Origin: Candidatus Latescibacterota bacterium
GTDB lineage: Bacteria; Latescibacterota; CBDEFO01
Assembly: GCA_965248755.1 (NCBI GenBank)
Contig: OZ252149.1
Span: 3,520,001 to 3,584,000 of the forward strand
Reading direction: 5' to 3'
Length of the DNA stretch: 64,000 bases
Made by a program: the position numbers and the translations under genes
Shown: positions 1-64,000 of the stretch, piece after piece
Numbering within the stretch: the first letter of the stretch is position 1
Layout of the letters: each line of letters opens with the position of its first letter
Notes under the pieces: model-generated
The model's database searches: none
Seen by the model: the letters and a program-made list of their open reading frames with translations, nothing else
Told to the model about the DNA's origin: nothing

Positions 1-2254
1 GTTCGTAGGGGAGGATCTTGGTGATCCATTTTTGCAGTTTAAGGTCCAAACGTCTCAGGGGGAGGAGCAGGCTCTTGATCGTACGAAGCGTAAATGGAGA
101 AAGATCTTCAGTACGGATGGGCCTAACCTGGATGAGAGGGTCTTTGAGGTGGATATGACTCTTCTGACGCCCGCTGATTATCCAGATATACTCGGGGATT
201 TCACGGGTGATGTTATCAGATATGTGAGCGTGCAAATAACAGATAGCAGATACGGTAAGGGGCGTCGGGTCAACGAATCTCGATATGAGAGTCTGGAGCC
301 TGACGAACGTGGAGATATAGAGTACTTCAGACGAGAGTCAACAGGCAGGTTGAGATTGGTGGAAGGCTTACAGTATTGGGAGGCTATAGAGGATGAGAGC
401 AAACGAGGGCCTGTAGTCCACTACCGTCGGGAGTTTCCGAGGTTGGCGAGGGTGGAGGTGTGGTCAATTGGCGACAACATCGGTTTGGGCATATTAAAAC
501 GCGGCGGCACTTTAGAGAGCACTGAAGTCCCAAATGAAAAGCACTTATTTGATGGTAAGATCAAACCGGAGTTCAACACGAAGGGTTATACTGCAGACTC
601 GCCGGAAGGTGAGCAAATTCAGCGCGAGGTACTTGTAGAACTTGGAGGCACCTTCTTTTTAGATAACATTCGGATGATTACGGATTTAGGTGGGAGAGGG
701 CGCGGTCAGGGCACGCTTAAAGAAGGTTACGCAATGAGGCTGTCGGACGGTTCCAGGACTCCTGACGGGAGCTTAGCCTGGAAGCTTGTGGCGGAGGCGA
801 TTGCCAGCGTACCAGAGGAGTTTGGTCAAACAAAATATCACGACCACAAATTCGAGGCTTTCAAAGCTAAATTCTTCTCCCTTATCTGGGATGTGGAGGT
901 AGGGGGAGGACGTGCCGGAATAAAGGAGATTCAATTATTCGGAGAGGGCTATTTGCCGGAGGCCCAGATCGTATCTATCTTTGAAGGGAGATCCCCCTTC
1001 ATTGAGCTGCCGGGGGTAAAGAATCTGACGTCGTTAGAGTGGGATGCAGATACGCCGGAAGGCACAGATGTTATCATCCAGACAAAGACTGGTGATACGG
1101 TCAAGAAGGTAATACACTACTACACGAAGACAGGCAAAGAATTGTTCCCGGAGGACGAGGAAAAAGCAAAAGTAAAATATGAGGCGTGCTGCCTTAAAGG
1201 GTTTTTTAAGGGGAGTACAAAGGAGGTGACACTCGCAGGAAGTGATTGGAGCGGCTGGAGTGAGCCCTATGTGCGTTCGGGGGACAGGTTCAGATCTCCC
1301 AGTCCCAGAAAATACGTTATGATACAAGCTAGCTTTCTGACGGACGATCCTTTTCGATTTGCTACTTTGCATTCAGTGAGGCTTAATTTCTTGAAAGGCG
1401 ACCCTGTTGCCACATCTGTGATTGGAGAGGTAACACCTTCCCGTCTGGATTCGATAGGCATTAAGCAGGAACTGTCTTTTTTCATTCGTCCAACCTTTGA
1501 TAATAGTAGCAAAGGGTTGAATGAGATCCTTATCGAGGCGCCTTCTGGAGTCAGGATGAACTTTAAGCAGATCAATAAGTGGGAGGATCGAAGCATTGAA
1601 GACATGAGGAAGATAGATGGCCATCTGAGGGAACCTGATGAAATTTATACAGAAGAAAGCGAAGGTTTTGAGGTTTTATCCAGACCTGAGTCCGATTCAC
1701 TGTGGGTTCGGCTGCCGGGTCGTATAAAGCCGACTACGGGTAATGTTCTATTGGAGGTCAAGTTTGAAGCGCAGTTATTTGGATTTAGCACATTTTTCAA
1801 TGGTTTCATAGGCAATTCTTTCGTAGACGACTCTTGGCAGAGGACGGACGATGGTGATGCAAATGGTGTTACAGACAGCGAAAAGACAGTAGTATTAGCC
1901 CTTGAGGGGAATAAGATATTAGGTGATATTGAGGTAGCTCCTGAGATAATTACACCCAATGGAGATGGGATCAACGACAAGACGTCAATAAGCTTTTCGC
2001 TGTTGCGTGTGGCGTTATCAACTCCTGTCCAGGTACAGATATACGATCTTAGCGGGAATATTGTTGTTGAGTTGATGAATGATTCTCTTTCTGTGGGGGC
2101 ATATAAAGAAGACGATGCAGTGATCTGGGATGGCACCGATAGTTCAGGAGGGTTAGTCACTCCTGGTATATATGTTATAAGGATTAATGTTGATACCGAT
2201 TCAGATTCTGCTGAAGATACTTCAGTCAGCCGGTTAGTGCAGGTTGCATATTAA
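1..2254 (+). CDS. Large secreted-type protein with C-terminal FlgD-Ig/T9SS-CTD-like domain (5' end outside window)
   Basis: Frame is open from position 2. C-terminus ITPNGDGINDK...IYDLSG...WDGTDSSG...PGIY is typical of FlgD-Ig. Paralogous to 2544-4691. Confidence 0.75.
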   Translation, partial: FVGEDLGDPFLQFKVQTSQGEEQALDRTKRKWRKIFSTDGPNLDERVFEVDMTLLTPADYPDILGDFTGDVIRYVSVQITDSRYGKGRRVNESRYESLEPDERGDIEYFRRESTGRLRLVEGLQYWEAIEDESKRGPVVHYRREFPRLARVEVWSIGDNIGLGILKRGGTLESTEVPNEKHLFDGKIKPEFNTKGYTADSPEGEQIQREVLVELGGTFFLDNIRMITDLGGRGRGQGTLKEGYAMRLSDGSRTPDGSLAWKLVAEAIASVPEEFGQTKYHDHKFEAFKAKFFSLIWDVEVGGGRAGIKEIQLFGEGYLPEAQIVSIFEGRSPFIELPGVKNLTSLEWDADTPEGTDVIIQTKTGDTVKKVIHYYTKTGKELFPEDEEKAKVKYEACCLKGFFKGSTKEVTLAGSDWSGWSEPYVRSGDRFRSPSPRKYVMIQASFLTDDPFRFATLHSVRLNFLKGDPVATSVIGEVTPSRLDSIGIKQELSFFIRPTFDNSSKGLNEILIEAPSGVRMNFKQINKWEDRSIEDMRKIDGHLREPDEIYTEESEGFEVLSRPESDSLWVRLPGRIKPTTGNVLLEVKFEAQLFGFSTFFNGFIGNSFVDDSWQRTDDGDANGVTDSEKTVVLALEGNKILGDIEVAPEIITPNGDGINDKTSISFSLLRVALSTPVQVQIYDLSGNIVVELMNDSLSVGAYKEDDAVIWDGTDSSGGLVTPGIYVIRINVDTDSDSAEDTSVSRLVQVAY

Positions 2255-2543
2255 GGAAGTAGCCCCCGATAGATTCATTCGCGGGGTGGGCACCTCGTGC
2301 ACTGCTGCCACGCCTTTTTGATGGGGGACGAAGTGCCAGCAAACCGCGAAGCGGCGAAGTGGGCGAAGCAATCTGACTTAGGTTGCCTCTCCCTGTGTGT
2401 TGGCTACTATTTAGGATCCCTATAAACTTGTGCCTACTGTTTTGACGCGATACTTGGCTTTTACCTGAAGGGAGGGAACCCTGATGTCAAACTCCTTTAA
2501 TCACGGGCAGTCAGACCGTTTAATCTCCAATGGGGTGATAAAA

Positions 2544-4691
2544 ATGTCTTGGTGTGCAAGAATGGGTAGTATTTTATGTAAGCTGGCAGGGTTGATTCTG
2601 CTTGCTTTGATGGTCACCGCCATCTTTTTAGATGACGCCACCTGTGCGACTATCTACAGGATCGGAAAGCCCTTTTCGGATGCAGAAAGAACCAGTCTCG
2701 AGGGGATAGGGATTGAGGTCCAGCAGTTCAGCTGGGAAGTTTATGAGTCGGTGAAGAACCTGGATGCGGACTCTCTGAAGGCGGCACATGGCGGTTCAAT
2801 TGAACCCAAGTTTATCAGGGAGGGTGAGAGCATAGCCACAACGGCTCTGGACAGAGGAGGATGGATAGCCGAAGGTACCCAATCCGATGAGAGGCTAAGC
2901 TTCAAAGAGGGATATGAAATCGAAGGCAACGTTGCGAATAACATGATAGATGGGGATCCGACCACGGCTTTTGTGTGGCCTAGGCCGGCGCCCCCGGGTT
3001 GGAAAAGAGACGGCGCAAGATGTCATCATGCGCCTCACCGGATAGTTATTAACTTAGGCGGACAATTTGTCGTCGACAAAGTAAGATTCTACCCTCGTGA
3101 AGGAATATCCCCTGATGGTGAGGAATATAAGACTCGCTTCATAGAGGACTACCAATTGGGTACCAGTCAAGGCCGCAGGCCGCAGGATTTCTTCGAGACC
3201 TACTTGTGTCGAGGATCAGCTTTCATCCCGAGCTTCCGACAGTTTGGCAAGTACACTCACCCACCCGATCCTGACCAAACTGGAAATCCATCTGCCGTCA
3301 GGGAAGGCCATGAGGATGTTGAAAATATATTTACTGAAGTTATAATACCGCTTGATACTCCGGAGAAAATCTCTTATGTCGCGTTGTTGATCTGGCTCCC
3401 AATTGTGAAGACGATAGAGATCGCCGAGTTTGAGGTCTTTGGCCCGGAGAGCTTTATAGAAGAAGCCGCTTATATAGCTGACGTAATTGAGTTGGACGAC
3501 ATCGCCAGTTTCGGCGAGCTCACCTGGTCAGGGAGTCGTGATCCCAGGGCGGAGGCCAATATCCGAACCAGGAGCGGGACAGATCCTCAGCCGATTGTTT
3601 ACTGGATACTCAAAGGTCAGCTGCGAACGCAGGTAGTTTTGCCTTCGACCAATGAGGAAGGAGAAGAGCTCAGCTTAGAGGAGTACAGAAGTGCTTTCTA
3701 CAAACTCCCGGAAAATGTTTGGGCTGACTCGACTTACGATACGGAAAACTGGAGCTTCTGGTCTGCTCCTTACAAGTTTGAAAGTCCGGGAGCACCTATC
3801 GTCTCTCCTGGTCCCCGCAAATTCCTTCAGATCGGCGTGGATTTTGCCTCCGAAGTTAACGATGGCAGCCGGATCGAGTATTTACAGTTTAAGGCCTCTG
3901 TGCCTCCTGCGGCTCGAGAGATAGTAGGTGAGATCTTCCCTACAGAAGTCGAGATAGGGAAGGTAACACACAAGTTCAGCTATTTTGTCAAGGCAACGAT
4001 GACAGCTGTGGATAAAGGATTCGACACCTTGGAGATCACCACACCTTATGGGGTTAGTTCGGTCGATTCGCTAAGTGTAGATGGAATCAATCAGGACGGT
4101 TTCACCTGGGTGAAAAAGGCCGACGATTCTGGCTTTGAGGTCACATTACCCAGGAAGTTGGATACAGGAGACAGCGGAGTCATAGTTGAAGTGGTCTTCC
4201 AAGCTCCTGTTTTGAGGGAGCGCGGGACCTTTTTTGACGGCAGTGTGTTCGACAGCGCACAGCCTCACGAAGTTCATCAGAGGATCAAGCCTGGCAACGT
4301 TGCAGATGAGATCGAAAGCGATGTCCTTACGGTGATAACGTCTTTGGCCGAATCGATATTGTCCTCACCAGAGGTCTCTCCAAATCCCTTTACACCCAAT
4401 GGCGACGGTGTCAATGATGTACTGAACCTATCTTATACCATTTTGAGGCTGACGGCCCCTGTTCCTGTCTCAATCGATATATACGATCTTTCCGGTGCCT
4501 TCATAAAGAAAGTCTACTCTGGAAACGACAAAGTAGGGGTGTATTCAAAGGAGAATTCCAAGTCCCGGATTTGGGATGGAACAGACAGTGAGGATAATCT
4601 TGTTCCACCGGGGATATATGTCTATCGCATATCGGTAGAGGCTCAGGAAGAGGAGGAGACTAAGACCGGGACTGTATCTGTTGTCTATTAG
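2544..4691 (+). CDS. Secreted protein with signal peptide, discoidin-like region and C-terminal FlgD-Ig domain
   Basis: Hydrophobic N-terminus LAGLILLALMVTAIF; MIDGDPTT...INLGG...IAEFEVFG discoidin-like motifs; PNPFTPNGDGVND...WDGTD...PPGIY. Start placed after GGGGTGA (ORF track starts at 2484). Confidence 0.75.
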   Translation: MSWCARMGSILCKLAGLILLALMVTAIFLDDATCATIYRIGKPFSDAERTSLEGIGIEVQQFSWEVYESVKNLDADSLKAAHGGSIEPKFIREGESIATTALDRGGWIAEGTQSDERLSFKEGYEIEGNVANNMIDGDPTTAFVWPRPAPPGWKRDGARCHHAPHRIVINLGGQFVVDKVRFYPREGISPDGEEYKTRFIEDYQLGTSQGRRPQDFFETYLCRGSAFIPSFRQFGKYTHPPDPDQTGNPSAVREGHEDVENIFTEVIIPLDTPEKISYVALLIWLPIVKTIEIAEFEVFGPESFIEEAAYIADVIELDDIASFGELTWSGSRDPRAEANIRTRSGTDPQPIVYWILKGQLRTQVVLPSTNEEGEELSLEEYRSAFYKLPENVWADSTYDTENWSFWSAPYKFESPGAPIVSPGPRKFLQIGVDFASEVNDGSRIEYLQFKASVPPAAREIVGEIFPTEVEIGKVTHKFSYFVKATMTAVDKGFDTLEITTPYGVSSVDSLSVDGINQDGFTWVKKADDSGFEVTLPRKLDTGDSGVIVEVVFQAPVLRERGTFFDGSVFDSAQPHEVHQRIKPGNVADEIESDVLTVITSLAESILSSPEVSPNPFTPNGDGVNDVLNLSYTILRLTAPVPVSIDIYDLSGAFIKKVYSGNDKVGVYSKENSKSRIWDGTDSEDNLVPPGIYVYRISVEAQEEEETKTGTVSVVY

Positions 4692-4821
4692 TTAGATTAT
4701 TACCGAAATCAAGTGAAAGTTCCACCTTCGAAGTGATCAGAAATTCAGTTATTCGGAAGAGCAACGACATTAGCTTGCTCCCCTCTTTTGTTCCTCACCT
4801 CTTGGCACAAACAACTGGAAG

Positions 4822-4891
4822 TCCCAACCCTGGCGCTGTACCTGTGCTAAATTCGCTACGCTTCGCAGGCAGGTGAGCTTAGTTGTTATGT
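4822..4891 (+). other. attC-like integron cassette recombination site (isolated)
   Basis: CCCAAC-CCTGGCGCTGTACCTG...CAGGTGAGCTTAGTT-GTTATGT: AAC/GTT cores and imperfect inner boxes GCTGTACCTG/CAGGTGAGC with a bulged base. Confidence 0.5.
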
Positions 4892-5394
4892 GCCTCACTA
4901 CCGATAATGCCCCGTAATGTAGTCCCACTATTAGTGAACCCTCTACATTTTCAAGCCAATGATAATGTAAGCATCCAAGTATCATGTCAAAACAGTCTGG
5001 AGAGGAATCCAGAAGATTCAAGGACACATGCTGAGATTCATGAATGTACTGCATATCCTTGCAATGTGACAGGGACACATGCACTATAAAATTAGCAATG
5101 AAGAAGCAGTTTGATTCAAAGTGAAAAAGCAAGGTGTAAGCTGGAATGTGCCCAGATTTCGAAAAGATCAAGAAATAGAGAATTTCGAGAAACTCGTTCT
5201 GACCTGAAGGAGAAAATGTGCTGAAATCATTACCAGTTGTTTTTCGGTGTTGGTAGCACAAGCTGCCAAATTTTAATTATTGCTGTTTGTAAAAAGAAAC
5301 TGGAACCCTTGGATTGTGTCACAGGGAGAAATTCACACTGTTTCTGGCATCCCTCGTCAACGAATGAAAATGCAATGAATCCCCGGAGGACACG

Positions 5395-6312
5395 ATGGCA
5401 ATGCGTTATCCACAGGCTATTCTGGTAAGCTGCGAAATTCCCTGGAACGAAAGGGAGGAGCTGCTGGAAGAGATCTTCCGCCAGGAAGTGAGGGCCACGC
5501 TGGCACGGGGTTTCAACCATCTGTACATCTTTGGCACGGCCGGCGAAGGCTACGCTATCACCCTGACTCAGTTCCAGCAGATCGTAAGTATATTTCGCGA
5601 AGAGACGGACAGAGAGGGCGTCTTTCCCATGGTCGGGGTGATCGGCATGTCCACTGTGCAGGTGGTGGAGCGCGTTGGCTTCGCCTACGCTCAGGGCTTC
5701 CGCACCTTTCAGATCGCTCTGCCTCCCTGGGGTGAACTCGACGACGAGGAGTGCCTGGTCTATTTTCAGGACATATGTGGTGCCTTCCCTGATGCCCGTT
5801 TCATCCACTACAATTTGCCGCGAGCCCGGCGCCTGCTTCTGGGGACGGACTACCGGCGTCTGGCAGACGCCGTGCCTAACCTGGCCGGCACCAAGAACTG
5901 CCGTTCGGACATCGGCGACATCGCCGGTATAGCTACCCAGGCGCCGGAACTGCAGCACTTTTATGGGGAAGTAGGCTTTCCCATTGGCTGTCTCTACGGA
6001 GAGTGCTCCCTGCTCAGTTCGTACGGCGCTCTATTCCCTGCCAAGACCAACGAGTTCTTCCAGTACGGCGTGAACAAACAGTGGGAGAGGTTGTTTCCCC
6101 TGATGGCCGAGTACATACAGGTGATGCTGGCATTCGACGAACCGACTCGGGGGCGTGAGGCCATCGATGGGGCATACGACAAGATGGTCGTGCGCGGCAG
6201 TGGCATCGACATGCCGCTGCGCCTGCTCTCCCCGTACCAGTGCTTTGATAAGGAGGTATACGAGGCCGTTATCCAGAGTGTGAAAGAACGCTTTCCAGGC
6301 TGGCTACGGTAG
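5395..6312 (+). CDS. Dihydrodipicolinate synthase / N-acetylneuraminate lyase family aldolase
   Basis: FGTAGEG, HYNLP and GTKNC (Schiff-base Lys) motifs; GGAGG RBS. Confidence 0.85.
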   Translation: MAMRYPQAILVSCEIPWNEREELLEEIFRQEVRATLARGFNHLYIFGTAGEGYAITLTQFQQIVSIFREETDREGVFPMVGVIGMSTVQVVERVGFAYAQGFRTFQIALPPWGELDDEECLVYFQDICGAFPDARFIHYNLPRARRLLLGTDYRRLADAVPNLAGTKNCRSDIGDIAGIATQAPELQHFYGEVGFPIGCLYGECSLLSSYGALFPAKTNEFFQYGVNKQWERLFPLMAEYIQVMLAFDEPTRGREAIDGAYDKMVVRGSGIDMPLRLLSPYQCFDKEVYEAVIQSVKERFPGWLR

Positions 6313-6604
6313 CTGCTTACGGCTATCCTGAATAAGAGGGTCTGGAGTGTTAATGTGAGCTGAACGGCTAGTGACAGGCGACCTCCTGATGCTCTACACA
6401 ACTTTACTGACGATCATCACTTGTGGCCACTGTAAACTTATTCGCACCTCAAGTAGCTTCTGGTAGTCAGCTCTTGTAAAGCCCTCTCACATGAAGGATT
6501 AATTATTGCGGTAGCTGATAATGAAATCGTCGGTTTCGCCCATGTCACTGTCTTGTGAGGTTTGGCCTGAGCAATCGCAGACCAACATGAGGAGACACAA
6601 CTCG

Positions 6605-7040
6605 ATGTCGAGAGCATCTTCACCGGTCGTCCAATTCGACCACTTTTATTAGGTACGAGGAGATCGATAGCTTTGTGTGTGGCCTGGCGGAGGCGTACCC
6701 CACCCTGTGCCGACTGGGGTCGATCGGCAGGTTCCTGGAGCGCAGGGAGATCCACCTGCTGACCCTGACCGACTTCAGAACAGCCAGCGATGAGGAGCGT
6801 CCCCATATGTGATACACGGTGGTAGCCACTCACAAGAGCCTGCCCTCTGCCCACGCGCCGCTCTACACGGCAGAGAGGCTCCTGGACGACCACGATCGTG
6901 ACGGATTGCTCACCCGGGATGTCTTCTTAATCGTCCCGCGGCTATGTTCCCACGGCTTCCAGTTCTATGTGGTAACCTCGGCCCACAGGCGCCAGCAGGA
7001 CGGACTTTGCCGACCGCGAGGTAAATACGATTTACCCTGA
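6605..7040 (+). pseudogene. Frameshifted N-terminal fragment of an M14 zinc carboxypeptidase
   Basis: Joined frames read FDHFY/RYEEI...LGSIG...REIHLLTLTDF...ERP/YVIHGGSHSQE...VFLIVPRL, which resembles the M14 N-terminus with the HxxE zinc motif. Confidence 0.6.
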
Positions 7041-7084
7041 GGACATGGACAGCGACGGATTGATCCTGAGCATCCCGCAGAGAC

Positions 7085-7617
7085 TTGGCAAGGCGTGATG
7101 GCATTGCTTTTACGGCAATACTGCCGCCAAATATCTGTGGACCCGGAAAAGTTCCTCTGGAAGGCCGAGGAGGACGCGATATCGCTGTGCACAGAGCATA
7201 TATGCGAGGAGAGCCGGTTTATCTGGCGGAAGGGTGTTATCTTGATCGGACCATGCGATGCTTCTGACGTAGCTCAGGGCTTTTACCTTGTTGTTTGTAA
7301 CCCAGATGCATCAGCGGACGAGATTTTTAATGTGGGGTCGGCCGATGCGCTGACGGCAAAAAGATTTGCTGACGGCAAAAAGATTTATTGAGATCTACGG
7401 CGAAATCTACCAGACAAGTATCCCGATTGAATCGGTGACATAGGAGGAGTTCCTGACGCAGAACCTACCGGGTGCAGGAGCCAATTATCGTTATCGGGAG
7501 GACATGGCACCTGATGTGTCAAAGATTCGAGCGAAATTAGGATACGAGCCTGAATATAGTCCTGAAATCTCGATGGAACGCGCGGCCTTGTGGATGCGCA
7601 GAGAGATGCAACTCTAA
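7085..7617 (+). pseudogene. Degraded NAD-dependent epimerase/dehydratase (C-terminal half)
   Basis: PPNICGPG...DASDVAQGF...EIFNVGS...DVSKIRAKLGYEPEYS across frameshifts and a stop; 19-bp tandem duplication at 7349-7386. Confidence 0.65.
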
Positions 7618-7708
7618 CTCCAACGGATGGGGATGCTTCGGCTGTCCGATAAGAGTATAGAGGCAAAACGCTGGCCGAAGTATCCGCATATTGAGCGAGG
7701 GTGAAAAG

Positions 7709-8884
7709 ATGAAGGCGCAGAGAATCAACGAGTTGCGCAAACATTATCAGAACTGCCTGCTTAATGACGTCATTCCATTCTGGCTGAGGCATTCGCTAGA
7801 CCGTGAAGAAGGTGGTTACCTAAACTGCCTGGACCGCGATGGCTCAGTTTTCAACACGGACAAAGCGATGTGGCTTCAGTGCAGGGCCATATGGCTCTTT
7901 TCTAAGCTGTACAATACGCTTGAGCCGCGCGATACGTGGCTTGACGCTGCCAAGTGCGGGTTTGATTTCGTTGCCAAATACGGTTTTGACACCGATGGCC
8001 GCATGTTCTTTACCGTTACCCGCGACGGTCGGCCGCTCCGCAAGCGCCGCTATCTTTTTACCGAAACCTTCGGCGTAATCGCCTGTGCCGAATACGCGAA
8101 GGCGACCGGTGACAAGAGTGCACTTCAGCGCGCCAAGGACCTCTATGGACTGATCACCGATCTCTATCGAACCCCCGGCGCTCTTCCTCCAAAAATCTTG
8201 CCCCAAACCCGTGTGACGAAGTCGCAAGCCATGCCGATGATTCTGTTAGCCACAACTCAGGAACTCAGGCAGGTGGACTCCGATCCGTTGTACACCGAAG
8301 TCATTGACGATTCTCTTGGCCAGATTTTGAACCATTTTTTGAAACCCGATGAGCGTGCTCTCTTTGAAACGGTGGGTCCAAATGGCGAGCGACTCGATTC
8401 AAGCGAAGGACGCTGCCTCAACCCAGGCCATGCCATAGAGACGGCATGGTTTATTATGCACGAAGCTCGGCACCGCAACGATTTGAGTCTCATCCGCAGT
8501 GCGTTAGATATACTGGATTGGTCCTTAGAATGGGGCTGGGACAAGAAATACGGGGGCATTCTATATTTTGTTGATGTGGAGGGCAAGCCGCCGGAGCAGC
8601 TTGAGTGGGACATGAAGCTCTGGTGGCCGCATACCGAGGCGCTCTATGCCCTGCTGTTGGCTCACCACCTGACGGGTGAGGCGAAGTATGATGACTGGTA
8701 CGAGAAGGTACACGAATGGACCTTTGGCCATTTTCCCGATCCGGAGTATGGGGAGTGGTTTGGATACTTACATCGGGACGGCTCGTTATCGCTCTCTCTC
8801 AAAGGCTCAATGTGGAAAGGAGCCTTTCATCTGCCGCGAGCCCTATTACAGTGTTTTACGCTTCTGGAAGAGATGGCCAGCTAA
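7709..8884 (+). CDS. N-acylglucosamine 2-epimerase (AGE family)
   Basis: DKAMWLQCR, NPGHAIETAWF, KLWWPHTE, GEWFGYLHRDG and WKGAFHLPR motifs. Confidence 0.92.
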   Translation: MKAQRINELRKHYQNCLLNDVIPFWLRHSLDREEGGYLNCLDRDGSVFNTDKAMWLQCRAIWLFSKLYNTLEPRDTWLDAAKCGFDFVAKYGFDTDGRMFFTVTRDGRPLRKRRYLFTETFGVIACAEYAKATGDKSALQRAKDLYGLITDLYRTPGALPPKILPQTRVTKSQAMPMILLATTQELRQVDSDPLYTEVIDDSLGQILNHFLKPDERALFETVGPNGERLDSSEGRCLNPGHAIETAWFIMHEARHRNDLSLIRSALDILDWSLEWGWDKKYGGILYFVDVEGKPPEQLEWDMKLWWPHTEALYALLLAHHLTGEAKYDDWYEKVHEWTFGHFPDPEYGEWFGYLHRDGSLSLSLKGSMWKGAFHLPRALLQCFTLLEEMAS

Positions 8885-9221
8885 GGCTAAGTGAGTAGAC
8901 AGAATGTTGGGCCGAACCCGCCTGGCAGTAGAGGGGCAGAAGTGGCAACAAGACAAGAAGTCGCTTCCCGTCCAGTAGACAGGGGCGCCTTCTCCCGTCA
9001 CTTGAGTTTGCTGCCGAGTCTTCATCCATACCGATTACAGAAGGAACAAATAGACAGTAGACAGGGCACGTCACCCCGCTGGGTGCTGTTTGCTATTTTG
9101 GATCTCAATATCCTTACCCCGATTATTGCGACCCGTTACTTGATCGGAGGAACTAACGGCTGCTTCGGCCCATGTGAGCTTTGGGACTTCCTGATAACTG
9201 ATTTCTTACAGAGATATCTTG

Positions 9222-10241
9222 ATGTCTAGCTATCCTTCTTATAAAGTAGCCGCAGCCCATGTGGCGCCAGTCTTTCTTGATCTGAAAGGCACGGTTGACA
9301 AAACGTGTTCCTTGATCAAAGAAGCCGCTCAGCAAGGTGCCGAGCTGATTGTCTTTCCCGAGGCATATCTTCCCGCCTTTCCGGTGTGGTGTGCGCTGCG
9401 ATCGCCGATATATAATCACGACTTGTTCCGTTGGTTGGCCGCAAACACTATCAGGATTCCCGGGCCGGAGCTGGCAGAAATTTCCAACACAGCCCGCGAG
9501 TGCGGTGTGTTCGTTTCCTTAGGATTTAACGAGGGCAACAGCATCAGCGTTGGATGTATCTGGAATGCCAACGTGTTGATCGGAGACGACGGCCATGTCC
9601 TCTGCCATCACCGCAAGATCGTACCGACCTTCTACGAAAAACTCATATGGGCACCGGGCGATGGCGGCGGTTTGCAAGTGGTCGAAACGCGCCTCGGCAG
9701 ATTGGGTATGCTGATCTGTGGCGAAAACACAAATCCCCTCGCCCGTTACACGCTTCTGGCTCAAGGTGAGCAATTGCATCTGTCAACCTACCCACCGGTA
9801 TGGCCCACCCACGATCCATCAACAGGCGGAAACTACGATTTCAAGCAGGCCATACAACTTCGCGCGGCAGCCCATTCATTTGAGGGGAAGGTGTTCAATG
9901 TTGTTGCTGCCGGCTATTTGGATAAGACCGGACAGGAGGAACTCATGGCGCTGGACCCGAATGCTGGACGCATACTCCATGAAAGCCCGCGAGGTATCTC
10001 GGTGGTAATGGGTCCTGATGGCCTTCCCATTAGCGATATAATGCAAGACACAGAAGGCATTCTTTACGCAGATATAGACCTGTCCGACTGTGTTGAGCCA
10101 AAGCAGTTCCACGATGTGGTCGGCGGCTACAATCGATTCGACATTTTCAAATTGACGGTGGATCGCTCGGCCCGCCGACCGATATCATTTGAGACGAAGA
10201 ACTTCAATGATGATCAACCGCCTGCGGCTGATCCCCAATAG
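9222..10241 (+). CDS. Nitrilase (carbon-nitrogen hydrolase family)
   Basis: Glu-Lys-Cys triad in FPEA, HHRKIVPT and LICGEN; C-terminal HDVVGGYNRFDIF. Confidence 0.92.
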   Translation: MSSYPSYKVAAAHVAPVFLDLKGTVDKTCSLIKEAAQQGAELIVFPEAYLPAFPVWCALRSPIYNHDLFRWLAANTIRIPGPELAEISNTARECGVFVSLGFNEGNSISVGCIWNANVLIGDDGHVLCHHRKIVPTFYEKLIWAPGDGGGLQVVETRLGRLGMLICGENTNPLARYTLLAQGEQLHLSTYPPVWPTHDPSTGGNYDFKQAIQLRAAAHSFEGKVFNVVAAGYLDKTGQEELMALDPNAGRILHESPRGISVVMGPDGLPISDIMQDTEGILYADIDLSDCVEPKQFHDVVGGYNRFDIFKLTVDRSARRPISFETKNFNDDQPPAADPQ

Positions 10242-10457
10242 ATGCACTTGGGGACTGGAAAGGGACGACACTCGTAATAGATATCTAAGAGCCATCCACT
10301 TCTATTTAGTCAAAGCGGGTGGGGAAGACTTATAGTGACGAACAAGAGAGCAGCAAAAACGAAAGGGGCAAATGGGAGTTTCCGTGACCTCTTGTTCTTT
10401 ATGGCACACCCAAAATTCACTGCAGCGGGGTAGATAAGCCAACAGACGGAGGGGCCT

Positions 10458-10852
10458 ATGCTTACTGAAAACCAGCTTGTTCAGTTTGAGGTCTTCGGCT
10501 TTGTCGTTCTGCGCGGGGTCCTTACCTGTGACGAGCTCAGGATCATAGATTCCGAGTTCGATATCGGCCTCGTCAGGGCCATAGAGGCTATGGACCGGCA
10601 CGGCATTCCCAAGCAGCTCAACTGGTCGAACCTGGGTCTAGATACGCCGTTCCTGGCCTCGCTACTGGAGGATCCCCGGTTCCTGGAGGCCACCGAGCAG
10701 CTCTACGGACAGGACGTGGTCGGCTATTACGCCAACTCCAACTCCTTCGACAGTGACCGTACCGAGTGGCATCCCGATACCTTCAACCTCGTCAGGCGCG
10801 GCGTGAAGTTCGCCTTCTACCTACAGCCGCTGGACGAGAAGACGGGCGCGCT
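10458..10852 (+). pseudogene. 3'-truncated duplicate of a phytanoyl-CoA dioxygenase family gene
   Basis: Near-identical to 13828-14222 up to KTGAL, then diverges into unrelated sequence; lacks the distal His. Confidence 0.8.
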
Positions 10853-11031
10853 ACGTACGGCTGAGCGCGAACAAACCCCTGAGATGGAAACACCTCAGCC
10901 TCTGGGGGGTGCAGTTCTGGGGACAGACGATCGAGGACAAATAGCCAAGGTGGGCAGGTCGCGCACGCTGTTTTTGAGAACAATGATCCTGTAATTGTCG
11001 ATGAAGAAACGTTAGCCCAGGAGAAATCAAA

Positions 11032-12132
11032 ATGCCTACAAGCTCTAGCGAGGAGAAGACCCGACACCTGGAAGTGCCCGAGTACACGGCCACCGGGGGA
11101 AGCGGCAAGTACACCGGTTTTAACTCGGTGAATCTTCAGGAGATCTACTTCGTCCAAAAGCAAGCGGCGGTCCGGTCGCAAATAAGCCCCCGTGGCGGGC
11201 ACAAGCCCTGCATGGCCCGCCTTCCCAGCGGTGACCTGCTGGCCACGCAGATTTTCAATGGCAGCATAGCCCTGTGCCGATCTAAGGATGATGGTTTCAG
11301 CTGGGGGCCGCCTCGTGAGGTGGTGGTGCCGGGAGGGAGGAGGCTTTCTGGGAGAGCTCCAATGTTTGCAGCGCTGGCGGATGGGACCTTGCTCCTGGGG
11401 AGCGGGACGATCTACCGCTCTACCGATGAGGGGCAAACCTGGCAGCAGTGTCAGGTCAACGGGTCCGTTACGGTGGCAGGCAAGACCTACAACATTGGCT
11501 GGGGTGAGAGCGACGGACCTCACCAGCTCTCGGACGGCACGGTCATCTGCAGTGGCTTAATCTCGCTGGCCCCGGGCAAATCGAAAGCGTATCTGCTTCG
11601 CTCGAAAGACGGGGGCCAGACCTGGGGTGACGCCTCCTACATCGCCGACGCCAGTGAGGTCAACATTGCCGTGCTGCCTGGCGACAAACTCTTTGCCTGC
11701 CTGAGGGTCGCAACTGCCGGGGCGGGAGAAGGCGGGGCTATCGTGGAAGTGACCAAGTCCAGCGATGACGGGCGCAGCTGGAGCCGGCCGCGCCGGATCG
11801 GCCTGGGCAAGGCCCAGATCCCTGGCTTCCCGCTATATCTCAAAGACGGCAGGCTCCTAATAATCTATGGCAATCGGCAGTTTCCTTTCGGGGCCCAGGC
11901 TATTGCCAGTCGAGATGGCGGCAAGACGTGGGATACCAAACATCCGATTATCCTGACCTGGTTCAGCTGGGACGATTATTGTGGCCATCCGCGAAGCCTG
12001 GTTCTTCCGGACGGTAGTATCATTACCGGCTACTACGCCAGAGTATTCAAGGAGAATCAAAGCCCCGACTCCGACATTGCAGGGCACTGTTTGCGTTGGC
12101 AGGTTCCTGACGATTGGCCACCGCTTCGGTAA
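11032..12132 (+). CDS. BNR/Asp-box (sialidase-like) beta-propeller protein
   Basis: Five Asp-boxes: SKDDGFSW, STDEGQTW, SKDGGQTW, SSDDGRSW, SRDGGKTW. Confidence 0.85.
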   Translation: MPTSSSEEKTRHLEVPEYTATGGSGKYTGFNSVNLQEIYFVQKQAAVRSQISPRGGHKPCMARLPSGDLLATQIFNGSIALCRSKDDGFSWGPPREVVVPGGRRLSGRAPMFAALADGTLLLGSGTIYRSTDEGQTWQQCQVNGSVTVAGKTYNIGWGESDGPHQLSDGTVICSGLISLAPGKSKAYLLRSKDGGQTWGDASYIADASEVNIAVLPGDKLFACLRVATAGAGEGGAIVEVTKSSDDGRSWSRPRRIGLGKAQIPGFPLYLKDGRLLIIYGNRQFPFGAQAIASRDGGKTWDTKHPIILTWFSWDDYCGHPRSLVLPDGSIITGYYARVFKENQSPDSDIAGHCLRWQVPDDWPPLR

Positions 12133-12271
12133 GGAACTCTCTCAACGGATAAAGAGACCTGGCTGGGACACCCACTTTCATAGATGGGAAATGTAGGACA
12201 AGAATTATAGTTAAAGAGGTCAAGAGCACAATGTCCAGAAGACTATTTTCAGACGACAAATTAGAGCATAT

Positions 12272-12453
12272 CATACCGCTTCCCTTGACAAGGTGACAGA
12301 TATTCTGCAAATTGGGGTTTGAGCCTTGTCCCCGAGTGATGCTATCGGGGAAAGGAGGTTAAGATGTCAAGCCCCGAGGTGGAAGATGGTAAGCGCTGGA
12401 CGGTGACTGATAAGGCAGATGTTGTGCTGACTCTTTTGGAAGGAGCGGGTTAA
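12272..12453 (+). mobile_element. Remnant left end of the IS3-family element at 31687, carrying a hairpin insertion
   Basis: CATACCGCTTCCCTTGACA...GCAAATTGGGGTTTGAG...GCCCCGAGGTGGAAGATGGTAAGCGCTGGACG aligns by eye with 31687-31835. Confidence 0.85.
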
Positions 12454-12638
12454 GACGAAAGCAAGTGATAATTCAAGAGGAAATTGCTATTTCGATTGAA
12501 AAAAGTAGTTGTTGAAAAATGTAAGAGTGGTTATACTCATTCACAAGCAAGATTGTATCGAAATATAATCCCTCATGAACGTGATATAGGGAAGGTGGGT
12601 TGCTTATTGCCCAAGGAGTTACATTAAAGGACACATAA

Positions 12639-13580
12639 TTGTCAGAGTCAGAACCCCACTCACAAATAGGAGAGACCGAATCCAAAGTCAAGACCGAAGC
12701 AATGCCGGTTGAAGGAGTGGATTTTAAGTCCGGGGCTGCGCTCATACTTCTAGCTCTGTTGTTGGGAGGGCACCCTGTGGCTATGAAATTCGGACTTAAG
12801 GGAACTCCCCCAATCGGCATGGGGGCAATAAGATTTGCCGGAGGAGCGATTTCCATAGCCTTGTGGGGCGCATTTACTGGTGAGCCCCTGAAGATGAAAA
12901 GGAACGAGGTCAGACCGATTCTATGGATAACTCTGCTCTTTACAGCTCATATCGTGACTCTAAATTGGGGAACCCACCTGACGACCGCAGCCCATTCGAC
13001 GGTCTTGATAAATACACAAACCTTCTTCGTATCTATCTTAGCCCACTTCCTGATTGCGGGAGATAGATTAAACGCAAAAAAACTCATCGGGATCGTCCTG
13101 TCCTTCTGCGGCGTGGCTTCCATCTTCAGGGGAAGCCTGGAACTGGGAGGGTCGAGAAACCTCTTAGGCGATTCCCTTGTTCTCGCAAGCGGGTTCCTTG
13201 TAGCGTGCAGGGTTGTGTTCGGCAAGAGGATAATGCAGTATGTGCATCTCTACAGGTTCCTGGCGTGGCAGATGATATTCGGCCTTATCGCCTTATCTCT
13301 TCTCAGCCTCTACACGGAGGGAATCGAAGGCTACAATTTTACTTCCACCGTTGTCCTTTCGCACTTGTACCAGGGCGTCATCGTAGCCGGGTTCTGCTTT
13401 GTGCTGTGGCACACTCTCTTGAAGCGCAAGAGTCCGAGCAAGATAGTAGTCTTCTTCTGTCTAACTCCCATATTTGGAGTGATCTTTAGCGCCCATTTTC
13501 TGTCAGAGAAGATAACGTGGGACCTTGCGGCTGGAGCGCTCTTAGTTGCGGCGGGAATGTACGTTGTGAACAAATCATAA
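12639..13580 (+). CDS. DMT/EamA family transporter
   Basis: About 10 hydrophobic segments in two EamA-like halves. Confidence 0.88.
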   Translation: MSESEPHSQIGETESKVKTEAMPVEGVDFKSGAALILLALLLGGHPVAMKFGLKGTPPIGMGAIRFAGGAISIALWGAFTGEPLKMKRNEVRPILWITLLFTAHIVTLNWGTHLTTAAHSTVLINTQTFFVSILAHFLIAGDRLNAKKLIGIVLSFCGVASIFRGSLELGGSRNLLGDSLVLASGFLVACRVVFGKRIMQYVHLYRFLAWQMIFGLIALSLLSLYTEGIEGYNFTSTVVLSHLYQGVIVAGFCFVLWHTLLKRKSPSKIVVFFCLTPIFGVIFSAHFLSEKITWDLAAGALLVAAGMYVVNKS

Positions 13581-13827
13581 GGGCAGCAGACAGGCCCCCG
13601 ATCGCCAATAGATTTACCTGGGGACTGGATAGGGACGACACTCGTAATAGAGATCTAAAAGCCATCCACTTCTATTCAGTCAAAGCGGGTGGGCAAGACT
13701 TATAGTGACGAACAAGAGAGCAGCAAAAACGAAAGGGGCAAATGGGAGTTTCCGTGACCTCTTGTTCTTTATGGCACACCGAACATTCAGTCCAGCGGGG
13801 TAGATAATCCAACAGACGGAGGAGTCA

Positions 13828-14643
13828 ATGCTTACGGAAAATCAGCTTGTTCAGTTTGAGGTCTTCGGCTTTGTCGTTCTGCGCGGGGTCCTTACCTATG
13901 CCGACCTCAGGATCATAGAATCCGAGTTCGATATCGGCCTCGTCAGGGCCAGAGAGGCCATGGGCCGGCACGGTATCCGCAAGCAGCTCAACTGGTCGAA
14001 CCTGGGTCCAGATACGCCGTTCCTGGCCTCTCTACAGGAGGATCCCCGGTTCCTGGAGGCCACCGAGCAGTTCTACGGACCGGACGTGGTCGGCTATTAC
14101 GCCAACTCCAACTCCTTCGACAGTGACCGTACGGAGTGGCATCCCGATACCTTCAACCTCGTCCAGCGTGGCGTGAAGTTCGCCTTCTACCTACAGCCGC
14201 TAGACGAGAAGACAGGCGCGCTCCGGTTCATACCCGGCTCTCACAAAGATTCCCTCCACTCAGACATCAAGAAGGTCACCCTGAAAGAGTCCAATGAGGG
14301 GGTCATCGAGGGGGGTGGCGTTGAGGTCGACGCGATGCCTGCGTACGTTGCGAGGTCGCAGCCTGGAGACGTGGTCGCCTTCGACAACCGGATCTGGCAC
14401 GCCAGCTGGGGAGGCGGCAGCGACCGGAAGATGTGCAGCCTCGGTTATTTTGCCGCTCCGGCAACGCCAGAAGAAGAGGAGTCGATGCAGGAGATGGTCG
14501 AGCAAGAGGCCCGCCTGGTCGAGGTGTTTCCGCTGCTCAAGCCCCACCGCGACTGGATTTCCAACCCCGACCGCAGCCCGGGTCGCCAGCGCTGGATAGA
14601 CAGCCTCAGGCATTGGGGCTTCGTCGGTTCCATCGGAGGCTGA
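13828..14643 (+). CDS. Phytanoyl-CoA dioxygenase (PhyH) family Fe/2OG enzyme
   Basis: FEVFGFVVLRGVL N-terminus, WHPD (HxD), GALRFIPGSH, PGDVVAFD..IWHAS. Confidence 0.88.
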   Translation: MLTENQLVQFEVFGFVVLRGVLTYADLRIIESEFDIGLVRAREAMGRHGIRKQLNWSNLGPDTPFLASLQEDPRFLEATEQFYGPDVVGYYANSNSFDSDRTEWHPDTFNLVQRGVKFAFYLQPLDEKTGALRFIPGSHKDSLHSDIKKVTLKESNEGVIEGGGVEVDAMPAYVARSQPGDVVAFDNRIWHASWGGGSDRKMCSLGYFAAPATPEEEESMQEMVEQEARLVEVFPLLKPHRDWISNPDRSPGRQRWIDSLRHWGFVGSIGG

Positions 14644-14867
14644 CAGCCTACGGTGATGACAATAGCAGCCCGGCGCTCATACCAACGTCATTGTCGGGCG
14701 AGGCTGGCGACGCGACGCTCTCAATGTAATTCAACGCCAGTTAGGATACACCACCGCGCCAGGGCTGCGGGGCTACGCCATGATTGAGAGACGTGCTGTT
14801 GTGTAGCGATGATCGGCAGTTTTTGAACCGACATCAGATGTGATCCATTCTCGAGGAAAGTCATCGG

Positions 14868-15989
14868 ATGAGATGTGGCCGAATAGCGTTGATGATTCTA
14901 GCTGGGATCGTGCTTCAGGGCGCGCACTCCGTGGCGCGAGCCGAAGAACCGATTCAGCCGGTGTTTGAGCAGTACATGGAAGAACTCGAGGTATGGAACA
15001 GCCAGTGGGACTTTCATCGCAGTGCCAAAGGCGAATTGGTCTTGATCGGCTCCTGCTGTCCCGAGAACGGCGCGATCGCCAGCAACGACGAGGGGAGAAC
15101 CTGGCACGATTGGCCGGATATCCGCACGTGGCCGCAGGGCGGCATTGAAGCCATTTCCCGACGCGGTACGGAACTGTTCATTCAGGGCGGCGACACGCGC
15201 ATCTGGCGCTCACAGGACGAAGGCAAGACGTGGTCCGGTGGGCAACGCCTACTGATGTGGCCCAAACATCTTCAACTCGAAAACGGCAAAAAGTTGCTAT
15301 GGACGCCGACCGGTGATAGGATTCTGTTGACCAAAGAGAACCGGCTGCTGGTCAGTGTTGATTTCCTGATGGGGGGTGAAGGGCCGGGACCGGACCTTGT
15401 CGGGGCGCTTGTCAGCCAAGACAGCGGACAGACGTGGCGGTTATATGAGTTGTTTGGCCCGCCGCCGGGTTATCGTGATCGGCCGGAAGGTTTTGGTGAG
15501 CCGAAGCTAGTGGAGCTGGCCGACGGCCGTATCTGGATGGTCTTTCGCACCTGCCTTGGCCATCTGTGGCAGGCGTTTTCCGAGGATGGCGGACGAACGT
15601 GGGGTAAGCCGTCTTCGACCGGCCTGGTCTCACCGCTGGCGCCGCTTAATGCGCAGCGTGTGCCCGACAGCGACGCGGTCGTGGTCGTGTGGAGTCACTC
15701 CAAACCAACCAACTCGACGGTCTGGCGTTCCGAGCATAACTACTGGTTCCCGCGCGCCCCGATGGTCTTTGCCGTCAGCCACGACCACTGCAAAACGTGG
15801 AGCCGACCGGTCATCGTTACTGAGAACGAAGGCTTTATGCGGAACATTTACTTTTCCGACAAAGAAATGTTCATCAACTACGAGGAAGGCACCGGTGCAG
15901 AACACTGGGTGGAAGGATTCCACTACCGCCCGAAGCTTGTGATTTACGACCTGAAGGATGTATTGGCGCTGCAGCCGCAAGAAAAATAA
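14868..15989 (+). CDS. Secreted BNR/Asp-box (sialidase-like) protein
   Basis: Signal peptide ending ARA; Asp-boxes SNDEGRTW, SQDEGKTW, SQDSGQTW, SEDGGRTW, SHDHCKTW; EP.LVELADG motif. Confidence 0.85.
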   Translation: MRCGRIALMILAGIVLQGAHSVARAEEPIQPVFEQYMEELEVWNSQWDFHRSAKGELVLIGSCCPENGAIASNDEGRTWHDWPDIRTWPQGGIEAISRRGTELFIQGGDTRIWRSQDEGKTWSGGQRLLMWPKHLQLENGKKLLWTPTGDRILLTKENRLLVSVDFLMGGEGPGPDLVGALVSQDSGQTWRLYELFGPPPGYRDRPEGFGEPKLVELADGRIWMVFRTCLGHLWQAFSEDGGRTWGKPSSTGLVSPLAPLNAQRVPDSDAVVVVWSHSKPTNSTVWRSEHNYWFPRAPMVFAVSHDHCKTWSRPVIVTENEGFMRNIYFSDKEMFINYEEGTGAEHWVEGFHYRPKLVIYDLKDVLALQPQEK

Positions 15990-16119
15990 TAGTGGTAGGT
16001 TCGACGAATCAACCGACCCACCCATCTTCAAACTAACGGCGTAACAGTTCTGGATGGGCTGCGGTACTGTGTCAGGGCGCGGTACGTCGGCCCACCGTAA
16101 AGGAAAAAAGGATACCCAT

Positions 16120-18480
16120 ATGTACAAAGGCGATTCGATCGGCAGAGCCTTCCTACTCGGCACCGCTATGTGTCTCTTGGTCTTGGGTTGCACCTCCACG
16201 TATCGTCACATCAAAGTCGGCCAGCAGTATGATATGGACTACAGACGCGGCCCCTACCTCGCAATGGGGACTCCCCATTCGATGGTGATCGTTTGGCGCA
16301 CGGGCCGCCCGATTCGTCCCCGAGTGGTACTGATCACCGAATCACCAGACCAACTCGACCAGCCGTTCGGTCCCATAGACGTCCACACAAAGAGAACCAG
16401 GGGGAGAGACGGCGGCAAGGGCGCCCTCCACAGCGCACCGCCGGATGCGGTCCAGTACGAGGCTTATGTCACAGGTCTCCAGCCGGCCACGAAGTACTAC
16501 TACGCCGTCTATGACGGTTCCTACCGCCTGGCTGGTGGTGATGAAACCCATCATTTCGTCACCAGTCCACCCGTGGGCAGCAGATCCCCCTTCCGATTCT
16601 GGGTCTTGGGCGATTCCGGTACCGGCGACCAGAATCAGGCCGATGTCTATGACGCCATGCGCCGGCACACGGCGACGCAGCAGCGTCCTTTGGACCTGTT
16701 CATCCATGTCGGTGACATGGCCTACAGCAGCGGAAAGGACAAAGAGTTTCAGCACCGGTTCTTCGAGCCCTACGGCCAGACGCTGCGCCATCTGGTCTGC
16801 TGGCCCGCAATGGGAAATCACGAAGGTGGCAACTCTGACGGAAGAACCGGCGTCGGCCCGTATTACGACGCGTACGTGTTGCCTACCCGTGGGGAGGCGG
16901 GGGGAGCGGCGTCGGGAACGGAAGCGTACTATGCCTTTGACTACGGCAACGTGCATTTCATCTGCCTCAATTCTCACGACCTGGACCGCCGTCCCACCGG
17001 CGCCATGGCGAGATGGCTCAAGGCCGATCTGGAGCAGACGAATAGCGACTGGATTCTGGCCTTCTGGCACCACCCCCCCTATTCCAAGGGCACGCACGAC
17101 AGCGACACGGAAGGTCAGCTCATCGAGATGCGCGAGCACATCATGCCTATCCTCGAATCGGGTGGTGTGGATGTCGTCTTTACAGGTCACTCGCACACCT
17201 ACGAACGCTCGATGCTGATGGACGGCGCTTACGGCACGCCGACGGTGGCGGAGGGTTTCATCCTGGACGACGGAGACGGTGATCCGGCGGGAGACGGCGC
17301 CTATCGCAAGAGCAGCGGCCTCAACCCGCACGAAGGCACTATCCAGGTCGTGGCCGGCACAGGCGGCGCCGGGGTTGGTCGAGGCGGCACGATGCCCGTA
17401 ATGAAGCAAGTCCTCATCGAGCACGGGTCGGTCATCGTGGATGTTGAGGGAGATATGGTGACGGCCATCATGCTCAATGCCGACGGCAGACAGCGTGATC
17501 TATTCCGTATCGTCAAGCGCGGCACGGTCAAGCCCGTCCGCCTGGCAGAGCCGCGGCAGTTGCCGCCTTTCGTACAATTCCATCCTGTCAATGCCGTTGC
17601 GACGATGAAGGAGTTGCCTAAACCCGGCGCCACTGTGTCTGTCGAAGTTCTGATCCCGAGTCTGCCGGAGGCTCTGTCGGCCACAATCAAGTGGAACACT
17701 GCGCAGACGGCATGGCGAATGGAACCGGCATCGGCCGATCTGCAAATTAGTGCCGGCGAGCCAACCCTCCAACGCTTTGAGGCCATGTGCGACGAACAGC
17801 TCTTTCCGCCGCCCGGTGCGACGATCACTTACCACACGACGCAGTCCGGCGACGTTCGCGGCCGGGTGCGATTCGAGATTCCGCCGTACAAGCGCGCCGT
17901 CATCACACAGATGGCGGCACCTCCGAAGATAGACGGCACCATCAGCGCCGAGGAACGGGCTTTGGTGTCCCGGCAATCCGGTATGATCCAGATCAACGGC
18001 TCCGGACCGGCCAGGTTTCCCACAGAGTTCTTCCTGGGCCTGCACGAAAATCACCTGTATCTTGCGGTCATCAATCACGAGCCGCGTGTGGACCGGTTGA
18101 AGATCGTGGAGAGGCCGTTCGACGGGGAGGTCTGGGAGGATGACTGCGTCGAGGTGTTCATCAGCCTCCCGGACAGCGCGGACTATTTCCAGTTCATCGT
18201 GAATGCCGCCGGACAACGTTATGACGGCAGACAGAAAGACTCTGCGTGGAACGGTCGATGGCGCGCCGCGACGGCGCGCGGCTCGGACCGATGGATGGTG
18301 GAGATGCTCATCTCACTGGACATGCTGGGCCGGCGGCTGAGCTCCGGCGACCCCATACGCTTCAATCTGTCACGAAACAACGTAGTTCAGGGCGAATACA
18401 GCCAATGGTCCCATACGAACCGCCAATCAAACCACGCGCCGCAGTTTTTCGGCACCGCCATTGTCGCAGACCAACGATGA
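16120..18480 (+). CDS. Purple acid phosphatase-like metallophosphoesterase with FN3 domain and C-terminal CBM9/DOMON-like domain; probable lipoprotein
   Basis: GDSG, GDMAY, GNHE, HHPPY and GHSH motifs; lipobox-like VLGC; C-terminal PKIDG...WEDDCVEVFI...YFQFIVNAAG...WMVEMLI...FNLSRN. Confidence 0.85.
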   Translation: MYKGDSIGRAFLLGTAMCLLVLGCTSTYRHIKVGQQYDMDYRRGPYLAMGTPHSMVIVWRTGRPIRPRVVLITESPDQLDQPFGPIDVHTKRTRGRDGGKGALHSAPPDAVQYEAYVTGLQPATKYYYAVYDGSYRLAGGDETHHFVTSPPVGSRSPFRFWVLGDSGTGDQNQADVYDAMRRHTATQQRPLDLFIHVGDMAYSSGKDKEFQHRFFEPYGQTLRHLVCWPAMGNHEGGNSDGRTGVGPYYDAYVLPTRGEAGGAASGTEAYYAFDYGNVHFICLNSHDLDRRPTGAMARWLKADLEQTNSDWILAFWHHPPYSKGTHDSDTEGQLIEMREHIMPILESGGVDVVFTGHSHTYERSMLMDGAYGTPTVAEGFILDDGDGDPAGDGAYRKSSGLNPHEGTIQVVAGTGGAGVGRGGTMPVMKQVLIEHGSVIVDVEGDMVTAIMLNADGRQRDLFRIVKRGTVKPVRLAEPRQLPPFVQFHPVNAVATMKELPKPGATVSVEVLIPSLPEALSATIKWNTAQTAWRMEPASADLQISAGEPTLQRFEAMCDEQLFPPPGATITYHTTQSGDVRGRVRFEIPPYKRAVITQMAAPPKIDGTISAEERALVSRQSGMIQINGSGPARFPTEFFLGLHENHLYLAVINHEPRVDRLKIVERPFDGEVWEDDCVEVFISLPDSADYFQFIVNAAGQRYDGRQKDSAWNGRWRAATARGSDRWMVEMLISLDMLGRRLSSGDPIRFNLSRNNVVQGEYSQWSHTNRQSNHAPQFFGTAIVADQR

Positions 18481-19343
18481 TCGGGGTCGTTGCTTTTGTC
18501 GCGGTCTTGGTCGGGGCCTTCTTGGAAGCCACCATTGCGGCAGCGCACGAGGGTCCGATACACGTGGTCGAGGCACTGTCGCACCGGATGCGTATTCAGG
18601 GCGAATCGGTGTCCCTGCTTTTACGGCGTTCCGCCGAATATCGTATTCTGGGCAAGTCCAACGAGGCGATCAAGGATTTGCTCCGCGTAGTCCGGATGGA
18701 CCCGTCGCACATCGGAGCGAAAGTTGAGCTCAGCAGGATATATCTTGCCCGCCGTGACCCCGACCGAGCACTGATGTGGATCGGGCGCGCCATCGCTACA
18801 GAGAGACCGCAGGCACATCTTTTCGCGGTCCGAGGCGATGTGCATGCCGCCCAAGAGGAATTCCTCGCGGCCCTAAAGGACTACGACCGGGCGATCCAAA
18901 GTGGAGCTGCCGACGTCGAGTGGTACCTGAAACGAAGCTCCGTGCACGAGCGGATCGGTCTCACCGACGAGCGTATTCAGGGACTTGAGGAAGGTTTTCG
19001 GCGGACGTTCAGCGTCGTGATTGAAGGGGAATGGACCGACGCTCTGATCGAGGGAGGGCAGCCCCAGCTCGCGTTGACGAAGATCGAGCCCCTGCTCGAA
19101 CGCTCGCGCCTGAAAAGCTCCTGGATGATCCGGCGCGCCCGCGCCAGATTGGCTCTCGGCCTGTTTCGGCAGGCGGAAGCAGACCTGGAGCGGGCAATCG
19201 AAGAGATACATGAACGGCTGCACCCCACGCGTTCCGCCCCTGATCTCGTGTCTGACCTCGCCCTGGCGCGTCGCCTGTTCGGCTTCGCCCGCAACCGATG
19301 TCGAATCCCGAGTGCCGGATGCCAGATGCCTATCGCATACTGA
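18477..19343 (+). CDS. Secreted tetratricopeptide repeat protein
   Basis: ATGA overlap with the upstream stop; signal peptide ending AAA-HEG; TPR-like helices (AIKDLLRVV, ALKDYDRAI, AEADLERAI). Confidence 0.75.
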   Translation: MIGVVAFVAVLVGAFLEATIAAAHEGPIHVVEALSHRMRIQGESVSLLLRRSAEYRILGKSNEAIKDLLRVVRMDPSHIGAKVELSRIYLARRDPDRALMWIGRAIATERPQAHLFAVRGDVHAAQEEFLAALKDYDRAIQSGAADVEWYLKRSSVHERIGLTDERIQGLEEGFRRTFSVVIEGEWTDALIEGGQPQLALTKIEPLLERSRLKSSWMIRRARARLALGLFRQAEADLERAIEEIHERLHPTRSAPDLVSDLALARRLFGFARNRCRIPSAGCQMPIAY

Positions 19344-19565
19344 CTCTTTGATGCGGTTCTGCGCTTTACGAGGGCTTATTGGCATATACCGGGAGCCGCT
19401 TGATGCCCGAGCGCGAGGACTCGGAGGTCTGGGGAGTTGGCCCGGAAGACGGATTCTTCGTCCCGATGTCAATTGATTAGATTCGCAAGATCTACAAGAT
19501 CAGCGTCCAGAATACGCTCCTGCGGAATAATTCCTATCAGCGGTTTACCCAACAAGGAGGCCAAA

Positions 19566-20492
19566 ATGATGAACGAGCTCGAGGAGTGGGGTATGGTGTC
19601 CGATCGCCGACGTTTCCTGAAGGTTTCTGTTGCGTCCCTTATCGGGGCTGGGCTGAGTAGGTCTGAGGGCGCATCGGCGCAGGAAGCGCCGGAGGACGTA
19701 GCCCCGGCTGTTGAGCCCTTCAGCTTCTGCGCGCTTGCAGATCCGCACTGTGTCGATCCGGCTACGGGTAGATACAGGGAGGGGATAGAGAGGTTAGGGA
19801 ACGGCGTGGAGAAATTCTTCAGGTGCGACCGGGAAATGGCGAAATTGGAGGGGATAGACAGGCCTGACTTCATGCTCGTCGCCGGTGATATCCATCTGTG
19901 GGCGCTCCGAGACCGTCTGGATGAGGTGGAGATTCCGATGCACGTGATCGCTGGAAACCACGAGTCCGGCTGCGAGAAGAAGGAGATACGCGACCTCTTC
20001 CCCGGCGACTTCAAGAAGGATGGCAGGGAATCTGACTACTACTCCTTCGTACACAAGGGAGTGCGGTTCATCGGCGTCTGTGATGCCGGCGGGGGCGGGG
20101 ACCACGTCGGCCATCTGTGCGCGGAGGACTTCGGGCCCCGGGGGCAGTGCGAATGGCTGGAAGGAGAGTTGGGCCAGAAGGAGCGGGAAAAGATCATCTT
20201 CGCTCACATCCCTCCACATCCAGAAGGACTGGACGTCAACATGTACATGTCACGCAACGATTCGCGGTACTTCAACCAACTCATTCAGAAAACGCAGCCG
20301 ACCGCCATGTTCTTTGGGCACCATCACAGGGCCACAGACGAACACAAGATCGGCCGAACGCGGAGCTTTATAATGCGATCGTCCTGCTGGAATGCCGCCC
20401 GGGCTACCATCGGCTTCATGCACGTGAGCGTGACGCCGACGGGCATCGTCACCCGGGAGATCGACACAGGAGTGTATGAACCCCAACGTTGA
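19566..20492 (+). CDS. Tat-exported calcineurin-like metallophosphoesterase, copy 1
   Basis: SDRRRFLK Tat motif; ADPH, AGD, GNHE, AHIP and GHHH motifs; AAGGAGG RBS. Confidence 0.88.
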   Translation: MMNELEEWGMVSDRRRFLKVSVASLIGAGLSRSEGASAQEAPEDVAPAVEPFSFCALADPHCVDPATGRYREGIERLGNGVEKFFRCDREMAKLEGIDRPDFMLVAGDIHLWALRDRLDEVEIPMHVIAGNHESGCEKKEIRDLFPGDFKKDGRESDYYSFVHKGVRFIGVCDAGGGGDHVGHLCAEDFGPRGQCEWLEGELGQKEREKIIFAHIPPHPEGLDVNMYMSRNDSRYFNQLIQKTQPTAMFFGHHHRATDEHKIGRTRSFIMRSSCWNAARATIGFMHVSVTPTGIVTREIDTGVYEPQR

Positions 20493-20695
20493 AAAAAGCT
20501 AATCAATCTCTACCTGCGCGTTAAGAGCCGCCATGTGCCGCGGTAGAAATGACATCACATATTTGCTCGCGCTGGCTATTAGAGTGAGCTTGCCTTGAGG
20601 TCGCGTCGGGTGTCTTGACGAATAGTTTCGGATGTGATCAAAGCGGTTATGGCGGAATGATTCCTATCAGCGGCTCACCTAACGAGGAGGCCAAA

Positions 20696-21622
20696 ATGAT
20701 GAACGAGCTCGAAGAGTGGGGCATGATGTCCGATCGCCGACGTTTCCTGAAGGTTTCTGTTGCGTCCCTTATCGGGGCTGGGCTGAGGAGGGCTGAGGGT
20801 GCATCGGCGACGGAAGCGCCGGAGGACGTAGCTCCGGCTGTTGAGCCCTTCAGCTTCTGCGTGCTTGCAGATCCGCACTGTGTCGATCCGGCTACGGGTA
20901 GATACAGAGAAGGGATAGAGAGGTTAGGGGACGGCGTTGAGAAATTCCTCAGGTGCGACCGGGAGATGGCAAAATTGGAGGGGTTAGACAGGCCTGACTT
21001 CATGCTCCTCGCCGGTGATATCCATCTGTGGGCGCTCCGAGACCGTCTGGATGAGGTGGAGATTCCGATGCACGTGATCGCCGGAAACCACGAGGACCGC
21101 TGCATGAAGAAGGAGATGCGCGAACTCTTCCCCGGCGACTTCAAGAAGGATGGCAAGGAATCCGACTACTACTCCTTCGTACACAAGGGAGTGCGGTTCA
21201 TCGGTGTCTGTGATGCCGGTGGGGGCGGAGACCACGTCGGCCACCTGTGCTCGGAGGACTTCGGGCCCCGGGGGCAGTGCGAATGGCTGGAAGGAGAGTT
21301 GGGCCAGAAGGAGCGGGAAAAGATCATCTTCGCTCACATCCCTCCACATCCAGAAGGACTGGACGTCAACATGTACATGTCGCGCAACGATTCGCGGTAC
21401 TTCAACCCACTCATTCAGAAAACGCAGCCGACCGCCATGTTCTTTGGGCACCATCACAGGGCCACGGACGAACGCAAGATCGGCCGAACGCGAAGCTTTA
21501 TACTGCGATCATCCTGTTGGAATGACGCCCGGGCTGCCATCGGCTTCATGCACGTGAGCGTGACGCGGACGGGCATCGTCACCCGGGAGATAGACACAGG
21601 AGTGTATGAACCCCAACGTTGA
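20696..21622 (+). CDS. Tat-exported calcineurin-like metallophosphoesterase, copy 2
   Basis: Tandem paralog of 19566-20492 with the same motifs. Confidence 0.88.
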   Translation: MMNELEEWGMMSDRRRFLKVSVASLIGAGLRRAEGASATEAPEDVAPAVEPFSFCVLADPHCVDPATGRYREGIERLGDGVEKFLRCDREMAKLEGLDRPDFMLLAGDIHLWALRDRLDEVEIPMHVIAGNHEDRCMKKEMRELFPGDFKKDGKESDYYSFVHKGVRFIGVCDAGGGGDHVGHLCSEDFGPRGQCEWLEGELGQKEREKIIFAHIPPHPEGLDVNMYMSRNDSRYFNPLIQKTQPTAMFFGHHHRATDERKIGRTRSFILRSSCWNDARAAIGFMHVSVTRTGIVTREIDTGVYEPQR

Positions 21623-21923
21623 CCCCCGATTAAATCGGGGGTTGAAAAAGGCTAATTACTAGCTACCTGCGCGTTAAGAGCCGCCATGTACCGCGGTAGA
21701 AATGGCATCACATATTTGCTCGCACTGGCTATTAGAGTGCGCAAACCTTGAGGTCGCGTCGGATGCCTTGACGAATAGTTTCGGATGTGACGGAAGCGGT
21801 TATGCTCGCCTCCGTCCCTTGGGTACGGACGTGCACCTTCCCACGGACGGACACAGGCTGGCTGTCAAAATCGCGCGGGTGGCAGCAGTTAGCGAAAACC
21901 TGACGATCCACTGCACAATTTCA

Positions 21924-21952
21924 TTGACATCCACAATCTTATTTTGTATCTT
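21924..21952 (+). promoter_or_regulatory. sigma70-like promoter
   Basis: TTGACA-N17-TATCTT. Confidence 0.45.
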
Positions 21953-22444
21953 CCCTCCTAATTGGGGTGTACCGTACGCAGCTCTCCAATCCAGTAGAGC
22001 CTCCGTAGAAATATTTAGCAAGAGAATAGCGTAGCGGTGTGGTGGCATTGACAGAAGTTGTCACAATTAGATCGTATGTCTGTCAGTTGGTACGCATTTA
22101 GCAAAATCCACGTTAGGCAAGCTGCTCCAGTGAGAGGATAAGCATATAACAGAGAATTCTTGTTACTGCAATTGTTTCTACTTTCATTATCCTATCACTC
22201 GGTTCCAGCTACGCTCAAGGACGATCCGCTGGGCTAAATGTTGGTATTTCATTGCGTTGACGTATTGCTCATAATTAAGTTTACTTAAACGAAAGTGAAC
22301 TGATTAGGATTAGTTTTTCCAGATGCTCCAGAAATTGTATGGAGTATCTCTGGCAAGGAAACTTTTGTTGAAATTGTCCTTTTGCTTAGAATGTCACCTT
22401 TAACCACCGCGCAAAGAGAAAACCATCGAAAGGAGAAAACAAAG

Positions 22445-23632
22445 ATGAATGACTCACCACAGCAGCCCTTTCAGGACTTTATTGCCATTCGAAACCCGCG
22501 CCAGCTAAAAGTGGCAGAGATACCAGCGGAACGGGTTCCGATAGGCCAAAAGCTTGAATACAAGCCCAACATCGCACACCTGGGTGGAGATGAGTTGCTG
22601 CTATTGTGCTACCTGAACGATGTGGCAGCGGGGTTACCCACCTACCTGTATCGTTCGCACGACGGCGGGCGGACCTGGGAAGGAGGGCGCGACGAGACCA
22701 GTCTGCCGGACGGTGGCGAGCCGTATTTGTCGCAAATGCGAGACGGCACGTTGTTGGTAACGGGAGGCCCCTGGGGGTACCGCTCGGAGGACGATGGATT
22801 CACCTGGTCCGAATACCAGTTGCCTCCGGAATTTGCCACCAGGGTCAGGGGGAACAACTCGAGAAATATACTGGAGTTGGAGGACGGTTCGTTACTGCAG
22901 ATTGTCGATATACCTGAAGACGATCCCCCTCTTCGCCATTCTCAATACGGGAATGGATACGTCGCCCGGAGTTACGATGGGGGTCGGACGTGGCCGGACT
23001 GCTACACGATGGAAGTAGAAGGGGTGGCGGAAGGCTATCCCCGGTCCATCTTTGGGGAGGTAGTGCTCTGGCAGGCGCGTTCCGGTAAAATTTACGGCAT
23101 AGCCAGGCTTGATCATAAGTTCTATCCCCTTCCCGGGCGGGTGTTCACCCCCCAGGAGCTCGAAAACGTGGCCGTAACCTTGCGGCACTACGGGCAGCCC
23201 CCGGTGCAGGATCTTGCCGATACCGACTTTGACCAGTTCGGCCGAATGAAAGCCTGGGTTTCTACCGACGAAGGCCACACGTGGCAGTCCGGTGCGGACC
23301 TGGGTGACCACGGCCAGATGTTTCATTCCATTCTGCGGTTGAGAGATGGACGGCTGCTGTTTACTTATACTCAGCGCTCGATCGATCCTCCGCTCGGCGT
23401 GCGTGCGGTACTCGGCCGTGAAACCGAAGACGGCTTTGAATTCGATTTCGAGCACGACGTTTTCATGATTGACACCAGAACACCCATCGGCCGCTGCTCG
23501 GGAGGAGGTTTCGGCAACACCGTCGAGCTGGATGACGGGACTCTCGTAACCAGCTATTCCTACTGGCGGCCTGACAAAGGAGAATCGGGAAAACTCTTCA
23601 ATTGTGAAGTGGTTCGCTGGCGTTTGCCGTAA
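22445..23632 (+). CDS. BNR/Asp-box (sialidase-like) protein, copy 1
   Basis: SHDGGRTW, SEDDGFTW, SYDGGRTW, STDEGHTW; AAGGAG RBS. Confidence 0.85.
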   Translation: MNDSPQQPFQDFIAIRNPRQLKVAEIPAERVPIGQKLEYKPNIAHLGGDELLLLCYLNDVAAGLPTYLYRSHDGGRTWEGGRDETSLPDGGEPYLSQMRDGTLLVTGGPWGYRSEDDGFTWSEYQLPPEFATRVRGNNSRNILELEDGSLLQIVDIPEDDPPLRHSQYGNGYVARSYDGGRTWPDCYTMEVEGVAEGYPRSIFGEVVLWQARSGKIYGIARLDHKFYPLPGRVFTPQELENVAVTLRHYGQPPVQDLADTDFDQFGRMKAWVSTDEGHTWQSGADLGDHGQMFHSILRLRDGRLLFTYTQRSIDPPLGVRAVLGRETEDGFEFDFEHDVFMIDTRTPIGRCSGGGFGNTVELDDGTLVTSYSYWRPDKGESGKLFNCEVVRWRLP

Positions 23633-23807
23633 GAGGAAGCCGGGATAGTGCCAACATCTGATTCTACTGACAGGGTTATATCCAGCCATGACCTGTGGGG
23701 ATATGCGTTGCCTGAGCGTGGTTACGCCGGAGCGTCCACGATCCTCTTGGAGAGGTTGAGAGCAAAATTAGGGCGATATAACCTACCATCGAAAGGAGAA
23801 AACAGAG

Positions 23808-25031
23808 ATGAATGACTCACCACAGCAGCCCTTTCAGGACTTTATTGCCATTCGAAACCCGCGGCAACTAACGGCAGCAAAGCTGCAAGCCGAACGGGTT
23901 CCGCTGGGCCAAAAGCTTGAATACAAGCCCAACATCGCATACCTGGGTGGAAATGAGTTGCTGCTATTGTGCTACCTGTGCGATACACGGATACCCATCT
24001 ACCTGTATCGTTCGCACGACGGCGGTCGGACCTGGGAGGGAGGGCGTAACACTGCCGGCCTGCCGGACGGCGAAGAGCCCTATTTGTCTCAAATGCGAGA
24101 CGGCACGCTGTTGCTAACGGGAGGAGCGTGGGGGTACCGTTCGGAGGACGATGGATACACCTGGTCCGAATACCATCTGCCTCCGGAATTTGCCACCAGG
24201 GTAAGGGGGAACAAGTCGCGTAGGGTCAGAGGGAACAACTGTTCGCGAAATATACTGCAGTTGGAAGACGGTTCGTTGCTGCAGATCGTGGATATACCCA
24301 AAGACCAGAATCCTCCTCTCCATCCTCAATACGGGGACGAATACGTCGCCCGCAACTACGATGGGGGTCGGACGTGGCCGGACTGCCACAGGATACACGT
24401 AGAAGGGGTACCGGAAGGCTATCCCTATTCCATCTTTTCGGAGGTAGTGCTCTGGCAGGCGCGTTCCGGAAAAATATACGGGATAGCCAGGATTGAGCAC
24501 AAATTGTTCCCGCTTCCCGGGCGGGTGTTCACCCCCCAGGAGCTCGGAAACGTGGCCATAACCCTGCTGCACTACGGCCAGCCCCCGGTGCAGGATCTTG
24601 CCGATACCGACTTTGACCAGTTCGGTCGAATGAAAGCTTGGACTTCCACCGACGAAGGCCACACGTGGCAGCCCGGTGAGGACCTGGGCGACCACGGCCA
24701 GATGTTTCATTCCATTCTGCGGTTGAGGGATGGGCGGCTGCTGTTTACTTATACTCAGCGCTCAATCGATCCTCCTCTCGGAGTGCGTGCGGTACTCGGC
24801 CGTGAAACCGAAGACGGCTTTGAATTTGATTTCGAGCACGACATCTTCATGATTGAGACCAGAACTCCCATCGGCCGCTGCTCGGGCGGAGGTTTCGGCA
24901 ACACCGTCGAGCTGGACGACGGGACTCTTGTGACCAGCTATTCCTATTGGCGACCTGACGCCTGGCCACCGGACCCGCCGCATCCGGACAAACTCTTCAA
25001 TTGTGAAGTGGTTCGCTGGCGTTTGCCGTAA
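23808..25031 (+). CDS. BNR/Asp-box (sialidase-like) protein, copy 2
   Basis: Tandem paralog of 22445-23632 with an internal RVRGN duplication. Confidence 0.85.
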   Translation: MNDSPQQPFQDFIAIRNPRQLTAAKLQAERVPLGQKLEYKPNIAYLGGNELLLLCYLCDTRIPIYLYRSHDGGRTWEGGRNTAGLPDGEEPYLSQMRDGTLLLTGGAWGYRSEDDGYTWSEYHLPPEFATRVRGNKSRRVRGNNCSRNILQLEDGSLLQIVDIPKDQNPPLHPQYGDEYVARNYDGGRTWPDCHRIHVEGVPEGYPYSIFSEVVLWQARSGKIYGIARIEHKLFPLPGRVFTPQELGNVAITLLHYGQPPVQDLADTDFDQFGRMKAWTSTDEGHTWQPGEDLGDHGQMFHSILRLRDGRLLFTYTQRSIDPPLGVRAVLGRETEDGFEFDFEHDIFMIETRTPIGRCSGGGFGNTVELDDGTLVTSYSYWRPDAWPPDPPHPDKLFNCEVVRWRLP

Positions 25032-25297
25032 GAGTAGGCCGGGATGCTGCGCAATACCCGATTCTGTTGGTGGAGGCATTTACCGCCATGACCTGTGGGG
25101 ATCATGCGCTGCTTGAGGGCGGTTATGTCAGAGCATCCGCAGTCCTCTTGTAGAGGCTGAGCGCAAGATTAGGGCGATAACCCTACCATGTAATACGAGG
25201 CAGCGTGACCTGCTGAGCCAGCCAGGCGAAGCGGGGCATGTTCTATTTCTTGGTCAGTAACAAGACGAATTGGGAACGGCATACAAGGAGTAGCAAA

Positions 25298-25660
25298 ATG
25301 AAAAAAACCACGTTCATGAGAAAAAGAGAGGACATGCTCCAGACAATGGCGTCTGAAAGCCACGGCGGCAAGGGGGTTCTGGACTGGACAAAGGTCATCG
25401 CCAGCGATGAGACAAAAGATAAACACCTGAAGTGTTTTTTCGACCTTGTCCTGCCGCCGGATGTTTCGATCGGTATCCACAAGCACGAAAACGATGAGGA
25501 GTACTATTATGTAATTTCAGGAAGGGGAATTATGACGCTGGATGAGGAAAGAGTTGAGGTCGGACCGGGTGATATAACCGCCGTTTTTCCAGGAGGAACA
25601 CACGGACTGAAAAACAATTCAGAGACAGACCTGCGCGTCCTTGTGATCAGTGTCTGCTGA
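25298..25660 (+). CDS. Cupin domain protein
   Basis: HGGKG, IGIHKH..DEEYYYVISGRG and PGGTHGL cupin motifs. Confidence 0.88.
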   Translation: MKKTTFMRKREDMLQTMASESHGGKGVLDWTKVIASDETKDKHLKCFFDLVLPPDVSIGIHKHENDEEYYYVISGRGIMTLDEERVEVGPGDITAVFPGGTHGLKNNSETDLRVLVISVC

Positions 25661-25706
25661 AGGAGAAAAAGACGACGAGCAAGCCGAACAGGCAGAGAGT
25701 AAACGT

Positions 25707-26681
25707 ATGACTCATCAGGCGATTGTAGTTACCGCTACGGAAAAAGCTGAACTGCTCACCGTGGATGGTCCGGCTGTGCTTGGACCGAAGGAAGTCCGAG
25801 GGAAGACTCTTTATACTCTCGTCAGCCCCGGGACCGAACTGGCCCATCATTATCTGGGCCTGGGTGGTAAGGATTACCCGTTATATCCCGGATATTCGGC
25901 CATGTTCGAAGTCGAGGAAACCGGACAGGAAGTAGAGAACGTGAAGAAGGGAGATCATCTTTTCTGCATGGGCCTTCATCAGAGTTTTCAACAGATGGAT
26001 GCCGCCTGGACCGTGCCCCTGCCTGTGGGGCTGGAACCGGAAAAAGCACTCATCGCCCGCCTGATGACCGTGACAATGACCACGCTGATTACTACGGCGG
26101 CCCGGCCAGGAGACCGGGTGATGATTACGGGCGCCGGGTCTGTGGGATACCTTGCAGCGCAGGTGTTCAAGCTTTCCGGCTACGAAGTCCATGTTGTCGA
26201 ACCCAACAGTGCACGGCGCAAAAACGCTGCCGCATCCGGCGTTGCGGCGGTTTATCCCGAAGTTCCATGTAACGACGAGTCGATCGTCGGGACAATTTCC
26301 CTGGTTATGGAATGCTCAGGGCATGAACAGGCTGTTGTAGATGCCTGCCGGATTGTGCGAAAGTTAGGAGAAGTCGTGCTTGTCGGGGTTCCGTGGACCC
26401 GCCATACGGATCTATATGTCCAGGAGCTGCTTCGGTTGATATTCCACAGGTATGTTATTTTGCGCAGTGGTTGGGAGTGGGAACTGCCAGGACATGCCAC
26501 GGATTTCCGACCGCACAGCATCTTTGCGAACTACCGCACCGCGCTGAAATGGCTGAAGGATGACAGAATAAAGGTTCATGGTTTAACATCGTTGGCAAAA
26601 CCCTGCGAGGCCCAATTGGTATACCAGAATCTGCTGCATAGAAGAGATGATAGTTTATTCAACATTTTTGATTGGACTTGA
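25707..26681 (+). CDS. Medium-chain (zinc-binding family) dehydrogenase
   Basis: VSPGTE, PGYS, ITGAGSVG Rossmann motif, ECSG. Confidence 0.85.
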   Translation: MTHQAIVVTATEKAELLTVDGPAVLGPKEVRGKTLYTLVSPGTELAHHYLGLGGKDYPLYPGYSAMFEVEETGQEVENVKKGDHLFCMGLHQSFQQMDAAWTVPLPVGLEPEKALIARLMTVTMTTLITTAARPGDRVMITGAGSVGYLAAQVFKLSGYEVHVVEPNSARRKNAAASGVAAVYPEVPCNDESIVGTISLVMECSGHEQAVVDACRIVRKLGEVVLVGVPWTRHTDLYVQELLRLIFHRYVILRSGWEWELPGHATDFRPHSIFANYRTALKWLKDDRIKVHGLTSLAKPCEAQLVYQNLLHRRDDSLFNIFDWT

Positions 26682-26771
26682 GAGGAGTTTCTTTACCAGC
26701 TGGTCTGGCCGCTGAGCGCAGCAGATCAAGATGCCAGGGAAGCTGCCCCGCTGACAATCGGTTCTCCGGTA

Positions 26772-27740
26772 TTGGGATACAGACTCGATTCACTGGCAAT
26801 GGGATTGGTCGCGTGTGAACTGGCCAGGGGAGATGGTTCAGTTTGTACTTTCTATATCGTCCACTCGGGGTTGGCCATGGGATCTATTGGGTTACTAGGT
26901 TCTGAGGAACAGCGTGAGCGCTGGCTACCCAAAATGGCGCTATTAGAAAAAATCGGTGCGTTCGGACTCACCGAGCCTGAGCGTGGCTCCGACGCTTCTC
27001 ATGTGCTAACCTCCGCTCGCCGTGAGGGAAAGAACTATATCCTGAATGGGGCCAAGTCCTGGATTGGCAATGCTTCTATTGCTGACTTGATTATCATCTG
27101 GGCCAGGGATCAGGAAGGCGGGTTCGGCGGTTTTGTCCTTGAGAATCCTCGTGAAGTTGACGGGGTAAAGATCGAGGATATTACCGGAAAGATCACCATG
27201 CGTGCGGTTCCCACTTCCCACATCACACTTGAAAACGTCCGGATTCCCGAGGCCAATCGGTTGGCAGGGAGCCACTCCTTTCGCGACACAGCCAGGGTGC
27301 TCACTTACAATCGCTATGCGGTTGTCTGGGAAGCCCTTGGGTTAGCCGCAGCCGCTTTTGAACGGGCGTTAAAGTATACCAAAGAACGAGAGCAGTTCGG
27401 ACGACCACTTGCCGGCTTCCAATTAATCCAGGAGAAGCTGGTAGAAATGGCCGCTGAACTAACTCAGATGCAATTACTGTGTTTTCAACTTGCACGGCTT
27501 ATGGCAACCGATCAGATGAGCGAGGGCATGGTGTCTCTGGCTAAGTACAACAATGCCCGAAAAGCTCGCCACATTGTTGGGCTGGCTCGGGAAGCCATGG
27601 GAGCAAGCGGCGTGCTGCTCGAAAATCACGTTGCTCGTTTCTTTACCGATGCCGAGGCTATTTACACCTGCGAAGGCACCAATGAGATTAACCTGCTTAT
27701 TGCTGGCCGCGAAATTACAGGCATAAATGCAATCGTCTGA
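26772..27740 (+). pseudogene. Acyl-CoA dehydrogenase (glutaryl-CoA DH-like), apparently lacking its N-terminus
   Basis: [45 protein letters not shown]; only 322 aa and no clear start or RBS. Confidence 0.7.
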
Positions 27741-27868
27741 TCAGGCAAGTTATTATCGGTTAATACCCCCACGTTCTACATGGGGGTTCTTTACTTAGGT
27801 AAGGACATTTCAGGAGAGGGGAACTGCCGCATTTGCTAACTAGCAAGTAATAGGGTTTCATGGCATCC

Positions 27869-27895
27869 CTGGATTCCCGTTTCCACGGGAATGAC
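27869..27895 (-). repeat. REP-like palindrome GTCATTCCCGTGGAAACGGGAATCCAG
   Basis: Hairpin ATTCCCG-TGGAAA-CGGGAAT of the widespread GTCATTCCCG type. Confidence 0.75.
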
Positions 27896-28021
27896 ATTAA
27901 TTCATGAAATTGTTGCGCTTCCTGAAATTGAGGGGACTTCTTTCTCATCTCCTCAAACATCTCCAGGTTTTCCACATCTTCTATCCGCTCTAACATCTCT
28001 CTGTGCTCACGTATATGACAC

Positions 28022-28447
28022 TTAAAATATGACAGCCCCCTGCCTGGGGACCGGTGTTATAAGCTGACCGCAGGCGGCGGAGATATCTCTGAGCCGATCT
28101 ATGCCGGGCACAAATCCTGCCGTGGAGACGGTTATCTTGCGAGCGCCGATCCCGAGTCCCATCTCCAGACCCATGAGCCTTATGGCCCTGACCACGTTTT
28201 TGTAGTTCAGGAGCGGCTCTCCCATACCCATCATCACCACGTTGGTGATGCCGTCGTCTATCTGCTTATGATGTCTCCTGACGGATATGAGCTGATCTAT
28301 AATCTCTGCGGCAGAGAGGTTCCGTATCAGCCCCATCCTTGCGGTCGAACAGAAGGTGCATCCCAGAGCACACCCGACCTGAGAGGATACGCAGACCGTC
28401 CTGCGTTTCCCTTCGACGTCCTCAAGTGCATATCGAAGGACTTTCAC
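28022..28447 (-). pseudogene. rlmN: Fragment of RlmN (23S rRNA m2A2503 radical SAM methyltransferase) with internal deletion
   Basis: [22 protein letters not shown] and ITVST are fused directly to the C-terminal DISAACGQL. Confidence 0.85.
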
Positions 28448-28523
28448 GTTAGGATGGTCTAGACCGAGGACCTTCTTACTGATTGTCAGTGCCCGCTTGA
28501 AGAGAGGCTGGATCTCACACCCC

Positions 28524-29083
28524 TTACCTCCCAGCAGTCCCTCTGGGCACGTTGAGGTCTAGACCAAGCTGTTTTGCCACCAAAAGTTGCATGGCCGAAT
28601 TGAAATTTAGAGTGGATTGATCGGTGCCACTAGCACCGCCAGAACCACCCATAACCAGCTGCGGAACCTGACGTTTTGCATAAGCATCAGCCCAAAACTT
28701 CATCACCTTTTCGTAAGTCTCAAGCTTTATCTTTAAGGAGCCGTCTGCCTTCATTATCAGCCTTTTGCGTTCGGCTTCGCCCTGGCCCAGCAGGATTTCG
28801 CGCTGCTTTTGGAGTTCTGCGGCCTGCCGCTGCAGCTTGGCTACCTCAAGCTCCTGTTGGGCTCGCAATTCGGCGACCTCTTTTTCCTGCAGGGCTTCAA
28901 CCACAGCACGAATCTTCTCCTCCTCCTTTTCGTACTGGGCTTTAATGACATTGGCTTTACCTACGGCCTCTTTAGTCAGCTTTTCCTGCTCGGCCTGCTG
29001 CGCTTTGGCCCGAGCAGTAGCCACCGCCATTAATGCTTCCTGTTGAGCAGAAATCTGAGCTGAGACCTTTTTCTCGTACTTAT
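28524..29083 (-). pseudogene. C-terminal part of an SPFH/band-7 coiled-coil protein, truncated by IS1380
   Basis: Ala/Glu/Gln coiled coil, GQGEAERKRLIMKADG...VPQLVMGG; the 5' part is replaced by the IS end. Confidence 0.65.
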
Positions 29084-30709
29084 CCGACATTCCCCATATC
29101 ACATTCATGAGGGATTATATTTCGATACATTCTTGTTTCTGAATTAATATTACCACTTTTACATTTTTCAACAAGTACTTTTTTCAATTAAAATAGTATT
29201 TTCCTCTGAATTATCACTTTCTTTGTGTTTAAATCCTCCAATTAGAGACACCTCTCCATCGACTCACAAAAAAATGTGGCAGTTTAAACAGAATAACATC
29301 GCAATCGTTCAATCCGGGATAATATTTCGGCAAATAACCTCTTGTCTATCCCAACCTCAGCCATTTGAAACGTAATATATCCGCTGTGTCTGACAATCTT
29401 CGCTCCGATTTTGATAAATTTCACGAGGAGGCTGCGTAGTGACCAGTGTTTGATTTTCTTCGGAAGAACAAAACGTCGCAGGAAGTTGCCCAAGTTGTAA
29501 GCCAGAACAAACAGCCAGAGCCTCACCTGATTGGAGACGAAACGCTTGCATGAGAGTCGGGTCCAGTTCAGAGCATACTTGCCCTCCTTAATCCACTGCT
29601 CAGCTCTGCCACGGCCATTGTAGAAGTGTACCACGCCTTCTGGCTTGGCGCTCATGTTGGTCACGATAAATCCCACTCTTGGGAATAACTCCCCTTGGTG
29701 CCATTCAACCTTGGCGACCACTCGCCTCGATTGATCCCAACTGGCCGCTTTATATTGAAATTCATATAACGATACAATCGGTTTCCTCGGCGGTCGTCCA
29801 ACTGGCCGAGTCAGCAGGTATCGTATCTTTTCATAGAGTATCTCATTTGCGGGAAGCCGAATGGCATACAAATAGCCGTTTCCCTCCAGATAATCATAAA
29901 TCTCAGGCTTTGCGAATGCAGCATCGCCTCGAAAGTATTTCCTATTCTTCTTGCTCTCGTATCTCTTGACGATCGGTTCCAGAACTTCCTTCCAACGATC
30001 AGCACTGTGAACATTACCAGAGCGAAGTAGGACTCCTTCACAATCCCCGAACTGATTGAAGCAGAACACTGGATGAAAACAGGTACATCCGAAATGACCG
30101 TTGTAAGCTGATCCTTCCTGCTGGCCATGTACCGGACTCTCCGAACTGTCCATGTCCAGAATGATTCGTTGATGCTGTGTTTTACTCATCGCTTTTTGAA
30201 CCCACTTGCCATTGATATCTGACAAGTTTCTGAGATTGTCATGCTGAGTCAGTATATCAGTTTCAAAACGTCCTATCGTGTTGGAGCTGGCAGCTTGCCT
30301 GCCTTTGTCCTTCTTTCCGGTAATCGCTCGCATGACGGGATCAACGGATAATCGCTCGGCGTCATTTACATCTTCATATCCTGCAAGACGGCTGTATATC
30401 GATTGACGCAGGAGAGTAGATATATCATGTTGGATATTACGGCCTGTGCGTTTATCGGTAAAAACCGCTGATACCGAATCAAATAATCCCAGTGCGTAAT
30501 CAAGGTCACGATACGCAAGAAGTCCACCGTTTGATGTCACCTTTGCACCATGAAATTCAAGCTTTATTCCTCCATCAAAACCTACTTTGATTCTTTCACC
30601 CTCTGGATGATCAATATTTATCCGCCATTTATGAGTCTTATTTATTGTAATATAACATGTTCTGGCGACTTTGACAACCATTTTTCGGGTCTAATATGGC
30701 GAATGGGGG
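29084..30709 (-). mobile_element. IS1380-family insertion sequence
   Basis: Imperfect terminal IRs CCGACATTCCCCATAT (29084) and ATATGGCGAATGGGGG (30694-30709), 13/16 match; encloses the transposase; no flanking duplication seen. Confidence 0.85.
29284..30681 (-). CDS. IS1380-family DDE transposase (true start uncertain, probably near 30600)
   Basis: LEFHGAKVTS, LAGYEDVNDA, LDMDSS, GSAYNGHF, RGDAAFA and FYNGRGRAEQWIKEGK motifs. Confidence 0.92.
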   Translation of the reverse strand: MVVKVARTCYITINKTHKWRINIDHPEGERIKVGFDGGIKLEFHGAKVTSNGGLLAYRDLDYALGLFDSVSAVFTDKRTGRNIQHDISTLLRQSIYSRLAGYEDVNDAERLSVDPVMRAITGKKDKGRQAASSNTIGRFETDILTQHDNLRNLSDINGKWVQKAMSKTQHQRIILDMDSSESPVHGQQEGSAYNGHFGCTCFHPVFCFNQFGDCEGVLLRSGNVHSADRWKEVLEPIVKRYESKKNRKYFRGDAAFAKPEIYDYLEGNGYLYAIRLPANEILYEKIRYLLTRPVGRPPRKPIVSLYEFQYKAASWDQSRRVVAKVEWHQGELFPRVGFIVTNMSAKPEGVVHFYNGRGRAEQWIKEGKYALNWTRLSCKRFVSNQVRLWLFVLAYNLGNFLRRFVLPKKIKHWSLRSLLVKFIKIGAKIVRHSGYITFQMAEVGIDKRLFAEILSRIERLRCYSV

Positions 30710-31144
30710 TACAGATCGATTCGTAAGGAGAATGGCTATCCTGCGGTGCAGACGGACGTCCAGGGACAGTTCCGGTTCGAGTCCGTCAAGCTTGGTGAAT
30801 ATGTCGTGACGGTTGAAGGCGACGGTTACGCCCCAGAGCATCAACATATCAAGTTGGGACCGGAAGCCAAAGCACAGGAGTTCCGCTTGAAGGCAGGTGG
30901 AAAGGTTTCTAACCGGGTTGTGGATAACACAGGTCAGCCGGTTGCTGGCGCATGTGTAGTGCTCAACAGGTGGCACGTCCATACCGACTCCGCTGGTTTC
31001 TTCCACTGGTCGGTGGAAGCCCCGCTGCCAGAGCAGGTGGAGATCAGGGTTGACAAGCGCTACAGCGGCCAATACAAGATACTCGAAGCAACGGTGCCGT
31101 TCTCACAACTGAAGCGCCAGCCAATCATTCTGCGGCCCAGGTAG
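30710..31144 (+). pseudogene. C-terminal fragment with carboxypeptidase-regulatory-like (CnaB-type) repeats
   Basis: TDVQGQFRF...GEYVVTVEGDGYAP...RVVDNTGQPVAGACV...TDSAGFF; begins at the IS end. Confidence 0.6.
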
Positions 31145-31249
31145 GGTCAAAGTATTCGGTAGATACGCAAATGGCTTGCATGTTTGAAGTTGCGACGTAG
31201 CGAAAGGGGTAGGGCTGAAAGTGTAGGGGACGGTCCCCGTTTAGTGTTC

Positions 31250-31480
31250 ATATCAGATTCAGATGGAGAGCATGACCGAGCTGTCGCTAATTATTTCACT
31301 GATAATGTACAGCTCGTTTTCAACGATGGAGATGGAAGATTTGATTACGGGGGTTTAACGGGGGTTCAGGGAGAGGCGGCGAAGCGTCTGGACTATCATC
31401 TATTTGACGGGTATGGGAAAATTACAGTAGAAAAAATGCAAGGAGCTACGACCGAAGTCGTCGTAACCCCTTGTTGTTTA
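31250..31480 (+). pseudogene. Mosaic remnant: FG-GAP-like repeat fragment followed by a probable integrase C-terminal/att-flank remnant
   Basis: DSDGEHDRAVANYFTDNVQLVFNDGDGRF, then QGEAAKRLD..LF and a hairpin abutting the tRNA 3' end. Confidence 0.4.
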
Positions 31481-31556
31481 TGGTACGCCCACAGGGACTC
31501 GAACCCCGAACCTACTGATTAAGAGTCAGTTGCTCTACCAGTTGAGCTATGGGCGC
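31481..31556 (-). tRNA. tRNA-Lys (CTT)
   Basis: GCGCCCATAGCTCAACTGGTAGAGCAACTGACT-CTT-AATCAGTAGGTTCGGGGTTCGAGTCCCTGTGGGCGTACCA cloverleaf with CCA. Confidence 0.96.
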
Positions 31557-31573
31557 ATCTGTTCTGACCAGAA

Positions 31574-31602
31574 AATATAGTCAAACTGTATTCAACAGTC
31601 AA
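31574..31602 (-). promoter_or_regulatory. sigma70 promoter of tRNA-Lys
   Basis: TTGACT-N17-TATATT on the minus strand. Confidence 0.6.
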
Positions 31603-31751
31603 GGAGAAAATTCAGGTCAGCATCTGTGCTTTAGGGACTTGGATAGATAGACTGGAGAGTTTTGTTCCGTTTCGCATCTGCATCTGCATACCGCTCCCCT
31701 TGACAGAGCGACAAATATTTCGCAAATTGGGGTTTGAGAAGGGAGGTCAAG

Positions 31752-32063
31752 GTGTCGAGCCCCGAAGTGAAAGATGGTAAGCGCTGGACGGCGACCCGTA
31801 AGGGAGAGATTGTGTTGGCTCTTTTGAGAGGAGCAGATCTATCTGAGGTGTGTCGTAAGAATGGAATTAGCCAGTCGCAGGCGTATGCTTGGCGTGATAG
31901 TTTCTTAGAAGGGGGCCAGGAGAGTCTGAAGTCTCGGCGTGGTCGCAAGGATCCGAAGGAGCGAGAGGTTAGCCGGTTGGAGCGCAAGGTAGGGCAGTTG
32001 ACGCTCCAGTTGGAGATACTCGAAGAGGTAGCCCGTCTAAAAAAAACGAAGCGGTTGCCTTGA
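31752..32063 (+). CDS. IS3-family transposase OrfA (HTH)
   Basis: RWTATRKGEIVL...LSEVCRKNGIS...YAWRDSFLEGG plus a leucine zipper; A8C slippery run at 32039-32047. Confidence 0.88.
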   Translation: MSSPEVKDGKRWTATRKGEIVLALLRGADLSEVCRKNGISQSQAYAWRDSFLEGGQESLKSRRGRKDPKEREVSRLERKVGQLTLQLEILEEVARLKKTKRLP

Positions 32064-32923
32064 GTGGGCGGTTTTTGGGTCGAGGCTATTCCCGCAAGGT
32101 GGTAGCTTTGGCTTTGGGTTTGCATCGTTCGACTCTGTATAGGTTTAGGGATAGAGGTGTCAGTTCTTCTGTTAAAGAGCCTGTGATAGATGAGGAGCTT
32201 GCTTTTCGTATTCGAGGGATACTGGACCAAGAAGAGGCATTTGGTCACAGGCGGGTTTGGGCGCATCTTCGTTTCAAGGAAGGGGAATGTGTCAACGTTA
32301 AGAAGGTTCATAGGATAATGAAGCTTAAGGGGTGGCAGTGTAAGCTGTGGAATCGTCCCGGGAGAAAGGGGCCACAGGTTGCCCAGAAGCGTTCTGTGGT
32401 GGATAGTCCCGACAGTTTGTGGTCGAGTGACTTGACAAAGATTTACTGTGGAAAAGATGGTTGGTGTCCTCTTATTGCGGTGGTGGACAACGGAAGCCGG
32501 GAGGTTCCTGGGTATCGTTTTAGTCGAAAAGGGAGGGCACTGGAGGCCACAGATGCCCTGGATCGGGCCGTGATCTCTCGATACACTTCCAAGGAGGCTG
32601 TCCCCCAGGGTCTCACTTTGCGCTCTGACAATGGTTCCATCTTTTTGGCTCGGGCCTATTTGGCCAGTACCGAATATTGGGGAATTCGTCAGGAATACAT
32701 ACCAAGTGGTAAACCCGATTGGAACGGTGTTGTAGAGCGTTTTTTCAGGACCCTCAAGCAAGAGTGTGTTTGGCTTCACAAGTTTGAATCCTTTGAACAG
32801 GCTGAGAAGATCATATCTCAGTGGATCGATAATTACAACAAGAACAGGCTTCATTCATCCCTGGGATATAAGACCCCAAAAGAGTGGAGAAAACAATTTT
32901 ATCTACTACCCCAGGTTGCTTAA
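32060..32923 (+). CDS. IS3-family transposase OrfB (rve/DDE)
   Basis: FGHRRV, WSSDLT, LRSDNGS, NGVVERFFRTLKQE, YNKNRLHSSLGY. Confidence 0.92.
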   Translation: MSGRFLGRGYSRKVVALALGLHRSTLYRFRDRGVSSSVKEPVIDEELAFRIRGILDQEEAFGHRRVWAHLRFKEGECVNVKKVHRIMKLKGWQCKLWNRPGRKGPQVAQKRSVVDSPDSLWSSDLTKIYCGKDGWCPLIAVVDNGSREVPGYRFSRKGRALEATDALDRAVISRYTSKEAVPQGLTLRSDNGSIFLARAYLASTEYWGIRQEYIPSGKPDWNGVVERFFRTLKQECVWLHKFESFEQAEKIISQWIDNYNKNRLHSSLGYKTPKEWRKQFYLLPQVA

Positions 32924-33126
32924 TTGGTGTCGCTTTCCTGGGAAGCAGTACATCTGGATGGCAACACCTAGCGGGGCAGCTTGAGATCCCTCGCAATGAC
33001 GATTTACAGGACTTGCAAAGACGTTGCCGCGCCTTGCCATTGTGAGCGGTTCAACTCCGAAGCAATCCTTGATTGAATATATGGGGAGCCTATCTGCTTA
33101 CTACTGTCTGCTGATTTATGGGGAGG

Positions 33127-34380
33127 TCATCTCTGGAATAGTTGTAATACCGATCGTGGGATGATATTAGCTTGAGCGAGTACGGCCGTGGATGTCTGCT
33201 GTAATATCTGCAACTTGGTGGATTCCAGCTGCTCTAACGCCATGTCGGCATCCAGAATCCTGCTCTTGGCTGCTTCTGTGTTCGTCTCTGCACTTGACAA
33301 TGAGTCTTCTTTGAACATCAGTTTGTTGGTAATTGCCCCAATGAAGCTCAGTCCCTTGGAGACGTTGTCTATGGCTGTGTCAATCTTCTGGATGAATGCT
33401 GACGCTTGGGCGTTGGAGCTTACTGTGTTTCCTCTGGGAGTGTACTGGACTCCGAAGGATGTAGGGTCATCAGTGGAGTTTACATCTGAGAAGCGTAGTT
33501 TAAATCCGACACCCAGATCGATGGTGGCGCTTGCGCCCGGCTTGTTTGGTCCCGGTGGTGATGGTATTTCCTTGTCGATCACAACGGTTATAGTGGTATC
33601 TGTGTCTGAGCCTGTGCCGTCTCCATCGTTATCAATCGAGACTATATTGCCCGACGAATCTCTTATCCTGAACGTAAGATCCCCTTTCCCAGCAGAATTA
33701 ACGTCAATGTCTGTCACTTCCACTGTGTAGAATCCTGCCTTAAGTTCACTTAAGGCATCGTTCCGCGCTGTGGACGTGGCCAAAGATACATCGATTCGTC
33801 CGGGATTGTAGGTCGTTGATACAGAAGCTGTCACTGCGCCTACATCCACATCGAGCTGTGCGGATGTGTATCCTGTCGTGTATCCCACAGCAGACGATGT
33901 AAGATCGAACGTTATCGTATCGACAGTGCCTGCTCCCACCTGGAAGTTAAACGCGCTGGTCGTGGTTTTCAAAATCTCGATATTGTTGAACAGAGCCTGT
34001 TCCACCTGATCGTCAATCTCTGCGGCCAACTGCTCGATCTCGCTCTTTAGGGCCTGCCGTTCCTAAGCTCCCAGCGTGTCGTTCGCAGCCTGGTTCGCCT
34101 TGGCTTTTATCTGTCCCAGGATGTCGCTGATGGTCTGGAGGTGTCCTTCGGCGACGGCCATAAGGTTTTTGGCGTCGCCTATACTGTTGAGTGCGACACC
34201 CAGACCTTCTGATCTTACCTTCAACTTGGTAGCCAAAGATAGTCCTGCAGCGTCGTCGGCAGCGGTGTTGATCCTTTTGCCCGTGGCGAGTCTGGCCTGA
34301 TGGGTGTCCAGGCTCTTGTTGATTTTGCTAAGAGCATTTGCGGCGTCCAGAGCTTCTATGTTAGAATTTATCCGCGTCAT
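33127..34380 (-). pseudogene. fliC: Flagellin interrupted by one in-frame TAG (34063-34065)
   Basis: N-terminal RINSNI...RLATGKRINTAADDAAGL; reads DTLGA*ERQALKSEIEQLAAEID in one frame; C-terminal SRILDADMA...ILQQ...LAQAN. Confidence 0.9.
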
Positions 34381-34494
34381 TAATGTCTCTCGCTTTAGAT
34401 ATTTCTAGCGGTTTTCATATCTTCCCTTCCGGCTTGAGGCGATTCTGGACGTAGTGTCGTCTGTTCACTCATACTATAATGTTCTCCCTTTACT

Positions 34495-34521
34495 ATATCG
34501 GCATTCTGTAGGTATTCTTTA
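34495..34521 (-). promoter_or_regulatory. sigma28 (FliA) promoter of the flagellin
   Basis: TAAA-N15-GCCGATAT on the minus strand, about 115 bp upstream of the ATG. Confidence 0.85.
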
Positions 34522-34929
34522 ATGAAAAGTGGATCTTAAAGCACCGCATAATCTCGCAATTTAAGTAGATCATTGCACTCTCCTAGTACGAAGAGCACCA
34601 ATGTCTCTGTATCTTTTATCAGCATCTTGTAGGCAACCTTTTGAGAAAAGTAGACAGGGCATCTCACCCTCTTCCTTGAGATTGCTTCCCCCTGATGGAT
34701 TCAATCGGGGGCGCCCATAATGACATTGTGTGGTTTGTTGTCTTCAGTAAATGCGAGGGACACTCGTCTTGAAGCCATCTTGCTGCCAGTAGTCGGAGAG
34801 GACTGGCGATACCCCGTTGCTATATACTTTTTTGGACTTGACACAAAAGATAAAAAAGCTTAGGTTTGATTGAGGCAATTTGCAAAGTAACTGGTCATCT
34901 GATAATACCCTAAATGCAAGGACACTACT

Positions 34930-35247
34930 ATGGGACAGAAAGAAGATCTGTATATGGAGGGAGTAACCAAATACGGACAGGGAGATCTGGACGGGGCTTT
35001 GGAGGATCTCAATAAGGCATTGGAAATGGATCCCCAATTTGCGGAGGTGCTTTTGGCCTTGGGGCACGTCTATGAGAAAAAGGAGATGTACGATGAGGCT
35101 CTGGAGTACATCAAGAAAGCCGTGGAGATCACACCAGACGACCCCTTAACTCACAGTAGTCTTTCGATGATGTATCAGCGTAAGGGAATGATACCTCAAG
35201 CCGAAGAGGAAATGGCAATATCTGTTCGCCTCCAGGAAAGTAAGTAG
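34930..35247 (+). CDS. Small tetratricopeptide repeat protein
   Basis: ALEDLNKALEMDP and ALEYIKKAVEITP TPR motifs. Confidence 0.85.
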   Translation: MGQKEDLYMEGVTKYGQGDLDGALEDLNKALEMDPQFAEVLLALGHVYEKKEMYDEALEYIKKAVEITPDDPLTHSSLSMMYQRKGMIPQAEEEMAISVRLQESK

Positions 35248-35250
35248 ACA

Positions 35251-35360
35251 GTAGGGAAGATATTCTTGTCTGATGAAGCAAAATGGACAGACAAAAATGT
35301 CTGTCCTACCAACCACATTATCAACACACTCTTCTGGTGGGTCAGACATTCCTGTCTGAC
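35251..35360. repeat. Cluster of three GTAG-type REP palindromes (GTAGGACAGACATT..TGTCTG) in alternating orientation
   Basis: Copies at 35251-35272, 35285-35309 (reverse) and 35337-35360. Confidence 0.7.
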
Positions 35361-35407
35361 GAAGCAATCTTACCTGTCTGCTATCGTTTGCGCTCGACCG
35401 TTTTCTC

Positions 35408-35436
35408 TTGACAAAACAGAGTTAACAATATAGATT
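35408..35436 (+). promoter_or_regulatory. sigma70 promoter upstream of thrS
   Basis: TTGACA-N17-TAGATT. Confidence 0.55.
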
Positions 35437-35566
35437 TTAACAGATAGTATTCGTAATAATTGTGGGTTCGTACTTTGATCTACGCTGTAACCTTTATGGT
35501 AAGGGCTGGGTGACCTCACCCCTGCTTGATGTTGGCGCTTTGCAAAGAAGGAGATCTCAAGAAAAA

Positions 35567-37492
35567 TTGATTACAGTTACTCTCCCGGACGGCAGCAAAA
35601 AGGAGTACGAAAAGGGCGTAACTTTAGAGCATATTGCGGCGGATATAGGACCAAGGCTTTTGAAAGATGCAATTGCAGGGAAAGTGGATGGGAAGATGGT
35701 GGACTTAAATAGTAGGATCGAGTCCGACTCCGAGGTTGAGATCCTTACGTTTTCTGACGATGAGGGAAAGCAGGTCTACTGGCACAGCACCTCTCACATT
35801 ATGGCCCAGGCGGTGGTGCAACTTTTCCCCGAGGCGAAAGTTACGATAGGTCCCCCCATTGAGGACGGCTTCTACTACGATTTCGACGTGCCCGAGCCCT
35901 TTACTCCCCAGGATCTGGAGAAGATCGAAGACAGGATGGGACAGATCCTGGTGGAGGACTATCCCTTTCAAAGGCAGGTGCTGACAAGGGATGAAGCGAT
36001 AAAGACGTTCAAAGAGATGGGTGAGGCCTATAAGGTCGAGATACTTGACGGTATAGATGATGGTGAGGTTATCACGGCCTACAGGCAGGGGAGCTTCTTC
36101 GACCTCTGCAGAGGTCCTCACGTCCCGTCAACAGGCGCTGTGAAGGCTTTCAAGCTCCTGAGGAGCAGCGGGGCGTACTGGCGCGGGGACGAGAGAAATA
36201 AGATGCTCCAAAGGATATACGGCATATCTTTCCCCAAAAGGGCTGGTCTTGATGAGCACATCGAAGGGTTGGAAGAGGCAAAAAGACGCGATCACAGAGT
36301 CCTGGGCAGAGAACTTGACCTCTTTTCGATAAACCAAAGCGTAGGCCCCGGACTTATCTTGTGGCATCCAAAGGGAGGGAGAATAAGGACAGCTATTGAG
36401 GATTTCTGGCGAAAAGCTCACTACGACGGAGGATACGAGCTCGTCTATTCGCCCCATATAGGCAAAGGAGATCTCTGGGAGACCAGCGGGCATCTGGATT
36501 TCTTTAAGGAGAACATGTACTCTTCTATGGACATCGAGGGACAGGAGTATTATCTCAAGCCTATGAACTGTCCCTTTCACATTCAGATTTACAGGAGCCA
36601 TTTAAGGAGCTACAGGGATCTCCCGTTCAGATGGGCGGAGCTCGGAACGGTCTACAGATACGAAAGATCAGGCACACTTTACGGCCTTTCGAGGGTTCGG
36701 GGCTTCACACAGGACGACGCTCACATATTCTGCCGCCCAGATCAGGTCGAAGATGAGATATTAGGTGTGATCGATTTCACTCTGGACGTGCTGGGCTCAT
36801 TCGGGTTTAAGGATAAGGATATACAGATGTACCTTTCGACTAAACCAGAAAAGGCGGTAGGGAGCGACGAGGACTGGGAAAGGGCAACTGAGGCTCTAAG
36901 GAGGGCTATCGACAAAAAGGGGCTTTCTTACCAGGTGGATGAAGGAGGTGGATCCTTCTACGGGCCCAAGATAGATCTGTACATAAGGGATTCTATTGGG
37001 CACTCCTGGCAGTGTACCACTATCCAGTTCGATTTTAATATGCCCGAAAGGTTCGATATGACGTTTGTGGGCGAGGATGGGAAAGATAAAAGACCCTATA
37101 TGGTTCACAGGACACTTCTGGGGTCTATGGAGAGATTCTTCGGCGCGCTTATCGAGCACTATGCAGGCGCGTTTCCACTGTGGCTTGCTCCCGTGCAGGC
37201 GCTTGTGCTCCCGATCACTGACGACCATATGGACTACGCCCAAAGGGTGGCCGATGAACTCAAAAAAGAAGGCATAAGAGCCGAAGTGGAGAAAGAGAGC
37301 GGAAAACTCGGAAATAAGATCAGAAAAGCCGAAGTCCAAAAAATTCCATACATGGCGGTTGTCGGCGCCAAAGAGATTGAAAAGGAGACAGTTTCCCTTC
37401 GGAGTCACGGCAGAGGTGATCTCGGCGCCCTATCGCTTGAAGATCTGAAAAGAAAAATGCTCGAGGAAATAGAGGTAAAGGGACAATTCTAA
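35567..37492 (+). CDS. thrS: Threonine--tRNA ligase
   Basis: ITVTLPDGS TGS domain, WHSTSH, DLCRGPHV, KRRDHR, LKPMNCP, RVRGFTQDDAH; TTG start inferred. Confidence 0.97.
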   Translation: MITVTLPDGSKKEYEKGVTLEHIAADIGPRLLKDAIAGKVDGKMVDLNSRIESDSEVEILTFSDDEGKQVYWHSTSHIMAQAVVQLFPEAKVTIGPPIEDGFYYDFDVPEPFTPQDLEKIEDRMGQILVEDYPFQRQVLTRDEAIKTFKEMGEAYKVEILDGIDDGEVITAYRQGSFFDLCRGPHVPSTGAVKAFKLLRSSGAYWRGDERNKMLQRIYGISFPKRAGLDEHIEGLEEAKRRDHRVLGRELDLFSINQSVGPGLILWHPKGGRIRTAIEDFWRKAHYDGGYELVYSPHIGKGDLWETSGHLDFFKENMYSSMDIEGQEYYLKPMNCPFHIQIYRSHLRSYRDLPFRWAELGTVYRYERSGTLYGLSRVRGFTQDDAHIFCRPDQVEDEILGVIDFTLDVLGSFGFKDKDIQMYLSTKPEKAVGSDEDWERATEALRRAIDKKGLSYQVDEGGGSFYGPKIDLYIRDSIGHSWQCTTIQFDFNMPERFDMTFVGEDGKDKRPYMVHRTLLGSMERFFGALIEHYAGAFPLWLAPVQALVLPITDDHMDYAQRVADELKKEGIRAEVEKESGKLGNKIRKAEVQKIPYMAVVGAKEIEKETVSLRSHGRGDLGALSLEDLKRKMLEEIEVKGQF

Positions 37493-37501
37493 TTCTTGAA
37501 G

Positions 37502-37560
37502 ACGTGTAACGTAGAGCGCACTCTATTTTTTCGCTATGCTTTGTGTTACACGTTTTGTTT
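37502..37560 (+). terminator. Long hairpin with T-rich tail between thrS and infC (terminator/attenuator candidate)
   Basis: ACGTGTAACGTAGAGCG pairs with TGCTTTGTGTTACACGT (several G-U pairs), followed by TTTGTTT. Confidence 0.5.
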
Positions 37561-37578
37561 ATACGGAGGTGATAAAGG

Positions 37579-38100
37579 ATCAATAAAAGGATCAAGAAAG
37601 ATACAACCAGAGTCAACAATCAAATCCGCATCCCCCAGATCAGAGTTATAGATTCGGACGGGAACCAGGTAGGTGTTATGGAGACAAGGAATGCTCTCCA
37701 ACTGGCACAGGAACGGGATCTGGACCTTGTGGAGGTTTCTCCAAGCGCCAAGCCGCCGGTCTGCCGCATAATGGACTACGGCAAGTATAAATACGAGCAG
37801 AGCAAGAAGCTCAAAGACGCCAAGAAAAAGCAGCATACTGTCCAGCTCAAGGAGATGAGGTTCACTCCATCCGAGGCAACTCACGATTATGAGTTCAAAC
37901 TCCGTCATATAAGGAACTTCATCGATCAAAACAATAGAGTCAAAGTCACAGTGGTATTCAAGGGCAGGCAGAACGCATACAGGGAGTTCGGTCGCAGGCT
38001 CCTGGATAGAGTTCAGGAGGACGTAGAGGACATCGGCAAGATAGAAGCTGCCGCCAAGTCTGAAGGGAGAACGTTGTTTATGATCCTCTCCCCCAAATGA
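37579..38100 (+). CDS. infC: Translation initiation factor IF-3 (non-AUG start, ATC)
   Basis: GGAGGTGA then an in-frame ATC; RVNNQIRIPQIRVID...DLVEVSPSAKPPVCRIMDYGKYKYE. Confidence 0.93.
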   Translation: MNKRIKKDTTRVNNQIRIPQIRVIDSDGNQVGVMETRNALQLAQERDLDLVEVSPSAKPPVCRIMDYGKYKYEQSKKLKDAKKKQHTVQLKEMRFTPSEATHDYEFKLRHIRNFIDQNNRVKVTVVFKGRQNAYREFGRRLLDRVQEDVEDIGKIEAAAKSEGRTLFMILSPK

Positions 38101-38213
38101 GAGTAAATAGCATAAGCAAGTGGACAGAAAACAGTAGACAGGGGGCATCTCCTCCCATCCGTGTATGCTATCTGATACTTCTACCTGCTTAATAAAAATA
38201 AAGGGAGGCTCTG

Positions 38214-38414
38214 ATGCCTAAAATTAAGACAAGAAAGAGCGCCGCCAAGAGGTTCAAAAAGACAGCGGGTAATGTGATCAAAAGGAACAAAGGATGTTCG
38301 AGTCACAAGCTGGCGAAAAAGAGCAGTAAAAGGAAAAGAAGAATAAATAGTCCGGATCAGATCAGTTCTGTGGATCTGGGCAGAGTAAAAAGAATGTTAG
38401 CTGGCAAGAAATAG
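38214..38414 (+). CDS. rpmI: 50S ribosomal protein L35
   Basis: MPKIKTRKSAAKRFKKT; lies after infC. Confidence 0.96.
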   Translation: MPKIKTRKSAAKRFKKTAGNVIKRNKGCSSHKLAKKSSKRKRRINSPDQISSVDLGRVKRMLAGKK

Positions 38415-38423
38415 GAGAAGAAG

Positions 38424-38783
38424 ATGCCGAGGGCCAAAAATAGCATCGCGTCTCGAAGGCGCAGAAAGAAGATCCTGAAGTTAGCAAAGGGCTACCGGGG
38501 CGCAAGGAACAGGCTCTATAAGACAGCCGTAGAGAGCGTCAACAGGGGGCTTGTTTCCGCCTACAGGGACAGAAAAAGAAAAAAGAGGGATTTCAGACGA
38601 CTCTGGATAACAAGGATCAACGCCGCTGCAAGGCTAAATGGATTATCTTACAGCCAGTTTATTACTGGTCTGAAGGCAGCAGACATAAATATAAACAGGA
38701 AGATCCTTGCAAACTTAGCTGTGTCAGATGAAAGCGCCTTTGCCGCTCTGGCCGAAAAAGCCAAGGGGGCCCTGGTAAAATAA
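38424..38783 (+). CDS. rplT: 50S ribosomal protein L20
   Basis: [30 protein letters not shown]. Confidence 0.97.
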
Positions 38784-38808
38784 GCAGGGATGGGAGATAG
38801 TCTGATGG

Positions 38809-38947
38809 TGATTGCTTGGCAGACCCTTCGCTTCGCTCTGGGCTAAAGGCTCTAGGCTGCCCCGATGGATTCAATCGTGGGCTCGCAATGACTCTACTCT
38901 GCTTCGATCCTTAGTCAGTGCGAGGGGCAAAGCCCCGAAGCAATCTG
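38809..38947. repeat. Composite intergenic element: GATTGCTT...CTCGCAATGAC REP-like unit containing a CCCCGAT hairpin, then an inverted GTCAGTGCGAG...GAAGCAATC unit
   Basis: Related units at about 2345-2392, 32980-33070, 34678-34724, 40143-40187, 42661-42729, 43600-43665 and 63729-63776. Confidence 0.7.
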
Positions 38948-39001
38948 AAGGGTGCGGAGGTGGTGCTCGGTCAACAGTCTACTATTTTGGAAGAGTTATG
39001 T

Positions 39002-40078
39002 ATGGAGGCTGAAAAGACAAAAGATAGTGTGCCGGATGGGGATGGGCTGGTAGAGGTCATAGAGAATATCAGACAGGAGGCGATCAAGGAACTTGAATCG
39101 TGCTCTGATCCAAACGAATTGGAGCAGATCAGGATCAAGTATCTGGGAAGGAAAAGCGGGCAACTAACCAGGATGTCAAGAGGAATAGGCTCACTGTCTC
39201 CCCAGCTTCGCAAAGATGTGGGCAAAGCCGCCGGACTGGCTCAAAATGAGATAACCCGCAGGATAGATGCGATAATTGCCAAGATAGAGAAGGGGGCCAA
39301 GGAATTCCAGGAGGCTGTGGATATAACCCTTCCCGGAAGAAGAAAAACGCTCGGAAAGAGGCATCCTCTGACAGTGGTCACAGACCGGATTGTTCAGATA
39401 TTTACGAGTATGGGCTTTTCGGTTGCAGATGGACCCGAGGTGGAGACCGAGTACTACAACTTCGACGCTTTGAACACACCCCCGGATCACCCCGCACGGG
39501 ATACCAGAGATACGTTCTACATCTTGTCCCCGATTGAATCTACGGGGGATCTTCTGCTTCGAACCGAGACCTCGCCGGTGCAGATACGGGTGATGGAAAA
39601 GACATCTCCCCCCGTTCGAATAATCTCCCCTGGAAGGGTCTATCGGAAGGATACGTCAGACGCCACGCACCATTTCATCTTCCATCAGGTGGAAGGTCTA
39701 TACGTGGACAACGATGTGACGTTTGGAGACCTCAAGGGCGTCATATCGGTCTTTGCAAGGAAGATACTCGGCGAAGATGTGAAGGTAAGATTCCGCCCGC
39801 ACTTCTTTCCGTTCACAGAGCCGAGCGCAGAATATGACTTTTCGTGTGTCCTATGCGATTTGAAGGGATGCAGTGTCTGCAAAGGCACCGGCTGGATTGA
39901 GATTGCAGGATGCGGGATGGTGGATCCTGAGGTGTTCAGAGCCGTAGGCTACGACCCCGAGGTATGGACGGGCTACGCATTCGGGATGGGAATCGAAAGG
40001 GTAGCTATGGTCAAGTATGGCATTGACGACATAAGACTCTTTTTGGAAAGTGACTTGCGCTTTATCTCTCAATTCTAA
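39002..40078 (+). CDS. pheS: Phenylalanine--tRNA ligase alpha subunit
   Basis: NFDALNTPPDHPARD, LLRTETSPVQ, PGRVYR, FHQVEG, FPFTEPS, GYAFGMGIER. Confidence 0.97.
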   Translation: MEAEKTKDSVPDGDGLVEVIENIRQEAIKELESCSDPNELEQIRIKYLGRKSGQLTRMSRGIGSLSPQLRKDVGKAAGLAQNEITRRIDAIIAKIEKGAKEFQEAVDITLPGRRKTLGKRHPLTVVTDRIVQIFTSMGFSVADGPEVETEYYNFDALNTPPDHPARDTRDTFYILSPIESTGDLLLRTETSPVQIRVMEKTSPPVRIISPGRVYRKDTSDATHHFIFHQVEGLYVDNDVTFGDLKGVISVFARKILGEDVKVRFRPHFFPFTEPSAEYDFSCVLCDLKGCSVCKGTGWIEIAGCGMVDPEVFRAVGYDPEVWTGYAFGMGIERVAMVKYGIDDIRLFLESDLRFISQF

Positions 40079-40217
40079 GTTGCGCCTATGAGTCTGCCTA
40101 CGAGTCTGGCACCCTGTAGTCAGTCAAGGCAAAAGCAAGTAACGTCATGGCGACCTCCGATCTAATCGGGGGCAGCGAAGCAATCTCCGCTAGATTCATT
40201 CGGGGACGATTCTGTCT

Positions 40218-42617
40218 ATGAAAGTTTCTTACAACTGGCTCAAAGACTACATTGACTTGGAAATGACTCCCGACCAGTTGGGAGAGTGTCTGATGATGTT
40301 GGGGCTCGATCTGGAATCGACAGAGACGTTGGGAGATGAATTTGAGGATGTAGTGGTGGGAGAGGTGATCTCGAAGGTGGGTCATCCGAATGCGGACAGA
40401 CTCTGGGTCGTGGGAGTTGATGTCAGGGACGAAAAGTTGGACATTGTGTGTGGAGCGCCGAACGTGGATGTTGGGCAGAAGGTTCCGGTGGCCACAGTCG
40501 GCGCAAAGCTCCCATCCGGAACCTCTGTGGATAGACGTCCGATCAGAGGGGTCGAGTCCGTGGGGATGATATGCTCTGAGGTGGAATTAGGATTAGGCGA
40601 GGACGCCGAGGGGATCATGGTGCTGTCCGATGACGCCCAAATCGGAGAAAAGCTCGCAGATGTCCTCAATTTAAGGGACGTCGTGCTCGACTTTGAGGTG
40701 ACCCCTAACAGACCGGACTTGATGGGCATAATCGGAGTGGCAAGGGAGGTAGGAGCGGCTACAGGCAAGAGTCTCAGGATGCCCTGTGTGAAGGTCAACC
40801 AAGGGGAGGAGAAAACTGAGGATATAGTCTCGGTGGAGATCTCCGATGTGGAAGGCTGTCCGCGATACGCAGCAAGGGTGATAAGGGGCGTAAAGGTCGA
40901 AAGTTCGCCCCTGTGGATGAGGCGGAGGCTTGAAGCTGTGGGGATAAGGCCCATAAACAGCGTAGTGGATGCGACTAACTATTGCCTGATGGAGATGGGA
41001 CATCCCCTGCACGCCTTCGACCTGGACATTCTCTCGGAGAACAAGATCGTGGTCAAAAGGGCACAAAAAGGGGAGATCTTCACGACATTAGACGGCGTCG
41101 AGCGAAAGCTGGACGACGATGTCCTGGTAATAGCTGACGGGGAAAAGACCGTGGCACTGGCCGGGATTATGGGAGGTCTTAACTCTGAGGTGACCGATAC
41201 GACCCAGGATATTCTCCTGGAGAGTGCTTACTTTTCGCCGAAGGTCGTGAGGGCTTCTGCAAGGAAAGTGGAACTTTCGACGGAGGCGTCGCAGAGGTTC
41301 GAAAGGGGTGCAGATTTCGAAGTACCCGTAAGGGCTATAGACAGGGCAGCTCAACTGATAGCAGAGGTTACAGGTGGCAGGGCAACAAAGGGCGTCATAG
41401 ATATATATCCCAGACCGATCAAAAGGCGTTCTGTACCCTTGCGCACAGGTAGGGCCAACGACATTCTGGGGACCTCCATAGATGGAGACAGGATGAAAGA
41501 GATCCTGGACTCGGTGGGATGCAAGACGAAGCTGGAAGACGGAAAAATAGAGGCTACTGTCTCGAGTTTCAGACCTGACATAACAAGGGAAATAGACCTT
41601 ATCGAGGAGGTAGCCAGAGTCTACGGCTATAATGAGATAGCCGAAAGGGAAGTAGGCGGAGGTAAGTTAGGTGTGGAGGAGAGCGATTCGGAGCGGCTGA
41701 CTGAAAAAAGCAGGGACGTCCTCTGCGGACTCGGATTGACGGAGGTCGTGACTGTTAATCTGTGCAACCCTAATCTCCTCAAAGCAATAGAGCCAGAAGT
41801 TGAACCTGTCCTTTTGTCCAACCCCTCAAGCCTCGATGCCTCGGCGTTGAGGACGACGCTCCTTGTAAGCCTTCTGGACGTTGCAAAGAGGAACATGAAC
41901 TATAAGATGGAGGCGATCAGGATATTCGAGATCGGAAGGACATTCAGCCCTTCTTCCGATAGGGCAAAAATAGAGGAAAGGAAGCAAATAGCTGGCCTCT
42001 TTACGGGTAATTGGGTCTCTCCATCCTGGACAGAAGGGGCAAGATCTGTCGATTTTTTCGACCTCAGAGGCACAGTGGAAGCCTATGTAGAAGCGATATG
42101 TGGATCGAAGTTAGAGTTTAGGTTTAGGTTTGGAGCAGAGGAATCACCTACTTATCAGAAGGGACTTTCGGCATGCGTGCTGATAGACAAAGAGCCTCTC
42201 GGAAGCATGGGCAAGTTGAGTTCTGATGTAACCGCCCTGTTCGATATCGATAGAGATGTCTTTGCGTTCTGTTTGGACTTTGAATCGCTTTCCGGGCGGA
42301 TGAAGAGGGATACCGAGTTCAGTCCACTTATGAGATACCCGGCAGCAGAAAGGGATCTTGCCTTTGTAATAGGGGAGGATGTCCCCACAGGAGACGCCCT
42401 TTCTACGATTCGTGACGTGGACAAAGAATTGGTAGAATCGGTAAACCTGTTCGACCTTTACAGGGGGGATCAGATATCAGAGGGCAAAAAGAGCCTTGCG
42501 GTTGCCCTGAAGTTCCGCTCAAAGGAAGCTACACTATCAGAAAGCCAAGCCGATGCTCTATTTCATAGGATAACTCAAAGGCTTAAAGAGGATTTTGGAG
42601 CCGAACTCCGCTCATAA
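40218..42617 (+). CDS. pheT: Phenylalanine--tRNA ligase beta subunit
   Basis: MKVSYNWLKDY, HPNADRL, VCGAPNV, VTPNRPD, EASQRFERG, DLIEEVAR, C-terminal FDX-ACB. Confidence 0.97.
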   Translation: MKVSYNWLKDYIDLEMTPDQLGECLMMLGLDLESTETLGDEFEDVVVGEVISKVGHPNADRLWVVGVDVRDEKLDIVCGAPNVDVGQKVPVATVGAKLPSGTSVDRRPIRGVESVGMICSEVELGLGEDAEGIMVLSDDAQIGEKLADVLNLRDVVLDFEVTPNRPDLMGIIGVAREVGAATGKSLRMPCVKVNQGEEKTEDIVSVEISDVEGCPRYAARVIRGVKVESSPLWMRRRLEAVGIRPINSVVDATNYCLMEMGHPLHAFDLDILSENKIVVKRAQKGEIFTTLDGVERKLDDDVLVIADGEKTVALAGIMGGLNSEVTDTTQDILLESAYFSPKVVRASARKVELSTEASQRFERGADFEVPVRAIDRAAQLIAEVTGGRATKGVIDIYPRPIKRRSVPLRTGRANDILGTSIDGDRMKEILDSVGCKTKLEDGKIEATVSSFRPDITREIDLIEEVARVYGYNEIAEREVGGGKLGVEESDSERLTEKSRDVLCGLGLTEVVTVNLCNPNLLKAIEPEVEPVLLSNPSSLDASALRTTLLVSLLDVAKRNMNYKMEAIRIFEIGRTFSPSSDRAKIEERKQIAGLFTGNWVSPSWTEGARSVDFFDLRGTVEAYVEAICGSKLEFRFRFGAEESPTYQKGLSACVLIDKEPLGSMGKLSSDVTALFDIDRDVFAFCLDFESLSGRMKRDTEFSPLMRYPAAERDLAFVIGEDVPTGDALSTIRDVDKELVESVNLFDLYRGDQISEGKKSLAVALKFRSKEATLSESQADALFHRITQRLKEDFGAELRS

Positions 42618-42773
42618 GAAGTAGACAGTGGACAGTAGAGAGGGCACCCCTCCCCCCAACCGTTATTGCGAGGCGGTGTGGCCGCTTTGCTGGGGTGGTA
42701 GCAAGCCACGAAGTGGGTGAAGTAATCTCAAAGGCTTTCTAATAATGTTCTAAAGAAAAGTAGACAGGGGAAA

Positions 42774-43079
42774 ATGGAGATCGAAAGTCTCGATCAGTTG
42801 GAATCACAGGTCAAGATGGCTGTGGCACTAATACGGGAGCTCAGGAGGCAAAAAGAGGAGCTCGAAAGGCAGAATATACAGCTTAAAGAGCACCTGGAAA
42901 GACGTTCTTCAGAGCTTGAAGAAGTCGGGCTCTTGAGGGAGCAGAACTCCCAGTTCTTGGAGAAAAAAGAAGAGATCAAGGCCAAGATTGAGGCGATCGT
43001 TTCCAAGGTAGAAGGACGCGGCCTTGAGGATTCTTCTGGAAGTGTGCAAAAATTGAAAGGAAGCGAAATTGCAGGATAA
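42774..43079 (+). CDS. ZapB-like coiled-coil protein
   Basis: All coiled coil (LDQLESQVKMAVALIRELR); lies between pheT and zapA. Confidence 0.7.
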   Translation: MEIESLDQLESQVKMAVALIRELRRQKEELERQNIQLKEHLERRSSELEEVGLLREQNSQFLEKKEEIKAKIEAIVSKVEGRGLEDSSGSVQKLKGSEIAG

Positions 43080-43371
43080 AGAGGCGACAGTAGTAAAAAT
43101 ATTCGGAACTGATTATCCTATCCAAGTGAAGGCAGACCCGGAATACGTAAAGTCGGTGGCCCGCTACGTTGACAATAAGATGAGGCAAGCGGCAAAGGAT
43201 ATTCCGGTGCACTCCGCAATGAAGGCGGCTATAGTTGCAGCCTTAAACCTGGCAGATGAACTGTTCAAAGAAAGAGGAGAGGGAGAATCTGTACTATTGG
43301 ATTTAGATGACAGGGTCAAGAAACTTTCCCATCTTTTGGAGGGAGAGTTGACGCAGATTAGTAGACAGTAA
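43069..43371 (+). CDS. zapA: Cell division protein ZapA
   Basis: VKIFGTDYPI, VARYVDNKM, AALNLADE. Confidence 0.92.
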   Translation: MQDKEATVVKIFGTDYPIQVKADPEYVKSVARYVDNKMRQAAKDIPVHSAMKAAIVAALNLADELFKERGEGESVLLDLDDRVKKLSHLLEGELTQISRQ

Positions 43372-43677
43372 TAGACAGACGATAGGCCCCAATTGTCCCC
43401 GATTGCTTCTACCCCCGATTGAATCTATCGGGGGGGATCTGGGGTCGGGGGTAGACAAGCGCCTCCTCCCATCCCTTCAGATTGGTTCTGGTTCCGCCTC
43501 TCGTCTCCTTCGGGGTCGCAACGCCAGACGGCGTCAGGCTTTGCCTCTCTCAATGGCACTCAAGGCAAAAGCAAGCAATACCAAAGGCCATCGCAACTTC
43601 GTTGTGAGGCGGTGTGGCCCCTTTCCTGGGCTGGAAGCTAGCCACGAAGTGGGCCAAGCAGTCTCCCGTAGAGTGTC

Positions 43678-43882
43678 TCTTCCTGTAATTTGTCCACACA
43701 CCTCGGCTCTTTAGATGGAACGCCTCCAAAGAATTCCACCAACATAATATATGGGTTCTAGAATCCCCGCCGCGTGTCTAAGGATCAGGAGGCTCCTTTT
43801 GAAAGTCAAAACACGGTTTAGCCACTGTTCCCCAAAGATTCCTTCGATGCTTCTGGGGAGAGTATAACGCGGTACAGGGGAA
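43678..43882 (+). ncRNA. ssrS: 6S RNA candidate
   Basis: About 200-nt region between zapA and rny, a usual ssrS position; ends pair (TCTTCCTGTA / TACAGGGGAA) and are followed by a T-run. Confidence 0.55.
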
Positions 43883-43912
43883 TTTTTGTTTATAGACAGA
43901 GAGGAAATAAAG

Positions 43913-45484
43913 ATGGATATACTTCAATTGATCATGCCGGCAGCGGGTATTGTCATAGTTCTTATAGCCTCTTTCGGTTTGGGGTGGCTGGCTAATAGCA
44001 GAGCAGGACAGGGCAAGATCGCAAGTGCAGATGCCCAGGCAGAGAAGATTATCGAAGATGCCCGAGAAGAGGCGGAATCCCTCAAGAAGACCGCCCTTCT
44101 GGAGGCAAAGGATGAGTGGTACAAGGCAAAACTCGATTTTGACAGAAATACTGACGAAAAGAGAAATGAACTCCGTAAACTTGAGATGCAATTTGTGGAT
44201 CGGGAAAGGAAGATGGACAAAAAGGTGGATATATTGAACAACAAAGAGAAGAATCTTCAAATCAGAGAGCAACAGTTATCGTCCAGAGAAAGGAGCATAA
44301 AGGTCAAGGATGAGCAGCTAATACAGATTATCTCAGAGCAAAACCAAAGGCTCGAAAAGATATCCCGTATGACGCAGGATGAGGCACAGAGGATCTTGAT
44401 GGCTAATCTGGAGGACAAGGTCAAACGGGAGGGAGCGCGCCGGGCCAAAGAAATCAAAGATGAAGCCATATCGAACGCCGAAAGGGAGGCAAGGGAGATC
44501 CTGGTGATGGCTATCCAAAGGTGCGCAGCAGATCATTCTGTAGAATCCACCGTATCAATCGTCTCTCTCCCCTCGGATGAGATGAAGGGGAGGATCATAG
44601 GTAGGGAAGGCAGAAACATCAGGGTCTTTGAGATACGCACAGGAGTAGATGTCATAGTGGACGACACCCCCGAGGCTGTTATCCTTTCGTCCTTTGATCC
44701 CATAAGGAGAGAAATTGCTAGGATATCCCTGGAAAGATTGATCCTGGATGGTAGGATTCATCCGGGGAGGATCGAAGAGGTCGTCGAAAAAGTGGAGGCA
44801 GAGATAGACGACAAGATAAAGGAGGCCGGGGAACAGGCGGCCTTCGAGGTGGGAGTGCACGGACTGCACGACAAGCTAATTGTGTTCTTGGGAAAGCTTA
44901 AATATCGCACAAGCTTCGGACAGAACGTCCTTCAGCACAGCAAGGAAGTGGCGTTACTTGCCGGGATGATGGCCGCAGAGTTAGGCCTGGACCAACAGTT
45001 AGCCAAAAGGTCAGGGCTTCTGCATGATATAGGGAAGGCAGTAGACCACGAGGTTGAGGGAACACACGTGGAAATAGGCGTAGAGTTAGCAAAAAGGCAC
45101 AGGGAACATGAGGTAGTAGTCAACGCAATAGAGGCGCATCACGAAGGTGTCCCGATCATATCCCCGATCACAGCGATAGTCGATGCGGCGAATGACATCT
45201 CCAGCGCAAGGCCGGGGGCACGGAGAGATACTCTGGAAGGCTACGTAAAGAGACTGGATCACTTGGAGGAGTTAGCAGAATCGTTTGACGGCGTGGAAAA
45301 GACATATGCAATACAGGCGGGACGAGAGGTAAGGGTAATAACCGACTGCAAACTCTTAGATGATGCCCAGGCGGATCAGTTAGCCTCTGATATAGCCGAT
45401 AAGATAGAATCGCAGCTGGAGTATCCAGATCAGATCAAAGTTACAGTCATAAGAGAAATCAGGGCTGTGGATTATGCCCGCTAA
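43913..45484 (+). CDS. rny: Ribonuclease Y
   Basis: N-terminal TM, coiled coil, KH (MKGRIIGREGRNIR), HD (LLHDIGK), YAIQAGRE. Confidence 0.96.
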   Translation: MDILQLIMPAAGIVIVLIASFGLGWLANSRAGQGKIASADAQAEKIIEDAREEAESLKKTALLEAKDEWYKAKLDFDRNTDEKRNELRKLEMQFVDRERKMDKKVDILNNKEKNLQIREQQLSSRERSIKVKDEQLIQIISEQNQRLEKISRMTQDEAQRILMANLEDKVKREGARRAKEIKDEAISNAEREAREILVMAIQRCAADHSVESTVSIVSLPSDEMKGRIIGREGRNIRVFEIRTGVDVIVDDTPEAVILSSFDPIRREIARISLERLILDGRIHPGRIEEVVEKVEAEIDDKIKEAGEQAAFEVGVHGLHDKLIVFLGKLKYRTSFGQNVLQHSKEVALLAGMMAAELGLDQQLAKRSGLLHDIGKAVDHEVEGTHVEIGVELAKRHREHEVVVNAIEAHHEGVPIISPITAIVDAANDISSARPGARRDTLEGYVKRLDHLEELAESFDGVEKTYAIQAGREVRVITDCKLLDDAQADQLASDIADKIESQLEYPDQIKVTVIREIRAVDYAR

Positions 45485-45672
45485 TTATGCTCGCAAATTA
45501 GATGACTGAAGGCAGGCAAAAGCAGTAAACAGCATACAGGACAGCCCCACCTCTCCCCAACTACTGTCTACGAGATTGTTTCCCCCCGACCCCTGATTGA
45601 ATCTATCAGGGGCTCAATCGGGGACAAGGGAGGGGAGGTGGTACCCCTGTGTACTTTTTTTGGAGCATTCTT

Positions 45673-46464
45673 TTGAGGATACTTTTCATTGGGGATATTT
45701 ACGCAAGGCCCGGGAGAAGGGCGGTGTCGGAGCTCCTCCCGAAGATTAGGGAGAATAAGGAGATCGACTTTTGCATAGCCAACGGAGAGAACACAGCGGG
45801 AGGATTCGGGATTACGGAGAATATCGCAAGAAAACTCTATTCGTACGGCGTGGACGTGATCACGAGCGGAAATCACGTCTGGCACAGGAAGGAGTCCCGA
45901 GAATACATACAAAACGCTGTCTGTCTCCTGCGCCCCGCTAACTATCCGCCTGAGGCAGGAGGTGTGGGCTATGGAGTATTCGAATCTGCAGGTGGAATCC
46001 CGGTAGGGGTGCTCAACCTCCAAGGCAGGACATTTATGACGCACATCGATTGTCCATTTCGACTCGGAAGACAAAAGATCGAACAGTTAAAGGAATCGGC
46101 TCTGGTAATAATAGTCGATTTTCACGGAGAGGCTACATCCGAAAAGATCGCCTTTGGATGGTACACAGACGGCCATGCCAGCGCTGTGGTCGGCACTCAC
46201 ACGCACGTCCAGACCGCCGATGAGAGGATACTCCCCGGTGGGACAGCTTATATAACAGACGTGGGTATGACCGGTCCCCACGACTCTGTGATCGGAGCGC
46301 AGAAGGATATAGCAATAAGGAGATTCCTGACCGGTCTGCCGGAAAGGTTCGAACCCGCAGAGGCGGACATTAAGTTCTGCGCTGTGCTTTTGGACATAGA
46401 CGAAAGCACGGGCAAAGCTGAGAGCATCGAAAGGATAAGGCTGGATGTTGAACTGGTCGAATGA
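45673..46464 (+). CDS. ymdB: YmdB / TIGR00282 metallophosphoesterase
   Basis: ILFIGD, NGEN..GG, TSGNH, RPANYP, DFHGEATSEK, GTHTHVQTAD. Confidence 0.92.
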   Translation: MRILFIGDIYARPGRRAVSELLPKIRENKEIDFCIANGENTAGGFGITENIARKLYSYGVDVITSGNHVWHRKESREYIQNAVCLLRPANYPPEAGGVGYGVFESAGGIPVGVLNLQGRTFMTHIDCPFRLGRQKIEQLKESALVIIVDFHGEATSEKIAFGWYTDGHASAVVGTHTHVQTADERILPGGTAYITDVGMTGPHDSVIGAQKDIAIRRFLTGLPERFEPAEADIKFCAVLLDIDESTGKAESIERIRLDVELVE

Positions 46465-47683
46465 TACTACAGGCGAACCCCCTTACAGCGTATCTGAGGT
46501 GACGATGGCCCTGAAGCTGTTGATTGAGGAGGGTCTCCCACCCTTATGGATAGAGGGCGAGGTGTCGAATTTTACGCGCCATCCGTCCGGCCACAGGTAC
46601 TTCACTCTAAAAGATGAAAAGAGCCAGATAAGGTGTGTGATGTGGAGAGAGGAGGGGCGAGATCTTGCGTTTGCTCCCGATGTGGGGATGAAGGTGCTGG
46701 CATATGGGAAGGTTTCGGTCTACGAGAAGGGTGGACAGTATCAGTTCTACGCTTCAAAGATGCTCCCTTTTGGACCGGGCGAGCTCCAATTGGCGTTTGA
46801 AAGGCTGAAGGAAACATTATCGTCCGAGGGGCTCTTCGACGAGTCGAGGAAAAGGCCGATTCCGCCGTTCCCTGAGACGGTAGGGGTTGTTACATCTCCT
46901 GTGGGTGCTGCAATACGGGATATTGAAAACGTAATAGCCAAGAGATCCCCAGGCGTCCGGATAGTTCTGGCGCCTGTAAGAGTCCAGGGAGATGGAGCTG
47001 CAGATGAGATAGCAAGGGGTATAGCGGATCTGAACGAGTACGGTGACGTCTCAGTCTTAATCGTAGGCAGGGGGGGCGGGAGCGCCGAAGACCTGTGGGC
47101 GTTCAACGAAGAGGTGGTGGCAAGGGCTATATACGCCTCGAAAATTCCGGTGATCTCGGCTGTTGGACACGAAGTGGATATTACCGTAGCCGACCTTGTG
47201 GCGGACGTAAGGGCTTCGACGCCCTCTGCCGCCGCCCAGATGGCCGTTATGGATAGAAACGACATAAAGAGGGAAATACAGGGACTCCTATGGAGGGCAT
47301 CAAAGACCATCCAGGGGAGAATCGAGGACAGAGACGCCGCCCTGAAGAGACTAACTGCAAGCTACGCCCTGCGGCGATTCCCGGAAGAGATGCACCGAAA
47401 GGCTCAAAACGTGGATGAACTTACCGACAGGATCAGACTTTATCTTGAGAATATCATAAGTTCCTGGGAGTCTTCCTACAGACAGATGGCGGGGAAGTTA
47501 GACGCTTTAAGTCCACTTTCGGCTTTGAGCAGGGGATTTTCTATCTGCCAAAAAGTTCCAGAAGGGGTCATAATAACGGACAGTTCAACCCTTTCGGTCG
47601 AAGATAGGGTCAAGATAAGATTCCAAAGGGGCAGCGCAATCTGCTCCGTGCAGGATGTGGAGGACCGTGACAACTATGCCTGA
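46445..47683 (+). CDS. xseA: Exodeoxyribonuclease VII large subunit
   Basis: WIEGEVSNF...SGHRYFTLKD, GRGGGSAEDLWAFNEE, SAVGHE. Confidence 0.95.
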   Translation: MLNWSNDTTGEPPYSVSEVTMALKLLIEEGLPPLWIEGEVSNFTRHPSGHRYFTLKDEKSQIRCVMWREEGRDLAFAPDVGMKVLAYGKVSVYEKGGQYQFYASKMLPFGPGELQLAFERLKETLSSEGLFDESRKRPIPPFPETVGVVTSPVGAAIRDIENVIAKRSPGVRIVLAPVRVQGDGAADEIARGIADLNEYGDVSVLIVGRGGGSAEDLWAFNEEVVARAIYASKIPVISAVGHEVDITVADLVADVRASTPSAAAQMAVMDRNDIKREIQGLLWRASKTIQGRIEDRDAALKRLTASYALRRFPEEMHRKAQNVDELTDRIRLYLENIISSWESSYRQMAGKLDALSPLSALSRGFSICQKVPEGVIITDSSTLSVEDRVKIRFQRGSAICSVQDVEDRDNYA

Positions 47684-47915
47684 AGAAAAGTTTGAGGATA
47701 AGCTGCGACGATTAGAACAGATAGTAGAGAAGTTAGAGGGCGGAGAAATCACCTCAAGCGAAGATATTTCCTTGGAAGATTCCCTAGAGATGTTCGAGGA
47801 GGGAGTCAGGATCTCAAAGGAATGTGCGGCGATCCTGGGCAAGGTGAAAAAGAGGATTCAGAAGTTAACAAAGGACGAAGATGGCGCCTTCAAATTAGAG
47901 GAACTCGATGATTAA
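47676..47915 (+). CDS. xseB: Exodeoxyribonuclease VII small subunit
   Basis: FEDKLRRLEQIVEKLE...LEDSLEMFEEG. Confidence 0.92.
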   Translation: MPEEKFEDKLRRLEQIVEKLEGGEITSSEDISLEDSLEMFEEGVRISKECAAILGKVKKRIQKLTKDEDGAFKLEELDD

Positions 47916-48816
47916 GGAGATAGGCATATTCGGCATCCCATCTGATCTGAGGGAAAGTGTCCGCCCCAGGGTGGAAAGTGTCATAAGGGAATTTATAAGG
48001 ATAGCGGAACAGGAAGGCCTTGAACTTTACGCAGTTGACGACCTGAAAGAAACTGTGGATCGGTTCAAAGCGTCCGCTGTAGAGGGCAGGTTACTGCCCA
48101 AGGACGATCTGGCCGAAAGTGTCGATGTGGTGGTGTCGTTTGGGGGAGATGGAACTATCTTGAAGGCAGCTGAGGCTGTCGGAGATTCAGGTGTGCCGAT
48201 ATTGGGAGTCAATTTAGGGAGATTGGGATTTCTGGCCGGTGTATCTCCCAAGAATCTGGAGGAGGGCGTAAGAGAGCTTAAAGCAGGCAAGTTCACAGTG
48301 GACAGGAGGATGGTGCTCTCGGCCGGGATTGAGGGCGAGGAGAAAAGGTTCTTTGCCCTCAACGACGTGGTGGTGGAGAAAGGATCATGCGCCAGGATCT
48401 TGGAGATCGAAATGTACATAAACGACGAGATGGTGGCGTCTTACATGGGAAATGGAGTGGTGGTATCGAGTCCAACAGGATCGACGGCTTATTCGCTGTC
48501 TGCGGGTGGACCTATAGTGCACCCCGGGATGGAGGCCATCATAGCCTCTCCGATATGTCCTCATTCTCTGTCCCTGAGGAGCATGGTAGTTCCAGAAGAT
48601 GAGGTGATCACTGTCCGGCTTAAGGCACAGAAGGGCGATGATGTGATGCTTACTGTTGACAGCCGCACGGCAGGAGATCTGGAACCTGACAGCAGAGTGG
48701 TTGTAAGTAAGGCTCCCTTTTCGATCAATTTGATGAACTTGAGCGGCCTATCGTTCTACTCTCTTCTGCGAGAGAAATTGGGATGGGGAATAGGCTATAC
48801 AGTAGACAGACAGTAG
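47908..48816 (+). CDS. nadK: NAD(+) kinase
   Basis: GGDGT, GVNLGRLGFL, ALND, SPTGSTAYSLSAGGP. Confidence 0.95.
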   Translation: MIKEIGIFGIPSDLRESVRPRVESVIREFIRIAEQEGLELYAVDDLKETVDRFKASAVEGRLLPKDDLAESVDVVVSFGGDGTILKAAEAVGDSGVPILGVNLGRLGFLAGVSPKNLEEGVRELKAGKFTVDRRMVLSAGIEGEEKRFFALNDVVVEKGSCARILEIEMYINDEMVASYMGNGVVVSSPTGSTAYSLSAGGPIVHPGMEAIIASPICPHSLSLRSMVVPEDEVITVRLKAQKGDDVMLTVDSRTAGDLEPDSRVVVSKAPFSINLMNLSGLSFYSLLREKLGWGIGYTVDRQ

Positions 48817-48907
48817 CCCCCGATAGATTCAATCGGGGGTAGACAGGGACCACCCTCCTCCCTGCCCCATATGCGGTAGATACCATATCAAGAAATGGTA
48901 CTAAAAT

Positions 48908-48952
48908 CCAGTCCCCGATCCCCAATTGATACTATTGGGGATCGGGGACTGG
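48908..48952. repeat. Perfect 19-bp-stem palindrome made of two nested CCCC(G/A)AT hairpins
   Basis: CCAGTCCCCGAT-CCCCAAT-TGATACT-ATTGGGG-ATCGGGGACTGG. Confidence 0.9.
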
Positions 48953-48963
48953 CAATAGATGAT

Positions 48964-48990
48964 GTAGGGGCTGGGTTACCCCGCCCCTAC
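48964..48990. repeat. GTAG-type REP (GTAGGGGCTGGGTTACCCCGCCCCTAC)
   Basis: Palindrome; degenerate relatives at about 35498-35524, 54292-54314 and 56027-56049. Confidence 0.7.
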
Positions 48991-49105
48991 AAAGTGTTCG
49001 AACAGAACTCGCTTACCTACAAAAATAAAACTAGGTGATCCTGACAGTATACCAGGCCAAGTACCAGTTCACAACGTGATGTATATATATCCGGAGGTGA
49101 TTGAC

Positions 49106-50815
49106 TTGCTTCGTCGGTTGTACATAAAGGACCTGGCTCTAATTGAGGGTGCAGATGTGGAGCTCTCCCCAGGGTTGAACATCATCACGGGGGAGACGGG
49201 CGCGGGAAAGTCTATGCTGATCGGGGCTTTAGGACTGATATTGGGCGAACGGGCGGACACCGACTCGGTGAGAAAGGGCGCAGAAAGATGTCTGGTCGAA
49301 GGTACATTTGAACTTAGTGAAGGGCATCCGATCCTTCAGAAGTTGGACGATATAGGCGTTTCAGCCTCCGACGAGGATAACTATCTGCTTATCCTAAGAC
49401 GTGAGGTGTCCTCTGATGGAAAGAGCAGGTGCTTTGCAAATGGCTCCTCTATCACGAGCAGGACCCTAAGACAGATCGGCGACCTTCTGGTAGACCTTCA
49501 CGGTCAGCACGATCACCAGTCCCTTTTAAAAGTAGATGAACATGTGGAGTTTCTGGACGGCTTCGGGAGACTGACAGGTCTGGTGCAGAAAGTGGAGAAA
49601 GCCCACAGGGAACTGGGAGACGCAAAAAAGAGTATCAGCGAATTAGAGCGGAAAAAGGATGGTTTAGAGGAAAAAAGGGAACTTCAGGAATTTCAGCTGA
49701 ACGAGATTCTGGAGGCAGACCCAAAAATAGGAGAGGACGAGGATCTGGAAAGAGGAAGGTCGGTGCTTGAGAACTCCCAGTTTCTTTCTGAGACGGGCTC
49801 GGGGCTTTTAGATATGTTATACGAAGGGGAAGACTCGGTCGTAGATCACCTGGGGAGGGGAGAAAGGCAGATGTCGGATGCCGCCAGGATAGATAATGAG
49901 CTCTCTTCAAAGCTGTCGCAGTTTCAAGAGCTGATATACCGTGTCGAGGACCTCGCTGACTTTTTCAGAGATTACGTACAAAAGATTCAAAGCGATCCCG
50001 GCAGATTGGAAGAGGTGGGGGAAAGGCTCGTTCTACTGGAGAGATTGAAGAGGAAATACGGCCAAACTCTGGACAATGTGATAAAGTACAGGGAGACTTT
50101 GGAGAGGGAATTAGGCCTTTCGGATGCTATAGATGAGCAGATAGGAGAAGCCCGGAGTCTCTTTGTAAAGATAGAGGAGAAATTCTCCAAGCTATGCGCC
50201 GAGCTATCAAGAAAGCGAGATTTATCGGGGCGGAAGCTCTCTTTGAAGGTGAACGATGCTTTAGGCGATCTGGGGATGGCTAGGGCGAAGTTCAGGGTCG
50301 ATCTGATGCGTACGGAAGTGGGCGAAGGCGGAGCGGTTATAGATGGAAGGAGATTCGAGGCGGGTCCCAAAGGTGCCGAAAGGACGGAGTTCTACATCTC
50401 GACCAATCCGGGCGAGGGCGAAAAGCGCCTCAAAAGGATCGCCTCAGGCGGAGAAGTCTCAAGGATCATGCTCGCCTTAAAATCAATATTAGCGGACGTG
50501 GACTCTGTTCCACTTCTGGTGTTCGACGAGATAGATATAGGAATATCCGGCAGGATAGCGGACGCCGTAGGGAAAAAGCTCAGAGAGCTGTCAGCGTCGC
50601 ATCAGGTAATCTCCATCACCCATCTGCCTCAGATAGCCAGCCATGCGGAGGAGCACCTTTGTGTGATCAAAGAGGTCAAAGGCCGAAGGAGTATAGCATC
50701 GGTAGTGACCTTAGATGAAGACCAGAGGAAAGAAGAACTCGCGAAGCTTATAGCTGGAGAGGATATTTCGGACGTGACGAAAAGATACGCCGAGGAACTG
50801 CTTAGTAGAGGATAA
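49106..50815 (+). CDS. recN: DNA repair protein RecN
   Basis: ITGETGAGKS Walker A, LHGQHD, ASGGEVSRIMLALK, FDEID, ITHLPQIA; TTG start after GGAGGTGA. Confidence 0.96.
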   Translation: MLRRLYIKDLALIEGADVELSPGLNIITGETGAGKSMLIGALGLILGERADTDSVRKGAERCLVEGTFELSEGHPILQKLDDIGVSASDEDNYLLILRREVSSDGKSRCFANGSSITSRTLRQIGDLLVDLHGQHDHQSLLKVDEHVEFLDGFGRLTGLVQKVEKAHRELGDAKKSISELERKKDGLEEKRELQEFQLNEILEADPKIGEDEDLERGRSVLENSQFLSETGSGLLDMLYEGEDSVVDHLGRGERQMSDAARIDNELSSKLSQFQELIYRVEDLADFFRDYVQKIQSDPGRLEEVGERLVLLERLKRKYGQTLDNVIKYRETLERELGLSDAIDEQIGEARSLFVKIEEKFSKLCAELSRKRDLSGRKLSLKVNDALGDLGMARAKFRVDLMRTEVGEGGAVIDGRRFEAGPKGAERTEFYISTNPGEGEKRLKRIASGGEVSRIMLALKSILADVDSVPLLVFDEIDIGISGRIADAVGKKLRELSASHQVISITHLPQIASHAEEHLCVIKEVKGRRSIASVVTLDEDQRKEELAKLIAGEDISDVTKRYAEELLSRG

Positions 50816-51102
50816 GCTCTGAGGGAAAGCATGACCGATCAGCTATTCAGGCCTGAATGTCCGGGAGATGTTCAACACCAGCAGGCCACAAGATACGGTA
50901 CAGAGGACGCTTTTCACTGCAGGGATATTGATTGGCTGCGGCGACGAACTCAAAGTTTAATACACGCATAAAGATAAAGACGCCCTATCTGGATATGCAT
51001 GCCGTTCTTCAGGAGCAAGTTAGAATAGTAGACAGTAGTAAGTAGAGCCGGTCCTCCTCGTACCTTCTATTCTCTTGGATGCTCTGCCTGAATCTTTGAA
51101 CG

Positions 51103-51495
51103 ATGATGAACAATCAAAAGTACGATGCCTCGTATCTCAAGGCTCTGGATCTTTATCGACAAGGTAGACACTGGGACGCTCACGAAGCCCTTGAGGATGC
51201 CTGGAGAGCGGAGGAGGATGCCATCCGGAAGCTATTCTACCACGGTATCATACAGCTTGCGGCGGCCTTCCACCATCTCGAAAAGGAGAATATGCACGGG
51301 GTCAAAACCCTCATTAGGAAGTCCAAGGATAAGCTCGAAAAGTGTCCGCCTTTCTATCTGGGAATCGACGTATCTAGTGTCCTGCGCGAAATAGAATCGT
51401 GCCAGAGGGAGGCAGAAGCGGTGGAACGCGGAGAGAGAAAAGTGTTCGGCTGGAAATTGAAGCCCTGTTTATGTTTGCATTCTGAAAAAGAGTAG
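51103..51495 (+). CDS. DUF309 family protein
   Basis: WDAHEALEDAW...YHGIIQLAAAFHH. Confidence 0.85.
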   Translation: MMNNQKYDASYLKALDLYRQGRHWDAHEALEDAWRAEEDAIRKLFYHGIIQLAAAFHHLEKENMHGVKTLIRKSKDKLEKCPPFYLGIDVSSVLREIESCQREAEAVERGERKVFGWKLKPCLCLHSEKE

Positions 51496-51515
51496 ATAGG
51501 TTCAAAAAAGGAGTC

Positions 51516-54284
51516 ATGGCAGTGTCTGCAAAATATGTATATTCCTTCGGCAGTGGCGCTTCCGAAGAAACTGGTGTGATGAAGGATATTTTAGGGGGCA
51601 AGGGTGCTAGTTTGGCGGAGATGACCAGCTTGGGCATACCAGTACCGGCCGGATTTACTATATCAACAGAGGTATGCAGTATCTATCAGGTGAACGGCAC
51701 ATATCCAGAAGGCCTGAAAGAGGACGTAGAACGGGCGATAGGGAGGATGGAGGAGGTTATGGGCTCCAGATTCGGGGATAAGGAAGATCCTCTCCTGATG
51801 TCGGCGAGGTCGGGGGCGAGGGCGTCTATGCCGGGGATGATGGATACGGTGCTGAATTTGGGTCTGAACGACGAGACCGTGGAGGGATTGGCCAAAAGGT
51901 CGGAAAATGAAAGGTTTGCCTGGGATTGCTATCGGCGACTTGTGCAGATGTACGGCGATGTGGTGCTGGGGTTAAAGGAGAGTGAGGATGACGAACGCGA
52001 TCCTTTTGAGCTGATAATAGAGGAGGAAAAGCGGAAAAAGGGCGTAAAATCAGATTTGGAATTAGACGCCTGTGACCTCAAGAATCTGGTAGTTCGATTC
52101 AAGAATGAGATCAGGAGGCGGCTGAATGTGGAGTTCCCCTTTGACCCGATGAAGCAGTTGTGGGGAGCCATCGGAGCGGTCTTCGGATCGTGGAACAACC
52201 AAAGGGCATTGGCTTACAGAGAACTCAACAGAATCCCCGACGATTGGGGGACAGCTGTGAGCGTGCAGGCTATGGTCTTCGGGAATATGGGAGGTAAGAG
52301 CGGAACGGGTGTGGCGTTTACTCGCAACCCAGCCACAGGCGACAACGCGCTCTACGGCGAATACCTGATGAACGCTCAGGGTGAGGATGTGGTGGCGGGT
52401 ATAAGGACTCCACAGCCTATCAACCGCGCTCAAAAAGCAGAAAGTGACCTTCCCTCTTTGGAGGAGGAGATGCCGGAGGTTTACCGGAAACTCGAAGATA
52501 TTAGCCAGAAGCTGGACAATCATTACAAGGATATGCAGGACTTTGAGTTCACCATAGAGAGGAAGCAGCTATGGATGCTCCAGACGAGGGCAGGCAAGAG
52601 GACGGGGTTTGCAGCCTGCAGGATAGCCGTGGATCTGGCAAAGAAGGGAATAATAGATAAGGAGGAGGCCCTAACGAGGGTGGAGCCAGACCAGTTGAAT
52701 CAGCTCTTGAGGCCCACATTCGATCCTCAGGAGAAGGCAAAAGCCATAGCCGAAGGCAGGTTCCTTGCAAGAGGACTCAACGCAGGACCGGGCGCGGCAT
52801 CGGGGATAGTGGTCCTGAGAGCGGATAGGGCAGAGGAGATGGCAAGAAAGGGAGAGGACTTAATCCTGGTCCGTATCGAGACGTCTCCCGAGGACATAAG
52901 GGGAATGAACGCAGCGGTGGGGATACTTACCTCGAGAGGAGGGATGACCTCACACGCTGCAGTGGTGGCCCGTCAGATGGGAAAGGTATGTGTAGTGGGG
53001 TGCGAGCGTCTCCAGATAGACTACGGAGCAGGGAAGATAACCGTAAGAGGGGATGGCACTTCCGGGAGCAGCTCAGCGATAGACGAAGGGGCTTACATCT
53101 CCATAGACGGCGCTACAGGCGAGGTGTTCTCCGGCCATATCAAGACTGTCCCTTCGGAGGTCCTGCAGGTTTTGGTGGACAGGACTATGGAGCCTGAGGA
53201 GTCAGAGGCATATCAGGACTTTGCTGCCTTGATGTCCTGGGCGGACGAGGTGAGGAGATTGGAGGTGTGGACTAACGCTGACGAAGCGGATCAGGTGAGG
53301 ACAGCCCTGGGTTTCGGAGCACAGGGCATCGGACTCTGTCGGACGGAGCATATGTTTTTCGAAGGTAACAGGATCGACGCTATGAGGGAGATGATCCTCG
53401 CCGACAACAAAAAGGACAGGGAGCAAGCCCTCGAAAAGCTCCTGCCGATGCAAAGACAGGACTTTGTTGAGATATTCAGGCTCATGGACGGACTCCCGGT
53501 GACCATAAGGACTCTGGATCCCCCTCTACACGAGTTCCTGCCCCATGGTCCCCAGGAAATTGAGAACTTAGCTGAGAAGATGAAGGTCCCTGTGGAAAAA
53601 CTTCATCTTCGGATGGACGAGCTTAAGGAGCTAAATCCAATGTTAGGGCACAGAGGATGCCGCCTGGGTATTATTTATCCCGAGATAACGGCGATGCAGG
53701 CAAGGGCGATATTTGAGGCGGCGTGTCAGGTGGCGTCTGAAGGTAAAAGTGTTCATCCTGAGGTGATGATCCCCCTTGTGGGGGACGTGAACGAGCTGGC
53801 GCTGCAAAGGAGGATAGTGGAGCGGACAGCTAAAAGCGTTATGTCATCCTGCGGCGTGGAGATACACTATCTTGTCGGGACTATGATCGAGCTGCCGAGG
53901 GCGGCGCTGACGGCCGATAAGATAGCGGTGGAGGCAGACTTCTTCTCGTTCGGGACTAACGATCTGACCCAGACTACAATGGGGCTTTCCAGAGACGACG
54001 CCGGGAAGTTTTTGCCCGATTACATAGCCTTAGACATAATAAAGACAGATCCCTTCCAGGAGTTGGACAGGGAGGGTGTGGGGCAGCTAGTGCAGATGGG
54101 CACAGAAAGGGGGAGAGCGACTCGTCCCGACCTTAAGGTCGGGATCTGCGGTGAGCACGGCGGCGATCCGAGCTCTGTGGAGTTCTGTCATGCCATCGGC
54201 CTGGACTACGTAAGCTGTTCGCCGTATCGAGTGCCGATTGCCCGCCTTGCAGCAGCGCAGGCGGTGCTAAAAAGTAAAATGTAG
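51516..54284 (+). CDS. ppdK: Pyruvate, phosphate dikinase
   Basis: LGGKGA, RSGARASMPGMMDTVLN, GGMTSHAA, GLCRTEHMF, SFGTNDLTQ, GICGEHGG. Confidence 0.97.
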   Translation: MAVSAKYVYSFGSGASEETGVMKDILGGKGASLAEMTSLGIPVPAGFTISTEVCSIYQVNGTYPEGLKEDVERAIGRMEEVMGSRFGDKEDPLLMSARSGARASMPGMMDTVLNLGLNDETVEGLAKRSENERFAWDCYRRLVQMYGDVVLGLKESEDDERDPFELIIEEEKRKKGVKSDLELDACDLKNLVVRFKNEIRRRLNVEFPFDPMKQLWGAIGAVFGSWNNQRALAYRELNRIPDDWGTAVSVQAMVFGNMGGKSGTGVAFTRNPATGDNALYGEYLMNAQGEDVVAGIRTPQPINRAQKAESDLPSLEEEMPEVYRKLEDISQKLDNHYKDMQDFEFTIERKQLWMLQTRAGKRTGFAACRIAVDLAKKGIIDKEEALTRVEPDQLNQLLRPTFDPQEKAKAIAEGRFLARGLNAGPGAASGIVVLRADRAEEMARKGEDLILVRIETSPEDIRGMNAAVGILTSRGGMTSHAAVVARQMGKVCVVGCERLQIDYGAGKITVRGDGTSGSSSAIDEGAYISIDGATGEVFSGHIKTVPSEVLQVLVDRTMEPEESEAYQDFAALMSWADEVRRLEVWTNADEADQVRTALGFGAQGIGLCRTEHMFFEGNRIDAMREMILADNKKDREQALEKLLPMQRQDFVEIFRLMDGLPVTIRTLDPPLHEFLPHGPQEIENLAEKMKVPVEKLHLRMDELKELNPMLGHRGCRLGIIYPEITAMQARAIFEAACQVASEGKSVHPEVMIPLVGDVNELALQRRIVERTAKSVMSSCGVEIHYLVGTMIELPRAALTADKIAVEADFFSFGTNDLTQTTMGLSRDDAGKFLPDYIALDIIKTDPFQELDREGVGQLVQMGTERGRATRPDLKVGICGEHGGDPSSVEFCHAIGLDYVSCSPYRVPIARLAAAQAVLKSKM

Positions 54285-54333
54285 ACAGAATGCAGGGGCG
54301 AGGTTACTTCGCCCGGTAGACGGGGAGAGAAGA

Positions 54334-56007
54334 ATGACCGATAGTACAAAGCGTCTTAGCAGTACCATCACCGACGGGCTGGAACGCGCGCCGGCGCGTG
54401 CGATGCTCAAATCGATCGGATTAAGGGACGAGGACTTGGCTCGACCCTTAATCGGAATCGCCAACACCTGGATTGAAGTTGGGCCCTGCAACTTTCACCT
54501 TCGCCGATTGGCAGAGAAGGTCAAAGAGGGTGTCCGAGCCGGCGGCGGAACGCCATTAGAGTTCAACACGGTCTCGATCTCCGACGGGATCACGATGGGG
54601 ACAGAGGGGATGAAGATGTCGCTTGTCAGCCGCGAGATCATCGCTGATTCAATCGAGCTTGTGGCGCGCGGGAATATGTTCGACGCTGTGGTTGCCCTCT
54701 CAGGCTGCGACAAGACGATACCCGGTACGGTGATGGCCCTGGCACGTCTTGATGTCCCTTCCTTGATGCTCTACGGCGGCTCGATTATGCCGGGACAGTT
54801 CCAGGGACGCGATGTGACGATTCAGGATGTCTTCGAGGCGGTCGGCGCGCACGCAACCGGTAAGATGACGGACGAGGAGTTTTACGATTTGGAGGATCAC
54901 GCGTGTCCGGGTGCCGGCGCCTGCGGAGGCCAGTTCACAGCCAATACGATGGCGACCGCTATAGAGATACTCGGGATGGCGCCTATGGGGAGCGGATCTG
55001 TGCCGGCGATGGACTCCAGAAAGGACGAGGTCGCCGTCCAAGCTGGAAAATTAGTAATGGAGATGCTGCAGCAGGGCCTCCGACCCAGGAACATTATCAC
55101 CAGGGCCTCAATCGAGAACGCTATCGCATCTATCGCTACTTCCGGCGGCTCCACCAACGGAGTCCTGCATTTTCTGGCTATCGCTCACGAAATGGGCATC
55201 CCTTTGACCATAGATGACTTCGATCGGATCAGTTCCAAAACGCCGCTGCTTGCCGATTTAAAGCCCGGAGGCCGCTTCGTAGCTAACGACCTCTACCGCG
55301 CCGGTGGCATAGCTCTTGTCGCCAGGCGCCTGCTGGATGCGGGACTCTTGAACGCGGATGAAATAACGGTTACAGGGAAAACCATCAAAGAGGAGGCGAG
55401 TAAAGCCTCGGAGACACCGGGCCAAGAGGTCTTAAGGCCTCTTGCAGATCCGATCAAGCCGACCGGAGGACTCGTCATCTTGAAAGGCAACCTGGCGCCG
55501 GAGGGTTCTGTCCTGAAGGTGGCCGGCCACGAGCGTCTCAGCCACCGGGGTCCTGCTCGAGTCTTTGACACTGAGGATGACGTCCTTCCGAGCATCGAGC
55601 GGGGCCAGATCAAGGCGGGAGACGTGGTCGTTATCCGGTACGAGGGTCCCGTGGGAGGTCCAGGTATGCGCGAGATGCTTGCTGTGACAGGGGCACTTGT
55701 CGGAGCGGGACTTGGCGATTCGGTCGCTCTCTTGACAGATGGCCGCTTCTCAGGGGCCACGCACGGTCTGATGGTCGGTCACGTCGCGCCTGAAGCGGCG
55801 CGGGGAGGACCAATTGCTGCGGTTCAGGACGGTGACACCATAGTCTTTGATGTGGAATCCCGTCGGCTCGACGTGGAACTGTCAGATGAGGAGATAAAAG
55901 AAAGGATGAGCCGCTGGACGCCTCCGCCTCCGCGCTACAAAACCGGCGTTATGGCCAAGTATGCGCGATTAGTCTCCTCCGCGTCCCAGGGTGCAGTCAC
56001 CCAATAG
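54334..56007 (+). CDS. ilvD: Dihydroxy-acid dehydratase
   Basis: PCNFHL, SDGITMG, GCDKT, GACGGQFTANTM, GGSTN, GPGMREML, TDGRFSG. Confidence 0.96.
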   Translation: MTDSTKRLSSTITDGLERAPARAMLKSIGLRDEDLARPLIGIANTWIEVGPCNFHLRRLAEKVKEGVRAGGGTPLEFNTVSISDGITMGTEGMKMSLVSREIIADSIELVARGNMFDAVVALSGCDKTIPGTVMALARLDVPSLMLYGGSIMPGQFQGRDVTIQDVFEAVGAHATGKMTDEEFYDLEDHACPGAGACGGQFTANTMATAIEILGMAPMGSGSVPAMDSRKDEVAVQAGKLVMEMLQQGLRPRNIITRASIENAIASIATSGGSTNGVLHFLAIAHEMGIPLTIDDFDRISSKTPLLADLKPGGRFVANDLYRAGGIALVARRLLDAGLLNADEITVTGKTIKEEASKASETPGQEVLRPLADPIKPTGGLVILKGNLAPEGSVLKVAGHERLSHRGPARVFDTEDDVLPSIERGQIKAGDVVVIRYEGPVGGPGMREMLAVTGALVGAGLGDSVALLTDGRFSGATHGLMVGHVAPEAARGGPIAAVQDGDTIVFDVESRRLDVELSDEEIKERMSRWTPPPPRYKTGVMAKYARLVSSASQGAVTQ

Positions 56008-56207
56008 GTCTTATATAGGACACAATGTAGGGGTGAGATCTCGTCGCCCAGGGACAGATCGGCTATTGTGCACAGAGACGATGAAATGCGCAATAGCCGT
56101 TTTTATATAGACGAAGTGGCGTTGTCTGAAAGTTGGTTCGGAGATTAATGGCATGTACTATCGCCGCAATTTACGAATTCAGGAGGAAACAAGACAGGAG
56201 GGAAATT

Positions 56208-57092
56208 ATGGCAAATGAGCTACCGAACCTTGTGGTTCCTAGAGCGGAAGCAGCCCAAAAGATCAAGGCGCAGATAGAGAAGGGACACGAAATCAAAGAC
56301 CTATCCATCAATTCTCAAGAAGATTTGGAAAGAGTTCGAGCAGAATGCAACAAATGGTCAGATTACAACCGGACATTGCTTAATCGTTTATTTGACAATG
56401 ACACTATGAGCGAGGAATATTCGTCTTCTTTCAGTTTTTCTGGTACTGTATTGCCATTGTCTCTTGATTATTCTAGGAGGGGGCAAGGAGAAAGAATATC
56501 TCAAAATGCGAAATTTTTCAAAGAAGATGTCGTTTCTTGTGTCAGTAGATTGGAGTCCGTCTTAGAGCGTCTAGAACTCATTCCTGAACCTGAATCGCAA
56601 CCTATATCTTCAATTTCGTCAGATGATCAAAGCCAGTCTTTGGACAGAGAAGTCTTTATTGTGCATGGCCGCGATGAGGGGGCAAAGGAATCTGTAAAAG
56701 GGTTCATTAAGGACTTAGATCTTGTTCCAATAATACTTCATGAACAGCCGAACGCTGGCAGGACTATTATAGAGAAACTTGAAGATGAATCCATTATTGT
56801 TAGTTTTGCGATAGTGTTACTAACTCCTGACGACATTGGTTATCCTAAGGATCGGACAAATGAATCAAAACCACGTGCTCGCCAAAATGTAATCTTCGAA
56901 CTTGGCTATTTTATAGGCAAATTAGGACGTAGCAAAGTGTGTGCTCTCTACAAAGAGGGTGTTGAAATACCGTCAGATTTTAAAGGAGTGGTATATTTGC
57001 TGATGGGTTCTGGTGATGGATGGAAGCTTGAGCTTGGTAGGGAAATCAAAAATGCTGGGATTGAAATTGATCTAAATATGTTGTTTAAGTAG
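56208..57092 (+). CDS. TIR-like domain protein (CAP12/Pycsar-type TIR) with unassigned N-terminal domain
   Basis: VFIVHGRD, PIILHEQPNAGRTIIEKLE, FAIVLLTPDD, RARQNVIFELGYF, EIPSD. Confidence 0.88.
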   Translation: MANELPNLVVPRAEAAQKIKAQIEKGHEIKDLSINSQEDLERVRAECNKWSDYNRTLLNRLFDNDTMSEEYSSSFSFSGTVLPLSLDYSRRGQGERISQNAKFFKEDVVSCVSRLESVLERLELIPEPESQPISSISSDDQSQSLDREVFIVHGRDEGAKESVKGFIKDLDLVPIILHEQPNAGRTIIEKLEDESIIVSFAIVLLTPDDIGYPKDRTNESKPRARQNVIFELGYFIGKLGRSKVCALYKEGVEIPSDFKGVVYLLMGSGDGWKLELGREIKNAGIEIDLNMLFK

Positions 57093-57175
57093 GAAAGGGA
57101 GTGACTTCGGCAATGCCACCGAAATCTATAGAAACAAATTCTTTAGTACTCGCTGAAATATTAGGATGACATAAT

Positions 57176-57865
57176 ATGATAAAATGGGATGACTACTGGG
57201 AGAGGTATTCAATATCTAAGGCAGAAAAATGGATGGTTTTGGAAAGAGATAAGATAATAAATTCTTGCATAGATAGATTAGATTTATGCCGAAAAGAAAT
57301 CGTTGAAATAGGATGTGGTTATGGCTCTAACATAAGACTGATAAAGGAGAATAGAAACGATGTGGAATGCTATGCTCTGGATAATAGTAGTACTGCTATT
57401 GAACTGATAAGAGAAGATATTCCCGACGCCTTTTTGTCCGATTGTAGAGACACGCCTTTTGCTGACAATAAGTTTGACCTGATCTTTAGCGCCGGATTAA
57501 TGGAACACTTCAGGGATGAAAAGCCCTTCTTAGCAGAAATGAAGAGGATTTTAAAAGATGACGGTTATCTAATTACGTTTGTTCCAGCAAGATTTTCATT
57601 ATGGCAGCTTTATCGGCTATCTCATTTTGGTTTCTGGCAGCATGGATATGAGAAATCCTATACTTATTATAAGTTAAAGTCACTATTTGTCCGTAATGAG
57701 TTTCGCGTAATAGAAATTTCAGGAATTGATCCCTACAGTATTAATGGTTTCATAATGAAATTGTTTAATATTACATTTTCTCCGATTATGAGTAGATCGT
57801 TTCCCAAGAGTGGATACACTGAACTTTGTATAATTGCTAAAGAGCATTTATCTTCTGAGCCATAG
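57176..57865 (+). CDS. Class I SAM-dependent methyltransferase
   Basis: VEIGCGYG, PFADNKFDLI..GLMEHF, EMKRILK; AT-rich. Confidence 0.88.
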   Translation: MIKWDDYWERYSISKAEKWMVLERDKIINSCIDRLDLCRKEIVEIGCGYGSNIRLIKENRNDVECYALDNSSTAIELIREDIPDAFLSDCRDTPFADNKFDLIFSAGLMEHFRDEKPFLAEMKRILKDDGYLITFVPARFSLWQLYRLSHFGFWQHGYEKSYTYYKLKSLFVRNEFRVIEISGIDPYSINGFIMKLFNITFSPIMSRSFPKSGYTELCIIAKEHLSSEP

Positions 57866-57880
57866 GAGAGATTTGAAATT

Positions 57881-58612
57881 ATGAAAGATCACCAGGACGC
57901 ATTCGGCCATGGAATGTACGACTACTTTGAGGGTGAAGGTGGTCTTGAAATCGTAGAAAGAGACGATGGCTGTTTCGATGGCACTGGAGGTCCCAAGGCA
58001 TATTTCTCTAAATATAAGGATTGGTCTGGTCATCAGAGAAAAGCAATGAGATTTGTTAAGGGTAAAGTGCTGGACATTGGATGCGGTGCCGGCAGACATT
58101 CTCTGTATCTTCAGGGCAAGGGATTCGATGTTATGGGGGTGGATACTTCTCCCCTGGCAGTAGAAGTCTGCAGAAGGAGAGGGATAGAAAATGTGAGAGT
58201 ACTGTCTATCACTCAAATTGGCTCTAAGTTGGGTACTTTTGAAACTATTCTTATGTTAGGGAATAACTTCGGTCTATTCGGGAGCGCGAAGAGGGCAAAA
58301 TGGTTGTTGGGGAGATTTCACAAAATAACTTCAGAAAATGGAAGGATAATCGCAGAAAGTAGAGACTTATATAAAACGGAGCGTCGGGAACATTTAGAAT
58401 ACCACGAACTTAACAGAAAAAGAGGCAGAATCCCGGGACAAGTAAGAATTAGGGTAAGATACAGGAAATATGTTACCCCGTGGCTTGACTACCTTATTGT
58501 TTCAAAAGAGGAGATGGAGGCTATTCTTTCGGACACCGGTTGGAAGGTCAAGAGATTTATTGATTCGGTGGGTTCTGCTTACATTGCAGTTATCGAAAAG
58601 GAAAGGGGATGA
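57881..58612 (+). CDS. Class I SAM-dependent methyltransferase
   Basis: VLDIGCGAGRHSLYLQ, GVDTSP, MLGNNFG. Confidence 0.88.
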   Translation: MKDHQDAFGHGMYDYFEGEGGLEIVERDDGCFDGTGGPKAYFSKYKDWSGHQRKAMRFVKGKVLDIGCGAGRHSLYLQGKGFDVMGVDTSPLAVEVCRRRGIENVRVLSITQIGSKLGTFETILMLGNNFGLFGSAKRAKWLLGRFHKITSENGRIIAESRDLYKTERREHLEYHELNRKRGRIPGQVRIRVRYRKYVTPWLDYLIVSKEEMEAILSDTGWKVKRFIDSVGSAYIAVIEKERG

Positions 58613-58615
58613 AAG

Positions 58616-59701
58616 ATGATAGGTCTGACGAGTTTGGCGTCTCTGCCGAAACTGCGGGATTACACCAGTCATCGCGTCTCCAGCTACGATGTTACGGGCG
58701 GCAACAGAGATGCCTGGCGCATCGAACCCGGGACGAAAAGGGTTGTTGCAGAGATCGAAGGCCCCGCCTGCATTAAGCATGTCTGGATGACGCTCGGTAT
58801 CCCAAACGAAGATTACTGCAGGCGCATCGTCCTGCGTATGTACTGGGACGACTGCAAGGATCCGAGTGTGGAATGTCCGATAGGGGACTTTTTTGGATTG
58901 GGTCACGGAATGCGAAAGAACTTCATAACTTTGCCGCTCCAGATGAGTCCTGAAGATGGCAAGGGCTTTAACTCCTGGTGGCCGATGCCGTTCAAGAGTA
59001 AGGTGATTGTAGAGGTGGAAAATCAGGGCCAGGAGACCTACGCGCACTACTTCTACATCGACTACGAGCGATATCCGGACCCGGAATCTGTGGCGGACTT
59101 ATCGTACTTCCACGTCCAGTGGAGACGCGAGGCGAACACTGCAGGATGGGCCTACGAAGAGGGTCTCAAGCCAGATGAAATCTGGAAAGACTCCCGAATT
59201 CTGAACAAGGAAGGGAAGGAGAACTATATCATCTGCGATGTTGAGGGCGATGGCATCTACTGCGGAGCTCATCTGGATATAGACTGCTTTCAGCGGAATC
59301 CGAACGATTGGTACGGTGAAGGCGATGACATGATCTTTATAGACGGCGAGGAATGGCCTCCGTCGCTTCACGGCACGGGGACTGAAGATTGGTACCACTG
59401 CGCCTATTGCCCCACTCAGGAATACAATTCCCCTTACTATGGAGTTATCCTTTACAGCGGGAATCCCGACTGGCCATGGAAGGGTAAGAACACGGTCTAT
59501 CGCTATCATATCGAAGACCCGATACGCTTTCAGAAGAGCATAAATATAAGCATCGAGCACGGACACGCAAATAAATTGAGCAACGATTATTCCAGCACTG
59601 CTTACTACTATCTATCAAGGCCTCGAAGGGGAGGCTCTAAGTTGCCCGCGGTTCGTGAAAGGCTTCCTCGTCCCAGTGAGGATATATACGAGGGCAAATG
59701 A
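58616..59701 (+). CDS. DUF2961 / glycoside hydrolase family 172 protein
   Basis: SSYDVTGGNRD, LRMYWD, PIGDFFG, WYGEGDDMIFIDGE, GTGTEDW, YRYHIEDPIRF, IEHGH. Confidence 0.9.
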   Translation: MIGLTSLASLPKLRDYTSHRVSSYDVTGGNRDAWRIEPGTKRVVAEIEGPACIKHVWMTLGIPNEDYCRRIVLRMYWDDCKDPSVECPIGDFFGLGHGMRKNFITLPLQMSPEDGKGFNSWWPMPFKSKVIVEVENQGQETYAHYFYIDYERYPDPESVADLSYFHVQWRREANTAGWAYEEGLKPDEIWKDSRILNKEGKENYIICDVEGDGIYCGAHLDIDCFQRNPNDWYGEGDDMIFIDGEEWPPSLHGTGTEDWYHCAYCPTQEYNSPYYGVILYSGNPDWPWKGKNTVYRYHIEDPIRFQKSINISIEHGHANKLSNDYSSTAYYYLSRPRRGGSKLPAVRERLPRPSEDIYEGK

Positions 59702-59759
59702 ATAAGAACTTAGCGGAGTTCGGAGGGCCGCAGCCCTGCGTTGACTCGTGAGAAAAATA

Positions 59760-59788
59760 TTGACATAGGCTGGTAGATTTATCATATT
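59760..59788 (+). promoter_or_regulatory. sigma70 promoter of tRNA-Met
   Basis: TTGACA-N17-CATATT just upstream of the tRNA. Confidence 0.55.
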
Positions 59789-59802
59789 TAAATTTGAATG
59801 AC

Positions 59803-59879
59803 GGCGGTGTAGCTCAGCTGGTTAGAGCAGAGGAATCATAATCCTCGTGTCGGGGGTTCGAGTCCCTCCACCGCTACCA
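59803..59879 (+). tRNA. tRNA-Met (CAT), probably elongator
   Basis: GGCGGTGTAGCTCAGCTGGTTAGAGCAGAGGAAT-CAT-AATCCTCGTGTCGGGGGTTCGAGTCCCTCCACCGCTACCA; lacks the initiator C1:A72 mismatch and GGG/CCC anticodon stem. Confidence 0.93.
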
Positions 59880-59892
59880 ACAACGTACGATG

Positions 59893-59927
59893 AAAAGCCC
59901 GCAAAATCATAGACTTGCGGGCTTTTT
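59893..59927 (+). terminator. Intrinsic terminator after tRNA-Met
   Basis: AAAAGCCCGCAA...TTGCGGGCTTTTT. Confidence 0.8.
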
Positions 59928-60325
59928 ATGTTTATTCTCCATTGAAGCGCTAGCATCATCCAACGAGTGTACTAATGGAACTGATAGGGCTAAATATACA
60001 GACCAAGATAACCCCCTGAGGCCCCGTGCTGGTTGTGATTTTACTTGATTTCTACATATCAGACGGATATATTATCCGATGTGCTCGAAGTAAGTGTCCG
60101 TGTATGTGTGAAACACAAGGCAGAGGAGGCATAAGACTGTAGAAGATCATTAAATGAATGATCTTCGGCAATCTCGACGAACATATAGAGACGGAACTTT
60201 CTGAAGGGAGATATCGCTACTGCAACGACTATCTCTTTGGGAGTTTAGCCTGTGATAGAGCCTGAGTACAGACCGAGGTGCTCGTTCTGATACTGAATCC
60301 AAATATCAAAAGGAGGTACTTCATA

Positions 60326-61201
60326 ATGTCACAAGGTTTACCTACCGCAATTCTAGGACGCACTGAACTGAAGGTGACTCGCCTGGGCTTTGGTGCCTGG
60401 GATAGGCGACCATGGACAGATGATAACTCCAAGGCCATCTTCAACGCAGTACTGGATTCCGGAATCAACTTCATAGATACCGCCAGTGACTATGGTCGCA
60501 GTGAAGAGTTCATCGGCAAATGTATTTCCCACCGGAGATCAGAATACTATTTGGCAACCAAGTGCGGCTGTCACCCGGATGGGCATATTTGGACGAAGGA
60601 GAACCTCTTTCGGGGCTTGCAGGAGAGCCTGCAGCGTCTGAGAACCGACTATATAGACTTGATACAGCCCCACAACCCGTCGGTGCAGCAGTGCGAGGAA
60701 GGTAACCTGGTCGAGGCGCTGCAAGAGATGCGGCAGCAGGGAAAGGTGCGCTGGATCGGCATCTCCACCACTCTCCCCGATTTACCTACCTATCTTTCGT
60801 GGGGTGTCTTCGATACATTCCAGATACCGTATTCAGCTCTTGAGCGGAAGCACGAAGCTTGGATCACCAAGGCCTCAGAAGCCGGGATAGGTACCATTAT
60901 CCGAGGTGGAGTGGCAAGTGGTGAACCGGGGGTAGGTTCAGGCTCTGCCGCGCAGTGGGGCAGTTTTGACGAAGCGAAGTTGGATGAATTACGGGAGGAA
61001 GGCGAGAACCACACTGCCTTCATGCTGCGGTTTACGCTTGCACATTCCCAGATAAGCACTATTATCGTGGGCACCCAGAATCCTGAACACCTTCAGGAGA
61101 ACATAGGCACCGTGCTGAAAGGCCCCCTGTCTCCGGATGTTTATGTGGAAGCGAAACGCCGCCTGGATGGTGTCGGTTTGACGCCGTCGCAGGTGTCGTG
61201 A
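60326..61201 (+). CDS. Aldo/keto reductase
   Basis: LGRTELKVTRLGFG, GINFIDTASDYG, LATKCG, SLQRLRTDYIDL, GKVRWIGIS. Confidence 0.92.
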   Translation: MSQGLPTAILGRTELKVTRLGFGAWDRRPWTDDNSKAIFNAVLDSGINFIDTASDYGRSEEFIGKCISHRRSEYYLATKCGCHPDGHIWTKENLFRGLQESLQRLRTDYIDLIQPHNPSVQQCEEGNLVEALQEMRQQGKVRWIGISTTLPDLPTYLSWGVFDTFQIPYSALERKHEAWITKASEAGIGTIIRGGVASGEPGVGSGSAAQWGSFDEAKLDELREEGENHTAFMLRFTLAHSQISTIIVGTQNPEHLQENIGTVLKGPLSPDVYVEAKRRLDGVGLTPSQVS

Positions 61202-61523
61202 ATATGCATAGTGTTCACGAGACTCACAGGATGTAATATAGAGTTGCAAGTGTCCTGAAGGTCGCCGTGAGGGATCATGCCCTATTAGGTTTGGGGGCGT
61301 TGTGAGCTGTAGACATCACCAGCGCGCGACGGTCAAGAGGAACTGACGATCCGAGAACGTGACTGGATAAGGAAGTCTGCTGATAAAGTAGAGTTGAATT
61401 ATGGATCAGAAGTTCAGATGGAAGTCCACAGTCTGATTCTAAAGTTCCCTTCTTATTGAGAGCGATACTCAAAAGGAAGCCAGATGCCGCATCAGAGCGT
61501 GACCGCCAAATTAGGAAAAGTAC

Positions 61524-62561
61524 ATGAAAAATGTCAGTTCCCGGAAACTGGGTATCTGTGTGATCGGTCTGGGGACGGGTTATACCCATGCCGGGCATTT
61601 CAGTGATATGGAAGATGTGGACCTGTATGTCTATGATATTGATCCAGTCAAAGTTCAACGGGCACAACAAGAACTAAAGGTTGTTGGGGCCTTTTCTTCG
61701 ATTGACGAGGTTTTGGCATCGGATCTTATCGATGCCGTGGGTGTCGTGCTGCCACATCATCTGCACTGTCCCGTAGCTGTGCAGGCAGCGGAAGCAGGAA
61801 AGCACTGCATGACGGGAAAGCCGATGGCCCTGAACCTATCTGAAGCCGACACCATGTTAAAGGCTGCTGACCTGGCGGGAACTCGCCTGGCTGTCGCCGA
61901 GAACTATCAGTTCCAGCCTGACAGTACAGAGGCATATCGGCTGATCGATGCTGGTTTGATCGGCACAGTTTTTATGGTACGTGTGCATGAGTTATGGCGC
62001 ATAGGCCCCCGGCCGGATTCGTGGTGGTTTCAGCGTGAGACTGCCGGTGGAGGGAGCCTTATGAGCCTGGGTATACATTCGGTTCGGACGCTGCGGTCAC
62101 TGGCAGGTAGTCGAGCCGATCGAGTCTTCGCCCTCTTTGCCGACAGAGTAAGCCCAGAACTCTTTCTGGAAGGGGAAGACACTTCACTGCTTTCAGTAAA
62201 GTTTGAGAATGGGGTCATCGGGAATATGGTGATAAGTTGGGCGACTTCCCACCCCGGTCCTGGACCTCGTTTTGCAGTCTACGGTACGGATGGCTCGATT
62301 ATTTCGGAGGGTCAGGATGCCCTCTTAATCCATTCTCGTGGAATCGAGGGAGTTGGACCGGCCGAGGGTGAGTTGCGTATCGACCTGAGCGGACATCGGC
62401 ATCAGGACGGATTTGCGGTCGAGTGTCGGGAGTTTGTAGAATGGATCCAGACGGACAAAGAATCGCCGATAGACGCTCAAGAAGGAAGAAAGGATCTGGA
62501 GATTGTAGAAGCGGCCTATCGATCGGCAATGTCAGAGGAAGCGGTACGTCTCCCGTTGTAA
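61524..62561 (+). CDS. Gfo/Idh/MocA family oxidoreductase
   Basis: VIGLG, PHHLH, AGKHCMTGKPMA, GGGSLMSLGIH, AAYRSA. Confidence 0.9.
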   Translation: MKNVSSRKLGICVIGLGTGYTHAGHFSDMEDVDLYVYDIDPVKVQRAQQELKVVGAFSSIDEVLASDLIDAVGVVLPHHLHCPVAVQAAEAGKHCMTGKPMALNLSEADTMLKAADLAGTRLAVAENYQFQPDSTEAYRLIDAGLIGTVFMVRVHELWRIGPRPDSWWFQRETAGGGSLMSLGIHSVRTLRSLAGSRADRVFALFADRVSPELFLEGEDTSLLSVKFENGVIGNMVISWATSHPGPGPRFAVYGTDGSIISEGQDALLIHSRGIEGVGPAEGELRIDLSGHRHQDGFAVECREFVEWIQTDKESPIDAQEGRKDLEIVEAAYRSAMSEEAVRLPL

Positions 62562-62678
62562 TGATCACTGACAAGAAGGATTGCAATTCCCTTGTTGACC
62601 ATCTGTTGGCCGCCTTCGGCTACTTCAGGATACCCGCAATCATGAAATCAATACTGTTCTCAGGTTCAGGAGGGAAGG

Positions 62679-63635
62679 ATGCCATTTCGGAGATTTGGAA
62701 AGACGGATTTAGAGGTATCGGAAATCTGTTTTGGTCCGATGCGGTTTGCGGCCACGGAGCCGGGTCATGACGACAGGTCAAATACCGGACAACGGGCTCT
62801 GGCAAGAGCCATCGAGCGGGGCGTTAATTTCATCCATTCGAGCTACGAGTACGGAACTCGTTGGGCAGTCGGACAGGTTCTGAAGGATCATCCGAAGCGG
62901 AAAGAGCTTCATCATATCATCAAAGTGCCGGTGCCCGATTTCGAAGACGGCGGAACATTTCATGCCGACAAGTTCAGATTGCGGGTAGAAGAAGCACTGC
63001 GGGATCTTCACGCGGATCGTATCGCGGTAGTGCAGCACTTGCAGAGATCCAATCCGAACACGGATGAACTCAGGGTTCCAAATTTAGAGGTAATTTGTGA
63101 GCCTATGCTGGAGATATTCGAGAAATTAAAAGGGGAAGGGAAGGTCGGTTACCTGACGACCTTCCCCTATACCCCTGGATTTGCATCCCCGGCTCTGAAA
63201 ACCGACACTTTCAGCGGGATGGTGGCTTACTACAACCCGATCGAAATGGAGATGGCCGAATTTTTCTCAGAGATGCAGGCGAAGGGCCATGGGTTCTTCT
63301 GTATTCGGCCCTTTATGGGCGGCTTGCTCACGGACAGGAGGGCCTCCCGCAGCCAATTGCCGAAAGGCGATCGTATGTTTACAGATAATTGGGATCATGC
63401 CTACGAAAGGTTGGAGATGTTAAAGGCTGCTTTTGCCGGGGAAAAAGAATCGTGGACCGAGTTCGCGATCAAATTTGCCCTGATCCATCCCATCGTAAGC
63501 AGTGTAATAGTAGGCCTGAATACTCCGGAGCAGGTGGACGAAGTCCTGGATGCGGCGGATGGAAATTATCCCGATCAAAAGATATTCCAGAAGGCGCTGG
63601 AGATTTTTAACGGGCATGGCCTTGTATCCAGCTAA
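62679..63635 (+). CDS. Aldo/keto reductase family protein (divergent)
   Basis: RRFGKTDLEVSEICFG, GVNFIHSSYEYG, EGKVG, RPFMGGLLT, SSVIVG. Confidence 0.85.
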   Translation: MPFRRFGKTDLEVSEICFGPMRFAATEPGHDDRSNTGQRALARAIERGVNFIHSSYEYGTRWAVGQVLKDHPKRKELHHIIKVPVPDFEDGGTFHADKFRLRVEEALRDLHADRIAVVQHLQRSNPNTDELRVPNLEVICEPMLEIFEKLKGEGKVGYLTTFPYTPGFASPALKTDTFSGMVAYYNPIEMEMAEFFSEMQAKGHGFFCIRPFMGGLLTDRRASRSQLPKGDRMFTDNWDHAYERLEMLKAAFAGEKESWTEFAIKFALIHPIVSSVIVGLNTPEQVDEVLDAADGNYPDQKIFQKALEIFNGHGLVSS

Positions 63636-64000
63636 GTAGATTGACAAAGCCTCTGGGTTATATTAAGTTCGTAGAAAGGTGAAGTTACTTCAGGATTTTG
63701 CCCCTCATAATGACAAAAGCCCCTGCAACGTCATTTAACGCAAAGCGAAGCAATATCCCTTAGGTTGCCTCTCCCGCTATCCTGTCTAGTATCTTGGTTC
63801 TCTTTAATCTTGTCCACACTATTTTGACCCGACAGTTAAGCGCTTATAGGAAGCATCCATAACAGATTGCAACGAGACCTTTATAACAAACAGAGGTTGG
63901 CCTACCGCTGACAAATCCGCTAGTAGGCCGCAAACACAAACATAGACTTGGAACTGGAGGTTGATCATGCAGACGGAGCTACCGAAAGAGGCCCTTGGGA

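Follow-up and report, generated by a model that had tools for sequence, protein, structure and literature searches.

The stretch analysed here (the window, 64 kb of the source genome G000) carries many copies of a small hairpin, which lie in other repeats, in one another and in the gene pheS, together with the truncated stub of an ssn-like GIY-YIG gene. The element is a 23-bp hairpin, Y-CCCCGATAGATTCAATCGGGG-R, with a short form of 19 bp, and untagged copies are referred to as solo; the congeneric genome G001 was used for comparison. The features of the window are the following.

2263..2285, plus strand: 23-mer copy with 2 mismatches; a further nested copy is present here in G001
10232..10254, plus strand: worn 23-mer of the A6/T18 compensatory subfamily, common to G001
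12325..12351, minus strand: 27-base form (SRM-like loop variant and CAAG tail) in a multicopy repeat segment
13596..13624, plus strand: degenerate nested copy, paralogue of that at 10232
20489..20492, plus strand: empty target TTGA, paralogue of 21619-21645
21619..21645, plus strand: short form of 19 bp at 21623-21641, with a TTGA direct repeat on each side; net +23 against its paralogue
27844..27896, minus strand: SRM/NTS-type arm with codons one to five of an ssn-like GIY-YIG gene, a truncated stub
34689..34711, plus strand: 23-mer within an SRM (GTCATTGCG-type) repeat
38859..38881, plus strand: 23-mer within an SRM repeat arm, common to G001
39527..39549, minus strand: 23-mer in frame in pheS
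40154..40172, minus strand: 19-bp short form within an SRM repeat
40184..40206, plus strand: worn 23-mer; a nested copy (net +19) was gained in G001 and in contigs of runs X4 and X5
43412..43434, minus strand: exact 23-mer in the middle of a multiply nested cluster; G001 has just one copy here
45590..45612, minus strand: 23-mer carrying a compensatory change; it is nested inside an older copy, which lies in an SRM arm
48817..48839, plus strand: exact 23-mer inside a GTAGACA heptamer run, common to G001
48912..48948, minus strand: nested pair, with the inner worn copy at 48919-48941

The copy at 12325..12351 is absent at this place in G001, and 17 copies in G000 carry the empty allele. Rfam analysis of the window returned two tRNAs only, with no match at 43300-43900. 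Each of the 14 positions listed in the original prediction holds a copy or a worn or nested copy. The motif as written there is found exactly at three of them (21624, 43413 and 48818), and a fuzzy search recovered 13 of the 14 within 9 bases, missing that at 13596. The unit, put at about 20 bp, measures 23 bp, and TGATACT, taken for a recurrent loop, is a one-off worn loop at 48920.

Strict hairpins number 262 in G000 compared to 2 in an order-5 Markov genome, and the 21-base core at ≤3 mismatches was found at 530 places compared to 0 in the Markov control. Looser limits gave 612 hairpin places in G000 (0 in the Markov control at ≤3 mismatches), and distinct flanks were observed at 584 hairpin places. 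A 27-base form with a CARG tail accounts for 53 copies. The flanks of the 23-mer are variable, and the palindrome has no conserved GTCA tag next to it. As a left flank, GTAG ranks with the most frequent only where copies lie in heptamer runs (10/44), and it does not form a terminal tag. The exact 23-mer recurs in another phylum, in Desulfobacterota-type genomes, and the exact hairpin was found in 0 viral contigs. A literature search, with most subscription papers beyond its reach, returned no prior description of the 23-mer family.

The hairpin is highly conserved, as would suit a fixed functional site (a protein-binding site or terminator) under selection, the empty alleles described below being deletions of the hairpin; TCGA would likewise remain if the inner 19 bases were deleted. 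This explanation is largely refuted and deserves hardly any credence, given that the empty alleles are ancestral wherever polarity is readable, that copies interrupt a transposase gene and lie nested in one another, and that a search of 39 other genomes from the phylum found the hairpin in none. Nor do the copies show a T tail or an orientation bias. T runs beside the stem are rare (11 and 10 of 612 copies on the two sides), in agreement with the original prediction, and no bias was observed for the replication strand (272 of 524 copies on the leading strand), for sense between tandem genes (165 vs 154 copies) or for transcription and orientation in G000, while copy density is 6.3 per 10 kb between convergent genes and 3.6 between divergent ones. 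An intrinsic terminator was rejected, as neither a T run after the stem nor sense placement after stops was found. Covariation was evident at stem pairs 1/23 (170 observed vs 38 expected) and 6/18 (32 vs 1.7); the predicted compensatory changes are thus present at two of the eight stem pairs, and they are subfamilies rather than independent events.

Alignment of G000 with G001 gave 52 filled/empty pairs with a consistent junction signature, providing the empty orthologous sites that had been called for. The modal outcome, in 20 of the 49 23-mer pairs, is the replacement of four target bases with a net change of +19; the others are +18 (10), +20 (7), +21 (3), +25 (1), +26 (1) and +27 (7), and the 19-mers gave +15 (2) and +18 (1). 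Left out of the 52 pairs were a +12 class of nine events, which represent collapse of nested copies, changes of +13, +17, and +29 and above, three 23-mer events of +15 and one 19-mer event of +12. At the junction the element has a purine before it and a pyrimidine after it, and the 4-base target is most commonly TCGA. Because this favoured target is identical to the element's own terminal 2+2 bases, a net +19 looks like a clean 19-base insertion at TC^GA; among 22 replaced tetramers, a central CG is present in only 8. Direct repeats of 4 bp flank 15 of 198 non-repeat 23-mers vs 2.2 expected (0 at 5 bp), and 7 of 33 Desulfobacterota-type loci vs 1.1 expected. Four-base replacement is the usual outcome and duplication (net +27) the minority one, so that the target duplication first envisaged holds for a 4-bp minority class. 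The constant target duplication of a MITE is lacking, and the insertion of this dispersed ~20-27-base unit is precise, as in the cyanobacterial small dispersed repeats (SDR).

Three TCGA events could be polarised as insertions, the empty allele occurring in 89, 31 and 5 paralogous copies vs one filled copy each, which rules out deletion footprints where polarity is readable; IS3 copies were 55 empty vs 15 filled. Within the window, the empty TTGA at 20489 and the TTGA-19mer-TTGA arrangement at 21619-21645 bear out the predicted presence or absence between paralogues, and three orthologous repeat copies have changed state, empty or filled, with a junction identical to that of their paralogues. 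The 23-mer is a real, mobile micro-element gained at new sites, of which we have practically no doubt, and the predicted non-autonomous element of near-minimal size is upheld by the filled/empty pairs, the polarised insertions and the consistent junction. Lineage-specific gains, counted from the filled/empty list, are about 33 in G001 and 19 in G000, a difference too weak to credit to the intact ssn gene of G001. Nested events hit hairpin loops in 13 of 19 cases; loop targeting as a general rule was rejected, with 5 of 26 non-nested sites vs 45 of 156 controls.

Nesting in itself and in other repeats was seen as predicted, and the 23-mer also spreads as a passenger in IS3 and SRM-dimer repeats. 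Composite units recur with an identical junction and in both loop orientations. Intergenic copies adjoin an SRM motif in 30% of cases vs 4.7% of random intergenic places, hitchhiking included. Ssn-type (SRM) repeat arms in Desulfobacterota-type genomes have at their core a near-identical hairpin, which carries a GTCA tag. The 23-mer shares 20-21 of 23 bases with common SRM arm types, a likeness that is partly by construction because the search pattern for the arms was derived from the element (0 control hits), and intermediates occur among the solos. Of five genomes with solos, four have tagged arms, compared with 11 of 120 other genomes sampled, kin not being independent. The shared bases suggest that the 23-mer probably descends from an SRM repeat arm.

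The original prediction of no candidate enzyme in the window holds for the moving enzyme itself, which was not found, and fails for the ssn-like 5' stub with its SRM arm at 27844-27896. This is one of six truncated ssn stubs in G000, and its arm is a hairpin different from the 23-mer. UvrC is the only GIY-YIG protein in G000, which has no intact small GIY-YIG gene; G001 has an intact ssn gene, but its arm differs from the 23-mer, and neither G000 nor the 2.8 Mb of G001 read contains the tagged arm form. Tagged arms occur at at least 122 metagenome loci, and 2 of 122 flank an intact ssn-like GIY-YIG gene of 94-106 aa. The suggested nuclease gene flanked by the hairpin was seen with the tagged form at these two loci; for the solo, the metagenome scan showed no copy immediately before the start of a GIY-YIG gene. 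No ssn match was obtained with the query used in genomes G041, G044 and G207, nor by Pfam search in G041-G044, and in G063 and G352 the small GIY-YIG genes are flanked by other sequences. The available part of Chenal et al. 2025 (PMC11893778) demonstrates cutting by Ssn, not transposition, mobility being a hypothesis there. Insertion at the Ssn cut zone was excluded, as none of 12 upstream copies falls within 23 bases of the GTCA tag (the SsnA cut zone) and 124 lie inside or beyond the arm; the solo also lacks the three upstream bases required for SsnA cutting.

Other movers were searched for. A transposase or integrase acting in trans (a DDE enzyme with a 4-base stagger, or HUH/Y1), for which the hairpin would be a minimal MITE or REP, would account for the symmetric target preference and the 4-bp duplication class; G000 is IS-rich, Y1 genes are present in four of four Desulfobacterota-type carriers searched, and the 27-base CARG-tail form resembles a tagged single-strand unit. 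We nevertheless consider it unlikely: RAYT/Y1 (PF01797, Y1_Tnp) gave no match in G000 (98% complete) or G001 (96%), the genomes with most copies, and most events are deletions, not duplications. The duplications made by the resident IS1380 are AT-rich and 5 bp long, the ends of IS1380, IS3 and IS256-like elements all differ from the hairpin, and the ends of multicopy IS families differ from it beyond a C run, so that the terminal repeats a MITE would have in common with a resident IS are missing. A span of 23 bp is also too short for the two-ended synapse of DDE transpososomes. No hairpin-gene-hairpin cassette was found, the bracketed ORFs being ordinary genes or IS scraps by eye, and the search for Ku gave 0/5. 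A tiny GIY-YIG cassette lodged in tRNA genes was rejected, since 7 of 48 tRNA/tmRNA genes have a copy in the range searched and none of these comes with a GIY-YIG gene.

Target-primed reverse transcription (TPRT) of a hairpin RNA, with the position of the second nick setting a 4-base deletion or duplication, is still less credible and very improbable. Plus and minus outcomes are typical of TPRT, and G000 has two RT genes; these, however, look defence-type, one is cut by an IS3 copy, and no hairpin array adjoins either. The absence of sense bias between tandem genes and the exact hairpin ends, free of truncation or tails, also count against TPRT, which has been proposed for yeast mitochondrial GC clusters in the part of PMC4478555 at hand.

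With the searches for RAYT, Ku and a matching IS end all negative and the copies avoiding the Ssn cut zone, the mover is inferred rather than shown. The 23-mer would be what remains of an Ssn-type (SRM/CGTC) repeat: its hairpin core, without the GTCA tag and with a stem that has become perfect. It may travel as single-stranded DNA, freed or bound by an Ssn-family GIY-YIG nuclease lost from G000 but intact in G001. The target could be opened by a 4-base stagger or invaded via the two terminal bases on each side, and host gap repair would then trim (minus 4) or fill (plus 4). This whole chain with Ssn as the mover is a tentative account, to which we give somewhat less than an even chance. Conservation of six of the seven loop positions and the recurrence of the exact 23-mer in another phylum speak for it; the lack of a strand bias and the low share of replaced tetramers with a central CG speak against it. 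A wider version is rather doubtful, in which Ssn GIY-YIG nucleases would move a class of 19-27 base hairpins, the 23-mer being a tag-less escapee of an SRM arm and a hyperparasite, pasted at a 4-base staggered target by cut-and-repair, overwriting rather than duplicating, and homing via SRM repeats with filled copies converting empty ones. If true, the 23-mer would count as a selfish element close to the minimal size, spread across phyla and moved by a transposition chemistry so far undescribed. The replacement-type junctions, the match of TCGA to the element's terminal 2+2 bases, the composite units and the fruitless search for a cognate enzyme would also fit patching by the host only, in which single-stranded fragments bearing the hairpin anneal at forks or gaps by microhomology with the hairpin looped out and no dedicated enzyme, spread among repeats being gene conversion. 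Such patching, similar to template switching or to SPDIR as described in the available part of 10.1101/2024.07.02.601687, is unlikely in our judgement.

The multiplication of ~20-base bacterial repeats is an old open question, and the movers of CGTC REPs, SDR and SMR are unknown. SDR of Nostocaceae were reportedly treated by Elhai et al. in 2008. They are likewise mobile-looking modules of about 20 bases with an unknown mover, and SDR5 inserts precisely within the palindromic site HIP1; compared by description, they belong to a different phylum, and four-base overwriting and a link to Ssn repeats are absent from the parts of the accounts at hand (PMC4390886, PMC2884548). According to the available sections of PMC11893778, the Ssn NTS/SRM repeats and dRS3 also have an imperfect conserved hairpin in hundreds of copies, and about half of the dRS3 copies are untagged cores, as in the 23-mer; cleavage is reported there and mobility hypothesised, whereas for the 23-mer mobility with a junction rule is shown. 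A near-identical hairpin forms the tagged NTS/SRM arms flanking ssn-like genes, but the 23-mer has no GTCA tag and a longer loop, and inserts into SRMs, itself and genes. The CGTC/GTAG REPs, REPINs and RPEs, in the parts seen of PMC3733652 and PMC3116915, are similarly 20-40 bp palindromes of patchy distribution with in-frame gene copies, including tRNA synthetases, as the 23-mer in pheS, and CGTC REPs 'lack a dedicated transposase' (PMC3733652). The 23-mer differs from REPs and REPINs in having no terminal tag, head-to-head dimers or RAYT in the genome, and it parasitises CGTC-type repeats. Haloquadratum SMR-A and SMR-B are also transposase-less and insert into palindromes of other elements without target duplication by an 'enigmatic' mechanism, but are archaeal and, at 80-110 bp, four to five times longer (PMC3119063, in part). 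Yeast GC42 clusters (PMC4478555) and Podospora MUSE1 (PMC1864894), as partially available, are very short, palindromic or of fixed sequence, and present or absent between strains with flank co-conversion; they differ in being mitochondrial, with intron-encoded enzymes suspected as movers, and GC42 has an AG duplication, unlike the 23-mer. What is new in the present analysis is the junction rule and the SRM link. The 23-mer family offers dozens of before/after sites, a target rule (replacement or duplication of four bases), and a specific candidate for the enzyme family, Ssn (cassettes L319, L375 and L217), which together make the question of the mover testable in vitro.

Within ORFs of ≥250 aa lie 56 of the 612 copies. 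Long ORFs are enriched in 19-mers (12/40 vs 44/572, p=8e-5), whose +15 is in frame, and frame-keeping insertion outcomes survive in genes. The predicted entry into a CDS is seen in pheS, where the in-frame 23-mer adds six residues (net +18) against three of three relatives, an insertion into a working gene resembling the behaviour of RPEs. The hairpin family is thereby a steady source of protein insertions of 5-9 residues, including that in pheS, and of transposase frameshifts.

Each of the 14 window coordinates at which the original prediction placed a hairpin holds one or a worn copy, and 13 were recovered by fuzzy search. The hairpin is the commonest short word family in the genome under study (G000, 4.54 Mb), with CCCCGATAGATTCAATCGGGG at 105 places exactly and at 530 with up to three mismatches, against none in an order-5 Markov genome. 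The bases just outside CCCCGATAGATTCAATCGGGG covary (T..A at 250 and C..G at 159 of 530 places), so the size of about 20 bp first proposed was revised to 23 bp, with a separate 19-bp short form. The 23-mer comprises an 8-bp stem and a 7-base loop, folding as DNA at -7.5 to -8.0 kcal/mol. Across the G000 catalogue (612 places: 572 long, 40 short) the predicted lack of a T tail was upheld and no strand or sense bias was found; density is 0.46 copies per 10 kb inside the ORF set used and 5.4 per 10 kb in intergenic DNA.

Filled and empty sites were compared with the congeneric genome G001 (~95-97% identity), using tiles that cover 2.8 Mb of its 4.6 Mb together with 23 loci. Among 542 sites with matching flanks (407 resolved, 135 not), 225 had equal length (shared copies counted twice), and the search for the empty orthologous sites anticipated in the original prediction returned 52 filled/empty pairs, a few of them IS paralogues and not true orthologues. 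Net changes for the 23-mer were +18 (10 events), +19 (20), +20 (7), +21 (3), +25 (1), +26 (1) and +27 (7), and for the 19-mer +15 (2) and +18 (1). The modal outcome is the replacement of four target bases. The junction pattern is purine, element, pyrimidine. Across the 22 modal events, the tetramers lost include TCGA (four), TCTA (two) and TAGA (two); the last two are one site, which lies within the element's own sequence and so explains nesting. One nested +19 allele, at window 40190, is also present in contigs from two other runs. Target duplication was borne out in part: exact 4-bp direct repeats surround 15 of 198 non-repeat 23-mers in G000 (2.2 expected; no 5-bp repeats) and 7 of 33 in Desulfobacterota-type genomes (1.1 expected), whereas replacement is the commonest event. 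Of the +27 events, one or two are true duplications and two are CAGG-tailed copies, the remainder being tandem or nested.

The TCGA alleles could be deletion footprints, and polarity was therefore tested. Three G001 TC^GA insertions, one of which disrupts a 466-aa transposase frame, fall within multicopy sequences, with 89, 31 and 5 copies showing the empty allele, and a G000 IS3-type element is filled in 15 copies and empty in 55. PheS has exactly six more residues than in three relatives (G003, G005 and G008). Nineteen of the 20 +19 events fall outside long ORFs, and short copies, which keep the frame when four bases are replaced, are over-represented in ORFs (12 of 40, against 44 of 572 long copies). 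Where polarity could be read, deletion footprints are rejected and the events are insertions.

Copies are also carried along inside repeats. One family of dimers of SRMs, the repeats of Ssn-type GIY-YIG nucleases, is filled in 13 of 30 G000 and 19 of 22 G001 copies, nearly all with the same junction and with the loop in both orientations. Three orthologous copies are filled in one genome and empty in the other with the junction of their paralogues, which points to gene conversion. An SRM-dimer repeat of ~130 bp (G001 C8 688582-688663 and relatives) itself varies in presence, 11 of 25 G001 copies having no orthologous G000 counterpart. Lineage-specific bursts were seen for an IS3-type element (86 copies in G000, 7 in the G001 part read) and a DDE element (9 and 80, respectively).

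Distribution is patchy, with identical letters in two phyla. Among 41 genomes of the phylum, only G000 (293) and G001 (313) gave matches at up to one mismatch. A species-genome scan gave at least 76 loci; the matches listed comprise 65 from one Ca. Latescibacterota record and eight from Deltaproteobacteria, with a single locus in each of three other records (Thermodesulfobacteriota, archaeal and Dysgonomonas). At up to two mismatches, four of these genomes hold 8-54 matches each (some counted on both strands) and the archaeal genome one; 4 of 400 further Desulfobacterota-type genomes match.

In Desulfobacterota-type loci the same hairpin has one unpaired base, ends in TGAC and makes up SRM/NTS-type arms (NTS consensus from PMC11893778). 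A metagenome scan gave at least 122 arm loci with many loop variants (full flanks for 80). In two of the 122 the arms stand on either side of an intact GIY-YIG gene, with 62-66% likeness to that of G001; at L319 the arm lies 15 bases ahead of the gene's start. Arms occur in four of five carriers of the untagged (solo) hairpin and in 11 of 120 sampled genomes. Since the tagged arm is more widespread and more diverse, it is the likely parent of the solo hairpin. A 27-base form (53 G000 copies, e.g. window 12325-12351), a block insertion with SRM-like loop variants and then a CAGG/CAAG tail, may be an intermediate linking the arm to the solo hairpin. In one other-phylum filled/empty pair (L327, L386 vs L338, L229, L246), the 23-mer stands between two SRM arms in place of three bases.

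A single intact ssn-like nuclease gene is present in G001 (L217:1444-1767, minus strand), lying between SRM arms of a different type in a duplicated segment beside a tsaC-like gene. No intact counterpart was found in G000, which holds six 5' stubs:

Window 27844-27896, minus strand: ssn stub, SRM arm plus about five codons
G000 1272113, 1852135, 2714209, 2979198 and 3031452: other ssn stubs

All six stop near the same codon, four with the same downstream sequence start; the G001 part read has six similar stubs.

An Ssn-based mover may be right, at a little less than even confidence. Against it, G000 lacks the tagged arm, solo copies lack the bases SsnA requires for cutting and keep clear of the region upstream of the tag, ssn matches are missing from most carriers, and no solo lies ahead of any GIY-YIG start among the metagenome matches listed. 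Patching by the host alone and a transposase acting in trans come next, both unlikely and equally so. No RAYT was found in G000 or G001 and no Ku in any of five searched, element ends showed no kinship with resident multicopy IS ends, and the hairpin-bracketed enzyme gene originally suggested did not appear among bracketed ORFs read by eye. Given this evidence, Ssn stays a best guess. Genome G352 has two small non-Ssn GIY-YIG genes (L400, L401), one of them bracketed by imperfect palindromes from a different family, the other lying between queA and tgt. G000 encodes a retron-like RT that an IS3 copy interrupts and that has a partner gene upstream (3731484-3733370, minus strand), and a second, stand-alone RT (3677787-3679310, minus strand).

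Mobile-looking repeats of this size are already a known kind (SDRs, REPs, MUSE1). The element behaves like an SDR or SMR-A, and the published account of SDRs may have a bearing on its junction rule. On the features tested it belongs with neither REPs nor MITEs, nor with SRMs, despite its likely derivation from them. No description of this hairpin family was found in the literature searched, which lies mostly outside subscription papers.

Elsewhere in the window, a flagellin-like gene (33127-34380, minus strand) is split into N-terminal 105-aa and C-terminal 300-aa ORFs, where the G001 alignment breaks, and a CAP12/Pycsar-type TIR domain protein (56133-57092, plus strand) lies amid housekeeping genes. 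Recent tandem paralogue pairs encode metallophosphoesterases (19437-21622), BNR-repeat proteins (22382-25031) and PhyH-like proteins (10458-14643, one copy truncated). A broken four-helix-bundle gene at G000 2579539-2579850 (minus strand) is flanked by runs of the heptamer GTAGACA.
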